A stretch of 63,901 nucleotides of DNA, the filler included, from Reclinomonas americana ATCC 50394 (lineage: Eukaryota), in the NCBI GenBank assembly GCA_048213135.1. It is 9 parts of 9 records of this genome, joined end to end, with 100 filler letters (N's around TTAATTAATTAA, not from the genome) between each part and the next. Parts side by side here need not be neighbours in the genome. Positions count along the whole stretch, not along the records: positions 24,581 to 33,074 come from AFZH01019741.1; positions 33,175 to 41,432 come from AFZH01019742.1; positions 41,533 to 52,372 come from AFZH01019743.1; 6 more parts are not named here. One strand, written 5' to 3'. Position 1 is the first letter of the stretch; each line of letters opens with the position of its first letter. Of this stretch, positions 1 to 63,901 are shown in pieces. The position numbers were made by a program, and so were the translations under genes. The notes beneath the pieces are model-generated. The model searched no databases and was not told the DNA's origin. It saw only the letters and a program-made list of their open reading frames with translations.

Positions 1-47
1 CACGAGACACGCACGTGAGGGTGAGCAGGGAGGGTGGCGAGAGCTCA

Positions 48-1600
48 TTACTGAATAGACGCAACAGATGCGAGTGACTCCGATTGCGCAATGAAACGAC
101 CCTGCGAGACGCAAAAAAGAAGTGGTGAGCAGCCAGGCGGTCGCAGTCGGTGCGTGATGCACACGCAACAAATATAAGCATTCAGTGCCGTCGACAAGAT
201 CAGCGTGGCCACCAGCACTGGATCGTAGTGCGCCTTCACGAAAATGGCGTGCAGCAGAGTGATTTGCACGGGAACGCAAAGGAGCAGTGTTTGGAGAGCC
301 AGCAACCCAATGGTCGCCATGCGTGGTACTACCTGGCGCTGCGCGGAGCCACAGTCAGACCAAGGTGTGCGTGGACAGAATAATAATTCAATGCTCACAA
401 CGAACCACCAGCGTGCGCTTCTTCCACCACTCGCCAGGCACAAAAATGTCATCGTACAGACAAGCGATCGCCAGCGTCAGCGGTCCCCACAGCACCGTGA
501 TCAACGGCTGCCTGCGTTGCTTTCCTTCCCTGTGAACAGGACTGAGTGTGGCTGCCACAGCACGGGTGGAAGTAGGGCGGTGACGCACATGGTTCGTGGG
601 AAGCAGCTTTGCACACCCACATAAAAACCCAATCCCACCCAATTCAGCGCCATGGCGACAATCAACTGTGTCACAGCGCACGTGTGAGATCACGTGAGAG
701 GCACAGGGGTCACCGCAACGCGACACGCAACAACAATGTAGTGCGCCTGGAACTGTGGAGTCGCCCGCATTACGACAATTGACCACCACTGCATCGCAAG
801 GTGCCCAAAGGCCATAGTCAAACTGGACATCACCAGCACCACTCGGGCGTAAAATTCTTCACCCAGCGTGCCCGGAACTGGCGTCAGGTTGGTGGTGTAC
901 ATACCGTCTGCGCATGTGAAAATAGTGAGCCATGACCACAAAGAAGGCCCGCCACAGCTCGTCCACAAATAACAACAAATCTAAATATGACACAAAGAAC
1001 ACGCGGATGATGGATGCAATGTACTGCACCTACGGCAGGCACTGTCGACCACCAGCAAAGGAGACATGTTAGGCGAGAGCACACACGCCGAGCCATGCGG
1101 TTGCGCGTCAGCAGTCGCCGTATCGTCACCTGCATGGTTGCATGGCGCGTCCACTCAATCATGACACCAATGTGTTTCGTACTCGTCGCCTGCACCGCCC
1201 GCATCGCATACGCCGCCTTCTCCGCCGTATCGGTGCCCGTCCCAAACGCAGCCACTGCTCCCACCTCCTCCAGCGGAGCCGCCTGCTGCACCGACCTGCA
1301 CCACTCGACCACATCTCGTTCGACGCCGAGCGGTCGTATCGCCGCCGGCACCGCCAGCAGACCCGAGATGGCATTGTGCGTGCCCGGAGGCAAGTAGCGC
1401 GACTCGCCCTCCAGGATCACGTCAAAGTACGGGTCGCTGTCGGTGGCCACCGACGGAGCCATGAGAATGCGTGGGGCACGTGTGGCAAAGCCAACACCCT
1501 CCTCCACGTCGTGCACGTGATGATCATCCATGGAATCCCAGGCCGCATGCAGAGGCGTGTGTGCGTCATCTGCAGACAAAGGGGGTGTCGCCGAGGCCAT
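48..1600 (-). CDS. Multi-pass membrane protein of unknown function (about 4 introns)
   Basis: Long first exon from ATG at 1600 (MASATPPLS...). GT-AG joins link hydrophobic exons (ICCYLWTS..., LIVAMALNWVGLGF..., PLITVLWGPLTLAIAC..., MATIGLLALQTLLLC...) to the stop at 48-50. No family recognised. Confidence 0.55.
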
Positions 1601-1980
1601 CTGCCTGGTTACTGTGCGCTCCGACGAGGCGCGAAACAGATTGGATCGTGTGCGGAAATAGCCGCGGACGTCACCAAGGCCCGCCGTGTTTGTGTCAGTC
1701 GAAGCCTGGAGTTGCACCGGTGGATAGCGCTAGTCATGCATGTGCATTCATGTGAGAACGTTACAACAAAAACAAGGCTTCTTCGGGTTGACTTCACGAC
1801 GTCGCTCCGGGAAATCACTCACCAGCGCGCGCACACATACGCACGAGGAGGGCCATCAGTGCACAGCTCGACTCCACGGAAGCTTGCACGTGAGAAAAGA
1901 GAAAGAGAAAGAGGGAGGCAACGTCGCACATGCACGAAAAGTCCTCTCTTCATTGCATCCCCACAACTTTCGTTGCAGTC

Positions 1981-4900
1981 ATGCGCCGTGGTTACCTGCT
2001 GCTCGCCGCTGTGCTTGTGGTGCTCTGCTCCAGTGCGCTGGTGGCGCATGCGTTCCTGCACTCGCACCATGGAGTGCAGTGGCAAGAGTCGACTGACCTT
2101 CCCACTTGGGTCGACCAGAAGCTGTTGCGTAAACACGCACACGCACACCGCGCACGCACGTATAAAGAGAGACCGCCATGCACATTCGCACTGATGCAAT
2201 GCACGCGTGTGAGAGAGAGAGAGTGTGTGATGAACTGATGCAGCACATCGGAGCATTTTGCTGCTCACACACGCACATGCGCATCAGCTCTTCTTCTCCA
2301 ATCTGCCATTGTGTGCATTGACTTTGTGATTGACTGCGGGGGGTCATTGCACATTTTTTCCACAGTGATCATTTCAATCCGTCCGACACGCGAACTTTCA
2401 AGCAGCGGTGAGCGTTGCTCTCTGCCTCTGCCTGCTTCTCTCCTCCACATTCTCATGTTCTCCGCAGCTACTGGGTCGATTCGTCGCACTGGGGTGGCAA
2501 GACTTCGCCTGGTGCGCTGAGAGAAGAGCTCAGTGTGTCGTCCATTCCTGACCTTTGTGTGTGCAGTGTTCATGTACATTTGCGGGGAGGGCGAGGTTCG
2601 TGCGACGTTTGCTTTCCACTGCGTGTGTGTGTTGGTGTCACTGACTGTCATGCATGTTGCAGTGCGGTGGCATTCCCAGCGGATACCTGGTCGACATGGC
2701 CATTGAGTTCCGAGGTCTGTGCAGTTGCATGTTTCGCTCAAAGTGGTACATTCCCTCATGTTCTCCATCGTTTCTGTGCAGGCTTGATCGTGGTGCTGGA
2801 GGTGAGCTGCCGTCTGCTGTTGGTGTGAAGGGATATGTGCCTCACGTTCGTCTTTTGCCCCTCGCCACAGCACCGCTACTACGGCGCGGTAAGTCGTGTG
2901 CATGCTTGCGCTCTCAGACTGTTTGTTCTCATCACCCACGTGTGCACACATAGAGCATGCCTTTCACGGACCTCCGCACCGAGAACCTCGCCTGGCTGAA
3001 CAGCAAGCAGGCGCTGTACGACCTGGCCTACTTCCACCTGTTCATCACCAACGCCATGTCGGTGGACCCGTCGGCTAAGGTGCGCTTTTTCAAACTCTGC
3101 ACGCACTCTTGCTCGCACATGTCGCTGACCATTTACACCCCTCCCCGCCTTGCAGTGGGTGTCTGTGGGCGGTGCGTCCTCCATCGGAATTCGATATTAA
3201 TTTGTGCTTCTCCTCGCATCTCACCTCGCTTTTGCAGGCTCGTACCCCGGTGCCTTGTCCGCGTGGTTCCGGTGTGTACGACCCTTGAGTACCTGTGTTG
3301 CATGCCGTATTCCTCACACACTCGCGCAGCCTCAAGTTCCCGCACCTCGTGGCGGCCAGCTGGAGCTCGTCGGGCGTCGTCAACGCCGTTCTCGATTTCA
3401 CCGATTTTGATCGCCAGATTTCCACGTCGGCCGGTGTCGGTTCGCCTTCTCCCACGCATCCCCTCTCTTGCGAGGTGTTGCGCGACTCACATCGTTCCTC
3501 GTCATCGCAGAGTGCGCCGCCGCCCTGCGCAACGCCACTGCCTCCATTGAGCAGCTGCTGGCGTCGCCGAGCACCAATGCCTCGACCAAGCAACTGTTTG
3601 GTGCCGACCCGACCGATTTCGCCGACGACGGAGGTGGGGCAGATATTTGTGTTGCATGTGATCACATGAAGAGCGAAAGCATCTCATTAATGGTGATCGC
3701 GCAGACTTTTACTACCTGCTGGCCGATTCTGGCGCTCTGGCGTTCCAGTACGGTGCGCGTGTCCACGATGACCCTGCTTGTGTGCACCTCCTGAACTCAC
3801 CGCTCGTGTCAATTGTGCAGGCTACCCCGATGCAGTGGTGCGAAAACAGGCTGCTCTGCGTCTATGTGTATCTCTCTCTCCTCTGTGTATCTGATTCGCT
3901 GCCTCGCATCACAGTGCAAGCCGATGGTGCAAGCTGCGCGCTCTGGTGGCGATCTGGTGCAGGCTTTCGCGACCTACACCAAGTCCTTCTTCTTGCCCAC
4001 GTTCTGCGCCGGCGTCGGTGCTCGTTCGTACAGGTGCGACGCCACCTTCGGTGAGCTTCTACTGATTTATCGTATTGATATCACTGTCTTTTCTTCGCCC
4101 GCATAGCACTCCGCTCCAGGCTACCATTGCCACGACCCCTGCTCGCAATGGTGCGTCTCTTTTCTCCATCTTTTTCACAGTTTCTTGCTTGACTCACATT
4201 TCGTGTGCCTCGCGACAGAGCGTCAGTGGTGGTGGCAGACGGTCAGTACGTTTGCTCGTGGTGAATTAGGAGTGTTTCTAACTTTATGTGCTCGTCTCTT
4301 GTCCTGAATCCAGTGCGCCGAGTTGGCTTACGTTGCGTGGTGGTGACGATTTTGTTGTGGCGGTGACGTTGGTTGTTTCTCACACTCCCTTCACCAATAG
4401 TGGCAGAATGCTCCCGCCACCAACTCGATCCGCTCGAAGGTTTGTGTGCCATTCATGTTCTACGTTTCTCATTTGCTGATCTTTGTCTCACGGTCGATTA
4501 CTCTTGCAGTACCTGGTTTGTTAATTCGTCTTGCTTGCTTCAAGCCACGCCACACTCACTCATTTACCTCTCGTCGTCTGCCTCGCGAAGAACATGGATT
4601 ACCACCACCGGTGAGTGCCGTTGTTTCCAGAGCAGAGGAGAATAGAGGGGAAGACATGGCTGTGCTGTTGCCTCATTCGCTGCTCACTTTTTCTTCCTCG
4701 TGTCTTTGTAGCCACTGCAAGGCTGTGTTTGGCGTTGCGTCCGCATGAACTCGCTTTCGCCTCCTCGACCATGCATCTCACCAAATCTTCTTTGCAGACC
4801 GACATCTGGCCGAACACCGTTGACACCAACAACTACTACGGTGCCACGAACGTGCAGCAGACCAACATCTTCTTTGCGAACGCCAGCCAGGACCCGTGGC

Positions 4901-5212
4901 AGTGGGCCAGTGTGCGCAGCACTCTGTCGCCCACCGAGCCGGCAGTCATCACCACGGTACGATGCTTTCCTCTCACCATGATAGACATCTCGTGCTGACC
5001 TTTTTTTTTCGCATGCACAGTGCTACAACTGCGGGTTGCGTTGCACAGGCGAACTGCATTTTCTTTCCACCGCCGTTTCTCATGCTCCCTTGTTTTTCCA
5101 CAGTCACTGCTCGGACCTGCGCGGCTGCCCCGGCGGTTGCACGGACCCGAACGCTCTGCTCAACACGCGCACGCAGATCCACAACTTCCTCTCGCGCGTT
5201 TTCAACTCGTAG
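1981..5212 (+). CDS. Serine carboxypeptidase, peptidase family S28 (PRCP/TSSP-like), secreted, many introns
   Basis: Signal peptide. Spliced motifs DQKLDHF...FKQRYW, LEHRYYG, QALYDLAYF, GGSYPGALSAWFRLKFPHL (catalytic Ser), QDPW and GHCSDL. Stop TAG at 5210-5212. Confidence 0.93.
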
Positions 5213-5337
5213 AAAAGCACCAGCATCACCATTACGAGTGTGCGCGGGAAGCAAACACAGTAAAAACCCCTTGATGACGTCACCGTGTTCCCGCAATTTT
5301 GTTGCAAACCCTTCGCCACTTGAAGTACTGCAACGCG

Positions 5338-5602
5338 ATGGAAGTTGATCAACCAAGGTGTGCTCTCTCTTCTCTCTCTGTCACTGCTCTTCTCTCGCCA
5401 CTCACTCTCACTCTCTTTCACACACGAAAGTGAGAGTGGACATGTCGGTGGAGGTCGCGCGACTTGCACGTATGCCTTCACTGGCGAGCGCTTCCTCATC
5501 TCTCAGAAGGAGTACGACCAGCAGTACTCACACATGTACTTTTGCCGTCTGATGCAACTGAGACCGCGCATTGCGGAAATGGCGGCCGCGCGTTGGCCAG
5601 GA

Positions 5603-5637
<35 letters not shown>

Positions 5638-7421
5638 CGCTCATGCTCTCTCTCACTGTGCGTGTGTGCTCAGTGCCTGTGGCGGAGCGATTCATGGCCA
5701 TGCAGCAGAACGAGAGAACAGTCATTGTGGGCACATTGTACAAGGACATGCCACTCAAGCCAAACATTCTCGAGGAGATCGCCACCAACGTGCGCTCACC
5801 GTCTGTCTCTTCTCTCTGTGGCAATGAGAGACTCAGTAGCTGTGTGCGCGCAACTGCAGAAACCCATTGCTCCGGTGCAGCGGTTGGCCAAGTACACCAG
5901 CGAGAAGGATGTGGTCATCATTGAGGATGAAAGCGGGCGATTGACACTGGCGGGTGATGCGATTGAACCGGGCTTGTTGTGCACTGGTACGCGGAGTAGG
6001 AGCATGTCCATCTCTCTCCCTGTTGGATTCGTGACTGTGGCGTTGTGAGCAGGCACTGTCGGGGCGTTCCTCGGTGTGGAGGACAGCGTAGGCGAGTTCA
6101 CCGTGGAGGATTTCATGTTTGTGGGCTTGGCGCCGCAGCCGCGTGTGGGTGCGTGCTGCTTCTCAAGAAAACAGCGTTTGTCATGTTGCTAAGCTGTTGC
6201 CGCAGAGTTGCCTCGCGTTCCCACATTTGTGGCCTTGATGTGTGGACTCGGAATCGGCAGCAAGAGCGGCCAGGACCCGTTGCCGCTGCAGCTGGCCACT
6301 GATTTTCTGTCGGGCGCTCTCGGCTCTGACGAGGTACTGTGGCTGACGAGTTCGTTGATGTACTTGTTTGAGGCAGCGCCGCTAACCTGTGATGTGTGTG
6401 CGCACCAGGATCACGAGCTGCAGTCGCGCATCGTCCGCGTGGTGGTGTGTGGCGACACGGTCTCACCGCCCGAAAAGTCGGCATCGGGCCACGATCTGCG
6501 ACAGGTTGCGCGCGTGTGTGTGTGTGTGAAAAGTAATGGAGGGAAGAGGAGCTCACACGGCACGCGTGAATGCGTTCACAGCCCGGCGGTCAGCGTGCGC
6601 AAGCCGAAGTGGCTGCGCCGATGCGCGAGGCCGATGTGCTGTTCACCCAGTTGGCGGCCACAGTTCCGCTGGACATTATGTTTCGTTGGCAATAATAATG
6701 GTGGTGATGTGGTGAAGCTCATCGCGTGATCCACCGCAGGCCGGGCCCGGATGACCCCTCCAACTTTGCCGTTCCACAACAGTCGGTGCATCCGTGCCTG
6801 TTGCCGTGCACCTCACGCTTGTCGTCGGCCCAGCTGGTGCCGAACCCCTACGAGTTTGAGCTGGACGGCGTGCGGTGTGTTTGCGTTGTACACCCCACCT
6901 GTGCACCGTTGCACTCACACGCTCTTGCGCACCACAGCATGCTGGGTGCCTCGGGGCAGACGATTGACGACATTTTGAAGTTTGTCGACACCACCGACGC
7001 CCTGCAGGTGATGGAGTGGACGCTGATGTGGTCGCACATAGCACCGACGGCCCCCGACACGCTCGGTGAGCCTGCGCTCCGTCTCCGCACGCCATTTTTT
7101 CGTCTTCCTCACTAGGAGATCAGGTTCCTATCCGTTCGTCGTCGAGGATCCCTTTGTCTTGGAGCAATGCCCGCATGTGTACTTTATCGGCAACCAATCA
7201 GAATTCGAGTCCCGCACGGTTGTGGGTGCGTTGGCCGCCGAAGTCGCCCTGTCGCCGCAGTTGTCTCTTACCGCTCCATTGCAGGTCCCGACGGCCAACG
7301 ATGCCTGCTCATTCGCGTGCCGCGCTTCACACTGACTCACCAGATAGTACTGGTGGACCTGTCCACAATGACCTGCTCCCCCGTCAACTTTGGCTCCTCA
7401 CTGGCCATGGCCGTCGAGTGA
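5338..7421 (+). CDS. POLD2: DNA polymerase delta small (B) subunit
   Basis: Short first exon MEVDQP, then QYSHMYFCRL, IVGTLYKDMPLKPNILEE, IEDESGRL, MPGPDDPSNFAVPQQSVHPCLLP, HIAPTAPDTLG, DPFVLEQCPHVYFIGNQ. Confidence 0.95.
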
Positions 7422-7503
7422 AGATTGGAAATTGCAGGTGCAATTGCGCGGGAGACTTTGTACAGTGTTGTCATCACGCACAGAGAGAGAGAGAGTGAGA
7501 GGA

Positions 7504-9258
7504 ATGGCACACTCAGGTCTCTCCGAGTTCTACCTTCAGGTGGTGGACAGCGTGAAAAAGCGTGTGGCGCAAGAGATGGGCGCCGAGACAGACTGGAACC
7601 TCAGTGCCGACCTGCTGGATCGCATCGCAGTGGTGAATGGAGTGACAAGACAAGCACACATGCACACGCACATAGAGAGAGAAGCAGAGGAGTGTGTGTG
7701 CATTCACTCATACATATCTCACACATACAGTCATGGGTTCGCAAATTGATGGAGCGTCGCTGCGTGCATGCCAACGAGGCCATTCGACACTACCCGCAAC
7801 TTGCAGCAGTTGCGCTCACACACCTCCTCCTCATTGCCTCCTCATTGCCTCCTCTGTCTCACTCACTGTTCGTCTTGCGCAGCCGGCCTTTGCTCCTCCA
7901 CCGCCTCCTCCGCCTCCTCCTCCTCCTCCACCTCCACCTCCTCCATTCTCTGCCCTGGGTGGAGGCAGTGGCGGCCCTCTGCAACCTCCGCCCACTCCAC
8001 TGCTCGGCAACATGCCAGGCTCGTTCAGCACCGGACTGGTGAGAGAGAGATTCTCTCTGTGGGTCACTTGTCTCGCGCTCACTGACTGTCTTTTGCAGTT
8101 CGCGCCCACACCCTTTGCCAGCACACCCGGTGCTCCTGTGTCGTCGTTTGCCGACATTCCATCACTGGGCGGTGCTGGTGGCGCAGGCGGGAGCTTCCTA
8201 TCTGCACTGGGACTTCCCATGGCCGGATCGATGCCCATGGCCCCGCCAGCGCCTGCACCGGGACTGCCTCCGCCACCGCCGCCTCCGTCACTATCGGCGT
8301 CGTCACTGGGCCACCCGCCGTCGTTCTTGCCGGAGAGCTCGTCGGCCGCGTTTGATCCGTATCGCATGGCGGTGGCGAGTCGTGGCGATCAGCAAGGCGG
8401 CGGTGCGGGTGGTGGACGAGTGCGCACGCCTGTGGCATCTGGCGATGTCGTGCGCAATCACCCGTATGGTGGCGGCACGCTGTTGCCGCCGCCGTCGTTG
8501 ACGCCCAGTGCCATGTCGCCTGCACCGGTGCGTGTGTGTGTGCGTCTATCTCTCGCTCTTTTTGTTCCTGCCTCACTGCGCCACAGTTGCCGTTCTCCTT
8601 TGCAAACCTCGGCATGCCGTCGGTGTCTCACCTGGTTGGCATGCCGCCACCCATGTCGGCGCCGTCGCTGCCACTGCCGCCACCGCCACCTCCGCCTCCA
8701 CCGCGCGCGCCTGGCCAGTTTGACGGGCAAGACGATGACATCCTCAACGCGATGATGGCCGAGGCCGAGGATGACGACGATGACGACGGTGGTGGCCGAA
8801 AAGGTTCGTGTGCGAGGGGAAAGAAGATCCCCTCTGTCAAATTTAATGCTCAACTTGTGCACAGGCAAGGACGATGACGACGATGATGATGACGACGACG
8901 ATGACGATGACGACGACGAGGACGGTGGCAGCTCCAGCAAGCCCAAGGGACGTCCATCGACGGCCGCCGCCCCCGCCTTTGGTGGCGACGAGCTCAACTC
9001 CGAAGACGACCTCGACGACGACGACGACGTGATCCAGAAGGACGTGGAGACCGACAATCTCATTCTGTGCCAGTTTGAAAAGGTACGCGACACAGAAGCA
9101 GGCGTCAACGTCGTGATGTTTTACGTTTTTCGTGTTTTGTGGTGTGGCAGAAACACAAAAACAAGGACCGCTGGAAGTTCCATTTGCGCAACGGGCTCAT
9201 GCATGTCGCCGGCAAGGAGTACTACTTCAAGACCGCGCTTTGCGAGTTGAAGTTCTAA
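7504..9258 (+). CDS. GTF2A1: Transcription initiation factor IIA large (alpha/beta) subunit
   Basis: N-terminal FYLQVVDSVKKRV...W.RKL, Pro-rich and acidic linker, C-terminal DELNSEDD...DNLILCQFEK...RWKFHLRNGLMHVAGKEYYFKTALCELKF*. Confidence 0.9.
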
Positions 9259-9388
9259 CGAAGGACAATGAATAGTCCTTGTGTCGTCCTTTTGGACAAT
9301 CAAAGAGTCGCCACTCACTCACACGCGCGTTGTTGCACCGTCTGATCCTCAGAGACACACGCACACGCACGCGCATCTTACCTCTATC

Positions 9389-12300
9389 ATGAGTCTCTTC
9401 AAGAAGATCTTTGGAGGCAAGAAGAAGGAGGAGCCCGCAGGCTACACTCCGCCTCTGCCTGGTGGAGGTGCCTCTGGTGGTTCTGCTGGTGCTGCATCAG
9501 CTGCAGACGAAGGGCCAACGTATGATCACGCAAAGGCGCTGGCTGCCATCAAGGCCAGAGGCGGCATGTCGGGCGCCTACTCACAGGTCTGCTCACACAC
9601 TCAGTCACACAAAGAGAGAGAGTGTGTTGTTGCTTAATCATCTGCCCTTCTGCTTGTGTGCTTCTCAGGACGGTGACGAGTTGGGCGACGAAGGGTATGA
9701 CACTCCTCTCACACACACTCACGCACTCTCTCCTTCTGTGCTCTTTCTTTGTGTGTATCGTTGACTGCTTCTCTCTATGTGCGTGTGTGTGCGCGTTGTG
9801 TGATCATTTTTTGACTGCGATTTTGCTTTTTTAAGAATGGTGCCACTTCCGATGCATGCGACGCGATCTCTGTTGAGCGAGCCGGAACCCGATTGGCGTT
9901 GCGTCTCTCACTCTCACTTGCACACACTCACACTCATGTGCTCACTCTCACTGTCATCAGAATCGATGAACGCGGCTGGTGGCAAGAAGCGTTTCGTCTC
10001 CTCTCTCACTCGCACCCGATCAATCGTGTTTCTCCGCACCCTCGCTAACTCTTATGTTGTGCAGCCAAGAAAGGCAAACGCGTGGGCAAGAAGAAACGCA
10101 CTGGTGGTGGTGGCGGTGGCGAGGATCTGTCGTTTGCGGGCATGGAGACTGCGGGGAATGGAGGCGATTTGTCGTTTGAGGGCATGGAGATGTCGATGGG
10201 TGGTGATGCGGCGCCACCGCCGCCGCAGCAGCAGCCGCCGAGCAGCAATGGAGCGATGTATAGTGGCAGTCGTGTGCCGCTGTCGTTCATGGGTGCGGCG
10301 TCGCCGGAGCCGACGACGGGTGATACGACGTCGGGTCTGGAGTTCCTTGCCGAGTTGCGCATGGGCGGTGGTGCGCCGTCGGCCGAGGGACACACTCATC
10401 ACAATGGTCATCATCACCACCACCACGATCACGATGACGGTGATGATGATGATGATGACGACGATGACGACGACGATGATGATGACGATGATGACGATGA
10501 TGATGATGGTCACCGTCACCACCGGAACCACCACGGTCACCACCACGATCAGCACAAGCATCAGCAGCAGTCCGATCGTCGCCACCAGCAGCCGGATGCC
10601 ACCAGTCCAAGTTGTGTGTAATGCCTCCTCTCATCCACTCGCGTGTGTTGCGCCGCCACTCACACCGCCTTCCTGCAGCCGAGTCGGGTTTCTCGTTCAT
10701 CACCGGGTCGTCTTCGGCATCCGCGCCATCACCGCCCCCACCTCAAGTGTCCTCCACTGGAAAGACCAAGAGCAAGGGCAAGGTGACGCGCAAACCGCGC
10801 CGCCGCCACGAGGATTCCGAGGACGATGACCACTCGGACAGCGGAGGCGACGACAGGCCGCCACCTCGCGCACCGTCTCCGCCACCGCCACCGCCGCCTC
10901 CGCAACCGGCGGCTGCGACCAAGCCGAAGAAGCCGAAGAAGAGAGTCACCGCCACCACTGGTGAATCCGACTCGCCTCGTTCGAGTGCCTCGTCCACGGC
11001 GACCAGCACTGCCGTCACGGCCAGCTCTCCGACGTTTACCAGTGAGTTGCTGCCGCCGTCGCCGTCGGTCGCACCCAGCTCGAAGGACAAGGACAAATTT
11101 GACGTGCGCGCCGAGTACGAAAAGGTGCGTGCGGAGAGAGGAAGAGGGAGAAAGAGATACTGATCGGGAGCTGACATGCGTTGTTTTCTTTGACGCAGGT
11201 GGCTGCACAGTTCGAAGCCTCGTTGAAACAGGTGCACGACCGCCGACGGACACTGCGTGCCTCGTTCCGCGATCTGTTCCTGTTGAAGCGGGAGACCATG
11301 GGCGAAGTGACACGACTGTCGGCGAGCGAGGAGCAGATGGAGCGCGAGCAGCAGCAGGCGGCCGACGAGGACAACTTTGAGCGTGCGGAGACCCTCACAT
11401 CGCAGCTGGAGATGGTGCGCTCGCAGGCCGAGGCCACGCACAAGACGCTGGCCAACATCGAGGTGCAAATGCGCGAGGCACAAAATCAGATTCAAAAGTA
11501 CCCGCGCGCCGAGATCGAGGCCCGCAGCGAGTACATGCGCCAACTGGGCGCTCTGCGAGATCGGGCGGAAGACTGGCTGGCGCAACACGAGACGCACGTG
11601 GATGAGAACGATCAGAAGGAGGTCGAAAGGTGCGTCGGCTTGTGGTGCGGAACACGATGCATTCCGTGATCACTGAAATCGTCCGTGCAGGTTCAACGAG
11701 GCACTGGACGAGATTGAGCGTGAGCTGCGTCATGTGGCGTTGGATGAGGAGACGTGTGAAACGAAGCGGAGGCGTGTGGAGGAGCAGATTCACAGCAACA
11801 CACACTCGCTGCGCGAGCAGCAGTCGCTGTTGATCGACGACATTATGCAAATCGACGCCGAGATTGAAGAGCTGGAGCGCCGCCTCGCCGAGGCTCGCAG
11901 GAGACGTGACGAGAAGATGTTTCGTGCTGTGTTCGCATTTTGCTGTCTGTCGTCTATGCGTCGTACTCATGCGATGTAACAAAACAAAACTGCAGGGCAC
12001 AGAAGGCGGAGCTCGACTCGACGATTCAAAAGGCCAGTGCCAAGTTCAAGGGCGATCTGGAAAAGGCACTCGCACAACTCGCGAAGCTGGGCGACAAGCG
12101 CAGCTCGATCGAAGCACGCAAGTCGGGAGTGATGACCAAGTTGCGATGTTTCCTTGTTGTTGTTGTTGCACGACGTATTGACTGTGTGGTCACTCAGACG
12201 CACGGCTGTGGAGGAGCGCATGGCTCTGGCGCGGCAGAACGAGGCCGCACAGCGCACGGCTCTGGAATCGCTCTCCGAGCAGATTCAACAGAACGCGGCA

Positions 12301-13146
12301 CTTGTGGCCGAGTTGGAGAAGTTGAGCTCGACGCTGCGTGAGGAGTTCACCACAGCGCAAAAGGCCTCGGAGGTGTCGACTCGTGAGCGACGCGAACTGG
12401 CTCGCGCTCGTCAGCAGCTGCGCGATGCGGCGGAACAGCTGGAGGCCTTGGCCGCCGAGCAGATCCGTCTGCACAACCAAGCGGCGTCCAATCGACAGCG
12501 CGCGGCCTCTGCCGAGCAGCGGCTACCGGAGCTGGAGACAGAGAAGAAGCTGGCAGCGTCGGCGCGCAACTTCAAACTGGCCGCCTCGCTCTCCAAGGAC
12601 ATCAAGGAGATGCAGGAGACGCTGGAGCAGTGCCAGCAAGAGACGCGGCATTTGGAGCAGGCCATTGAGCGGGCGCGCGCACAGGTCGAGGATGCACGGA
12701 CGGCACGCGATGTGGCGTCGCGCAACATGGAGGAGCGGCATCGGGCGGCCGATTTGCAAATCATGCAAGTGTTGGACACGGAGCGTTCGTGGGTGGAGCG
12801 TTTGTCGGCGCAAGCCAAGGAGGACAACAATCTGCAGCAGCACCGCTTGCTGCGTGCCGTGGCCGACGATTTGGCCGAGCAGCAGCGCGCTCTGGAGCTC
12901 AAGTACGGTGGTCAGCTGGCCGCCAAGAAGGCCGTAGAGGCCTTGGCAGAGTCCAGTGCCTCCGCTGCTGCTCCTCCCTCACCGACCACTGCGACCCCAG
13001 CTGCTGCACCTCCCGCGCAACCGGCGGCAGTCNNNNNNNNNNNNNNNNNNNNNNNNNNNNNNNNNNNNNNNNNNNNTTAATTAATTAANNNNNNNNNNNN
13101 NNNNNNNNNNNNNNNNNNNNNNNNNNNNNNNNGTGTTTGTCTCACT

Positions 13147-13192
<46 letters not shown>

Positions 13193-14172
13193 TCTTTCAC
13201 GTTGCCGTGCTCACACTTGTGTGTGTGTACGTGTTTGCAGCCAACTTGCAGTCCGAGTTGGAGAATCTGCAGCGTCGACTTGCACTGGCAGAGGAGGGTG
13301 AACGCGAGAGTGGCGCCAGTGCCCAAGCACCAGCTCCTGCCCCTGTTGTGGCTGCAGTCACACCCGAGGAGGACGACGATGATGAGGAACAAGAGGAGGA
13401 GGACGACGAGGAAGACGAGGAGGAGGAGGAGGAAGAAGAAGATGAGAAGAGCGAGGAAGAGGAGGAGGACGATGAGGAGGAGGAAGAGGAGGAGCACGTC
13501 GCTGCTCCGGCGCCGACACTTCCGTCTCCACCACAGGCGGCGGCTGACGAGGAGGAGGAGGAGGAGGAGGAGGAGGAGGAAGAGGAAGCGGAGCAGCATC
13601 ACGATGAGGCCACGGAGGAGGAAGAGGAGGCTGACGAGGAGGAGGAGGAAGCAGAGGCACACGTTGCGGCTGCTCCACACAAGGAGGAGGAGGAGGAGGA
13701 GGACGAGGATGAGGAGGAAGAAGAGAAAGAAGAAGAGGCCAAGCGATCACCATCACCGCCGAGCGCCTTCTCCTTTGTGGACGACAGCGCACCACCTCCA
13801 GCAACAGCAGCGGAAGCAGCCTCGGAGGAACCGAGTGCATTCGGCTTCTTGAGCGGCGACGCCGCATCACAGGCCGCGCCTGCCGCCGTGCAATCGCCTC
13901 TGGCCAGCGCCTTTTCGTTCGTGAGCGACAGCGCCTCGTCGCAGGTCGCCCCTGCCGTCGTCGAGTCTCCACTGGTGAGCGCCTTCTCCTTTGTGAGCGG
14001 CAACAGCGACGCTGCCGCAGCAGTCCCCGAGCCCGTCTCCAGCGCATTCGGCTTCATCAGCACTGGTGACGACGATGCCCCACCCGCACCTTCATCCACA
14101 GCAGCAGCACCCGTCAGCGACACGCGGTTAGAGAGTGGTGGCGAGGGCGGCAGTGCGTTCGGCTTCATCTAA
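9389..14172 (+). CDS. Long coiled-coil protein with two UVR-like motifs and C-terminal SAF[SG]F repeats (spans an assembly gap)
   Basis: ATG 9389 MSLFKKIFGG. Coiled-coil exons contain EQQQAADEDNFERAETL and EKKLAASARNFKLAASL. Acidic tail ends SAFGFI* at 14172. Continuity across the gap at 13033-13132 is inferred. Confidence 0.7.
13033..13132. other. Artificial contig spacer (first of eight)
   Basis: N-run + TTAATTAATTAA + N-run. Repeated at 18389, 24481, 33075, 41433, 52373, 57109 and 60116. Confidence 0.97.
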
Positions 14173-14226
14173 ATCCCCACAAGTTTGCGGAAAAGAATAT
14201 ACAGCGATCAATGTGTAATCCCATCA

Positions 14227-14625
14227 TCACAGTAAGTTGACGTTGCGCAGCAGCGTGTCGAGCACATTCGCCTGCTCGTGGACCAACGGAAGCGCTGCAT
14301 CGACCTCATCCATGTGTTCGACCGGATTGTTCTGCCCGCGCAACCTTTTCCACATGCATACATGAGGCAACATGCACACACACTCTTCCACCAGTGTCAC
14401 TCACCACACCACACCCGTCGTCGTCTCAAACGCATCACTGTCCACCGCACGCACGACTCGCGCAACCGCCGCCGCCTCTGAAATTGCAGACGGTTGCTGC
14501 TCCGGGGCAGCAGCCGGTTGTCTTCTCCGCCCGCGTCGTCGCATCACAAACAGACCGCCAATCACCAGCGCAGCAATCGCCATCATGGACAGTGGTGGCT
14601 CGCGTGTGATTGGCGCAATTTCCAT
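14227..14625 (-). CDS. Small single-pass membrane protein, one intron
   Basis: MEIAPITREPPLSMMAIAALVIGGLFVMRRRGRRR..., GTGAGT...AAG intron, last exon LRGQNNPVEHMDEVDAALPLVHEQANVLDTLLRNVNLL*. Confidence 0.6.
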
Positions 14626-14668
14626 TGTCCATTGCAAACCTCTTGCGCGCTTTTGTTCGTCTGCGAGA

Positions 14669-17600
14669 ATGGATGAGGAGGCGGTAGTGAGTAGTGAATT
14701 CGACAGTGGGATTGACGCGCTGACGAGTGCGTTTGCGAGTGAGGCGGAGAGATTAGTCGAGTCGTTTCGACAAGAGGCAGCTGGTGCGTTGTTTCGTGTC
14801 ACTCTCTGTGTCACGCACACACACGTGCGCACGCTGACTGTGTTGGCACGCGGTACAGTGCGACAAGCCAATGTGCGGAAGCAGCGCGAAATGGCGCAGC
14901 AGCAGCTGAAATCTCAAAAAGCGCGACTTCGCTCACTGGAGGAGGAGATTGCTCAGTTGCGCGAGTGTTTTTCCGCTCACGCTTGCACGTCCTCTTACAG
15001 CAGTGCGCAGAGTGAACGAGGAAGCAAAGCAGTATCAGCTGCGCGCGAGGGATCGTCGTGACAAGGCGCTCAAGTTTCGCGATTCGTGCATGGTGCTCGT
15101 CAAGGAGCTCGGGATGGAGGAGCCGGAGATTTGCGCGTCGGAGCTGTTGGTGGAGGAGTGGGGCGAGAATCCGTTTGCGATGCGCGTCGTGGCGGCGCCA
15201 GTGTCGCAGTTGATGGGCTCGCCGAGTGGGTTGGACGGCGAGGTGGCTTCACCGCCGCCGCCACCACCACCAGCTGTTGCGTTGCGTGAGTCGACACCGC
15301 CTGCCGACTCGCCGCCACGCGATTCCACGCCTGCACAGCAAGATGACACCGCGATGACACCGTTGCGAGGCTTTTCCGTGCTTCTGCTTCCATCTTGCAC
15401 GCGCTGACAACTCCAACACCACAGGAGTTCGTTGACTCCCACTGGTACAACACCGTTGCAGCGTCGCGCTTCACGTGCGCGGGAGACAAGCGCGTTGCGT
15501 CACAAACTTGTGCTTCCGGTGCCTTGTGCGCGCGGCTCACTACGTCTGGCTGCAGGGAATTGTCGAGTCCACCAGCAGATGTGGAAATGACAGCCATGCG
15601 CGACGGGTCACAGCCGTTGCGTTTTTTGTTGCCCTTTTTCCATCCGCCTGCGCCTCGCACTCACTCGTGTGGATCAGTGACGTTCTGTTGCCGCTGACGC
15701 CGTCGCCACAGCTGCTGCCGCAACCCATCAGGAGGAAACCAGCCACGCCATCTGCTGCGATCCAGGAACACCGTTCGTCGACCTCGTCACCCGCGCCTCC
15801 ACCGGCGCCGACCTCACGACACACCCCGTGTCCTCCGTCCCCGTCGCCACCATCGCCGCCACCACCAGCACCCTCCGCTCGTCAGTCGTCGACGACTCCC
15901 CCACCACAGGTGCCGTCGTCTCTGCCGCCGGCCCGCGCTCGCCCCATAGCCACCGTGGCGGCCGACGAACAACGCAACACATCGCCGACACCGCCAAAAG
16001 CTGTGGAGCCAGAGCCCGTTGTCAAGGTGGATAACGTACGCCGCCGCGCGCTCATTCGCAAAACCTCGGTTGCCACGGGCAGTCCGCCTACGGTTCGCTG
16101 CCTTGTGCCGTGCCTCGTTTTTTTGTTTTGCGCAGCGCTTTGCACTGACCTTGCGTGGTGTCGCAGATCAATTCCTCCCAAAGCAAAATGGATGCATTTC
16201 TGCGACGACCTGCCGTCAAGAAGGAGTCTGCTGCCGCTGCTGTGGATCAACCTTCCAGCGTGCGCCAGCTGTACAGTCGCAACAAGACATCGTCGCCGTC
16301 GTTGAGCGAGGCAGCGTCGACGGCGAATCTCGTGCCAAGTTCCCGTCTCTACCCGGGGTTGTTGCACGAGCGGGACATGGAGGTCGATGAGGCAGCAGCC
16401 GAGGCAGAAGCAGCAGCAGCAGCAGCAGCCGAGGTCCATGATCAGTCAGTGGTCTCGTCTGGTGAGAGTGCCGGTGGCCGACAGAGACTTGTGGTGGAGT
16501 CCATGTTGCGTGTAACCGCACTGTACTATTCATGGTTCTATGTGAATGTGGCTGACTTGCCACGTGACAGTCGGGATCCACATCATGCCCCGCTCACTTG
16601 TGACGAAGTGGAGCAGTTCCAGCCCTCGGAGCAGCTCTTCCCCAGCCGTGCCTCGGCATTCGTGCCTCCCGCACGTCAGCCGCTCCGGTCACCAGAAAAG
16701 GCCACGACCACCACAACGACCACCACCACCGTTACCGCTGCCGTCGCCGCCGCCAGTGCCGAGACCGCCTCCTCCCCCGATGCGCCTGCTGTCGATGAGT
16801 ATTCGGCGGTGCGTGCGCTGCGACCGCGGAGGGCACAGCCGCCGACTTCGTTGCCTGAGTTCGGGACCGATGTGAGACCACTGGAGCCGGTGAACCCTGC
16901 AGTGCTCCGCCAATTGGCGACGCGGAATACTCCTCCCGACTTTCGTGACGCCGACGACGATGAGGCGTACAACTTGGAGCCGTCCTACGTTGGTCATGTC
17001 ACCCTGCCCTCGACACTCGGCACCCTCGACGAAGCCATGCTGCTGGTGGAATTCGAGACGGGCACACCACCGCCACCGGACACGGCATCAGACTCTGGCG
17101 AGACGAAGAAGACGGCGGTGAGCCGGAAACGACCTCGCGAGTCACAAAAAAAGGCATCGTCAACCACCGGCACCGGCAGCAGGTCACGCAAGAAAGGACG
17201 CTCACGGGTCGACGAAGACGCTGCTGATGTCGACGATGTGGATATGGAGGATCATCGGCAGCGGAAACGTCGCCGCACCGAGGCCAGCGATGAACAACGG
17301 TCGAGATTATCGAGTCGGTGTGTGTGTTGACGCGATACACGCTGGGCCTTTTTTCGCTGGTAGTGACTCTCTTTTTTCGCGCAGGCGCACCGCACCACCT
17401 GCAACTTCGGCGGCTGCCGATATTCCGCTGGCACAGCCGTCGGTTCCGCTCGACATTGGCGAGGACGACGACGGTCTGTTTGAGGAGCCGGACGACGAGG
17501 AGCTCTATCACGATCCGGTCACCGACGAAACGAGTTGCGTGCGCGTGTGTCGGCACCCACTCCTCGGCTTGCGTGCCAAAGGGTTGCTTTGTGTGTTCCT

Positions 17601-18130
17601 CTTGTTCTTGTTCTGCGTGCTCAGTCACCACCGGCAGACGTTGACGACATTATGGACGACGTCGACGATGACAGCCACCGCGATTCACCGCCGACCGATG
17701 CCAGCGCGTGTCCATTCACCGCCGCCGCACCCTTGTGCGTATCATACATCGTTTTCCTTGCGTGCACGAACCTGACGCATCTGCTGGGCACACAGACACG
17801 ATGCAGACGTCAAGCCGGTGAACGCGATTGGCGTGGTGGTGCGCAACAAGGCCATGCGGCAAGCCATGCCCGGATTCGACTGTCCCGACTGTCGTGCGGT
17901 ACGTACACCACTCTTCACTCGCGTCACCAGCAGCAGCAGCAGCGGCTGTCACTCACATCGCGCTGCAGTGGTACGATGAAATGGCCAAGAATCCCAATTT
18001 CGACCCCAACAAAGTACGCCAACGCTGCAGCCGCCACCGCCAGCAACAAGCCGACCCACCCACACCACCCGGCTACTGGACGCTGGAATCCACGTTTGCC
18101 GTGCGCACAAAGAAAACTGATGTTCTGTAA
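14669..18130 (+). CDS. RBBP8: DNA end-resection factor CtIP/Sae2/Com1-like
   Basis: N-terminal coiled coil and disordered middle. C-terminal VVRNKAMRQAMPGFDCPDCRAWY...CSRHR...PPTPPGYW matches the SAE2/CtIP C-terminal motif (CxxC, RHR, TP). Confidence 0.85.
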
Positions 18131-18188
18131 AGCGACGAATGTGTAGACCATGTTTGCGCGGGAAACACTGAACACTCACTCACTCACA

Positions 18189-24480
<6,292 letters not shown>

Positions 24481-24580
24481 NNNNNNNNNNNNNNNNNNNN
24501 NNNNNNNNNNNNNNNNNNNNNNNNTTAATTAATTAANNNNNNNNNNNNNNNNNNNNNNNNNNNNNNNNNNNNNNNNNNNN

Positions 24581-26326
24581 GTAGGTGTTGGGTGACGGCT
24601 CGTGTAGCTCAAGCAGCACTCCGCTGGCGTACGGCGGCACTTGGTCGTTGGGGCACACTTGCAGGGCGCCGCAAATCGGCAGCACCGTCGTGTCGCTATG
24701 CGTGGGATGTACACAGGGTGAGACATTGGTGCGAGAGGGGCCGATAAGGGAAATGCAGACAACTCACTGGGCCGGATCTGGTGACGCATTACAAAATTCA
24801 GACTCACAAACGAGATACATGAAGCACTGGCGAAGAACGAGGTACGCAACAGACGTGCATCCGGTACGTGTCTTTGGTCGGATTCTGTGGCACGCAGAGT
24901 GAGGACAGCAATATGAGACCCTGTGCACCAAGGAGCAATCGACTCACCGACACGTAAGTCTGTATGATGGACTGCACTTCGGAGAACCAGTTCGAGCAGA
25001 GGCTGCGTGCATTCACCGTCAGCTGCGAGTCAAAGAAAGGCGTCAAGCACACCACTCTCACACGCAACATGGGCAACACATTGGCATTGGTGTACTCTTG
25101 GCCAATCTGCAATGCGTGGTGAGTGGTGATTGGCACGAAACAATAGTCTGCTGATCAACGCACCACCCACTGCGACAACTGGAGAAAGTCGGCCGCATCG
25201 GTGCCACTGAGCGAGGACGGGAGCGGATACTTGTGCGCCATGGCTGTCCATATCACGTCGTAGGCGTTGTACATGTTCTGGGTGGGTGGAGGAGAGAGTG
25301 TAAGTGAGAGAAGAAGGGGTAAATGGAGAGGGTGAGTGACGCGTACAATGCTCGTGTTGTCATCGTGTGGCAAGGTAACGGCAGTGCCGAGAACGTTGCT
25401 GATGCGCTCCAACAGAGCAGCGTTCGACTCGGCCGTCTGCTTCCACATCGGCGTCTCGTACAGGTGGTCACGTCGAATGGCGGAGACCTGCATCACTCTC
25501 CAATCAGCTCTTGCGCTCCCTCACGATCGCTCTTTCCTCAGCACTTGCCTCACCTGCGATGAACATATGTCGTACGGGCGCAACAATGCCTCGTCAGCCA
25601 CCGCCACGGTCTTGAGCGGCACCGGCTGGAAGCGGCTCGGAAGCGACTCCATCATGTCGACCTCGTTCAGAGGACCAGTGCCTGCGCCTTTCTTTCACAA
25701 CAAGGACAGCCTGCGCCCCCTCATCGCATGCACTCACCCAACGGGAACAGGCCGTACATCACACTCTCACCCGACATGAGGCACCGGTCCACGGCCGAGG
25801 CACGGACCTTGACTTGCGTGTAGGTGTACGATGGATTCAAAAGCGCTGAAATGCATGTGATATCATCAGCCACACGAACGTCTCTCTCTGTTCTCGCAAG
25901 TGGCCACACACACACCCGTCTGGTTGACGTACTGCGCGTTGAGATTGCGCCCCAGAGTGTATGTTTGATACATACCCTGCGAACGAGCAGTGAGAGACGA
26001 GCCGCAAGAGCAAGAGGCATGATGATATCACGCAGACCTTGCCCGTGAGCTGACCGAGTCCCAGTGGCCATTGCTGCACATTGCAAGGAAACACACATGA
26101 GCGCGCACTGAGCGAGAGAGTGAGAGAAAGACGAGCAGAACACACACACACGCACATTGAGGTCATTGAAGGTCTTTGGGAAGGTGACGAGTGGACCGCG
26201 ATCGCCGTGACGATGCACAAGAATCACTTTCCGCAGTGTTGTATCACCGGCACCGACAGCACTGCTGTTGCTCACACAAGCGACAAGCAGCAGCACCGCA
26301 AGGCACACAAGAAGCCACTGTCGCAT
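24581..26326 (-). CDS. Histidine acid phosphatase (branch 2), secreted/lysosomal; 3' end in gap
   Basis: Signal peptide, HRHGDRGP, WPLGLGQLTGKG, RASAVDRCLMS, spliced YPAHDTT and PPYASGVLLELH. Confidence 0.92.
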
Positions 26327-26389
26327 TGCTCTCACTCACTCAAAATTGCAACACAAAACTCCGAAGACTCAATCAACAAACAAACAACA

Positions 26390-28216
26390 ATGAGCGGTGA
26401 GCGCGTGAGTTGTCACAGCTCAGCTCTCGCTGTCACGCACTCACCACTGACTGTGTTCTCTCTCTCTCTCTCTCTGTTACAGGGGCTTCTGGATCTTCTT
26501 CTGGCGATCGTCTTCGCGGACCGCGTGAGGATGCGGTGGCAGAGGAGGTGGAGGAGACACCCACGCGTTTCATGCTGACCAAGTGCCATCGCACAATGGG
26601 CGACGTGGAGTGCGACTTGGATGTGCCGGAGAGCTCGTATGAGTTGCACATTCAAACGAGCAACATTGTTGCGTCTTTCTCTCTCTGTCTCTGTTGCGTG
26701 CGTGCGTCTCACTTTGTGTGTGAGGGAAAAGATGCACGTGGAGTGGCTGGATAAGCCAAAGCATGTGCTGATTGTCAAGAAGCCACGCGACGACACCAGC
26801 ACAATGTACTTGCGATTGATTTGCAAGTTAAGCAAGCGCTCAGTCGTACGTCTTTCACATGTGAGCTCACTGTGTCGAAAAGGTGGCTGCATGAGCACGG
26901 TATGGTGGCGTATGTGGAGGAGGCCATCAAGGACGACTTCCCCAACCTGCCGTACTTGACGGAGGAGGTTCGGCAGAAGCTCAGCTTTGCGATCACTCTC
27001 GGTGGCGACGGCACCATTCTGTGGCTCTCCAAGCTCTTCCCCGAAGCCATGCCGGCCGTGGTGTCGTTCCACAGTGGATCGTTGGGCTTTTTGGCTCCCT
27101 TTGGTGCGTGTATGTGTGTGTGTGCACGCGCACAAGACAACGCTCATTGATGATGGGCAGCGCTGGAGTCGTACGAGGAGACGCTCTCTCGTGTGTCCAA
27201 GGCCGGTGTACCACTCGGCGTCAGTCTGCGTTCGCGACTCATTGCCGCACACTTGCCGGGGTGTGCCTTGCGGCATGCGCATGGCGAGGCGCCGGCGGGA
27301 TGCGAAGCCAACTTCCTGCCTGATATCCTTGAGAATCTGTGATTCTGTCGTGCGTGCTATGCTAGTGACGGTGTGTTCCTTGACTCCTCGCTACAGCTGA
27401 TTGTGCTCAATGAGCTCCTGGTCGAGCGCGCCACCGGCGCCATGGTGCGTCTCGCCCCCACGTGACACGATTCGTGTGGTCGCTTACCGTCTCTCTTCGC
27501 CATAGTTGCTTCTCGAGTGCTTCGCCAACGACACCTTCTTCACGACAGTGCAAGCAGACGGGTGCGTTCCCTGAGTATCAAGGGGGGAAGGAGTGGGATA
27601 AATCGTGACTCACTTGCGATGGCCAGTGTGATTATCGCGACGCCGACTGGATCGACCGCGTACAGCATGTCGGCGGGCGGGTCCATGGTACACCCGGCGG
27701 TTCGTATTGTTGTCTCTGCGTGTAGCAGCAGGGGGGAGACAGAGCGCTGATGGGCTGTGGCCTCTGCAGGTTCCGTGCATGCTCTTCACTCCGATTTGCC
27801 CGCACACGCTCTCGTTCCGGCCGATCATTCTCCCGGATTGCACCCTGCTGCGCCTGCAAGTGCCACCCACTGCTCGGTGCGTGCTTGTGTCTGCCGTGTG
27901 CAGGAGGCACGTTGTTGATGTGTTTGTGCAGCACTGGTGCACGTGTGGTGGTCGACGGTCGACAGGTGCTCGAGTTGCAGCCGGGCGACGGTATCGCCGT
28001 CCGTATGCATGTGCATCCTGTGCCTGGTGCGTATGTAGCACAACTTTTGCTTCCACTCGCTCACTCGCTGACTCACTCGTTCCTTCCCCAGCCATTGTTC
28101 CGAGCCACGATGGTGGCGAGCAGCAGTGGTTCGAGCAGCTGGCCACGTGCCTGTTCTGGAACGTGCGCAAAGTGTTCCTCACCAAGCCCACCAAGGCATC
28201 ATCTACTACACAGTAA
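26390..28216 (+). CDS. NADK: NAD(H) kinase
   Basis: [69 protein letters not shown]. Contains an AT-AC intron. Confidence 0.95.
27323..27394 (+). other. U12-type (minor) AT-AC intron, 72 nt
   Basis: Donor ATATCCTT, branch TTCCTTGAC at 27376-27384, ends AC. Removal gives FLP-E-LIVLNE in frame. Confidence 0.92.
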
Positions 28217-28283
28217 GACAAGACTGTGTGTGCATTATTAAACAAGTAACAGGAGCAAAACAGGGGATTTAGATCGGCGAGCA

Positions 28284-31200
28284 TCAGCGTCGACGGCGAC
28301 TGGTTGGGAGGGAAGAGAGAATGAGAAAATGAGACTCTGGTGAGGTGAGGTGAGGTACTGGGGGAAGTGCAGGACGCAACGTGGGCGGGGCGAATTCCAT
28401 GTCGGTGACCGGGAACGTGTAATGCTCGGGCGTGACCTCGCAGCGCGACGCTAGGTAGTCGCTCATGTACATGGGCTGGAGAGGCACGAGTCCCAGCTTC
28501 TTCAGTTTCACACTGTCGTCCACGTCGAGTGCCACTCCGTCGGCCAGAGCCACATTCACCGCCTGCGTACGTACAGCACTCAGTAGCCGCAGACACGTGT
28601 CGCCAACAAGAGGAGAGCGGCCAACCGAAGTGATCGCAGAAACGACTTTGGCGCCACCCATCTCGCACACGCGGGCGAGCTTGTCACGCATACTGGCGTC
28701 GCCGACACCAAACCACACCACCCATCCATCAAAAATGCTGCGGAACAAGGGAACAAACGAGTGAGACTGTCATCCCTCTGTCAACCGCGACAGTGAAGCG
28801 CTGCACACCGTTCTCCACGCTCACGCTCCTTGCGACGCAGGGGCGCCGCAGTGGCCAGTTTGCGGAGTTGCTCGGCGTCCGCTGCAATCGCATCGCGTGA
28901 GTCGTCACGAAGCAGTGGTCGATGGCGTGAGCAACATAGACGCAACGAGTGGCGAGGCTGATGACTTCGGCGCTCCACTCGTGGTCCACCTCGCGCTCCC
29001 ACTTATTACTGGACTTGCTGTCGATGACGTACGACGGCTGCAGGATCCAAATGCCACGCGCCAGTGCCGACAGATACTTGGAGGTTTGCGTCGGCACGCC
29101 GGCGAGGAGGTGCGTGGTATCGTCGCACAGATCGGCGTCGTTGCGCAGTTCCGCATTCGGGAGTTGACGAATCACTGTGCGGGTGACCAGTCAGCCGTAG
29201 CCACGCAGAAAAGCAGCAGACACGCAACTCTTGGACAGTGCCTGCTTCTGTGAGACATCGTTGACGCCACTGATCTGGAACACTCTGCGATTCACAGAAT
29301 GAGTGATCGCGGAACGAGCGTCGGTAGCAGTTTGGGAGAGTCGATACCCACCGCTTCTTGTCGGCCGTTCCAGGACTGTCGATGCGCCGACGCTTCCACT
29401 CCGCACCCTCCTGTGACCCATAGTGCAGCAGCGTCTCCTCGCCACCCTCCATCTCATGTGAAGTGCGTTTGGTGACCGCCGACACGTTGAGATCGTGTCG
29501 GGAACGAGGACGCGGAATCTGTGTCGCTTGGCTCAGAAGGGGAACAAAAAAAGCGACTGAAACAAATTGCAGCGCTTACCGAGGCGCCGGCGCTGCCTGT
29601 GGACGACGAGCCGGAGCTCCGTGTCGGCTTGGCTGGGGCGGGAGATGGGTCGAGGAGGGCCAGCAAGTCCGAAATGTGCGGATCGTCAATGGGTTTCGGT
29701 GGTGCCGGTGGTGGAGGTGGGGGCGCCGGCGGCGGCGCAGCCGCAGACACTTGATCGATTTCCATGGGAGCAGCAGTGGTGGTGGCAGCGGGCTTGCTGC
29801 GAGTCAACTCTGACAGATGGCCACCCAGCAGGGCCACGGCACTGGCCAGCGGCTTTCGCCGTGTCTCCTCCGCTTTGCCGGCAGTGGTGACAGTGGAGAC
29901 CGCAGCGGTGGCGGCGGGCTTTTCCGGTGATTTCTGCGGTGATTTCTGCGGCAGTGGTGGGAGTGGGGCAGCGCGTGCTGGCGAGCGCTGCGGTTGCGGT
30001 GGCGATCGCTGTGCAGGCGGCTCGACATGCTGGCGAGTGGTCGCCATCGCCGGCTTCGGCAGAGGCACAGCTTCAGTGACCCGATTGCTCGGCAAGCTCA
30101 CCGGCGGCGGCGACGGCGGCCGTGCGACCGCTTCGTAGGCACGAGCAACATGCGCCCCGAACTGGAGCTGTGCACTCGCTGCCACCGCCTGCAGCGCCGC
30201 GTCGGTCTCCTCCGCGGCTGCCTCTGTCATCGACGGCATGTCAAGAGGGGAGAGAAAGAGAAGGAGAGAGGGATACACACCACAACGGGACGCAACTCTC
30301 GCTTCGCTGCACTGCCGGGCTGAGAGCCTTCAGAGCGTCGGCGGTCTCCAGTCGCGGAGCCACCGCCGCTTGTGGAGCCGCAATGCGGAAGCGACGGAGA
30401 CACGACGACGGGCACGACTCGTCCGAGCGCAACTCCGACTCCACGTGATCGATGTGGTAGGCGGTGGGCGAGCACATTTCGCCCTTGCGCATGCTGTCCC
30501 ACAGCCAGTTCGGGTGCACAATGGGCAGCTGCAGGAGGCAGGGTGAGACTGAGGTTATCGACAGGGGAGAGAACATGCCAGTTAAGGATGGACCTTGCGT
30601 CGTCGAAACAGTTCCTGGCGCTTGCCGGTAGCCACTGGAGTGACCAATATTAGAGGGTTGGCATTCTGGAACAATTCCTTCTTGCTGTTGATCGTGTGTG
30701 AGAAGAGAGGCACACAAGAAACTGCAGAACGTCAACACGCAACTTGCTGCGCATCTCCACAATCGAGCAGCCGAATGCGCTGACCACGACAGTGGCGTGC
30801 TCCACCTCACTGGACTCCATGCCAGCAAAGGCGACCTGCCACGGTGGATCGGGTTTGCGTCCGGCAATCACTGCCGGCGAGTACACAATGCTGGAGTCGA
30901 GTGGCAACACGCGTTGCAACTGCATACACGACGTAAGTGAACTTGACCACGCCACACGCAGTGGATCATTAACAACAACAACAACAGACCCGAATGCAGT
31001 CGCCAATCCAGCCCGTGGTGCACGCAAAGACGGCAACTTCGGTGCTGCCCTCGAAGCCGCCGAAAGCCTCCTTCATCGTGCGCTTCAGCTCGTCCTTGCT
31101 CGAGAACACTCGTTTCGTGACGGCATAGGTCGGCATCTCACTGCGTGAGGGATGGGTGGCCTTGGTCATCTGGCGGTAGGCACCGGGTTGGATGACACGG

Positions 31201-33298
31201 CCACCCTGCAGCACAATCTGCTCGGCCACCTCGGCCACGGCATGCGCACTCAGCGAGTCGGTCAGCTGGAAACACAGCTTGGCAAACACGCGGCCGTGAG
31301 TGGCGGGTGTGGTGGACGCAGGCGCCGCTGCTGCCGCCGCTGCCGCTGCTGCCGCTGCTGCGGCCGTTGATTCCGCAGTCGTACTTGGGCGAGGTGCAGA
31401 GGAGCCACCGAGGGCAGCGGAGGACGACCGCCGTGCGACACTGCATGACGAACACAAACGTGAGTCAGGCTGATGCTTCGAGAGACACAGGGCGAGTGAG
31501 TCATTCGCACCGTGCATCGGGCAGGTCGTCGACGTTAATCAGATACTGCGCGGAGACGGGAACGAGCAGAGATCGCCGTTCGCACTCCTGCAGCCAGGAC
31601 AGCGACACGATCCGCGCACCGCGGTTGGCTTGCGCCAGAGGGTACAGATCGCGGGCTTTTGGCTCGCTGCCGACCACCACATGCGTAATGTCACTGGACG
31701 GGGAGCCGGTTGGCAGTCGAATGGCACCACGCTGTGAACGGGGGAACGGGGCGAGTCAGAAACCTTGTATGTGTAAAAGGAAAAGCACGCCGAACACGAC
31801 GCACCATGCGGCAGATCGTCTTGGCTTCTTCGAGCTCACCGGTGGTCATGCCCGAGAGCATGACCTTGCACCCGTCGAGGAAGAGCGACTCGACGCCAAA
31901 GACATCGTCGCCAAACGGCGGCTGCAGCAGGGAGCGCAAGTCTGCGGCGAGAGGGTGGTGAGCGACGCACAGGCACAACATGAAGTGCTTGCCATTCAAC
32001 TCTTTACGCCACGGAAGGGACTGGCGGCGGTAGGCTTCTTGCCAGATCGCGGTATCGCGGGTGGTGCTGGGCGATCCGACGAGACCTACAGCACATGCGA
32101 GTCAATGATCCAACACACTTTGCTGTCAACTGAAATCAAAAAGCACGCGCACCTCCTCCATTTCATCGGCGCCTCCGCGACCTGCACGACGACCGGCGCC
32201 CATGGACGAACCGGGTGTGGGCTTCACGACGGCCGACTGATTCCAGCTGTCTTCCTGCGGGCGCACCAAGTACGAATCCATGGCGACAAATGCTGCGCTC
32301 GCACACACACGCACACGACAGTGTGAGACAGAGGAGCGCGACAACGCATGCAGAGAGCAAGAGAGCGCACCTTTGGAGGCGGCCACCTGCTGCAGCCAGT
32401 CGGGATGCACCAGCGTCACACGCGGATGCTGCACGGCCACCGCAATCTTCTGCCGCTGCACATCAAACTCGTGTTGTCGCCATTACCCAGTGAGACAAGG
32501 TTTGGGGAGGGAAGAGAGAGAGACAGACCGCGCACACACACACACATATCTTGGCGATCAGCACATTGCACACGGTGCAGTCGAGCGTGTCGTCCCACAC
32601 GCCGCCCAGCTCACGACAAGTGCGCATGCACGGCTCTCGCTCGGCCGCCGACAGACCAGTGGACGACATGCGCAGGCCAGCCAGCGGCGGCAGCACAAAC
32701 GACTCCGCAGGAAGCATCTCGCCACGCTCCTGCGAGGCATCGAGCCACTGCCGACCAATCACAGGCAAACCGATTTCCATGGCCCGCTGACGATGAAATG
32801 AATGAATGAATGCGATCACCAGAGACGCTCTCTCTCTCTCTCTCTCTCATACACACTCACCGAGTGCACATCGCTGCCGACACGCGCACACACAACATGC
32901 GTGATGGTCTTGTCGAGCGCGGCTTGCACTCGACAATGAAGACTGGTGGCGCATGCGGCTAATGCAGACTGCAGTGCGCCACTATGTGAGGGTACAAGAG
33001 AGTGAGAGTGAGAGAGAGGCACAAACACACACACGCACAGTGTCATCTTTGGAGAAGCCATCGAGCACAATCACNNNNNNNNNNNNNNNNNNNNNNNNNN
33101 NNNNNNNNNNNNNNNNNNTTAATTAATTAANNNNNNNNNNNNNNNNNNNNNNNNNNNNNNNNNNNNNNNNNNNNAGGGCCACCGACTGGTGTTCCACGAG
33201 ACTGCGCGCACAAACGACTGTGAGCGACTGTGTGGCAAGAGAGAGGAGGAGAAGGAGGGGGAGAAAGAAGAGAGACTCACAGAGCGACGAGCGCTCAT
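28284..33298 (-). CDS. TOPBP1: Multi-BRCT checkpoint protein TopBP1/Rad4-like (spans a gap)
   Basis: Several BRCT cores (LPVIGRQWLDAS, LVHPDWL, IVHPNWLWDS, THLLAGVPTQTSKYLSALARGIWILQPSYV, FDGWVV...CEMGGAKV). The putative first exon MSARRS at 33298 is tentative. Confidence 0.8.
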
Positions 33299-33536
33299 GC
33301 GCTTCACTTCAAGTGTGTTTTGTAGGGAAAGGGACAATCGTGATGTGCGGGAGAGTGACGTCACTTTGACGACGCTGCGACATGCATGTGTCGTTGTGCG
33401 AGTCATACAGGCGTGTTCCCGCGTTGGCCAAAGCAAGCAGCGCGCGTGGTGATTCAATCACAAGAAAAAACGACGGATCACGATATCAACAAGTCGACGA
33501 CGTCGTCGACCTCTTTTCTAACATGTACACATTCAT

Positions 33537-36500
33537 TCACAAGCCCAGTTGTCTTTGCAGTGCAAGCCATGCCGACTGCACGGCGCTGGTGAGCCGTCCA
33601 CCCAGCACACTCGACACGGACGCGATGACAGTCGCGGAGGTCGATGTCGACCTCGACGTTGCAGCGGTGGCCACTTGCGTGCCGCCTGCCACCACCAGCG
33701 CATACTGGTCGAAGAGATCGGTGGAGACGCGTCGTTGTGCGCGCTGAGTGGGAGCATCAATTGTGAGTGGAGGATGTGAGCAGATACTCTCTCATTCTGT
33801 CAACGCAACATGAGTGAGTGCGGTGAGCAGCACACTGCCGATGAGCGTCAGTGCACCGAGAGAGCCCTTCACGAGGCCCACGCGATTCGAGTCGCGACTC
33901 CTGTGCATGTGAGATGAGCATGCATGATGACTGCGTGCACATGTGCATGCATCCTTGTCTGTCTGTGCGCGTAACAGGCGAAAGAGAACACGGGCGAGCA
34001 GTGGATGCATGTCTCCCGTCGTCAGCTCATGCGGAGGGATCGAACTACAGGACTGTCTTTCGTGGTTTTATTCACCAGACGACGTCGAGGAGACAATGTC
34101 GACGGCCGGGTACCGCCCGTGTACTTGTTGTATGGTGTGACTGGTGATTTCGGTGCCGCGCAAGTCGAGTTCGCGAAGCCGTGGACACAGGTCGAGCAGG
34201 CGGAAGAGGCCTTCGCGAGTGACGTTGGTCTGTGCTCCCTCAGATTAGCTCGTGTGTCGCGCAGCGAGGAAGATCAATCAACACGCAACAGAATCGTGCA
34301 GGTCGACGGCAATCACCGAGGGGCAGCACGCGGCCACCAGCTCCACAATGTCGTCGTCGACGAGGGGCGAGTCGGCCAGGCGGAGGACTTCGATCTCGGA
34401 ACCGATCAGGTTGCGCCACAGATCGGCCTCCTCCTCCGACACCGTGCCCGTACATGCGCCTACGCACGCACGCAGTCAGCTTTGCTTGCTCGCTCGCCGC
34501 GCGCGCATCAAGAAACATACACACGCACCCTGTGATATTCTACGCTCGCAATAAATCTGTCGCCAGTCGCCGGCGCACACGTCAAACACCTCCGACACCT
34601 CCAGATGCCGCTTTGCCAGCAGGAACCACATCACATCGAGAGGCACCTCACACACGGTGGCCAGCAGATCCTGCACCTGGAACAGGTCCAGCAGGTCCAC
34701 GTCGAGCAAGAACGACGACGTCAACTCGGCCATCAGCGACGCAGACACCTCGCGCACGTCGCACGTCAACGGCAGACAGCGCATGTACAACACAGGAATC
34801 TGCACAGAGCGTGACAGTCAACACTTCCCTGCGTGTGCATGCCGTGCACACAAACAAGCCGACACGCACCTGCAACTCCTTGCTGGCCGCCAACATGAAT
34901 TCGGGTCCCTCGGCCGGCATCCACTACAGAGAGAGCAGGTCGTTCAGTCTCTCCCCCCAACACGTCGACAGCACAACTCCCACTACGCAACAAGTGCCGT
35001 CTCCGAGACCAAGAGATTGGGGTCGCACAGGATCTCCACCACCGCCGCGCACACGTGCTCACTAAAGATCGCACCCAGCACGACTTGATCACCTGGAGCC
35101 GCAGACCGGAAGGCACTCGAGTAACTGGCGGCCAGCGACAGCGGCAGCGCGAATTGCCGACCAGAGGCCGCACACACAAGGAAGGCCGACGACGACATGC
35201 GCACGGCACTGCCGTTGCTCAGTCGCGTCTCCCACTCGTCCATTGGCTCGCCGCCCATTTCACCATCACCGTCGAGCGCTCCCTGCGCACACGTGTGTGA
35301 ACAAGGAGCAGTGACACATCACCATCAACACATGCCCGCACCTCAGCCGCTGCTCCCGCATCTTGCGGCGACACCACCATGGCGGACCGGGGAGGAATAA
35401 CAAAATAGTCCGGGTGGATGAGTGGCGGCTTGTCGGAGCGCGGCGCGTTCTCCAGCAGAATGTCCAACGGATCGCGTGGAGTGGGCGACATGGACGACGG
35501 CGACACGATACTCGACGACGACGCGCCACCAATGTCCCCGTTCGCGCGTGGAGTCGAGGCCCCCGAGGCGGTCGCCGACGAGCCACCACTCATCGGCTGA
35601 CCCTGGTATCGCCTGTGCAGCATCTGCAACTCCAGCACCTGACGCGCCACATGTCGCTGACCTGCGCAGTGCCAGTGTGAGCCGAGCATACGACAAAGCG
35701 CCCACCAATCAACGCACTTGACATGAGGGCGCTGAGGCTCGGACTCTGCGGTCGCCCAGAGGCCGAGCGACTTGAGGTTGGCGACTGCGATGTCACGAAC
35801 AACATGAGAATGCGGTGGAGAAAATGCGAAAGGCACCTGCGCGACACGCAACAATCTCGGTGCTGCCGTTGAGTCGCGACAGTGGCAATGGTGGCACCGT
35901 CAGTGTACCACGGAAGCCCATACCACCGCTGCCACCACTACTATCCAAGCCCGATGGGCGAGGTGAGAGAGGTGAGCGCTGTCGTACCACATCGTCGAGC
36001 GACACTCGCACAGTTTGCGCCTCGTTGCCACCAACGGAAGCGTCACTGTGTCGCGACGAAGAGGCGATTGAACGCTGCGAGAACGACGACTTGCGAATGG
36101 CACGCGGCCACGGTCCACTGCCACGGCGGAAGAGCGACGTGCCATACTCGCGAGCACCACGGACCACCCGGCGCATCCACGTGCGCGCCGGTTTTCCATT
36201 CACCGACTGCCGCGCCACCGAGACCGAGCTGTAGTCGGACATGGCGGAGCTCGTGGCAGAGCGCGGCGAGTAGCCGGGTGCAATCGAGGAGAAGAGACCA
36301 CGAAGGGTGGACAGGTTGCTGCACCGGCAAGAAGAGGGGGAGTGAGCGTGATGGAGAAGGGATTTTTTGAAAATGTGAGAGGCACAGACCTGGCGCCGTA
36401 TGCCTCCACCGACGAGGCCAGAGATGCAGAATCGGCCTGCGAGCAATGAGGAGAGTGAGAGGTCATGAATGGAGAAGTCGCAAGTGAAGAAGAATCAGCT

Positions 36501-39500
36501 GTGCAAACCTCCGGTGATCTGCACAAGCATCATGTGGTCAGTCAATAGCAGTACAGCACAAGCACAACGAACAAACGCAACGATGCTCTGACTTGTGGCC
36601 GCGTGGAGCTTGCCGACACATTCAGCGCCTCCTCCGCCTTCAGTTCTGCGTGCAGCTGCACCAGCTCCGACACATCACGGAGGTGGTCGATCAGCTGACC
36701 AAACTCCTCAGCCCTGCCAACCGCCTCCTCAAAATCGCTGACCAGCTGCTCAAGCACGACAGGGACAGCGTGTCAGCAAAGAGCACAACAACAATCCCTG
36801 CTCAAAACAGAGACACACGCACCCAGTCAATGTGCGCGCCAAACATCGTTCCCGACTTTTCAAAATCGTCGTCTCCCGTCTCCGACTCGTTGCTGCCGCT
36901 TGCGGACGGTTTCTTCTGCAAGCACACATCAGCATCATCAAGCAATCATAATGAGCGAGGGAGACACTGACCGGTGAGCGGTACAGCTGGAGAATGGTGT
37001 GGCGGAACTCGTCACGCTGCTCGCTGAGCACATTCTCCGTCTCCAGCGACGCCGAATAAACGCATGTCTGTCAAGCAGTAGAAGTGAGACCGATGTTCCA
37101 CATACTGCGCGCACTTCACAAGGATGCTCACCTGCGTCACCAAATCGTCCGTCACCACCAGCACATCAATCATGTCTCGCAGCACGCCGGCCACCTGTCG
37201 CACATCTTCGCCATCCACCTGCGCGACAGGGATGTAAGCAAGGAGGCGCTCTCACTGACGTGAAGCCCACGACAGCGTGCCACGCAACTGCCTCCACCAG
37301 TGCAGATCGCAGAATCTCACTCATGACTTGCGTGCAGATTTGCTCGGAGGTCGAACGAAGCCGCTGTTGTGCCAACACGCTCTCCATAAAGACTGCCTTC
37401 GGGATCCCAAACAGTTCGTAAATGCCGAAATCCACCGAGTACACGGTCGCCCCTGCCAGCTCCGTGGCCTCCTTGTCCTCGAGCTGGACGGGGAAAAGGC
37501 GTCAACAACACCGTCGCCAACACATAAGTGCATCGTAAAGAAGACATACCTCGCCAACCGTGCTGGAGCGCCGGGCGGCAGTCACGGGCACCTTGGGTGC
37601 CACAGGTCGACCACGGCGCAAAGTCATTACTCGCGATGCGCTGGTGGGGTCAGCCTGCCAACATGCACTGTTTTAGCACAAACAAACACACACATCCGAG
37701 CAATGCAGCGTGGAGGGGACACGCACCGCCAGTCGTCGTTCCAGCTCAGCGAGTCTCTCCTGCGCACTCGACCACAGATTGATGGAGAAGCCGGGTGAGA
37801 GGACGCCTTGCACAATCGCACTGCGCGCGTCCTCATGAACGAATTTCGGCAGAGCGCCAATGCGGCTCCGCAGCTCCTCGTAATCCAAGTTCGGCTGTGC
37901 GAGAGAACGAGAGTGAGCCAACTGCAGAGGCACGCCACGGGCGGCCAACGAGCATCGACTCACCGCCTCGGGGACGCGATCGCTGACCGACGGACCACCC
38001 TGCAGGCACCAGTTGATCACTCGCATGACCCACCGCATCGGGTTCCACATGCGCTGATGATCCAGCAGCTGCACGATGACCGGTGCGTCTTGCGCTCGCA
38101 ACGTACCGGTGATCAGCGACCGTGCAAGTTCGTCCAGTGTTTCACCGCTGATCAAATGAGTGGTAAGTGACAAATCGACAAAAGGGAGAAGAGAGAAACA
38201 TTAACGTACCGACGCGCCTGCTCCGACAGCGCGCTGCGGAGGTGCGCCACAGTGCCGCAATAGTCCGTGTACAAATCTCGACAAAAGACTTGATAGTTCT
38301 GCGACTCGAACGTGCGCAGGTACCGCCACAAGAACTCCTCGCCCCAGTCGACCTCCATCAGTGGCCAAGAGACGAACAATGCAGTCAAGGATTAGATATA
38401 GAAAAGAAGACAAGACGCAGTGCGTGAGCTAAGCATGGCAACAAAGAAGGATATCTCCTGGCTCGAAGATCTGGCCAAACAGAATCAGCTCGATTTGGTT
38501 TTTCTCGTCGAGGAACACGCGCTCCACGTCGTACAGGCGACCCAGCTGGCCGCTGCTGGAGAATTGTTGCTGCGCGCACAAGGAGAGCGATAAGAGCAAA
38601 GATCACGTAAACTGTCAGGCAGTCACAGTCGTACGTACCTCCAGCTCCTTCACTGCCGTCTGGAAGCGCTGCTTCATGTTCATCTCCGACGCCGGCATGC
38701 CCGGAATGATCCACTCGCCTTCACCGGCAAACACATTCTTCTCCTTGCGCACGCGCCACAAGCGGATCCACTCCCATTCTTCGGGAGTCAGCACTGCGCC
38801 AGCCTTGATTTGCACTCCGGGAATCATGCAGCGCATTTCCGAGTCGACCAATATCCTAAAACCGCGGTCCTCCGAGTAGAACTTGACGGCCGCTGTGGAG
38901 AATGAGTGAGTCGCCATTCCCTTGCTCGTCACCCTGACAGGATCACGCACCAACATAAACTCCCGGATGCAGCGCAGGTGAATCATCGTCTGCACTCATG
39001 CGCTTGGCGTGCTTTTGCGCTGCACGCACCCATCGCTGGCCGGTAAATGTCTGCGCCAGCATACCCAGATGCGTCCCCTCATCCATTCCTTGGTAAACCT
39101 TGTAGAACTGCACAGCGACCGATCAGCACTCTTCTTCCGCACACATGCAAAGTGTGAAACTCAACTCGCTCCTCAAAATCTTCGGCATCGATCCACTTGT
39201 AGCGATCACGACGTGGCAACGGAAAGTTAACATCGGTCTCCGGGAACACCACGCACGTGACGAGCAGGAGGTGTTGCGACGACTGCGACAACAGAACGCA
39301 CGATCAACACACAGGGGGGCATGTATCAGGAAGAGGAGAAGACGTCACTCACTTCGCTGCCAATTGACACTGGCCGATCGAATGGCACGCCGAGCTCAGC
39401 ACTGCCGAGTAGCTGCTTCATCTCCAGCGCCGCCGTGGCAATCGCCTTGCGAATCGGTGTGATACCAATCTCGCCTGATCACCATTGTTCTCACGTGAGC

Positions 39501-41432
39501 GAGCGCAGTTGGAGAAACGCAGAGAGAGTCTCGTCCACCAGCAACTCACCCAGGTTGTCGGGCTTGACAATCGACCCCAGGCTGGTACCGAGGTCGACCA
39601 GCCACATAAAGTCTGGATGCTCGTCGTCCAGCTGCTGTGCCTCCTCCAGCGATATGCGGATCCGCACTGCCGGCACATTCTCGCGATCCGACTCCACCAT
39701 CACCTGCACGAATGCCGGCTCAGTACGAAGTCACAGCGGTACACCACCATGAGCGACAGAGGCACACACCTGATTGCCCTTGAGCATCAACAGCACCAGG
39801 TAGACGCCATCGTCCCATCGGTTGCGGAAGAGGGCCTCGAGTTCGGGTTTCCGCTTGCGCTCTTTGCGCTGCGCCCGTCAAACAACGTGTGTGAGAACAT
39901 GTGGACGGCGACTGCACAACACTCCTACTGCAGCGTCTCACCGCGTCGGATTCGCCACTAAACAGGTGCGACTGAAATGGGACGTAGCGTGGGAAGTTCT
40001 TGCGACCCTCCCACTCCGCCAGCAACGATGTGAGCGTCTGCAGATCGTTGCCCAGATACTGCAGCTGGGTCAGGAGACGCTCGTGTTCCTTGTCGCCTTC
40101 CGACGCGTGTCTGTGCCACAATAGATGACACGAGATGTGAGGGGACTGAGAAGAGCGAGCATGTCGTAGAAAACAAGAGGAACGCTCAACTGTGGCAGCT
40201 GGTAGGTGACGTTGAGGAGAGCAGACACGGCTCGGTCGTGCAACGCCTCTTTGCGAAGTGGAAAGGGCATCTAACAGGAGACTCGTCAGGCGTGAAGGAA
40301 AGACGAAGCCACAACTGCAGCACGCACCTTGACAGCCTGCTCAATGATGCACGCGGAAAGATACAGACGGTACTCGATGACGGAGTGGCTCTTGGCCATG
40401 CGCTCCAACACCGTGACGGCGAATTCGAGCACCTGATCGCGGACCATCGTCGACGTGATGCGCTGCCACCACAATCACACAGTGGATGTGAGTCCTTGTC
40501 ATCTCGGTGGCACCCACTATTACACCGCAAGCTCACCCTTCTCAAGCTGACCAGCGCCCGTTGCAAATCGGGGCTCTGACCCGAGATGATCTTGTTCAGC
40601 TGCTCGCCCAGATCGGCCTCGGCACCGACGGCCCAGTCGGTGTTGTTGCACATGGAGGCGGCAAAGTCGACGCTGACAATGCGAATCATCATGTGCTCCA
40701 GCTTTGGCAGCCGCGGATTGTACATCTCCGTGTACGCGATCCAAATAGCCTTCTCCATGGCCACCTTGATGGCGTAGTGCCTGTGGCGCGTAGCGTCAGC
40801 GCGCGTGACGCGAGAGGCAAGGTGAGGTGACAGCTGGTGTGGACGCAACGACTCGATCTCCAAGCGATTGTCGTCAATATTCAGCACAAAGTGGATCATG
40901 TCGCGCTGGCCCAGACTGCGCACGTCCTCCAGCGCAAAGCCCTCCACGAACGGATACGACCGTTCCACCATGTACCTGAGTCCACCGCCAACGCGCGCGG
41001 TGAGCGTCTCGTGCTGTAAAGTGCAAGAGCGAAAGAGACGAACCGAGTCTTGGAGAACATGGAGCTCTTGGCCACCACCACAAAGAGCGCAAAGGCACCG
41101 CACCAGTCGCGCGCAATGCAGAAAATGCGCTCCTGCTTCTTGGTCTTCAGTCGGCTGCGCTTGGTGAGTTTCTGCAATGCAGGCGAGAATGCACAGTCGG
41201 GAAACACGGTCATTGATGCACACACACACGCATGCCACCGCACCTGCCACACAAAGGTGCCCTTGACGGCGAGCAGCGGTCGCATGCGATCCATGCCCTC
41301 CACGGTGAAGATCTCCTTTTGGAGAATGGCCTCCAGTTGCCCTTGCACGATGACTGCAGAGAGGAACGACCGGCATTCAGCGGTGGCGTTGGCGTGCATG
41401 TCATCTATTATCTTACGCACCGTGATGACGAG
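33537..41432 (-). CDS. Very large multi-exon protein with a PH-like segment and an ANKFN1/WAKE-like region; 5' end in gap
   Basis: Chain of in-frame exons ending ...LQRQLGL* at 33537. Central motifs RKAIATAALEMKQLLGSAELG, PDFMWLVDL, GVYVAAVKFYS...TPEEWEWIRLW. Could be more than one gene. Confidence 0.65.
38361..38454 (-). other. U12-type (minor) AT-AC intron, 94 nt
   Basis: Minus-strand donor ATATCCTT (plus-strand AAGGATAT at 38447-38454), branch TCCTTGAC (38384-38391), ends AC. Removal gives IFEPG-V-MEVDWGEEFLW in frame. Confidence 0.9.
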
Positions 41433-41532
41433 NNNNNNNNNNNNNNNNNNNNNNNNNNNNNNNNNNNNNNNNNNNNTTAATTAATTAANNNNNNNNNNNN
41501 NNNNNNNNNNNNNNNNNNNNNNNNNNNNNNNN

Positions 41533-41794
41533 CCTCCTGCGTGGCTGCGCTCGCTCAATCCGTGGGTCGTATGGCTGCTGGAGATTGGCGCGTACACGGT
41601 GCAAATGACGTGCTTGTATCTGCTGATGTTGGCGGTCATGTCGATGAACTTTTGGTTGCTGGTCGGCGTCTCGGCCGGCGTTGGTATCTCGATGCTGGCG
41701 TTGCCGAAGTGAGCGCTTGTTCCTGTCTGGCGCTTGAGTGAACGTCGCTTGTTGTTGTTGTTGTTGTTGAAGCTGTGTCCCCGTGCGCGCGTGA
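41533..41794 (+). CDS. Ctr-family copper transporter, 3' part
   Basis: VQMTCLYLLMLAVMSMNFWLLVGVSAGVGIS contains the Ctr MxxxM and GxxxG motifs. Ends at 41712 if unspliced or 41794 if the GTGAGC...AAG intron is removed. Confidence 0.8.
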
Positions 41795-41820
41795 TTGTGA
41801 CTCCGAGTGGCGAGAGGCGA

Positions 41821-42446
41821 ATGTTTCACAACCCCGGTAACAGCGATCGCAAGTTGCTGGAGGAGATCGATGCGGGGCGCATGACAGAGCGCAACCTGGA
41901 TGTGCGTCTTACACGTGTGTGTGTGTGTCGCGTGCGCTGATCTCATCGTTGGCGCAGGACCTCCTCGCGCTGCGTTCGCGGTACACGCTGGGTGGTGCGG
42001 TCTCGTGGTGAGAGATGTGTGCGTGTGTGTCGGTGTTCACTCTGTGCGTGTGCGTGCAGGCATGGGCGGCGCAGTGGTCGGTGCGACTGGGAGCTACTTT
42101 GCGATGCGATTCATTCGTTTCGTATCTCTCTTCTCTCTCTGTGTGTTCGTCTCTCTTGACACAGCTCACACGTATGGGGCGATCGCACAGCCGCACTGTC
42201 TCAGATGACGGAGCGACGAGTGCCGATCGTGCTCGGTTCGTGGATTGTGGCGATCGCGAGGGGCGACTTGTCTTGTCTCTGACACGCAGTGTGTGTACTC
42301 GCGCAGCGTCGACCGTGGCCACAGCGTTCTTGTCGTCGTACATTGCCGGTCGCATTCACTCGTCGGGCGTGCGGGCGGCGAAGCAGCGGGAACAGGAGGA
42401 ACTGCGGCTGGCTCGGTTGTTGGCCGAGACAGCAGAGGAGAAGTGA
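41821..42446 (+). CDS. Small two-TM protein, paralogue A
   Basis: Spliced: MFHNPGNSDRK...LRSRYTLGGMGGAVVGATGSYFAMRFIPALSQMTERRVPIVLASTVATAFLSSYIAGRIHSSGVRAAK...EEK*. Confidence 0.75.
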
Positions 42447-42596
42447 AAGAGAGAGCAGTTGTTGAGCGGATTGCTGTTACTTGTCGCTGCTTGCTTCCCC
42501 TCATGGCCATGGTGGCCACCGTGCTGGGGATTTAGTCCAATCGGTCTTTCGATTCCCTTTCAGTTTCTCATAGCACCCTCGAGCAGCAGCAACCAC

Positions 42597-43223
42597 ATGT
42601 CGAGCGACTTCCCCGACGTAAGTTCATCGCCCTTTGTGCCACAGCCGCAAACGCCCGCGGCACACGAGGCAGCGCAGCGAGATGTGGAGGTTCGTGATAT
42701 TGTACGCTGTCTTACACTCGGCCGCCGACACTCACTTTGTACTTTGTCTCCAGCACATTCGCACTCTCCGTCCGCAATACATGGCCAGTGGTGTGTGTAT
42801 GTCTCTCTCACTGACCTCCACTGTCAACCCGGGCTCACTGCTGTGCAGGGTTAACTGGTGCGGTTGCCGGTGGAGCCACCAGCTACGCACTCTTGCGCTT
42901 TGTTCGTTGCGTCCAGTATTCCTCTCGCTCTGCTCCGCTTCTCTCTTCACTCTCCGACGCACCACCACTGCAGCACGTTTCTCGCGGCTGGCCGACCGTC
43001 GCGTTCCAATTGTCATTGGTAAGCTGTCTCGGAGATTCTCTCGTCATCGCGCGCCCTTCTGCTCACATGATGCCGCCTGCAAGGATCGTCGGTGGTGGGC
43101 GCGCTCGTCACCTCCTACATCGCCGGACGCATGTACACCACGGCCTTGCGGGATGCGAAGCTGCGCCTGCAGGAGTACGACAGTCGACTCCGCACCAGTG
43201 GCAGCACATCGATGCCGCACTGA
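42597..43223 (+). CDS. Small two-TM protein, paralogue B
   Basis: Spliced: MSSDFPD...LRPQYMASGLTGAVAGGATSYALLRFVPRFSRLADRRVPIVIGSSVVGALVTSYIAGRMYTTALRDAK...MPH*. Same intron positions as paralogue A. Confidence 0.75.
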
Positions 43224-43419
43224 CATGCACCGAACAATCGTCTTCGCCTTTGTACATATTGTTTAATATTGCGATTAAAAGAGAGGCAGCACTGTCAACA
43301 AGCGTCACTCCTTGTTCCTCCTCCCACCGCCCCAGCCGCAGCAGCAGCGGTCTCGGAAAAAAGAGAGAAAAGTTGTCGCGACAAGAATCGCAGCGCCGTG
43401 TCTCTGCGCGGATCACCGA

Positions 43420-45117
43420 ATGCGAATGACCGTGGAGTCGCGGCCATGCCGCCGCCCACCAGCCGCGGCGTCCATGCGCGACCCGGACGATAATAATGTG
43501 GCACTCCAGCAACAAGCGCTGCTGGTCCCAGGACCATCACCACCACAGTCATCACTGCCGTTGCTGCAGAGCAACGATCACCCGCGACAATACTCACTGG
43601 TGGCACGGCAGCAGCGCCTGCTGTGCTGGTGGCGTGCAGCCGTGTTGGCGTGCCTCGGCACCTTCGTCGTGTTGTCACTGGTGGCGCCACTGGCCCCCCA
43701 CCTCCTCGCCACACCCGTGTGCCCTGCTGCGGGCAATTTTGATCCCAATCACCATCGCGGTCTGCCGAACAAGTCGCGCTCGCCGCCAGACGGCAGCGGT
43801 CCGTCCATTCTCTGCTACCAGGACCACCTCAGCACCGGCATTGTGGAGTGGCCACAGCTGCCGATGGCGGCCGGTGTTAACGTCCTGTTTTCGGCCGGCG
43901 CCGGTCGGATTGAGCGACGACCGCCTGTGTCGCTGGAAACAGGTGCCGCACTCGCCTCCCTCGACCACGTGCTCACGCTGTTCGAGTCCAGCTACTGTGG
44001 CGACGACGTGTGCCATGTACGTTCGCTCCCACAGCACTACTGGACCACGTCGCGCGCCGAGGCCCTGGAAGACGAAACAGCCGATCATCGACCATGCACG
44101 TGCGAGCGACCGATTGACGACGGTCGCTCCGTGCAGCTCCTGGCCTTCTCGCAGGCGACGGTGGTCACGGACGGCACCGGTGCTGGTCGATTCATGTGGC
44201 GCACTCGCCACACCGGCGGCCACCACCCGCAGCAGCTGACGGCCTTTCACGCAGAGCTCGTGCAGCCGGTGGCCTACGTTCCGTGGCGGTCGCCTGCACG
44301 CCGGCATCATCGTCGCCTGGTCAACATGTGCCTCAACTGGGGTCGCCCATGGCAGCACTTTCTCCTGCTCCAGCTGGGCCACGTGTTGCAGGCGGCCGAT
44401 CACCTGCACGACGCCGCCTGGCTCGTCGGCAGCCGTGAGTCGCGGGCACTCCTGCTGCAGGCGCTTCGAGCTGCCGGTGTACGTGTCGATGAACGCAATG
44501 TGTGGCTGTGTGGTAGCGGCAGCAGCGACGGCCAGGTGTATACCCACACGGCGGATACGATGTTGCTGCTGGGCGAGTTTCCGCTGTGGCCGCCCGACTA
44601 TCCGAGTCGAGCGGCACTGGAGAGCACGCGGCTCCTCTTTGCGCAACAGGATGCCAAAGACAACAATCAACCGTCGTGCACGGTCCTGTACCTGGCGCGA
44701 CATAGCGACAGTCCACACCTATTAAGCAGCACGCGCTACGTGGACGAGCGCGTCGAGCAGCACCTGCTGCGCAGCCTGCGCCTCGCCCTGCCTTCGCACT
44801 GCGCCGTCACCGTCTTTGACGGCTCCCTGTCGCTCACCGAGCAGAGCAAGGTGGCGCACCTCTTCGGAAGCGCCACCGCCGTGCTCGGACCACACGGCGG
44901 CGCCTTTGCCAACACGGTGCACTGTCGGAGCGACACACTGGTGATTGAGATTGCCGATCCGCGACAGTGGACCGGCTACTGGCACGTGGCACAGGCGCTG
45001 CAGTTGCGCCACCGACTGGTCCCAGTGCGCCTCGATGCGCATGGCGTCTTTCGGTACCTCCCGGTCGAGGATATCGTCGCCGCAGTGGTGGAAAGGATCG
45101 AGGAAGTGGTGAAATGA
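43420..45117 (+). CDS. Glycosyltransferase family 61 (DUF563)-like type II membrane protein, intronless
   Basis: N-terminal TM anchor, WQHFLL, VLYLAR, LTEQ...LFGSATAVLGPHGGAFANTVHCRSDTLVIEI. Start codon uncertain (43420-43474). Confidence 0.85.
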   Translation: MRMTVESRPCRRPPAAASMRDPDDNNVALQQQALLVPGPSPPQSSLPLLQSNDHPRQYSLVARQQRLLCWWRAAVLACLGTFVVLSLVAPLAPHLLATPVCPAAGNFDPNHHRGLPNKSRSPPDGSGPSILCYQDHLSTGIVEWPQLPMAAGVNVLFSAGAGRIERRPPVSLETGAALASLDHVLTLFESSYCGDDVCHVRSLPQHYWTTSRAEALEDETADHRPCTCERPIDDGRSVQLLAFSQATVVTDGTGAGRFMWRTRHTGGHHPQQLTAFHAELVQPVAYVPWRSPARRHHRRLVNMCLNWGRPWQHFLLLQLGHVLQAADHLHDAAWLVGSRESRALLLQALRAAGVRVDERNVWLCGSGSSDGQVYTHTADTMLLLGEFPLWPPDYPSRAALESTRLLFAQQDAKDNNQPSCTVLYLARHSDSPHLLSSTRYVDERVEQHLLRSLRLALPSHCAVTVFDGSLSLTEQSKVAHLFGSATAVLGPHGGAFANTVHCRSDTLVIEIADPRQWTGYWHVAQALQLRHRLVPVRLDAHGVFRYLPVEDIVAAVVERIEEVVK

Positions 45118-45155
45118 AAACGCAGGCGTTTCCGTACTTCATCTTTGTTTGTTGA

Positions 45156-46470
45156 ATGCGTTTTGTGCGACTTGGCAGTGGTGGAGAGGCGTCTCTGGTG
45201 CCGTTTGAGGGCCAGACAGTAGTGGTGGTGAGTGCACTCACAGAGAGAGAGAGAGAGCGGGCAGAGAGTGTGACTGAGTGGAACAAATTGTGTGAGGAAA
45301 GCATGAGCATGCCGGGAGTGGCGAGGAGAGTTGTCTCCCTGTCTGTGCACTTGCTTCAGTGTCAGCGAGTGTGCATGCTCCGACATGCGTGTGTGTGTGT
45401 GCGTGCGGATGACTTGAGTTGTCCACTCTGTCATGCGCATCTCTCTGTCTTTCTCTCACACACACTCTGGCTCTGTGTGTGTGTACCCTGCTGCCCTTCC
45501 ACACACACACACGCACGCCCGTCGACTTGCTGTCACATGAACATTCCCCCTTCATTTCCCTGTGATAACATTGCTCTCATACATATGCAGCCGACCCTCG
45601 GCACAGGCAACCTCGGTCAACTGGTCGTCGACCTGCTGATCAGCAACCTGTGCCCCAGTGCAGCCTCGCCAACCACCTGCGGAGTGCGTCGCGTGGGCCT
45701 GCTGGACACACCGCACGTGCTTCCCTTTGCCTCGGCCGACCCGTACATGTCTCCGAGCGCCACTGCCTCCTCCAAGAAGAGCAAGCGTCGTGCTGCTGCT
45801 GCTGCAGTCGCAGCAGCGAGTGAGTCAGTGCGCCAGGAGCCCATGCACTTTGCGCTGGAGGTGTACCAGGCGGCAGAGGCGCCCATTACGCTGCTGCAGC
45901 TGCGCTCGCCGATTCGACGTGGGCGCACCGAGGACTTTTCGCGCGAGTTGAGCGCGTGGATTGCGGAGCAGCGCTTCTCGCGGGTGCTGGTGGCCGCCGG
46001 TGGCAACGCCTCGTGGTCGGCCGATGCTGACATTGAAGGGTACGCGAACGGTGCCTTTGTGTGTCAGTAAGTGGTGAGGCTCATTGCGCGTGTGTGGCAG
46101 GCCGCATCTGTGCACGCTCGGGCACAAGGAGTGGGCCGACGCACTGCCGGCTCCGCTTCCGCACCTGGACCACGCCTCGCCACAAGCTCACCTGTACTAC
46201 GGCTCACGCAGCCCACTGGTGCTGCTGCTGAACGCGCTCACGGCCGAGGCCGATGCCGCCGCTCGGTTACCCTCACTGGTTGTCTCGCGTCTCTGCAACG
46301 AGGGCGACAACACCGCCGATGCGTTCATTCTCGCCGAGCTGGCACTGGCCGCACTGACCAGCGTGCTTGGCGAGAGACCTCCGTTGGCTCCTGAGTGGCG
46401 CATGCCCACGAGCTGGTCGCTGCTGTTCGGACCGTCTCTGTCCATGTCGGGCGCGAGCGACATCTTTTGA
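45156..46470 (+). CDS. PSMG2: Proteasome assembly chaperone 2 (PAC2)
   Basis: VVV|PTLGTGNLGQLVVDLLI, ALEVY, LLQLRSP, LCNEGDNTADA, WRMPTSWSLLFG. First intron is 363 nt (45228-45590). Confidence 0.9.
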
Positions 46471-46528
46471 CAGAGAACGAAGACAAGATCGCGAGTGTGG
46501 GCGAGAACGTAGTTAGTGAATCGATCTC

Positions 46529-47907
46529 ATGGCAGCTGCATCAGTGGGCGAGGGAGAGAAGAGTGCATCGCGTGAGCAAGTGGAGCTCATTGCAGCTGCG
46601 GATGAGTTCTTTCGCGTGTCAACACCTCCACGTTGCACAGACGAGGTCTGTGCGTGCGAGTGTGCAACAGCAGCGCGCTTGTCTCCTTCACTGATGTGCG
46701 CTCTCTCTTGCTGCATCAGCTGCGGCAGGAGGTGGAGGCCTTTTGCAGCATGCACGCTGCGAGTGGTCGCCGACTGGTGTGTGTGACCAGTGGAGGCACC
46801 ACTGTGCCTCTGGAGCGCAACACTGTGCGCTTTATCAGCAACTTCTCGTCGGGAACACGAGGCGCGGCCTCAGTAGAGTTAAGACAGAGACACGCACACA
46901 CACAAAGATAGACTTTTGTGCTCATTGATTGATATCTTTGTTGATTAGGTACTTTATCCGAGCTGGATATGCTGTGGTGTTCCTCAATCGACGCTTCTCG
47001 ATCCAGCCCTATAACAGGCACATTCTCGAGGCGAAAACGAACGTATTAGACTTGGTGCGAGTCGACGAAAGCGGGCGCATCGTTGGTGCGTGAGGGAGAC
47101 ATTGTTGGCGAGGCCAGGTGACAAACAGTACCGACTGGTGTGTATTGCAGTGACGGAGGAGACGCAGCATACGCAGTTCCCGCGAGTGGTGGCCGAGTAC
47201 CACGAGGCCATGTCGCAGAAACTGCTGCTGCGTGTGCCGTTTGAGACGGTATTTGAGTACTTGTTCTTCCTGCGCGTGGTTTGTGAGGCGTTTGCGCCGC
47301 ACGGTCGCTCGACAATGGTGTACTTGGCGGCGGCTGTCTCCGACTTTTATGTTCCCGAGGCGGCCATGGTATGCGCACGTGTGCCTCTGTCGTAGTTGCG
47401 TTCGTGCCCTCATGTGCGGCGCGCAGCCCGAGCACAAGATCCAGTCGTCGGCGGGACCGCCACCGATTGCGTTGCAGGAGGTGCCGAAGATGCTGCAGAT
47501 GATTCGCTTTCGCTGGGCGCCCGAGGCCTATGTTGTGTCCTTCAAGGTGAGGTTCATCGAAGAGGGGAAAGGAGGAGACGACGGCCTCACTCATTCGCGC
47601 CGCAGTTGGAGACCGACATTTCGTTGCTGGAGAAGAAGTCGCGCGACGCCATTGCACGGTACGACGTGAATAGCGTGGTGGCCAACATGCTGCAGAGCTA
47701 CAAGGAGTGGGTGGTGGTGTATCGCGCCGACGGCGGCGAATCACGATTGTCGCGAGTAGATGGCGAGGAGCTGGAAAAGGTGCCTGCACAGCCGGCTCGT
47801 GCGCGAAAGTTGCCAACTCACGTGCATGTGTTTTTTTCCCGCAGCCCCTGGTGCACACGCTCGTGCAGTTCCACGACGACTGGCTCCTCACTGGCGAGAC
47901 GACGTAG
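46529..47907 (+). CDS. PPCS: Phosphopantothenate-cysteine ligase
   Basis: [68 protein letters not shown]. Confidence 0.95.
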
Positions 47908-47976
47908 CGGCCGGCACGACAGACGAAAACCAACAAAAACAATAAAATGCAGATTTTGGGTTCATTCGTCCATTCG

Positions 47977-49433
47977 TCACGCGTCACTCGAGGAACCCGA
48001 TCCGCTGCCGTATCCACCGAGGCCGAGCAGTGCTTCTGACGGCTCCGCACCTGCAACGCGTAGCACGTCAGTGTCTTCCCCCGTGAGTGGAATTGACCAT
48101 TGTGGTGCACGCAACTGACTGCCGACTGCACCGGCGGCGGTGGTGGCGCTTTCGGCTTCACCTGGATGGCGATCTTGACGCCGGTGGCCTTGGGTTTCGC
48201 CAGCACCAGTGTGGCGTTGCCGATCTTTGCTCGCTTCAGTGCCGGCTCTCCGCTGTCCGCTGCGCTCTCTTTGGCCATCTCCAGCCCCTCGGCCATCATC
48301 GTGCGTTTCTAAAACCACAGCAGGAGTGAGAAAACACTGTTGCAAAAAGGATCCGGTGCTGCATCTCCAACTCACCCTGCCCTCCCCAGCACCGTCGCCC
48401 TCGTCGCTCTCCACACGCTTCACAATCGGCTGGTTCTCCGGGTCAAAGTACGAGCGCGCCAGCATCTCATCCTCCATCTCGATGCGCGCCAGCTGTTCAC
48501 CACGGGTGAGACGACGATGCATTTGCAGCACAACGAACGACAACACAGAACACTCACCAGCTCCTCATACTTTTTCCGGTGCATGTCGAGCAGAGTGTCC
48601 GTGTCGACGCGCGCATGCAGCGCATTCATCGAGCGAATCTCGTCGAGCTTGTCCAGCATCTCTGCAACACACACACGCACGAGTTCAGCAAACAGCCTCA
48701 GCACAATGCGGAGGCCAGCACGCACCCATCTCCGCCTTGGAATCAATCGTCCGACTCTCCAACAGCTTCATCGCATCGACCTCGTCCAACTTGGCGCCCG
48801 CCTCACGCTCCAGCTCCTTCTCACGATGCTCGACCCACGGCTCAAAGTTCCGAATGCACCCCGCCTCCGCAATGTAATCGCTGTTCTTCGGATCGGTCTT
48901 GATCGTGAACTCGCCCGCACACACCGGACACCGCATGTAGAAGCGGAAGATGCGCAAGCCGAGGTAGTCCTCGCCTTGCACGGTTTCCTTTCGCATAGGA
49001 TGAGCAAGCTGCATTGAGACTGTGTGTGTTGTCTCGAGCAGACCTTTCGCGAGTTGAACTTTTTGCCTGCGCCCATGTACTCTCCACACGTGGAGCAACG
49101 CAGACTCATCGGCAACATCATGCGCACAGTGACTTGCATGTCTTTGGGTCGCCGAGTGCGAGGCACCAGTGCCGGCTAACAAAAAATAAGCACAGTGTGA
49201 GAGAGAGAACAGCAGTTGCTCTAAGAGAGCAAGCGCGTAACATCAAAGTCCGCTGCAGTGAGAGAGAGAGAGAGAGAGTGAGCAGAGAGAGAGAGAGAAA
49301 GATGCATTTTCGCGCGCGCGCAACGCAACGTGGATAGTACTTTTGAATAACCTGCGCTCACACACACGCACAATGGTCAGTAACGCACACACTCTCACAC
49401 TCTCACGCACAAACGCACCTTGCGCTCGCCCAT
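47977..49433 (-). CDS. YJU2: Splicing factor YJU2/CCDC94
   Basis: [72 protein letters not shown]. Confidence 0.93.
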
Positions 49434-49652
49434 TGTGTGTGTGTGTGCGTGTATGACAATCACGATGATGAGTCACCGCGGGTGATTGTCCCTCGCAGTG
49501 TCTCGCAACCACTGCACAGCTGTCAAATACCTCACTCACTTTTCTCTCTCATACATATACGCCCGCACCCTGCATTCTCCTTCTCCTTTTTTCGTGCGTG
49601 ACAATTGAGGTAGTGAGTCACCTCCCGGGATTGGCCGTGATTGTACCTTGCG

Positions 49653-51994
49653 ATGTTGGGGGGCGCCAGTGGTCACTCCACTAGCGGTCTTCCCGCCGGT
49701 TTCTACCGCACAACTGTCGAGTATCGTGTGCGCATTACGCGCGTGCGACAGCAGATTGTGCGATCAGGTGAGTGAGAGTGAGAAAAAGTTGACTGCACTC
49801 TCTCTCTGTCTCTCTGTCTCTCTGTCTCTCACGCGCATTTGTGCGTAGACTGGGTGCTTCCCGAGCGCTACGAGCTCACCTCTGTGCTGGGCTCGGGCGC
49901 ATTTGGTGTTGTTGTGTTGCGTTGTTTTCGTCACACAGTGTCTCTCTTTGTCTCTCTGTGTGTGTGACTCTTTGTGTGTCGCAGTGCGGCGCTTGATAAG
50001 GAGAGTGGGCGACAGGTGGCTGTCAAACGCGTGGAGAATGCCTTTCGCTCGGCCGCAGAAGCCAAGCGGTTTGCCTTTGTCACTCTCACAGTCAACCCCC
50101 CCACTCATCCCTCTCTAACATCTGACTGACACACGCAGCTTGTTGCGCGAGTTGAAGATCTTGCGACACATGCATCATGATAACGTGCGTCGCCTTCTCG
50201 TTGTATATCGACAAGGTCGACATTGAATTTCTTTTGCTTCGTGACAGATCATTCGACTGGTCGACATGGCAAAGCCGACTGCGTATGCCGATTTTCGGCA
50301 CTTGTACTTTGTGTTTGAGCGCTGCCATGTCGACTATTCCACGTTGCGACTCTCGTGTCCGTTGATATCGGCCGCTCTCGTCTCTCATGCGGCGATTGCA
50401 GGGTGCTCAAGTCGCCGGTTCCCATTACGGAGGATCAGCGACGGCGCTTCCTCTATGAGATGTTCAAGGCGCTCAAGTACATTCACTCGGCCAATGTGCT
50501 TCACCGTGACCTGAAGCCCGGTAATATTCTCACCACGGAGGAGGGCGCCATCAAGCTGTGCGATTTTGGGCTGGCGCGCTCCGTCAATCATCAGGGCGAG
50601 GATCGGTCGTCGCCCGAAATGACCCTCTATGTCGTTGCGTCCCTGTTGCCGCGGTGTCTGTGTCTCTGTGATGCTTACTCTCTAAGAAAATCCGAATCGT
50701 TAGGTGACACGGTGGTACCGTTGAGTATCTGCGTGCTTTGTCTCGTCTATGACCGTGTGCTCACCACAGGCTTCCTCGCACAGGCGCTCCGGAACTGCTG
50801 CTGTTCTTTTCGCGATACACCACAGCAAATATCCTTATCGTTATCGTTAAGCTTGCTGCTCTTCTTCTTCTTCTTTGTCTCCGTCCTTGACTCACAGCTC
50901 GGGCGTGTCGCACTCGACGTGTGGTCGGCTGGGTGTGTGAACTTCTTGTTTCTCCTTCACTCCACCTCCGCCCTTGCACTGAACAACTTTTTCCGTGCAG
51001 TTGCATCTTTGCCGAGACGTATTTGCGGTCGCCGCTCTTCCCGGGCTCCACTCGTTGCGTTTCTCCCCAGCGCCCACTTTGCCGCCTCCGCCGTCATTTG
51101 TCGCTCACTGGCGGAGTGCAGAGCTCAACCAAATCACCACGGTGTTCAACCTGATCGGGACACCGAGTCAGGAGGAGGTTGATGAGATTGGCTCGGCAGA
51201 GGTTACGTGCATGTGATTCGACTCGTGAGTCCGGCGCGGTCGTCCTCATCTCTCTCTTCGCACAGGCAAGACAGTGGCTGTCTACGCAACCGAGAAAAGC
51301 ACGGAGCTCATTTGCGGCCAAGTTCCCACAAGCGCCAGACGAAGGTACTTGCTTCATCATCGTCGCAGTCTCCTTTGTCTTCACGTGGTTCTCATCTCGT
51401 CCGCGGCAGCCATTGATCTGCTGGAGCGCATGCTGGTGTTCCACCCGTCGAATCGCATCTCGGTCGACGACGCTCTCGCGCACCCCTATTTTAGCTCGAT
51501 TCGTGATCCCGCGTCGGAGACCACGGCGCCCAGCACGCTCAACTTTGAGTTTGAGCAGCAGGACTTGACGCAGGAGACTGTCAGAGGTCCGTCTCTTTTT
51601 TTTGCCTGGCGATGTGTGTCTATTCCCCTCTCATCATGCCGCAGAACTAATCTGGCACGAGATCGCGTCGATGCATCCCGACCTCGTACCGCTCGGACCC
51701 ACACCACCGGAGGGTGCCGCCGCCACCGACGCTCCTCCCGAGGTGGAAGCCGCCGGTGGCTCCGGCTCCGCGCCACCAGAGTCGGACGCAGACACCGGAG
51801 CCACTGACGACGGCAGCTCCAGCGCAGCGGCCGACGGTGGCGGAAGCAGCAGCAGCGGCAGCTTCCTCAGCCCGATTTTGCCCACGCCTCCGCCTCCGCC
51901 CATGGCGACAGATGCGGGCTCGCCACCAGCGGACCCGCTGTCGCTTTCGTCGTCAGACTACGCAACACCACCGCCGCCTCCAACATCCGTGTGA
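49653..51994 (+). CDS. Mitogen-activated protein kinase (activation loop TLY)
   Basis: LGSGAFGVV, VAVKRV, RLLRELKILRH, HRDLKPGN, CDFGLARS, MTLYVVTRWYRAPE, AIDVWSAGC, DLLERMLVFHPSNRISVDDALAHPY. Confidence 0.94.
50829..50913 (+). other. U12-type (minor) AT-AC intron, 85 nt
   Basis: Donor ATATCCTT, branch TCCTTGAC at 50884-50891, ends AC. Removal restores the conserved kinase subdomain IX YTTA-I-DVWSAG. Confidence 0.95.
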
Positions 51995-52193
51995 CGAGCG
52001 TGTAATGTGCAGCCAAAATGTATATTCAAGGGTAAAAAAAGAAGAATGACGAGGGACAAGGGAGACACAAGAAGAAAACTCAAGGACGCTTTCATCGCAC
52101 ACGCACAGTCACACACACAAAACGCCATGAACCAACAACCTAGGGGAGAAAAAAACAGAGAAGCAAACGCCACTCGCATGGGGGACTGAAAAA

Positions 52194-52491
52194 TCACCAC
52201 TTGAGATCGTCGAATGGTGTTGCGTTGGCCTTCTTCGGACCCGCCTCATCACCCGTTCGCTTCTTCGCACCGAGGCCCGTGCCTTCCCGTGAGGGTGCTT
52301 GCATCATGCCGCCTGCATTTCCAACCAAGAAATATAAATGAGTGTCGGCTGGCAAACCAATGAGGAATTCTCNNNNNNNNNNNNNNNNNNNNNNNNNNNN
52401 NNNNNNNNNNNNNNNNTTAATTAATTAANNNNNNNNNNNNNNNNNNNNNNNNNNNNNNNNNNNNNNNNNNNNGGGCGCGCGGTGTGGCCAT
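52194..52491 (-). CDS. Fragments of a gene mostly lost in a gap (possible start MATPRA; last exon ...KKANATPFDDLKW*)
   Basis: TGCAG acceptor followed by an open last exon ending TGA at 52194. ATG at 52491 reads into the gap. Linkage of the two parts is inferred. Confidence 0.4.
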
Positions 52492-53053
52492 TGTGCACAC
52501 ACGCCACCAACAACAAAAAAAGAAGCACGGCAAAAGTGCCGAAAAAAAGGAAAACTGCTCCCTGCCCCCGCCTCTTCCTCTCTCACTCACACACACACAT
52601 GCACACACACACGTGCAATGCACCACGGCAAGGCACGCAGGGCGTGTGAGAGTGAGTAAGACATTTCGGCGCAAACCCCGCCCCTTGTTCCGATGCAAAT
52701 CAACTCCCACTCTCTCTCTCTCAGTCATGCATACACACGCACAACAACAGCGACAGAGTGTGTGCGTGTGACACACACACAAGTGTGCACGAAAGAACGA
52801 ACATGCAGTCTGATGATGACGTGTGTGTGCGAAGATGCACTCAGTGTCTCTGTCTGCTGTTGCGCATGTTCTCTCTCTCTCTTCCGATTGAAGTGCAAGC
52901 AAAGGGACGCAACATGCGCACACGCTCGACGCGCACAAGTGTGATTGAGGCCGATTGAGGGGACAGTTGCCGTCTGTCCACGCGCGAGCGGCATTGTGCA
53001 CTCGGGCCATATCGTGTGACGGAGGAGAGAGTGTTAGTGTGTGCGAAACAAAC

Positions 53054-56000
53054 ATGAGTCTTGATGCACGACTGCTGCGTCAACGCGAGGCACTGCTGCG
53101 CGCGGAACACAATCGCCCAGTTGCGTTTTTTTCTCTATCTCTCTGATGCAGTACAGCACACGCACGCACAGAGACACACAGACACGCACAAAGAGAGAGA
53201 CAAGGAGAGCACGCCACACATCCCACACACACACGTGCGCGACAACAACAACAACGTTGTGCGTTTGCGCGTCATGTCATGGCGCAACTCAACTCCTCAC
53301 GCTCACCAAACACACACTCATGCACGCACACAACAGGACATGCGTGCGGCCGACCGCGTGCAAGAGCGCGAAAACCGTCTGCGAGCAGCCGAGGAGAATG
53401 CACACGGGTACGCACACACAAACACACAAACACAAACACGTATTGGTTTCGGCCCTCACTTTGATGATGTATGCAGTGACTTTGCTGCTGCGGAGCGGTA
53501 TGCGGAGGAACAGGCGCGGGATCGTGGCAGCAATGGGTACTCGGTGCCGACACTGTCGGTGTTGAGTGTGGCGCGCACAGAGACTCCAGTCGATGCGAAT
53601 TTGTCGAGTGCTGAGCGCTCCGATGCCGACAGTCTCCTGCAGGTCCTCTATGCCTCTCCCTCTCTCTGCCTCTTACTCTATGCGTGTCTTGCTGACTGTG
53701 TGTGTGTCGCCCGCGGCTGCTGCTGCATCAGCGATTGTACTTTGGTGGTGGTGGTGGCGGAGGTGGAGCACCGGCGCAAAGCGTGCGTCATGAATCCTAT
53801 ACTGCACCGCCGCCACCGGCGATATCGACGGCGGCGGCGGCGGCAGTGGGCGCCTCGCGTTTCTCGGAACATTCGCCGTCTGGTGGGACGGAGACGTCGT
53901 CGGTCGGCGACTCCCCGTCGTATCTGATGCACACCGAGTCCGGTAAGCGTGCTGTTCATTGTCGTCGTCTTCTGCTGGTGTGATGGGTGCTGATTAGTGC
54001 GTGTAGTGGACCTGCACGATGATCCGTTCCTGCGTGAGTTGTCGCAGCAGCTGTCGCGCAACTCGGGCTCGCAGGCGCACCTGCATGCGCAGGCGTCGCC
54101 GCCGGTGCACCTGCAGCAGAAGCTGCCCGAGTCGCCGCTGGATATTGATGCCAATATGCAGCGCTACGGCCTTGCGCCGTCCACCGTTGCCGATGAGAGC
54201 TTTGATGTGAATGAGTATCTCTCGTTGCTGCGTCAGAACGAGAGCATGGTTGGTGGTGGCAGCAGCACTGGTGAGTCGCACGAGCACCTCCACGTAGCCC
54301 GCGCAGTCGCTGAAACCGCCTGAAATGCGCAGGATCGGCACCCTCCGCTCCCGCTGCTCCCGCCGCCTCCACGTGGCACAAGTCCGAATCTCTCGACGAC
54401 AGTGGTGTGTCTGCGTGTGTGTGCGTACAAAGGCAGGCAGGTCGTCGTCGTGCTCACACTCGCTGTGCGCGCCCGCAGGTGACGATGTGCGTGAGACGTT
54501 TGTGAAGCGCATCAATCGACTGGCAGAAGCCGAGGCGGCACTGAGTGCGTCGTTGGCGGCACATCCAGAGTACGAGCGCTCTGCCCTCGGTTCCGATCTG
54601 GTCGACACCTCTGGCGATATTTCGACCACCTACCAGGAGTTCTTGGTGCGTGCGAAGTGCCCGATTGCCTGTGCGTGCGCAAGCTCACGATTATGCGTGT
54701 GCACGTAGAGTCGCTTCCACTCCGACGGTCCCAGTGCTCCCCGCTCTCAGGCCAATCCAGATGAGATCCTGGCGGTGTGTTTTTTCACTACCACTGTGCA
54801 CGACTACCTGTCCTGCGTTTGTTTGGCTCATCTTTTCTTCCTTCTCTTTCTATTTTGCAGTCCATTCGCTCGCCGAGCAACCTGGAGGATTTGAGTGAGG
54901 ACCAACTGCGTGCCTACCTGCAAGAGGAGGAGAACGAGTGGCGTCGCTACGTCGGCACCATCACCAACAAGCAGTTCCATCAGCCGCGAGGTGTGTGTGT
55001 GTGTGTTTGTTCATACAATATAGTGCTGTTCGTGGGTTTCTCACAACGAAGCATGCAGCCTCTCCGCCCGAGAACCGCCGACTGTACGAGGAGTACTTGG
55101 ACTTCCGTTTTGGTCGCAACGAAAAGTCACCTCGTCGCATGGAGTCAGTGGAGCACCGTGATAGTTGCGAGGGCTGCTTGATGTCACGTCTTTTTCTTTT
55201 TAGTTTCTAACCCCGCGGCATGCAGTGTCGACCATGACACCCGATGAGCAGCGCGAGTACATGCGCACGCTGGCGATGCGTGAGGAGTGCGTGCGCAAGA
55301 AGCGCGTGAACAAGATGGTGAAGGACGCGGAGGAGCGCAAGCGCCACATTCTCAAGGACCGCCTGCGGAAACTGCAGGAGGAGAGCCAGGAGGCCGTCCG
55401 TCGCTCCCTTCGTGCCGCCGAGCGCAAGAAGCAGCAGCAGCAACAGCAGCAACAACAACATGCGCCAAAGCCAGTGGCACACCCGGCGCAGTCGCACGAA
55501 GTCGCACCCGGCGCTTACACTCCCGCAGGCCGGTCAGACTCCTCGTCGATTGCCGGCAGCGTCGGTAACGGCAGCCAGCCGACCGAGATGACAGCAGCGG
55601 CGCCGCCGTACTCTCGCGACGGGCCGATTGCACTCGAGGTTCGTTGTGTGCACTGACTAGTTGCACAGTGTTGCTGTGATGTGTCGCTAAAGTGGATGGT
55701 TGTGTGTTTCGCGCAGGACTACGAGGGTGGTGCGCACCTGCAACGGATACGTCAGCAGCGTGCGGCGGAGGCAGCGGGTGTGGTGGTGCGCCCTCGCGAA
55801 CCGGTAACGACCGATCGTGAGGTGTTGCAGAAGCAATCGGAGCAGGCGGCGCTCAAAAAGTTGCGCGAGTTGAAGCGCGACGAGCAGGACCGCCGTGAGA
55901 AGGAGGAGATGGAGAGACGCAAGGTCCAGGCCGAGAAGAATGCGGTTGGTGTCCACTGCGGTGCGCGTTCAGATGCGCGTCGACGGTCTCTGACAGTATT

Positions 56001-57108
56001 TTTTTGTTGCCATGTAGCGCTTGGCCAAGGTGCAAGAGGAGGCACGACGGGCGCTGCGTGCGGCCAAGAAGAAGAAGCAAGAGGCGGAGGCGGCGGCTCG
56101 ATCTCGCGACCCGCTCGACGACCAGGTAAACAGCTCGCTTCGTCAGCTGGAAGCCAACTCGGATCAGTTGCTCGGCCGGCCAGCGCGGCCCGCCTCGGCA
56201 GCTGCTCCCCCTGCCTCCTCTTTACAGCCGACAAGCACAGTGTCGCCAAACGCTCCGACACGCGCCGCTCTGCGCTTCACGGAACTCAACCAGACAAGTA
56301 CCACTGCTGCGGCTCCTCCGGCTCGTGCTTCGGTGCCTGTGCCGGCTCCTGCACGACCGGCGGCGGTGGCACCACTGCCCACCGCGTCACTCACTCCACC
56401 AGTGTCATCAACAGCACCGGCCACTGGTTCCTCGTCCGGTGGCACGTCACCGCGTCCTGGTGCCAGTGTGGTGGCTGCTGCAGTTGCGGCTGGTGAGCTG
56501 AGCACGGCGGCCTCCAACTCGCCGTCGGCGTTTTCGACTCCACCAGCGCCTGCGCAGGGCCGCTCCCCGAATCCCTCACCGTCGCCGTCACCGCGCCCGA
56601 CCTCGGCTTCCGTCAGCTTTGCTCCGCCTCCAGTCGCGACACCAGTGGCGACAGCCGCACCGACGGAGCCCGTCGATGGAGCCGCGGCGTCAGCGGCGGC
56701 AGCGGCGGCAGCTGCCGACAGTGTGCGTAACTCATTTAATCCCGACGTCTCTCTCAAGCCGGCAGCCTCGCGGCGACCTGATAGTGAACCGCAGTCTCCG
56801 GTCCCCACTGGAGAGTCCTCGTCGGCCGCACCTGTCGCTGTGGCCTCCGCTCCGGTCCCAGCTCCGGCCTCGGCGTCAGCCACACCCGCGACGCTTGCGA
56901 CTCCTGCTGTCGCGGCGGCTGCTGCTGCAGCATCCGCTGCCGCTCCCGCCGCCGCCCCTGCCTCTGCCCCCGCTGCGACTGAGGCTCCGACCGCCGCCGC
57001 CGCCGCTGCTGCAGTGGCGGCAACACAACCGGCTGCCGGGTCCAGCCGTGGTGGTACCCCACCTCCCCAAGCTGTGGCGACGGCGGCTGCGTCAGGCAGC
57101 CGGGGAGC
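53054..57108 (+). CDS. Uncharacterised coiled-coil, Ala/Pro/Ser-rich protein; 3' end in gap
   Basis: Chain of GT-AG exons (MSLDARLLRQREALL..., EQREYMRTLAMREE..., AKVQEEARRAL...) with a low-complexity tail. No family recognised. Confidence 0.6.
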
Positions 57109-57208
57109 NNNNNNNNNNNNNNNNNNNNNNNNNNNNNNNNNNNNNNNNNNNNTTAATTAATTAANNNNNNNNNNNNNNNNNNNNNNNNNNNNNNNNNNNN
57201 NNNNNNNN

Positions 57209-59059
57209 GGTCACCCACAAGCGACCGGCCTCCACCAGCGACCAGTTGTGCTCGATCGCTGGGTCGTAGCCCTCTTCGATGAGGTCGTCGTCACGGCGCG
57301 GTCTGCCGAATATGAAGCCGACAGACTCGGAGCCTTCCACGCTGCCGCTGTGGACGGCCGCAAAGGTAACACTGTTGTTCGTAGTGCTCCACAGCGCCCG
57401 CACGGTGAACGAGTACCCCGGCGCGCCCGAGTCGTGCAAGTGGAAGTGAATCGTGTAGGTGCCATCGCTGCGCATCGTCCAGTTGACCCAGCCGCCCAGG
57501 GCAGTTCCCGCCGGCGTCAGCACTTGCTCCTGGTGGGTTACTTCGCGCACGGGCGGAGCGCCACGTCCACGAATGACCACAATGCCATCGGCTTCCGTCC
57601 AACCGAGCTGACCGTGCTGGAAGGAGCTGATGCGGCCGCGACGCTGGTTTGCTGGATTCGTCCAGTCGCTCTCGTCCGACACCGGGTATCCCAGCCAGCT
57701 CGTCTCCGAGCCCATCTGGTGCCACCGGTGGGCAATTACACCGTGGACCTCGTGGGCACCAGTCTCCGGTGTCCAGTAGATGGCGCCGCCCTCAAAGTGA
57801 GTAAATGCACCATGATTGTCGGGGCACGGCAACGAGTCGGTGACAGGGTAACCGAGCAGGCCGCGTTCCCATCCAAGCTGACCCCACTTATCGCCAATGA
57901 GGCCATGGATTTCGTGGGCCCCGGTCTCCGGCGTCCAGTAGATGGCTCCCTTCTGGAAGGTGTTGAAGCGTCCACGGCCATCGGGAGCAGCATTCTCATC
58001 CGAGGTCGGATAGCCGAGGAGGCCAGCCTCGCGGCGAAACTCGGTCCACTTGTCCAGAATCGCCCCTTGAACCACGTGAGCACCGATCTCCGGCGTCCAG
58101 TAGATGGCGCCCTTCTGGAAGATGCTGAAGCGGCCATGACCGTCGGGAGCGACGTTCTCATCGGAGGTCGGGTAGCCGAGCGCACCAGTTTCACGATGGA
58201 GCGCGGTCCACTTGTCCAGGATCGCTCCCTGCACTTCGTGAGCGCCAGTCACTGGTGTCCAGTAGATGGCGCCCTTTTGGAAGGTGCTGAAGCGGCCGTG
58301 GCCGTCGGGAGCAGCGTTCTCGTCCGAGGTCGGATAGCCGAGCGCGCCGACTTAACGGCGCAGCTCGGTCCACTTGTCAAGAATCCGCCCCTGCACCTCG
58401 TGAGCACCGGTCTCCGGGGTCCAGTAGATGGCGCCCTTCTGGAAGGTGCTGAAGCGGCCGTGGCCATCGGGAGCGGCATTCTCATCGGAGGTCGGGTAGC
58501 CGAGCGCACCAGTTTCACGATGGAGCGTGGTCCACTTGTCCAGGATCGCTCCCTGCACTTCGTGAGCGCCAGTCACTGGTGTCCAGTAGATGGCGCCCTT
58601 CTGGAAGGTGCTGAAGCGACCGAAGCCGTCAGGCGCGATGTTCTCATCCGAGGTCGGGTAGCCGAGCGCACCAGTTTCACGATGGAGCGCGGTCCACTTG
58701 TCCAAGATCGCTCCCTGCACGTCATGCGCACCAGTCTCCTGCGTCCAGTAAATGGTGCCCTTCTGGAAGGTGCTGAAGCGGCCGTGGCCGTCAGGGGCGG
58801 CGGTCTCGTCCGAGGTCGGGAAGCCGAGTACGCCGGCCTCTCGATGAAGCGCGGTCCACTTCTCGAGAATGGCTCCCTGCACCTCGTGAGCGCCGGTCTC
58901 CGGCGTCCAGATGACTCCTCGCTCGAAGACGTTGAAGCGACCGTGGTGGTCTGCGGTGGCGGTCTCGTCAGTCGTTGCTTTGCCGAGAATACCAGCTTCG
59001 CCACCCAGCGACTGGTACTTGGCGAGGATGGCGCCTTGCACGATGTGTTGGCCAGACAT
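57209..59059 (-). pseudogene. LGFP-repeat protein (about 9 x 54-aa repeats) with one in-frame TAA; 3' end in gap
   Basis: Repeats of LG[FY]PTSDE...[25 protein letters not shown] with a 162-nt period. In-frame TAA at 58352-58354 where sister repeats have GAA/GAG. No introns. Confidence 0.8.
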
Positions 59060-59874
59060 GCTGTGTGCGAAAGAAGACGCGGGTGAGAAGATATAAAGGT
59101 CGCTTTTCATCGCATGTGTGTTCTGAAACTCTTAGACGCAGAAGATGCACTCTAGCTACGTCTGATGAATACATCAGCAGCGTGTGCACATTTGCGCTGT
59201 GCTGTACAACGCATCATGATCCATTCTTGCAATACATGCATGCAATGCATTCACGCAGCCAATAATGGGCATGGACAACAACCATGCAACAAATGCTCAC
59301 AGACATGCAAGACCACCGGTGAATGCCCACTCCCCACACACCAGAGAGCAACAGCAGGCGGTGTGGAAAGGAAAAACGATGTGTGTTCGAATCGCAGAGT
59401 GTGTTCGATTTTGACAGCAATGCATCTCGATCTCTCTGTGAACCCAGACGCACATGCATCTACTCTCTCTCTACCACATGCCCTCCCACACACTCCCGCA
59501 CACACACGTACACACCTGTTTGCGAATGCTCCGATGGGTGAACCAAAAATCGAATGGCCAATCATGGACAGTGCTCGCTGCGTGCGCGGTGCCAACGGCC
59601 CAGCCATTCTGACCTGGGACGTGTGTGCGACGAAGCAACACAGCACCGCATCGCTCGCTTGACCTCTATCTGCGCAGTGCATTAATCATCTCATCCATCG
59701 CCGAAACAAGCGTCAGTTGCGTGAGAATGAGAGAGAGACAGAGAGAGGTGCCATGGCCCGCTCACTTGCTCAGTTTCTCCTCTCTCGCACACACACAGGC
59801 GGTCCTCTTTTTTCTTTTCTGTTTATACCTCGGCTTGTGACGCCTGTGAGAGATCGCCTTGATCGGCACAATCC

Positions 59875-60754
59875 ATGGCCTTGCGCGGCAGTCCAGCAGG
59901 CAGCAGCTACGGTGGTGGTGGTGGCGAGGGCGTCGGCTTGCCATCACCTGCACCACAGTATGAACGAGGTCTGCCTCTCCCCTCTCTCTCACACTCTTCT
60001 TCCTCTTCTCACTCTCGCTCTCTCTTTCATCAGCTCCCCACGAACCACCGAGTGGTGCCGATGTGCAGCCACAGAACGTGTTTGCCGACACCCTCCTCAA
60101 CATGAACCTCTCGGCNNNNNNNNNNNNNNNNNNNNNNNNNNNNNNNNNNNNNNNNNNNNTTAATTAATTAANNNNNNNNNNNNNNNNNNNNNNNNNNNNN
60201 NNNNNNNNNNNNNNNTGGGGAGGAGGGGAAGGAGGGCAAAGATGGGAAGGAGGGGAAAGAGGTGGAGACGAAGAAAATGAAGAACAGAAAGAAGGAAGAG
60301 GAGGAGAAGGAGAGGAGAAGGAGTAAAAGAAGAAGAGGAAGAGGAAGACGGAGATGAAGCAAAAGGAGAAGAAGAAAAGGAACAAGGAGAAGATGAAGGA
60401 GAGGGAGGAGAAGAAAAAGATGGACGAGGAAGAGAAGAAGAAGAAGAAACGGTAGTGACCTTTCGTGTACTTGCAGATTTCCTTCGCCAGTACCTGCAGC
60501 ATTTGTGGGAACCGGAGACGTGCGCGCAGGTGGCTCAGCATTTGCGTAGCAAGGGCATCTATGATGCTGAGGTGAGTGCAGTGCGGAAACGAGGGAAGTG
60601 TTGGGAGCTTGACTGAACCCTTCGGGTGGATGCAGAGCTTGTACGAGGCGTGGCGTGAGGATTCGACGAACGAGGACAACTTCCCCAGCAGTGTCTTCAA
60701 TGCGGGCATGCGCAAGACGTTGGAGAAGCAGTTGAACAAGGCGTTTTCGACTTA
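59875..60754 (+). CDS. Hypothetical protein fragments on both sides of a gap
   Basis: ATG 59875 exon plus GT-AG intron before the gap. After the gap, an E/K-rich stretch then VVTFRVLADFLRQYL...DAE|SLYEAW...KAFST*. Linkage is inferred. Confidence 0.4.
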
Positions 60755-60782
60755 AAGGGGGAAAGGAGGAAAAGGGGGAGAG

Positions 60783-60923
60783 AGGGAGAGGGCGAAGGGA
60801 AGGGCAATGTATCCGTGCCAGAGCGTTAAAGCACAATACCGACTGGTGGGGGAAAGGGGAAAGCAGGGGAGAGAGAGAGAGGGCGAAGGGAAGGGCAATG
60901 TATGCGTGCCAGAGCGTTGAAGC
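60783..60923 (+). repeat. Imperfect direct repeat of about 50 bp, about 92-bp period
   Basis: GAGAGGGCGAAGGGAAGGGCAATGTAT[C/G]CGTGCCAGAGCGTT[A/G]AAGC occurs twice. Confidence 0.85.
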
Positions 60924-61394
60924 GCCAGAGAGGAAAGCTGGGGGAGAGGGGCAGGTGGAAACATAAGCGTGCGAATGACTTGCAAAGACAAGCTGCGGTA
61001 CTTGGCTTCCAATCCGGCACTTTTCGGCTTCTCCTCGGACGTGAAGGTCTCAGTGACGCACTCGAGAAGACGGCAGGCCCTCCTCCGCCTCATCTCGTGT
61101 ACTTGTCGATTGTGGGCGTGGATCGCCACTCGCTTAGCTACTGCCAGACCTAGCTGGCTCCTGGACAACGCAGTAGAATAGTGCCGCACACGATTCTGCG
61201 CGTCAGGCAGCTGGCTCTTCCACGGCCAGCCAGTGGGTGCCAGGGAGGTGGTGCCGATTCTGCAGTCGCCAGCAACAGGAGCACCGTTCTAGCGAAGCAT
61301 CTCACAAGCAGGCGCCGGTGGCGGAAGAAAGTTCACGAGGACAGTACCCGCACTCGTTCATAATCATCCAATCTGATCGTAATCTAATCAGCAA

Positions 61395-61864
61395 ATGGCG
61401 GCGGAGAGAAGAGAGGCCTTCCCGTGCAACTCCTGCCACACCATGGTACGCATCCCGCACCACGCCCTGCAGCTCAGAGCCGCAGCTCACCAGCACACCA
61501 CATACAGGTGCCCTTCCGCGCCCGACTCGAATTCGAAATGTGCCCGCACTGCTCCAAGGTCGTGCAACGCCCCACCGCCAACTCCATCGTCGCCGCAGAG
61601 AGGAGGATAGACGAGTCAGCACGTCAAGAGGCAGACACGCATCATTTGCCTCGCATGGCCTCCGACACGGGCTCTCCCGCAAGTGCTGCTGTCAAGAGGC
61701 CTGCTGCTCGCACAGACGATGGAGAGGCAGAGAAGGCCGTGTGTGCACACAAGACAAGTCACTGGCACACATCGTATGGCGTCGCGTGCAACTGGAACAG
61801 GCTGCAGTGCGCCGACTGTGGCGTCGTGTTGAGCACAGACATCTCGACTCACTGGGAGCACTGA
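61395..61864 (+). CDS. Small putative zinc-ribbon protein, one intron (61446-61507)
   Basis: Spliced MAAERREAFPCNSCHTMVPFRARLEFEMCPHCSK...VCAHK...LQCADCGVVL...WEH*. Confidence 0.7.
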
Positions 61865-62043
61865 TGTGAAGCCGAGGCCCAGAGAGAGGGAGAGAGAGGG
61901 GGAGGGAGAGGGGGAGAGGGAGAGAGTTGTACTAAAATGCTAAAAATACACGAAATCCGTTTTTTTAGTTTTCGTCGTTTTCATGTTCAACAGTGAACGA
62001 TCAGAGTCAGCACAATGACGGGAGGTAACGCGTTCACTTGGTT

Positions 62044-62652
62044 TCTTTTCAAGCCATCGGTTCTCAACAGGAAAGAAAGCGAAAACGAGACAGAAGCGTG
62101 CATTTCACGATACTGATATCGAATTGTCAAGACAACTCTCACGAAGTCGCGCACAGCAAGCATGCACAGTTTAGCAAGGCGTATTACTACACAGTACAGC
62201 ATCTTCAGCAGAGAGCAAGAGAGTGACACACAGCAGCGAAGTCGTCTGTCCACCATGATCATGATCAGTCTTCCCTTCACCAGAGAGATGACACACCGCG
62301 CCGAGTTCCAAGAAGTTCTTGAACAGCTTCTCGTGGGCATCCTCTTTTCAACCCATCGGTTCTCAACAGGAAAGAAAGTGAGAAACGAGACAGAAGCGTT
62401 CATTGCGCATGCGCGATACTGATCATGATATCGAATAATCAAGACAACTCTCACGAAGTCGCTCAAAGCAAGTTGAGCAAGGCCTATAACTGCACAGTAC
62501 AGCATCTGCAGCAGAGAGCAAGAGAGTGTCACACTACAGCGAAGTCGCCTGTGCAAGTCTGTCCCGCTCCATCAATCTTCCCTTCACCAGCTGCAGAGAG
62601 ATGACACACCGCGCCGAGTTCCAAGAAGTTCTCGAAGAGCTTCTCGTGGGCA
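62044..62652 (+). repeat. Diverged tandem duplication (about 300 bp) of the COPE upstream region and first codons
   Basis: CCATCGGTTCTCAACAGGAAAGAAAG...ATGACACACCGCGCCGAGTTCCAAGAAGTTCT occurs at about 62044-62339 and 62343-62652. Confidence 0.9.
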
Positions 62653-62795
62653 ACTTCTCGCAGGCGCTCAACGACGCGCTCTCACTGCCCAGCAGCACTC
62701 CCGCCTCGCCCTCGGCGGGAGGTGAGTCGGCGGCCTCGGTGCTGGTCTTCCGCTCGCATGTGGGCCTCGGGCAGCTGGATTTGGTGTTGGGGGAG
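62601..62795 (+). CDS. COPE: Coatomer epsilon subunit, first exon
   Basis: EFQEVLEELLVGNFSQALNDA...VLVFRSHVGLGQLDLVLGE resembles the epsilon-COP N-terminus. Followed by a GT donor and a long low-complexity region. Confidence 0.65.
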
Positions 62796-63244
62796 GTCGG
62801 TGGGGGGGAGAAGGGGGAGAAAGGAGGAGGAGGAAGGGAGGGGAAGGGAGAAGGGGGAAGGGGGAGAAGGGGGAAGGGGGAGAAAGGGGAAGGGAGGGGA
62901 AGGGGGAAGGGAGTGAGGAGATAAGAGTGACTCTCTCGCTCTGCGCTGTGGTACGCTATGAGACGGTGCGTGTGTGTGAGAGAGGGAGAGTGTGTGTGTG
63001 AGAGAGAGAGAGTATGCATGAGAGAGGAGAGAGGTAAGAAACGCGCTCTCTGGCACTTTCTCTCTGTCTCTGTCTCTCTTTCTCCCTCTCTCTCACGCAC
63101 ATGCACATGCACTGTGTCACAGGTTGCCTGCGCACTTGCACAGTGAGTGTGAGTGAGTGTGAGAGTGTGTGGAGAGAGAAGAGAGTTACTCTGTCTTTCT
63201 CTCACACTCGCACACACACACGCGTACGCACACACACACACACA

Positions 63245-63309
<65 letters not shown>

Positions 63310-63848
63310 TCTCATCGCGTGCCAGAGAGAGAGACAAGAATTTGACACACATCTTCACTCACTGTCTCTCTCTCTCTCTCTCTCCTCTCCTCTCTCACAC
63401 ACACGCACACTGTCGTTGTCATGTCTGCATGCACATGCCTGCACATGTGCAACACGAGAGAGAGAGAGAGTGCATGTGTGTGAGAGAGAAATTGCGCGCG
63501 CGATTGTGTTTCTGAGTCTTTCGCCGTCGCTTCCTTGCTTGTTGTGTGTGTGGCTGATCGTGTGCATGTGTGGAGAGTGTTGCTGTTGTGTGTGTGCGTT
63601 TGTGTGTTGGTGTGACGCGTGTCAACCAATTTGCGCTCTTCTGTGTGCTCGTCTCTTGTCTCTTTGTCGCTCACACGCACGTGGGTGTGAGAGTACATGT
63701 GTACTTGTATATTGTCGCAGCCTGTAAGTTGAGAGATGCGTTGGCGCAATCGCTCTCATTTCTGCTCCCTCTGAAGTGTTTCTCTCTCACATCCCCTCCC
63801 TCCCTTTGCTTCTCTTTCCCTCCCTTTGCTTCTCTTTCCCTCCCTTTG

Positions 63849-63901
<53 letters not shown>
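62796..63901. repeat. Low-complexity/microsatellite region: purine tract, (CA)n, (CT)n and a 20-bp tandem unit
   Basis: (CA)n at about 63230-63307, CCCTCCCTTTGCTTCTCTTT x about 3 at 63798-63852, terminal (CT)n. Confidence 0.9.

Follow-up and report, generated by a model that had tools for sequence, protein, structure and literature searches.

An abundant class of 5' splice sites offset by one base from the ordinary donor motif in a stretch of the Reclinomonas americana genome

In a joined stretch of 63,901 nt from Reclinomonas americana ATCC 50394 (GCA_048213135.1), hereafter the window, we found that 12-28% of the inferred introns, roughly one in five, begin with a donor carrying one extra T after GT, most often GTTGCGT, and that the conserved bases of these +T donors are displaced by one position in the intron as well as in the exon. 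Our preferred reading, to which we give a probability of about one half, is that +T introns are ordinary GT-AG spliceosomal introns whose 5' splice site would be recognised one base out of register.

The window is intron-packed, with a base composition of 58% GC. TG/CA-rich repeats are abundant in it. All junctions were inferred from homology, reading frame and coding statistics. Two genes, encoding a MAP kinase and an ABCC transporter, provided the homology basis, and gene finders the remaining support; the window proteins had no close relative in the collections searched. The homologue-guided alignment was a splice-neutral profile-to-genome alignment that allowed only GT..AG introns at a flat penalty. 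GT was the sole donor requirement of a donor-neutral gene finder, of which a second version was trained; exact recovery of the homology introns by gene finder reached only 27 of 39. A +T donor was defined as GT, one extra T, and then the donor word (GTT[AG][ACT]G in the alignments), and the 3' module as a branch-like motif together with YAG, 50-90 nt downstream of the donor.

Junctions in the MAP kinase and ABCC genes

In the homologue-guided alignments, 6 of the 12 MAP kinase donors and 5 of the 27 ABCC donors fell on GTT[AG][ACT]G. These are listed below with the cost of banning the +T donor, which was at least 5 bits for 9 of the 11.

19218..19224, + strand, GTTGCGT, intron to 19277: ABCC; 13.2 bits; signal-free alignment; both finders
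19744..19750, + strand, GTTGCGT, intron to 19808: ABCC; weak, 1.9 bits; 3' module
21334..21340, + strand, GTTGCGT, intron to 21400: ABCC; 14.4 bits; signal-free alignment
21832..21838, + strand, +T-like GTTGTGT, intron to 21905: ABCC; 8.0 bits; trained finder
23684..23690, + strand, GTTGCGT, intron to 23744: ABCC; only 1.2 bits; both finders, 3' module
49916..49922, + strand, GTTGCGT, intron to 49984: MAP kinase; 11.0 bits; signal-free alignment
50343..50349, + strand, GTTGCGA, intron to 50401: MAP kinase; 11.0 bits; signal-free alignment; both finders
50634..50640, + strand, GTTGCGT, intron to 50703: MAP kinase; 10.0 bits; signal-free alignment
50720..50726, + strand, GTTGAGT, intron to 50783: MAP kinase; 18.3 bits; exact in signal-free alignment
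51054..51060, + strand, GTTGCGT, intron to 51121: MAP kinase; 6.5 bits; exact in signal-free alignment
51202..51208, + strand, GTTACGT, intron to 51265: MAP kinase; 5.0 bits; trained finder, 3' module

The aligned spans contain 39 donors among 582 GT dinucleotides, and all nine sense-strand GTT[AG][AC]GT words in them were donors. In the signal-free alignment, which demanded no splice signal of any kind, 24 of 37 inferred gaps had a GT-AG pair of the same length within 6 nt (4.5% by chance); all 24 pairs were identical to introns of the constrained alignment, and seven of them are +T. The MAP kinase motif TLYV/VTRWY/RAPE (slashes mark junctions here and below) was rebuilt only via donors 50634 and 50720, which flank a 16-nt exon (50704-50719): the donor at 50634 precedes it and restores T-L-Y-V/V-T-R-W-Y, and that at 50720 follows it and splits an Arg codon, restoring W-Y-R-A-P-E. 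As a control of the method, the same profile and aligner were run on 42 foreign MAP kinase loci and placed none of 198 donors on a +T site.

Abundance of the +T donors and their introns

Over the whole window, GTTGCGT occurred 25 times on each strand, a total of 50 where its own 6-mers predict 30.1. With other bases at +3, the counts on the two strands were 2+0 for GTAGCGT, 6+3 for GTCGCGT and 12+12 for GTGGCGT, and the first base of NTTGCGT words was G in 50, C in 10, T in 8 and A in 4. The branch-like motif and YAG followed at 50-90 nt after 24 of the 50 GTTGCGT words; the corresponding figures were 13% for all GT and 11-14% for words differing from GTTGCGT by one base. GTTGCG stood at 20 of 250 introns predicted by the donor-neutral finder, GTTGCGT being the commonest donor word; the commonest ordinary donor 7-mer, GTGCGTG, was found at 13 of 218. 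The +T share was 11/39 among homologue-supported introns, 39/216 in the trained model and 29/248 in the neutral model, so that the suggestion of a first-pass annotation that this is a major mode here held. Nine of the 39 homology-supported donors fit neither the ordinary nor the +T pattern.

The +T introns are spread over many genes, both strands and most contigs. Those beyond the two aligned genes are as follows (both finders, neutral and trained).

2124..2130, + strand, GTTGCGT, intron to 2365: S28 peptidase gene; both finders; frame joins ...WVDQK-L-DHFNPSD
4332..4338, + strand, GTTGCGT: S28 gene; after an 18-nt exon (CAELAY) read by eye; 3' module; missed by both finders
4734..4740, + strand, GTTGCGT, intron to 4797: both finders, 3' module; next exon is Pfam Peptidase_S28
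5035..5041, + strand, GTTGCGT, intron to 5103: both finders, 3' module
6505..6511, + strand, +T-like GTTGCGC, intron to 6581: both finders, 3' module
6680..6686, + strand, GTTTCGT, intron to 6739: DNA polymerase delta subunit 2 gene; both finders
7809..7815, + strand, +T-like GTTGCGC, intron to 7882: both finders, 3' module
9898..9904, + strand, GTTGCGT, intron to 9960: both finders, 3' module
9991..9997, + strand, GTTTCGT, intron to 10064: both finders
12140..12146, + strand, GTTGCGA, intron to 12197: both finders
15616..15622, + strand, GTTGCGT, intron to 15677: trained finder, 3' module
24844..24850, - strand, GTTGCGT, intron to 24778: both finders
26827..26832, + strand, GTTAAG, intron to 26882: NAD kinase gene; frame joins ...LRLIC-K-WLHEHG...
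28940..28946, - strand, GTTGCGT, intron to 28882: both finders, 3' module
29222..29228, - strand, GTTGCGT, intron to 29175: both finders, 3' module
30290..30296, - strand, GTTGCGT, intron to 30224: both finders
30737..30743, - strand, GTTGCGT, intron to 30685: both finders, 3' module
34283..34289, - strand, GTTGCGT, intron to 34230: both finders
34985..34991, - strand, GTTGCGT, intron to 34924: both finders
39159..39165, - strand, GTTGAGT, intron to 39108: both finders, 3' module
42117..42123, + strand, GTTTCGT, intron to 42190: internal repeat copy 1; both finders, 3' module
42906..42912, + strand, GTTGCGT, intron to 42973: internal repeat copy 2; both finders
46878..46883, + strand, GTTAAG, intron to 46948: phosphopantothenate-cysteine ligase gene; colinear with PDB 6ai8_A; Pfam DFP; missed by the gene finders

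For several of these there is evidence at the protein level. The exon after the 6680 intron matches Pfam DNA_pol_E_B, and its first residue aligns to residue 303 of 3e0j_A. At 26827, where the gene finder picked the wrong strand, the downstream exon is NAD kinase, and the upstream side had no significant match in the homology search. The donors at 42117 and 42906 share position and phase in a repeated peptide (RFI-P-ALS parallels RFV-P-RFS). At 46878, residue 79 of the upstream piece corresponds to residue 113 of 6ai8_A and residue 2 of the downstream piece to residue 117, with one residue and one split codon between the flanking pieces, an exact colinearity.

All 17 words that the first-pass annotation had listed as donors lie on the + strand where it placed them. 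Fourteen serve as donors in at least one of the three automatic models: ten in the donor-neutral model, 51202 added by the trained one, and 19744, 50634 and 50720 by the homologue-guided one. The other three (46878, 26827 and 4332) lie outside the model calls, yet reading frame and homology agree with them; the analysis refuted none of the 17.

The +T introns are short, at about 55-80 nt, carry a CTSAY branch-like motif and end in YAG, and apart from the donor they resemble ordinary introns (median length 65.5 vs 67 nt; CTSAY in 23/36 vs 88/119). U12-type introns, which have an RTATCCTT-type donor and a matching extended branch motif, were considered for the +T class and rejected: the donors are GTTGCGT-like, and the branch-like motif, its distance and the lengths are those of ordinary introns.

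A one-base offset on the intron and exon sides

Splitting donors by the +3 base, as the first-pass annotation had proposed, gave the expected enrichment at inferred junctions. With the donor-neutral finder, G occupied +6 in 56% and +5 in 29% of the +3T donors (n=34), as against 13% and 63%, respectively, of other donors (n=100); non-donor GTT words (n=1347) had +6G in 23%. Over all sets, +3T donors showed +4G in 50-58%, +5C in 55-56%, +6G in 56-60%, +7T in 44-50% and +5G in 29-35%, and other donors +3G in 65-67%, +5G in 63-86% and +6T in 43-59%. G and U thus stand at +6/+7 in place of +5/+6; the annotation had described the move of the conserved G.

Beyond that earlier observation, we found that +T donors lose the exonic -1G. 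Among homologue-supported donors, -1G was present in 1/11 +T as compared with 15/19 ordinary donors (p=3.8e-4), and in the donor-neutral run in 2/26 as compared with 70/114 (p=3.9e-7); a third +T tally gave 3/36. In log-likelihood, the exon positions of the 26 +T donors were better matched by the ordinary class when this was offset outward by one base, a difference of 25.7 bits. Exon position -1 accordingly has no G preference and resembles the canonical -2, a match that consists mainly in the absence of G, the remaining frequencies being near background. Because -1G is nearly absent from +T donors, G/GTGCGT and /GTTGCGT can be described as a single 7-mer, GKTGCGT, cut one base apart.

The variable positions behaved differently. 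They read GC in 20/32 +T donors (+4/+5) vs 29/114 ordinary donors (+3/+4), and the human optimum AA was absent from the +T class. The +T class is therefore not simply the ordinary class shifted, which could mean a different recogniser.

Recognition of the +T donors

We infer the roles of U1 and U6 and the order of events as follows. The preferred donor motif would be the 7-mer G-K-T-G-C-G-T. Where K is G, the sole GT lies at positions 2-3 and the cut would fall after the first G, giving an ordinary G/GTGCGT with -1G; where K is T, the sole GT lies at positions 1-2 and the cut would fall before the first G, giving /GTTGCGT without -1G. The 5' end of U1 snRNA would pair in the same place whichever form is present. 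With T as K, the intron +1G would fill the slot of the exon -1G, and +6G/+7U those of +5G/+6U, a pairing that would be the 'shifted +1 register' of rare human sites. The exact cut would be set at a later step, by the GU that the catalytic spliceosome (U6/U5/Prp8) encounters. Since one pair is lost, +T sites may tolerate hardly any mismatch in what remains, which would account for the near-uniform GUUGCGU.

The standard U1 5' end is ACUUACCUG, and the standard U6 box is ACAGAGA; no U1 or U6 gene was found inside the window (63,901 nt searched). Against a human-type U1 5' end, predicted duplexes averaged -1.58 kcal/mol for +T sites (n=39) vs -6.06 for ordinary sites (n=147), and in the best register +1G was partnered by C9 at 8 sites, C8 at 5, C4 at 14, U2 at 1 and nothing at 11. 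The duplexes are weak and the registers mixed; therefore, standard-U1 thermodynamics alone gives the shifted register no support, and the poor pairing of human-type U1 with GUUGCGU keeps an altered or second U1 in play. Such a dedicated or altered recogniser, in line with the variant snRNAs or dedicated factors suggested in the annotation, is a tentative alternative, which we hold to be rather unlikely. It might be a single U1 with a changed 5' end, for example one whose nucleotide 5 is a G that pairs with the C favoured at +4, in which case the shifted register would still apply, with strong pairing. Alternatively, GUUGCGU might be read directly by a protein factor or by a second variant of U1, which would make the +T class a system of recognition running in parallel inside the major spliceosome. 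The preference for GC without any AA, the opposite of standard U1 selection, points the same way. When nucleotides 5-6 of the U1 end were varied to give 16 hypothetical sequences, G5-C6 had the best predicted energies for both classes (mean -9.20 at ordinary sites, -7.15 at +T sites), with +1G on C9 in 25/39 +T sites and on C8 in 3/39. However, a single recogniser common to both classes predicts the exon-side shift, and a composition of 58% GC could favour C at an unpaired position. It also counts against an altered recogniser that the U1 5' end is, to our knowledge, almost invariant across eukaryotes, and that we know of no changed U1 in GC-rich algae with C at +4.

If U1 instead paired canonically on +1G/+2U with one U (+2 or +3) bulged out, the extra base would have to be a U beside +2U, as it always is here. 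Human bulge +2/+3 sites likewise have an extra U after GU, and their +6G/+7U, common to the +T class, pair with U1 C4/A3 (Roca et al. 2012; Tan et al. 2016, PMC4856993); the register has experimental validation in human, with 68 predicted and 54 curated sites. The human sites keep canonical exon pairing, whereas +T donors have lost -1G. Because a bulge would keep the pair between exon -1G and U1 C9, the scarcity of -1G in all three tallies disfavours it, and +1G lay on C8 in only 5/39 sites with human-type U1 and 3/39 with the best hypothetical U1. We thus consider a bulge improbable; the loss of -1G would favour a shifted U1 register. The first-pass annotation had spoken of a 'shifted/bulged' register, of which the shifted half gains from the -1G loss and the 25.7 bits, and the bulged half is disfavoured. 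Very improbable, in our view, is that no special register exists, +3T donors being degenerate and GTTGCGT common through an intron family, repeats or base composition. Donors are indeed degenerate (9/39 fit neither pattern), and TG/CA-rich repeats are plentiful. In contrast, the spread over genes, strands and contigs, the frequency of the 3' module after GTTGCGT, and the position-specific +6G/+7T and -1G loss all speak against this. Interior 8-mers were shared no more among 36 +T introns than among ordinary ones (per pair, +T/+T 0.140, ordinary/ordinary 0.196, +T/ordinary 0.206), and full +T intron sequences had no common interior; an introner-like family was rejected.

The shifted register itself has a known counterpart, in line with the likeness to rare mammalian non-canonical registers noted in the annotation. 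Experiments have established the shifted and bulge +2/+3 registers for 5' splice sites in human, where all validated non-canonical registers together make up 1.5% of 201,541 sites (PMC4856993). Human shifted (+1) sites (Roca and Krainer 2009 as described in Tan et al. 2016, PMC4856993) share with the +T class the extra base after GU, G/U at +6/+7 and a -1 that is not G; in human the intron +1G takes the exon -1G slot and the cut is still at GU, as would be the case here. The shifted test oligo of Tan et al. also lacks -1G. The two differ in that U1 pairing is established for the human register and proposed for the class here, and in that the favoured core is GC here (GUUGCGU) and AAGU in the human test site.

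Ostreococcus introns outside chromosome 2 have atypical, strong GTGCGTG donors with the same core as the ordinary donors here, and in both cases the C at +4 is unexplained by the standard U1 end; the question of an altered recogniser was raised there too (Irimia and Roy 2008, PMC2483917). Ostreococcus is intron-poor, unlike the window, and the available part of that article mentions no one-base-shifted sister class.

In summary, human shifted sites are rare, whereas +T donors open 12-28% of the inferred introns here and GTTGCGT is the commonest donor 7-mer. A register rare in human would thus be a major donor mode in this genome stretch.

Donor words and junctions placed by homologues

The window, with a G+C content of 58%, consists of nine contigs of 3-13 kb each, end to end, and because these are separate contigs, genes on either side of a linker need not adjoin in the genome. 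Each of the eight linkers is made of 44 N, TTAATTAATTAA and 44 N, and holds a stop in all six frames:

13033-13132, linker
18389-18488, linker
24481-24580, linker
33075-33174, linker
41433-41532, linker
52373-52472, linker
57109-57208, linker
60116-60215, linker

Introns are dense across the window and about 55-80 nt long, with a tight size distribution (10th-90th percentile about 57-81 nt), and exons are very short. The introns carry a CTSAY motif, with its A about 17-20 nt before the 3' end, and the last bases are nearly always CAG. In protein searches, the closest matches to window proteins were 48-72% identical and scattered over eukaryotes. Neither genome_contigs nor metagenome_contigs contains an exact copy of a 50-nt exon word, and no close relative was found among 516 MAPK-encoding stretches of metagenome_contigs (best identity 60%).

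Two long frames free of introns were also observed. One, at 57161-59131 on the minus strand, fills its own 2.9-kb contig with a tandemly repeated unit (...[22 protein letters not shown]...LGYPTSDE...); it is suggestive of a cell-wall repeat protein of bacterial type, presumably of the kind named LGFP, and contamination or gene transfer could account for it. The other, at 43279-45117 on the plus strand, spans 612 codons amid an intron-dense region, and a word-indexed search with 43441-45117 found no homologue.

The first-pass annotation had listed 17 plus-strand +T donors, that is, 5' splice sites with an extra T after GT (GTTGCGT, GTTGAGT, GTTACGT, GTTTCGT and GTTAAG types), and all 17 words are present where it placed them. 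Counting both strands, there are 50 copies of GTTGCGT, where its own 6-mers predict 30.1, and GTAGCGT, GTCGCGT and GTGGCGT number 2, 9 and 24; at the first base of NTTGCGT, G is found 50 times, A 4, C 10 and T 8. With no gene model in use, 24 of the 50 GTTGCGT words had downstream of them a branch-like CTSAY motif and a YAG whose end lies 50-90 nt away. This context also followed 1124 of all 8350 GT (13%), 34/135 GTGCGT, 4/35 GT[ACG]GCGT and 3/22 [ACT]TTGCGT.

In order to place junctions by homology, profiles were aligned to the genome with a spliced aligner whose sole splicing rules were GT..AG and a flat penalty per intron. The MAPK profile was built from 65 of the 120 matches listed, kept at 340-480 aa, and the ABCC profile from 23 of 102 full-length matches after redundancy filtering. 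Six of the 12 MAP kinase introns begin with GTTGCGT, GTTGCGA, GTTGAGT or GTTACGT, and the 27 introns of the ABCC transporter include four with GTTGCGT and one with GTTGTGT. The aligned spans contain 582 GT, 39 of which are donors; every sense-strand GTT[AG][AC]GT word in them (9/9) was inferred to be a donor, and three more such words are antisense. Forbidding the +T donor cost 5-18 bits for 9 of 11 sites, and 1.2-1.9 bits for those at 19744 and 23684. When any dinucleotide was permitted at both intron ends, placement drifted by up to 5 nt, so that this alignment gives no base-exact junctions; nevertheless, for 24 of its 37 gaps a GT-AG pair of the same length lay no more than 6 nt away (4.5-4.6% by chance). 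These 24 are all introns of the constrained alignment, seven of them +T; the remaining 13 gaps had no such pair at that distance. As a control, foreign MAPK loci were aligned with the same profile and program, and none of their 198 introns had a GTT[AG][ACT]G donor; these were 42 of 79 metagenome loci, those of at least 3300 nt (37 shorter ones left out), several of them near-duplicates.

The most clear-cut example comes from the kinase activation loop, ...ATGACCCTCTATGTC/GTTGCGT...TTAG/GTGACACGGTGGTACC/GTTGAGT...ACAG/GCGCTCCGGAA (slashes, junctions), which after splicing translates as M-T-L-Y-V/V-T-R-W-Y-(R)-A-P-E, with a 16-nt exon flanked by two +T introns. This micro-exon and one in the S28 peptidase gene were skipped by our gene finder:

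50704-50719, plus strand, 16-nt micro-exon of the MAP kinase (VTRWY), with a +T donor at its end
4314-4331, plus strand, 18-nt micro-exon of the S28 peptidase (CAELAY), with a +T donor at its end

Claimed sites outside the two alignments have varied support. At 46878 (GTTAAG), the 79th residue of the upstream piece aligns to residue 113 of yeast Cab2 (6ai8_A) and the 2nd residue of the downstream piece to chain residue 117, and one residue plus a split codon exactly cover residues 114-116. At 6680 (GTTTCGT), the first residue of the downstream exon aligns to residue 303 of human POLD2, and the upstream side had zero PDB matches. At 26827 (GTTAAG), the reading frame continues into an exon of NAD kinase; its upstream side also had zero PDB matches and is unsupported. 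For the four sites in the S28 peptidase, the evidence is the gene finder in three of four, together with frame and family motifs read by eye; Pfam confirmed the family for two exons, and the exon homologue search gave 7 matches, mostly fragments, too few for a profile alignment.

Two similar peptide units, at 41885-42279 and 42815-43215 on the plus strand, each contain a +T intron, and no Pfam family was found for them. The intron lies at the same place and phase in both (...GATGSYFAMRFI-P-ALSQMTERRVPIVLG... and ...GGATSYALLRFV-P-RFSRLADRRVPIVIG...), with a GTTTCGT donor in one and GTTGCGT in the other; therefore, the +T state either outlived an internal duplication or arose twice.

A one-base shift on both sides of the cut

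Two gene-finder runs were analyzed beside the homology set of 39 MAPK and ABCC introns. The neutral finder used dynamic programming with self-trained coding statistics, a bare GT as donor, and nothing but YAG with a branch-like motif on the acceptor side; the trained finder was the same after donor and acceptor training. Exact agreement with the 39 homology introns was 18 for the neutral and 27 for the trained finder.

On the intron side, 134 neutral-run introns of 45-150 nt with CTSAY and YAG were kept. The first-pass annotation had described a class in which the conserved G moves from +5 to +6, and this held: +6G was found in 56% of +3T donors (n = 34) against 13% of the others (n = 100), and in 23% of 1347 non-donor GTT words. 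The +3T donors also had +4G in 50%, +5C in 56%, +7T in 44% and +5G in 29%, about a third of +3T donors being GTTCGT-type sites in the ordinary register, while the others had +3G in 65%, +4C in 46%, +5G in 63% and +6T in 43%. The trained run was sharper, with +6G at 60% versus 8% and +5G at 35% versus 86%.

The exon side shifts as well. In the homology set, the last exon base was G (-1G) at 1/11 +T donors, 15/19 ordinary donors (those with +5G) and 7/9 others (p = 3.8e-4 between +T and ordinary donors, Fisher test); the +T and ordinary counts were 2/26 and 70/114 in the neutral run (p = 3.9e-7), and 3/36 and 112/145 in the trained run. Reading the +T exon positions -3 to -1 as ordinary -4 to -2 was better than reading them in the same register, with a gain of 25.7 bits for the 26 donors of the neutral run and 57.7 bits for the 36 of the trained run. 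Because positions on both sides shift by one, G/GTGCGT and /GTTGCGT are a single 7-mer, GKTGCGT, cut wherever a GT exists. The earlier proposal of a shifted or bulged register is thus supported by loss of -1G in its shifted form, in which U1 would pair one base over with intron +1G in the slot of -1G, but not in its bulged form, in which the extra U would be looped out and -1G retained. Collectively, the observation of a +T class is confirmed, and its interpretation as a shifted register is partly supported at the level of sequence.

Abundance of the class and the question of an altered reader

The commonest donor hexamer among the 250 introns predicted by the neutral finder was GTTGCG (20), followed by GTGCGT (14), and GTTGCGT was the top 7-mer of the trained finder (24/218). 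The +T share was 11/39 (28%) in the homology set, 39/216 (18%) in the trained and 29/248 (12%) in the noisy neutral model, a bracket of 12-28% that derives from imperfect models. Altogether, 42 +T sites are backed by homology or by at least two lines of evidence, and 5 of the 11 homology-supported +T donors were missed by the finder. The finder joins separate genes and calls the wrong strand at 26.5-27.1 kb, where it predicted minus-strand exons at 26738-27098 though the plus strand of 26585-27123 encodes NAD kinase. Hence, not all strand calls of the census are right, and several genuine donors may be among the GTTGCGT words that it classed as antisense or intergenic, such as those of the minus strand at 169, 731, 48115 and 49329.

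The +T introns occur on both strands and on most contigs. They resemble ordinary introns in median length (65.5 vs 67 nt) and in the branch-like motif (23/36 vs 88/119), and pairs drawn from 36 of them (up to 150 nt) share on average 0.140 interior 8-mers, compared with 0.196 for pairs from 119 ordinary introns. An introner family, which would give +T introns a common interior sequence, was ruled out since none is shared; sliding of introns by one base via a G after the acceptor was likewise rejected, because such a G is not enriched (first exon base G in 2/26 +T vs 30/114 ordinary introns).

We then considered what might read these sites. When the U1 end was taken to be of human type (AUACUUACCUG, from PMC4856993), predicted duplexes averaged -6.06 kcal/mol over 147 ordinary sites and -1.58 over 39 +T sites, and the best predicted register among +T sites was mixed. 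Ordinary donors prefer C at +4 (45-46%), which the standard U1 end is unable to pair. At the two variable positions, GC was found in 20/32 +T versus 29/114 ordinary donors in the neutral run (p = 2.1e-4), 31/39 versus 42/145 in the trained run and, by our own count, 8/11 versus 5/19 in the homology set, the diversity of the ordinary class being inflated by false positives. A narrow class choosing GC, and not AA, is not what selection by a standard U1 end looks like. When nucleotides 5-6 of a hypothetical U1 end were varied, G5-C6 paired best of the 16 combinations for both classes (-9.20 ordinary, -7.15 +T) and placed +1G on C9 in 25/39 +T sites, which is a prediction and not a finding. A major spliceosome with a retuned U1 end (G5, perhaps C6), or with a second U1-like snRNA against GUUGCGU, would fit these modeled energies, and we regard it as unlikely. 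An Rfam scan of the window gave zero families at gathering score, snRNA genes included, and its 29 weak matches (E up to 5) were all low-complexity and miRNA-like, with no snRNA.

Relation to known donors and significance

PMC4856993 counts 68 predicted and 54 curated human sites with a +2/+3 bulge, and puts the validated non-canonical registers together at 1.5% of 201,541 sites. The human shifted +1 register described there has the same geometry as the +T donors, and its test oligo also lacks -1G, whereas the human +2/+3 bulge register would retain the -1G that +T donors do not. According to PMC2483917, GTGCGTG is an atypical strong donor in Ostreococcus, and altered snRNAs were proposed there as a possibility to follow up; the word equals the ordinary donor core of the window. 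In the main texts searched, neither a splice motif of the form GTTGCGT, GUUGCGU or GUUGCG nor a genome with a shifted register as a major donor class was reported. Judged by sequence, the +T donors would be a variant of known shifted-register sites, of real interest to splicing specialists.

To our knowledge, introns of the organisms studied so far are almost always cut where U1 binds, and the few human exceptions were proven one at a time. A genome in which about one-fifth of introns are cut one base off the usual motif place would be a natural large-scale experiment, asking how the cleavage site is fixed once U1 has left, how much mismatch is tolerated in the hand-over from U1 to U6, and whether the almost invariant U1 5' end can drift. 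A practical consequence is that +T donors would be missed or misplaced, and the micro-exons between them misplaced, by gene finders whose training used GTNNGT logos. If an altered U1 5' end matching GCGU were true, the shifted register would be a routine, strongly paired mode in this organism; if a second U1-like snRNA complementary to GUUGCGU were, about one-fifth of introns would belong to it, with two parallel U1 systems in one U2-type spliceosome.

What the first reader, a model, noticed from the sequence alone, without database searches (positions are those of the whole stretch)
27323..50913. Three U12-type AT-AC introns in 64 kb: an active and possibly expanded minor spliceosome
Seen: three unrelated genes (NAD kinase 27323-27394 +, large ANKFN1-like gene 38361-38454 -, MAPK 50829-50913 +) each have an intron starting ATATCCTT, containing TCCTTGAC and ending AC. 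Each restores the reading frame. I found no GTATCCTT (GT-AG U12) donor. Established: these are the U11/U12 recognition signals; minor introns are normally well under 1% of introns, mostly GT-AG in animals and plants, and lost in many protists. Inference: three among very roughly 150-200 introns, all AT-AC, suggests an unusually high and AT-AC-biased minor intron load that GT-AG gene predictors would mis-annotate.
Basis: partly seen in the sequence, partly recalled or inferred. Interest (0 to 1): 0.85.

Follow-up and report, generated by a model that had tools for sequence, protein, structure and literature searches.

The report
Three genuine U12-type AT-AC introns
Three unrelated genes of an unidentified, intron-rich microbial eukaryote each carry a textbook minor-spliceosome (AT-AC) intron, so the organism very likely has a working minor spliceosome, but this sample is too small to show that such introns are unusually common.

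Summary
ATATCCTT occurs 3 times in the window against 0.11 expected. Each copy is followed 54-63 nt later by TCCTTGAC and then by a YAC end at the stated coordinates. GTATCCTT is absent.

Support differs by gene:
- MAPK: 5 of 5 homolog alignments require the AT-AC intron.
- Large gene: coding potential switches frame exactly as a 94-nt intron predicts. Without that intron the ab initio model breaks in two.
- NAD kinase: only the AC end keeps the frame, but homology is neutral.

All three introns are phase 1 and share no sequence beyond the splice signals.

My own gene finder predicts 133-220 introns in the window. That gives about 1.4% minor introns, with a 95% CI of 0.29-4.0%. This is suggestive of a high, AT-AC-dominated load similar to Blastocystis, not proof of expansion.

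No genome, RNA run or snRNA gene could be examined. The label "ANKFN1-like" is not supported. The window is nine contigs joined by spacers, and the three introns lie on different contigs.

The parts
27323..27394 (+). U12-type AT-AC intron in the NAD kinase gene. 72 nt, phase 1. 5'ss ATATCCTT at 27323-27330; branch site TTCCTTGAC with TCCTTGAC at 27377-27384; branch A 11 nt before the TAC end.
   Evidence: Removes an in-frame TGA at 27340. The AG at 27395-27396 would shift the frame. Flanking exons hit Pfam NAD_kinase and NAD_kinase_C. Homology is neutral. The GT-AG alternatives have acceptor score 0.1 or lengths of 105 and 177 nt.
38361..38454 (-). U12-type AT-AC intron in a large gene of unknown family. 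94 nt, phase 1. 5'ss ATATCCTT at 38454-38447; TCCTTGAC at 38391-38384; branch A 24 nt before the CAC end.
   Evidence: Coding log-odds are +15.1 in the upstream exon, -13 to -27 in the intron in all frames, and +16.9 in the downstream exon in the frame shifted by one. The ab initio gene breaks into two genes when U12 introns are disallowed.
50829..50913 (+). U12-type AT-AC intron in a MAPK gene. 85 nt, phase 1. 5'ss ATATCCTT at 50829-50836; TCCTTGAC at 50884-50891; branch A 23 nt before the CAC end. Followed by a 19-nt micro-exon at 50914-50932.
   Evidence: 5 of 5 spliced alignments to MAPK homologs place this exact intron and give YTTA-I-DVWSAG.
26572..28216 (+). NAD kinase gene (ab initio bounds). 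About 9 introns, the others GT-AG of 55-70 nt.
   Evidence: Pfam PF01513 and PF20143 on exon ORFs; spliced alignments; gene finder.
34068..39421 (-). Large gene of unknown family (ab initio model, 25 exons).
   Evidence: Gene finder. No Pfam family on 67 exon-level ORFs apart from two sub-threshold hits. One 170-aa fragmentary relative at 49% identity shows that the gene is real.
49653..51994 (+). MAPK gene. 13 introns in the homology-supported part (49916-51644): 12 GT-AG of 58-70 nt and 1 AT-AC.

Best explanation
The three sites are genuine U12-dependent (minor-spliceosome) introns of the AT-AC subtype. They lie in three unrelated genes on three separate contigs of one unidentified, very intron-dense eukaryote.

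Proposed mechanism. Only the motifs are shown here; the steps are established for the family but inferred for this organism.
- U11 snRNP pairs with the extended 5' splice site ATATCCTT.
- U12 snRNA pairs with TCCTTGAC, bulging the second-last A as branch point.
- The first usable YAC downstream, 11 to 24 nt away, is taken as the 3' splice site.
- U4atac/U6atac.U5 then carry out catalysis.

Because retention gives an in-frame stop (NAD kinase) or a frameshift (MAPK, large gene), the organism must have an active minor spliceosome.

The window-level frequency is about 1.4% of introns, all AT-AC. This points to a load at or above the top of the usual range, dominated by the AT-AC subtype as in Blastocystis. 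An expansion is not shown.
For: - Motifs: ATATCCTT occurs 3 times against 0.11 expected, with 0 of 100 shuffles reaching 3. Each is followed at +54 to +63 nt by TCCTTGAC and ends in YAC.
- MAPK: 5 of 5 homolog alignments use exactly 50829-50913 and restore the conserved kinase motif.
- Large gene: coding potential is +15.1 / negative in all three frames / +16.9, with the frame shift that a 94-nt intron requires. The gene model splits without it: score 433.8 against 78.0 plus 329.7.
- NAD kinase: only the AC end preserves the frame. The GT-AG alternatives score poorly: acceptor 0.1, below the 5th percentile of 2.8, or a length of 177 nt against a 5-95% range of 54-90 nt.
- In the homology-supported gene models the minor intron is the longest intron: 85 against 58-70 nt in MAPK, and 72 against 55-70 nt in NAD kinase.
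- The three contigs share the same major-intron style, so they come from one organism.
- Denominator: 133-220 predicted introns, with 0 genes predicted in 3 Markov-resampled controls.
Against: - No RNA evidence, no genome and no minor snRNA or minor-specific protein could be examined.
- NAD kinase: 0 of 4 free homolog alignments chose the AT-AC intron. Forced comparisons are neutral: 510 against 517, 343 against 324, 513 against 520, and 278 against 280.
- The retrained ab initio model is unreliable at the MAPK micro-exons. At penalty 15 it shifted the U12 3' end to 50918, and at penalty 18 it dropped this intron. Scores with and without U12 were nearly equal there, 142.2 against 141.6, so MAPK rests on homology.
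- Branch-to-3'ss distances of 23-24 nt in two introns are longer than the classical optimum of roughly 10-15 nt (recalled). They are within the 45-nt limit used in the Physarum preprint.
- The intron denominator comes from a home-made gene finder trained on this same window.
Confidence: 0.9

Rival explanations
1. The introns are real, but the genome's minor-intron load is ordinary (0.5% of introns or less). Three in this sample is a sampling fluctuation, helped by the fact that MAPK genes commonly keep ancestral minor introns.
For: - The 95% CI of 3/215 reaches down to 0.29%. P(>=3) is 0.022 at 0.276% and 0.118 at 0.554%.
- Nearly all surveyed lineages lie at or below about 0.5% (PMC10639083).
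- 69% of human MAPK genes contain a minor intron (PMC6865273).
- The window reached me because a reader noticed these introns, so there is a selection effect.
Against: - The point estimate is 1.2-2.3% over the whole range of denominators.
- The nine contigs are an unlinked sample rather than one neighbourhood.
- 3 of 3 being AT-AC has probability 0.018 under a human-like subtype mix.
Confidence: 0.5
2. At the NAD kinase site the transcript is spliced by the major spliceosome at a nearby GT-AG pair (27261-27365 or 27220-27396), and the U12 signals there are fortuitous.
For: Two of four homolog alignments chose 27261-27365. Removing it scores 7 points higher than removing the AT-AC intron for P0121 and P0124.
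Against: - Acceptor score is 0.1 for 27365. The other pair has donor score 2.9 and a length of 177 nt. Both are outliers against 212 predicted major introns.
- The chance of a perfect ATATCCTT, then TCCTTGAC 54 nt later, then an in-frame AC 11 nt after the branch A is negligible.
- For P0123 the AT-AC model scores 19 points higher.
Confidence: 0.05
3. The motifs are chance matches, or the introns are U2-dependent AT-AC introns, and there is no minor spliceosome.
For: None beyond the absence of direct RNA or snRNA data.
Against: The donor octamer is enriched about 27-fold, and it is paired with the branch octamer in 3 of 3 cases. U2-dependent AT-AC introns lack the extended ATATCCTT and TCCTTRAC signals (established knowledge; PMC1557818 seen as abstract only).
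Confidence: 0.02

Closest known systems
Canonical U12-type AT-AC introns of animals and plants
   Same: Identical extended 5' splice site (ATATCCTT), branch site within the TTCCTTRAC consensus, YAC 3' end, non-zero phase, and one minor intron per gene among many major introns (consensus as quoted in the Physarum preprint).
   Different: The host is an unidentified, phylogenetically isolated protist-like eukaryote with 55-70-nt major introns. Two of the three have a branch-to-3'ss spacing of 23-24 nt. No GT-AG subtype was seen in the sample, whereas GT-AG is the majority subtype in most species (PMC10639083).
Blastocystis sp. ST1 minor introns
   Same: AT-AC-dominated (196 of 253, 77%; PMC10639083) and comparatively frequent. 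The genome paper reports 346 U12-type introns in 319 genes (PMC5608401). That is about 0.9% of introns by my arithmetic from that paper's statement that 59 introns are about 0.16% of all introns.
   Different: Blastocystis minor introns average 42 nt and favour phase 0. Here they are 72-94 nt and all phase 1. No Blastocystis-like protein identity was seen; the best hits are 50-60% identical to assorted eukaryotes.
Physarum polycephalum minor-intron expansion
   Same: A microbial eukaryote in which minor introns are far from rare: more than 20,000 (preprint 10.1101/2020.10.12.336362, abstract and passages).
   Different: - Physarum introns are mostly GT-AG (3021 GTATCCTT against 627 ATATCCTT).
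- They have lost the classic branch site in favour of TTTGA, with a co-evolved U12 snRNA.
- The authors propose that they arose from a transposable element.
- Here the branch site is canonical, the introns share no sequence beyond the signals, and an expansion is not shown.
Minor introns of the MAPK gene family
   Same: A MAPK gene carrying a single minor intron. 69% of human MAPK genes do (PMC6865273).
   Different: Whether the position (phase 1 in the codon after YTTA, before DVWS) is homologous to the animal MAPK minor introns was not tested, because no animal gene structures are available with these tools.

Membership tests
U12-type (minor spliceosomal) intron, AT-AC subtype | Extended 5' splice site /ATATCCTT | tested here: met
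   Perfect 8 of 8 match in 3 of 3 introns; 3 matches in the window against 0.11 expected.
U12-type (minor spliceosomal) intron, AT-AC subtype | Branch-site motif TCCTTRAC close to the 3' end (45 nt or less) | tested here: met
   TCCTTGAC in 3 of 3 introns, with the branch A 11, 24 and 23 nt from the 3' splice site. The 45-nt limit is as quoted.
U12-type (minor spliceosomal) intron, AT-AC subtype | 3' terminal YAC, with no AG or AC at a usable distance closer to the branch point | tested here: met
   The ends are TAC, CAC and CAC. In MAPK the closer AC and AG lie 5 and 7 nt from the branch A. In the large gene there is none in between.
U12-type (minor spliceosomal) intron, AT-AC subtype | Removal yields the correct, conserved coding sequence | tested here: met
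   MAPK: 5 of 5 homolog alignments. Large gene: frame and coding potential. NAD kinase: frame met, homology inconclusive.
U12-type (minor spliceosomal) intron, AT-AC subtype | Junctions observed in RNA | not testable with these tools
   No RNA holder was listed for the window, so read laying could not be used.
U12-type (minor spliceosomal) intron, AT-AC subtype | Genome encodes U11, U12, U4atac and U6atac snRNAs and the minor-specific proteins | not testable with these tools
   No whole genome is held. There are 0 Rfam matches at gathering score in the 63.9-kb window.
Expanded minor-intron complement (Physarum-like, well above 1% of introns) | Genome-wide minor-intron fraction far above the usual 0.5% or less | tested here: inconclusive
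   3 of 133-220 predicted introns. At 215 introns this is 1.4%, 95% CI 0.29-4.0%. Window sample only.
Expanded minor-intron complement (Physarum-like, well above 1% of introns) | Signs of recent gain: sequence-similar introns or transformed splice signals | tested here: not met
   The three introns align only at the splice motifs, and the signals are fully canonical.
   - None of 67 exon-level ORFs of the contig's minus strand hits ANK, FN3 or RA in Pfam at E <= 0.05.
- No hit in the word-indexed protein search or in the Atlas.
- The caveat is that only single exons could be scanned.

The most novel reading that the evidence does not exclude
This unidentified, deep-branching eukaryote carries minor introns at 1% or more of all introns. 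They are almost exclusively AT-AC and have invariant canonical signals (ATATCCTT and TCCTTGAC). That would be the densest canonical-signal minor-intron complement known. Unlike Physarum, it would have been reached without transforming the branch site. The uniform G in TCCTTGAC might be mirrored by a compensating base in its U12 snRNA.
Probability: 0.22. Interest if true: 0.65.

Novelty: new member of a known kind. Interest (0 to 1): 0.42.

Why it matters
Minor introns are rare, ancient and repeatedly lost. Lineages where they are frequent or of unusual subtype (Physarum, Blastocystis) are the main natural experiments for how the two spliceosomes co-evolve.

These three introns show that an otherwise unrepresented eukaryote has kept the system with fully canonical signals. 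They also hint at an AT-AC-rich, above-average load. If a genome-wide count confirmed this, it would add a third independent case.

There is a practical point too. GT-AG-only gene prediction will break or distort these genes, so annotation of this genome must allow AT-AC introns.

Tried and rejected
- **Whole-genome search for U12 snRNA:** no genome is held.
- **RNA evidence:** no RNA holder was listed, so no reads could be laid.
- **Earlier scan notes:** none on this genome or on look-alike stretches. A word search returned only two unrelated human U12 introns.
- **Rfam on the window:** 0 matches at gathering score.
- **Organism identification and close relatives:**
  - MAPK exon: best identities about 50-60%.
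  - NAD kinase exon: 8 hits, all 60% or less.
  - Large-gene exon: 0 hits.
  - Atlas: no usable hit, twice.
  - Representative search: 3 hits, of which only one is a fragmentary relative of 170 aa from a 915-nt contig. It stops before the U12 junction.
  - Metagenome scan with the MAPK exon: 80 loci kept, best 57% identity, so no close relative.
- **U12-like donor and branch pairs in the 80 loci:** none at the homologous MAPK site. Most of these loci look fungal (my guess, not checked), so this says little.
- **PWM-only intron counting:** rejected. The matrices drifted to GT-rich low-complexity sequence, and observed counts exceeded the shuffles by only about 50-77 at the four stricter threshold pairs, and not at all at the loosest.
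- **First gene-finder run:** rejected. With a low intron penalty it merged whole contigs into single genes (452 introns).
- **Shared-element origin of the three introns:** no similarity beyond the motifs.
- **Other candidate minor introns:**
  - 19514 (-), GTATCTTT with TCCTTAAT at +165, is antisense to an ABC-transporter exon.
  - 40364 (-), GTATCTTT, lies inside a long coding ORF just upstream of a normal GTGCGT donor.
  - TCCTTAAC at 30581-30588 (-) sits at the 5' end of an ordinary GT-AG intron.
- **Positional homology of the MAPK intron with animal MAPK minor introns:** not tested. No gene structures are available, and my memory of the exon maps is not reliable.
- **Supplementary tables of the cited surveys:** not opened. 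They may list per-species densities that bear on the comparison.
Full report
**1. Observation**

The three sites are exactly as described.

| Gene | Coordinates | Length | ATATCCTT | TCCTTGAC | End |
|---|---|---|---|---|---|
| NAD kinase | 27323-27394 (+) | 72 nt | 27323 | 27377-27384 | ...CTAC at 27394 |
| Large gene | 38454-38361 (-) | 94 nt | 38454 | 38391-38384 | ...CCAC at 38361 |
| MAPK | 50829-50913 (+) | 85 nt | 50829 | 50884-50891 | ...GCAC at 50913 |

- ATATCCTT has 3 matches on both strands against 0.11 expected from 100 dinucleotide-preserving shuffles. None of the shuffles reaches 3.
- TCCTTGAC has 4 matches against 1.96 expected, and three of them sit 54, 63 and 55 nt after the three donors. 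From, the chance of that octamer in a given 100-nt stretch is about 0.0015 (my arithmetic), so three pairings by chance can be dismissed.
- GTATCCTT is absent, and so is GTATCCT.
- I combined the 40 one-mismatch variants of RTATCCTT with all 8 TCCTTRAY sites. Only one further pair appears. It starts at 19514 on the minus strand and is antisense to an ABC-transporter exon with a Pfam hit on the plus strand.
- GTATCTTT at 40364 (-) lies in a long coding ORF just before a normal GTGCGT donor.
- TCCTTAAC at 30581-30588 (-) lies at the 5' end of an ordinary GT-AG intron.

**2. What the window is**

The window is not one contiguous stretch. Eight spacers of the form N44-TTAATTAATTAA-N44 join nine contigs of 2.9-13 kb. 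The three introns are on three different contigs: 24581-33074, 33175-41432 and 41533-52372. "Three in 64 kb" is therefore a small unlinked sample of a fragmented assembly, not a cluster.

The contigs share one style of major intron: 55-70 nt long, donors GTGCGT or GTTGCG, acceptor CAG. They also share a strong codon bias, with third positions about 73% G+C. This indicates one organism.

No whole genome is held, no RNA run was listed, and there are no earlier notes. No protein search gave a relative above about 60% identity. The organism stays unidentified and appears to be unrepresented in the protein collections.

**3. Are they introns?**

*MAPK.* I wrote a protein-to-genome spliced aligner that allows GT-AG, GC-AG and AT-AC introns at equal or similar cost. 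I aligned five MAPK homologs (P0008, P0040, P0042, P0058, P0010).
- All five give the same 12 introns between 49916 and 51644.
- Eleven are GT-AG of 58-70 nt. One is the AT-AC intron 50829-50913, in phase 1.
- The result is the conserved ...RYTTA-I-DVWSAG-CIFAE....
- This intron is followed by a 19-nt micro-exon at 50914-50932.

*NAD kinase.* The flanking exon ORFs hit PF01513 and PF20143.
- Both flanks are in the same frame.
- The 72-nt intron contains an in-frame TGA at 27340.
- Only the AC at 27393-27394 keeps the downstream ...[11 protein letters not shown]... in frame. The AG two bases later does not.
- Homology does not decide here, because the site falls in a variable loop.
  - 0 of 4 free alignments chose the AT-AC intron. 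Two chose a GT-AG pair at 27261-27365.
  - With each candidate removed in silico, the AT-AC model against the 27261-27365 alternative scores 510 against 517 (P0121), 343 against 324 (P0123), 513 against 520 (P0124) and 278 against 280 (P0125).
- The alternatives are poor introns by this organism's own standards.
  - 27261-27365 has acceptor score 0.1, where the 5th percentile of 212 predicted major introns is 2.8.
  - 27220-27396 has donor score 2.9 and is 177 nt long, where the 5-95% range is 54-90 nt.

*Large gene.*
- The upstream exon 38569-38455 has coding log-odds of +15.1 in one frame.
- The 94-nt intron is negative in all three frames (-13 to -27).
- The downstream exon 38360-38210 scores +16.9 in the frame displaced by one, as a 3n+1 intron requires.
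- With U12 introns disallowed, my gene finder splits the gene in two, scoring 78.0 plus 329.7 instead of 433.8.
- A 170-aa fragmentary relative at 49% identity shows that the gene is real, but it ends before the junction.
  - None of 67 exon-level ORFs hits ankyrin, FN3 or RA families.
  - Only single exons could be scanned, which is a limitation.

*Shared features.* All three introns are phase 1. In the two genes with homology-supported models, the minor intron is the longest intron of its gene. The three introns align with each other only at the splice signals. There is therefore no sign of a repeated element behind them.

**4. Weak points of the ab initio evidence**

- The gene finder was trained on this same window.
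- After retraining it mis-handles the MAPK micro-exons.
  - At intron penalty 15 it moved the U12 3' end to 50918.
  - At penalty 18 it dropped that intron.
  - Its scores there with and without U12 introns are almost equal, 142.2 against 141.6.
- The MAPK intron therefore rests on homology, the large-gene intron on coding potential, and the NAD kinase intron on frame plus signals.
- Branch-to-3' distances are 11, 24 and 23 nt. The last two exceed the classical optimum (recalled). They are the first usable AC or AG beyond the branch point, and they lie within the 45-nt limit quoted in the Physarum preprint.

**5. How frequent?**

Two early attempts at counting introns were discarded. The calibrated gene finder recovers all 18 homology-supported major introns and the two U12 introns in the test genes at penalty 15 or higher.

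| Intron penalty | Predicted introns over three training rounds |
|---|---|
| 15 | 189, 220, 215 |
| 18 | 133, 180, 195 |

In three Markov-resampled controls it predicts 0 genes.

- With 215 introns, the fraction is 1.4%, Clopper-Pearson 95% CI 0.29-4.0%. Over denominators of 130-250 the point estimate is 1.2-2.3%.
- P(>=3 of 215) is 0.022 at 0.276% (human) and 0.118 at 0.554% (Basidiobolus, the highest reported in fungi). It is 0.36 at 1%. The densities come from Larue and Roy 2023, PMC10639083; I read sections 23-24 and passages.
- Three of three AT-AC has probability 0.018 at the human fraction of about 26% and 0.46 at the Blastocystis fraction of 77%.

The data lean towards a high, AT-AC-rich load but do not establish it. 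The window was also selected because the introns were noticed.

**6. Comparison with what is known**

- The signals match the canonical definition: [G/A]TATCCTT, and TTCCTT[G/A]AC within 45 nt of the 3' end, as quoted.
- *Blastocystis ST1* is the closest precedent for an AT-AC-dominated, relatively dense complement.
  - 346 U12-type introns in 319 genes (PMC5608401, passages). This is about 0.9% of introns by my arithmetic.
  - 253 introns, 77% AT-AC, mean length 42 nt and a phase-0 bias in PMC10639083.
  - The introns here are longer and in phase 1.
- *Physarum* has more than 20,000 minor introns. They are mostly GT-AG, with a transformed TTTGA branch site and a co-evolved U12 snRNA (preprint, abstract and passages). 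Here the signals are canonical.
- MAPK genes are a family enriched for minor introns: 69% of the human genes carry one (PMC6865273, passages). Positional homology was not tested.
- NADK does not occur in the text of that review (0 occurrences).

**7. Verdict**

- The reading "U12-type AT-AC introns, hence an active minor spliceosome" is well supported by sequence, frame, homology and coding potential. It lacks RNA or snRNA confirmation.
- "Expanded" remains an open possibility. I put it at about 0.2 for 1% or more.
- This is a new member of a known kind, of moderate interest. It would become considerably more interesting if a genome-wide count confirmed a canonical-signal, AT-AC-only load above 1%.

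Noticed in passing
window 13033-13132, 18389-18488, 24481-24580, 33075-33174, 41433-41532, 52373-52472, 57109-57208, 60116-60215: Eight spacers of the form N44-TTAATTAATTAA-N44 (a stop in all six frames) join nine contigs. The window is a concatenation of a fragmented assembly, so neighbouring genes across spacers need not be neighbours in the genome.
   Followed up: yes
window 57209-60115, ORF 58355-59131 (-): This contig carries an LGFP-repeat ORF (Pfam PF08310, E = 4e-94, 4 repeats). The nearest relatives found are actinobacterial (Blastococcus, Mycetocola and others) at only 35-57% identity. It is either a bacterial contaminant contig or a horizontally acquired gene. If it is a contaminant, the intron denominator changes by only about one intron.
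   Followed up: partly
window 49916-51644 (+): Extreme intron density: 13 introns in about 1.06 kb of MAPK coding sequence. There are micro-exons of 16 nt (50704-50719) and 19 nt (50914-50932). The 19-nt exon lies between the U12 3' splice site and the next U2 donor.
   Followed up: partly
whole window, predicted major introns: The major-intron donors are unusual. GTGCGT (34) and GTTGCG (23) are the commonest hexamers among 212 predicted introns, ahead of GTGAGT (16). Median intron length is 67 nt.
   Followed up: no
whole window: No protein search found a relative above about 60% identity, and no self-hit. The organism seems absent from the annotated protein and transcriptome collections that were searched.
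   Followed up: partly
window 48688-49242 (-): An exon of a Saf4/Yju2 splicing-factor homolog (PF04502, E = 1.3e-32). This is a shared spliceosome component and is not specific to the minor spliceosome.
   Followed up: no
window 30581-30588 (-): A perfect TCCTTAAC lies directly after a GT donor (GTCCATCCTTAAC...) inside an ordinary 65-nt GT-AG intron. It is at the wrong end of the intron to be a U12 branch site, so I judged it a coincidence.
   Followed up: yes
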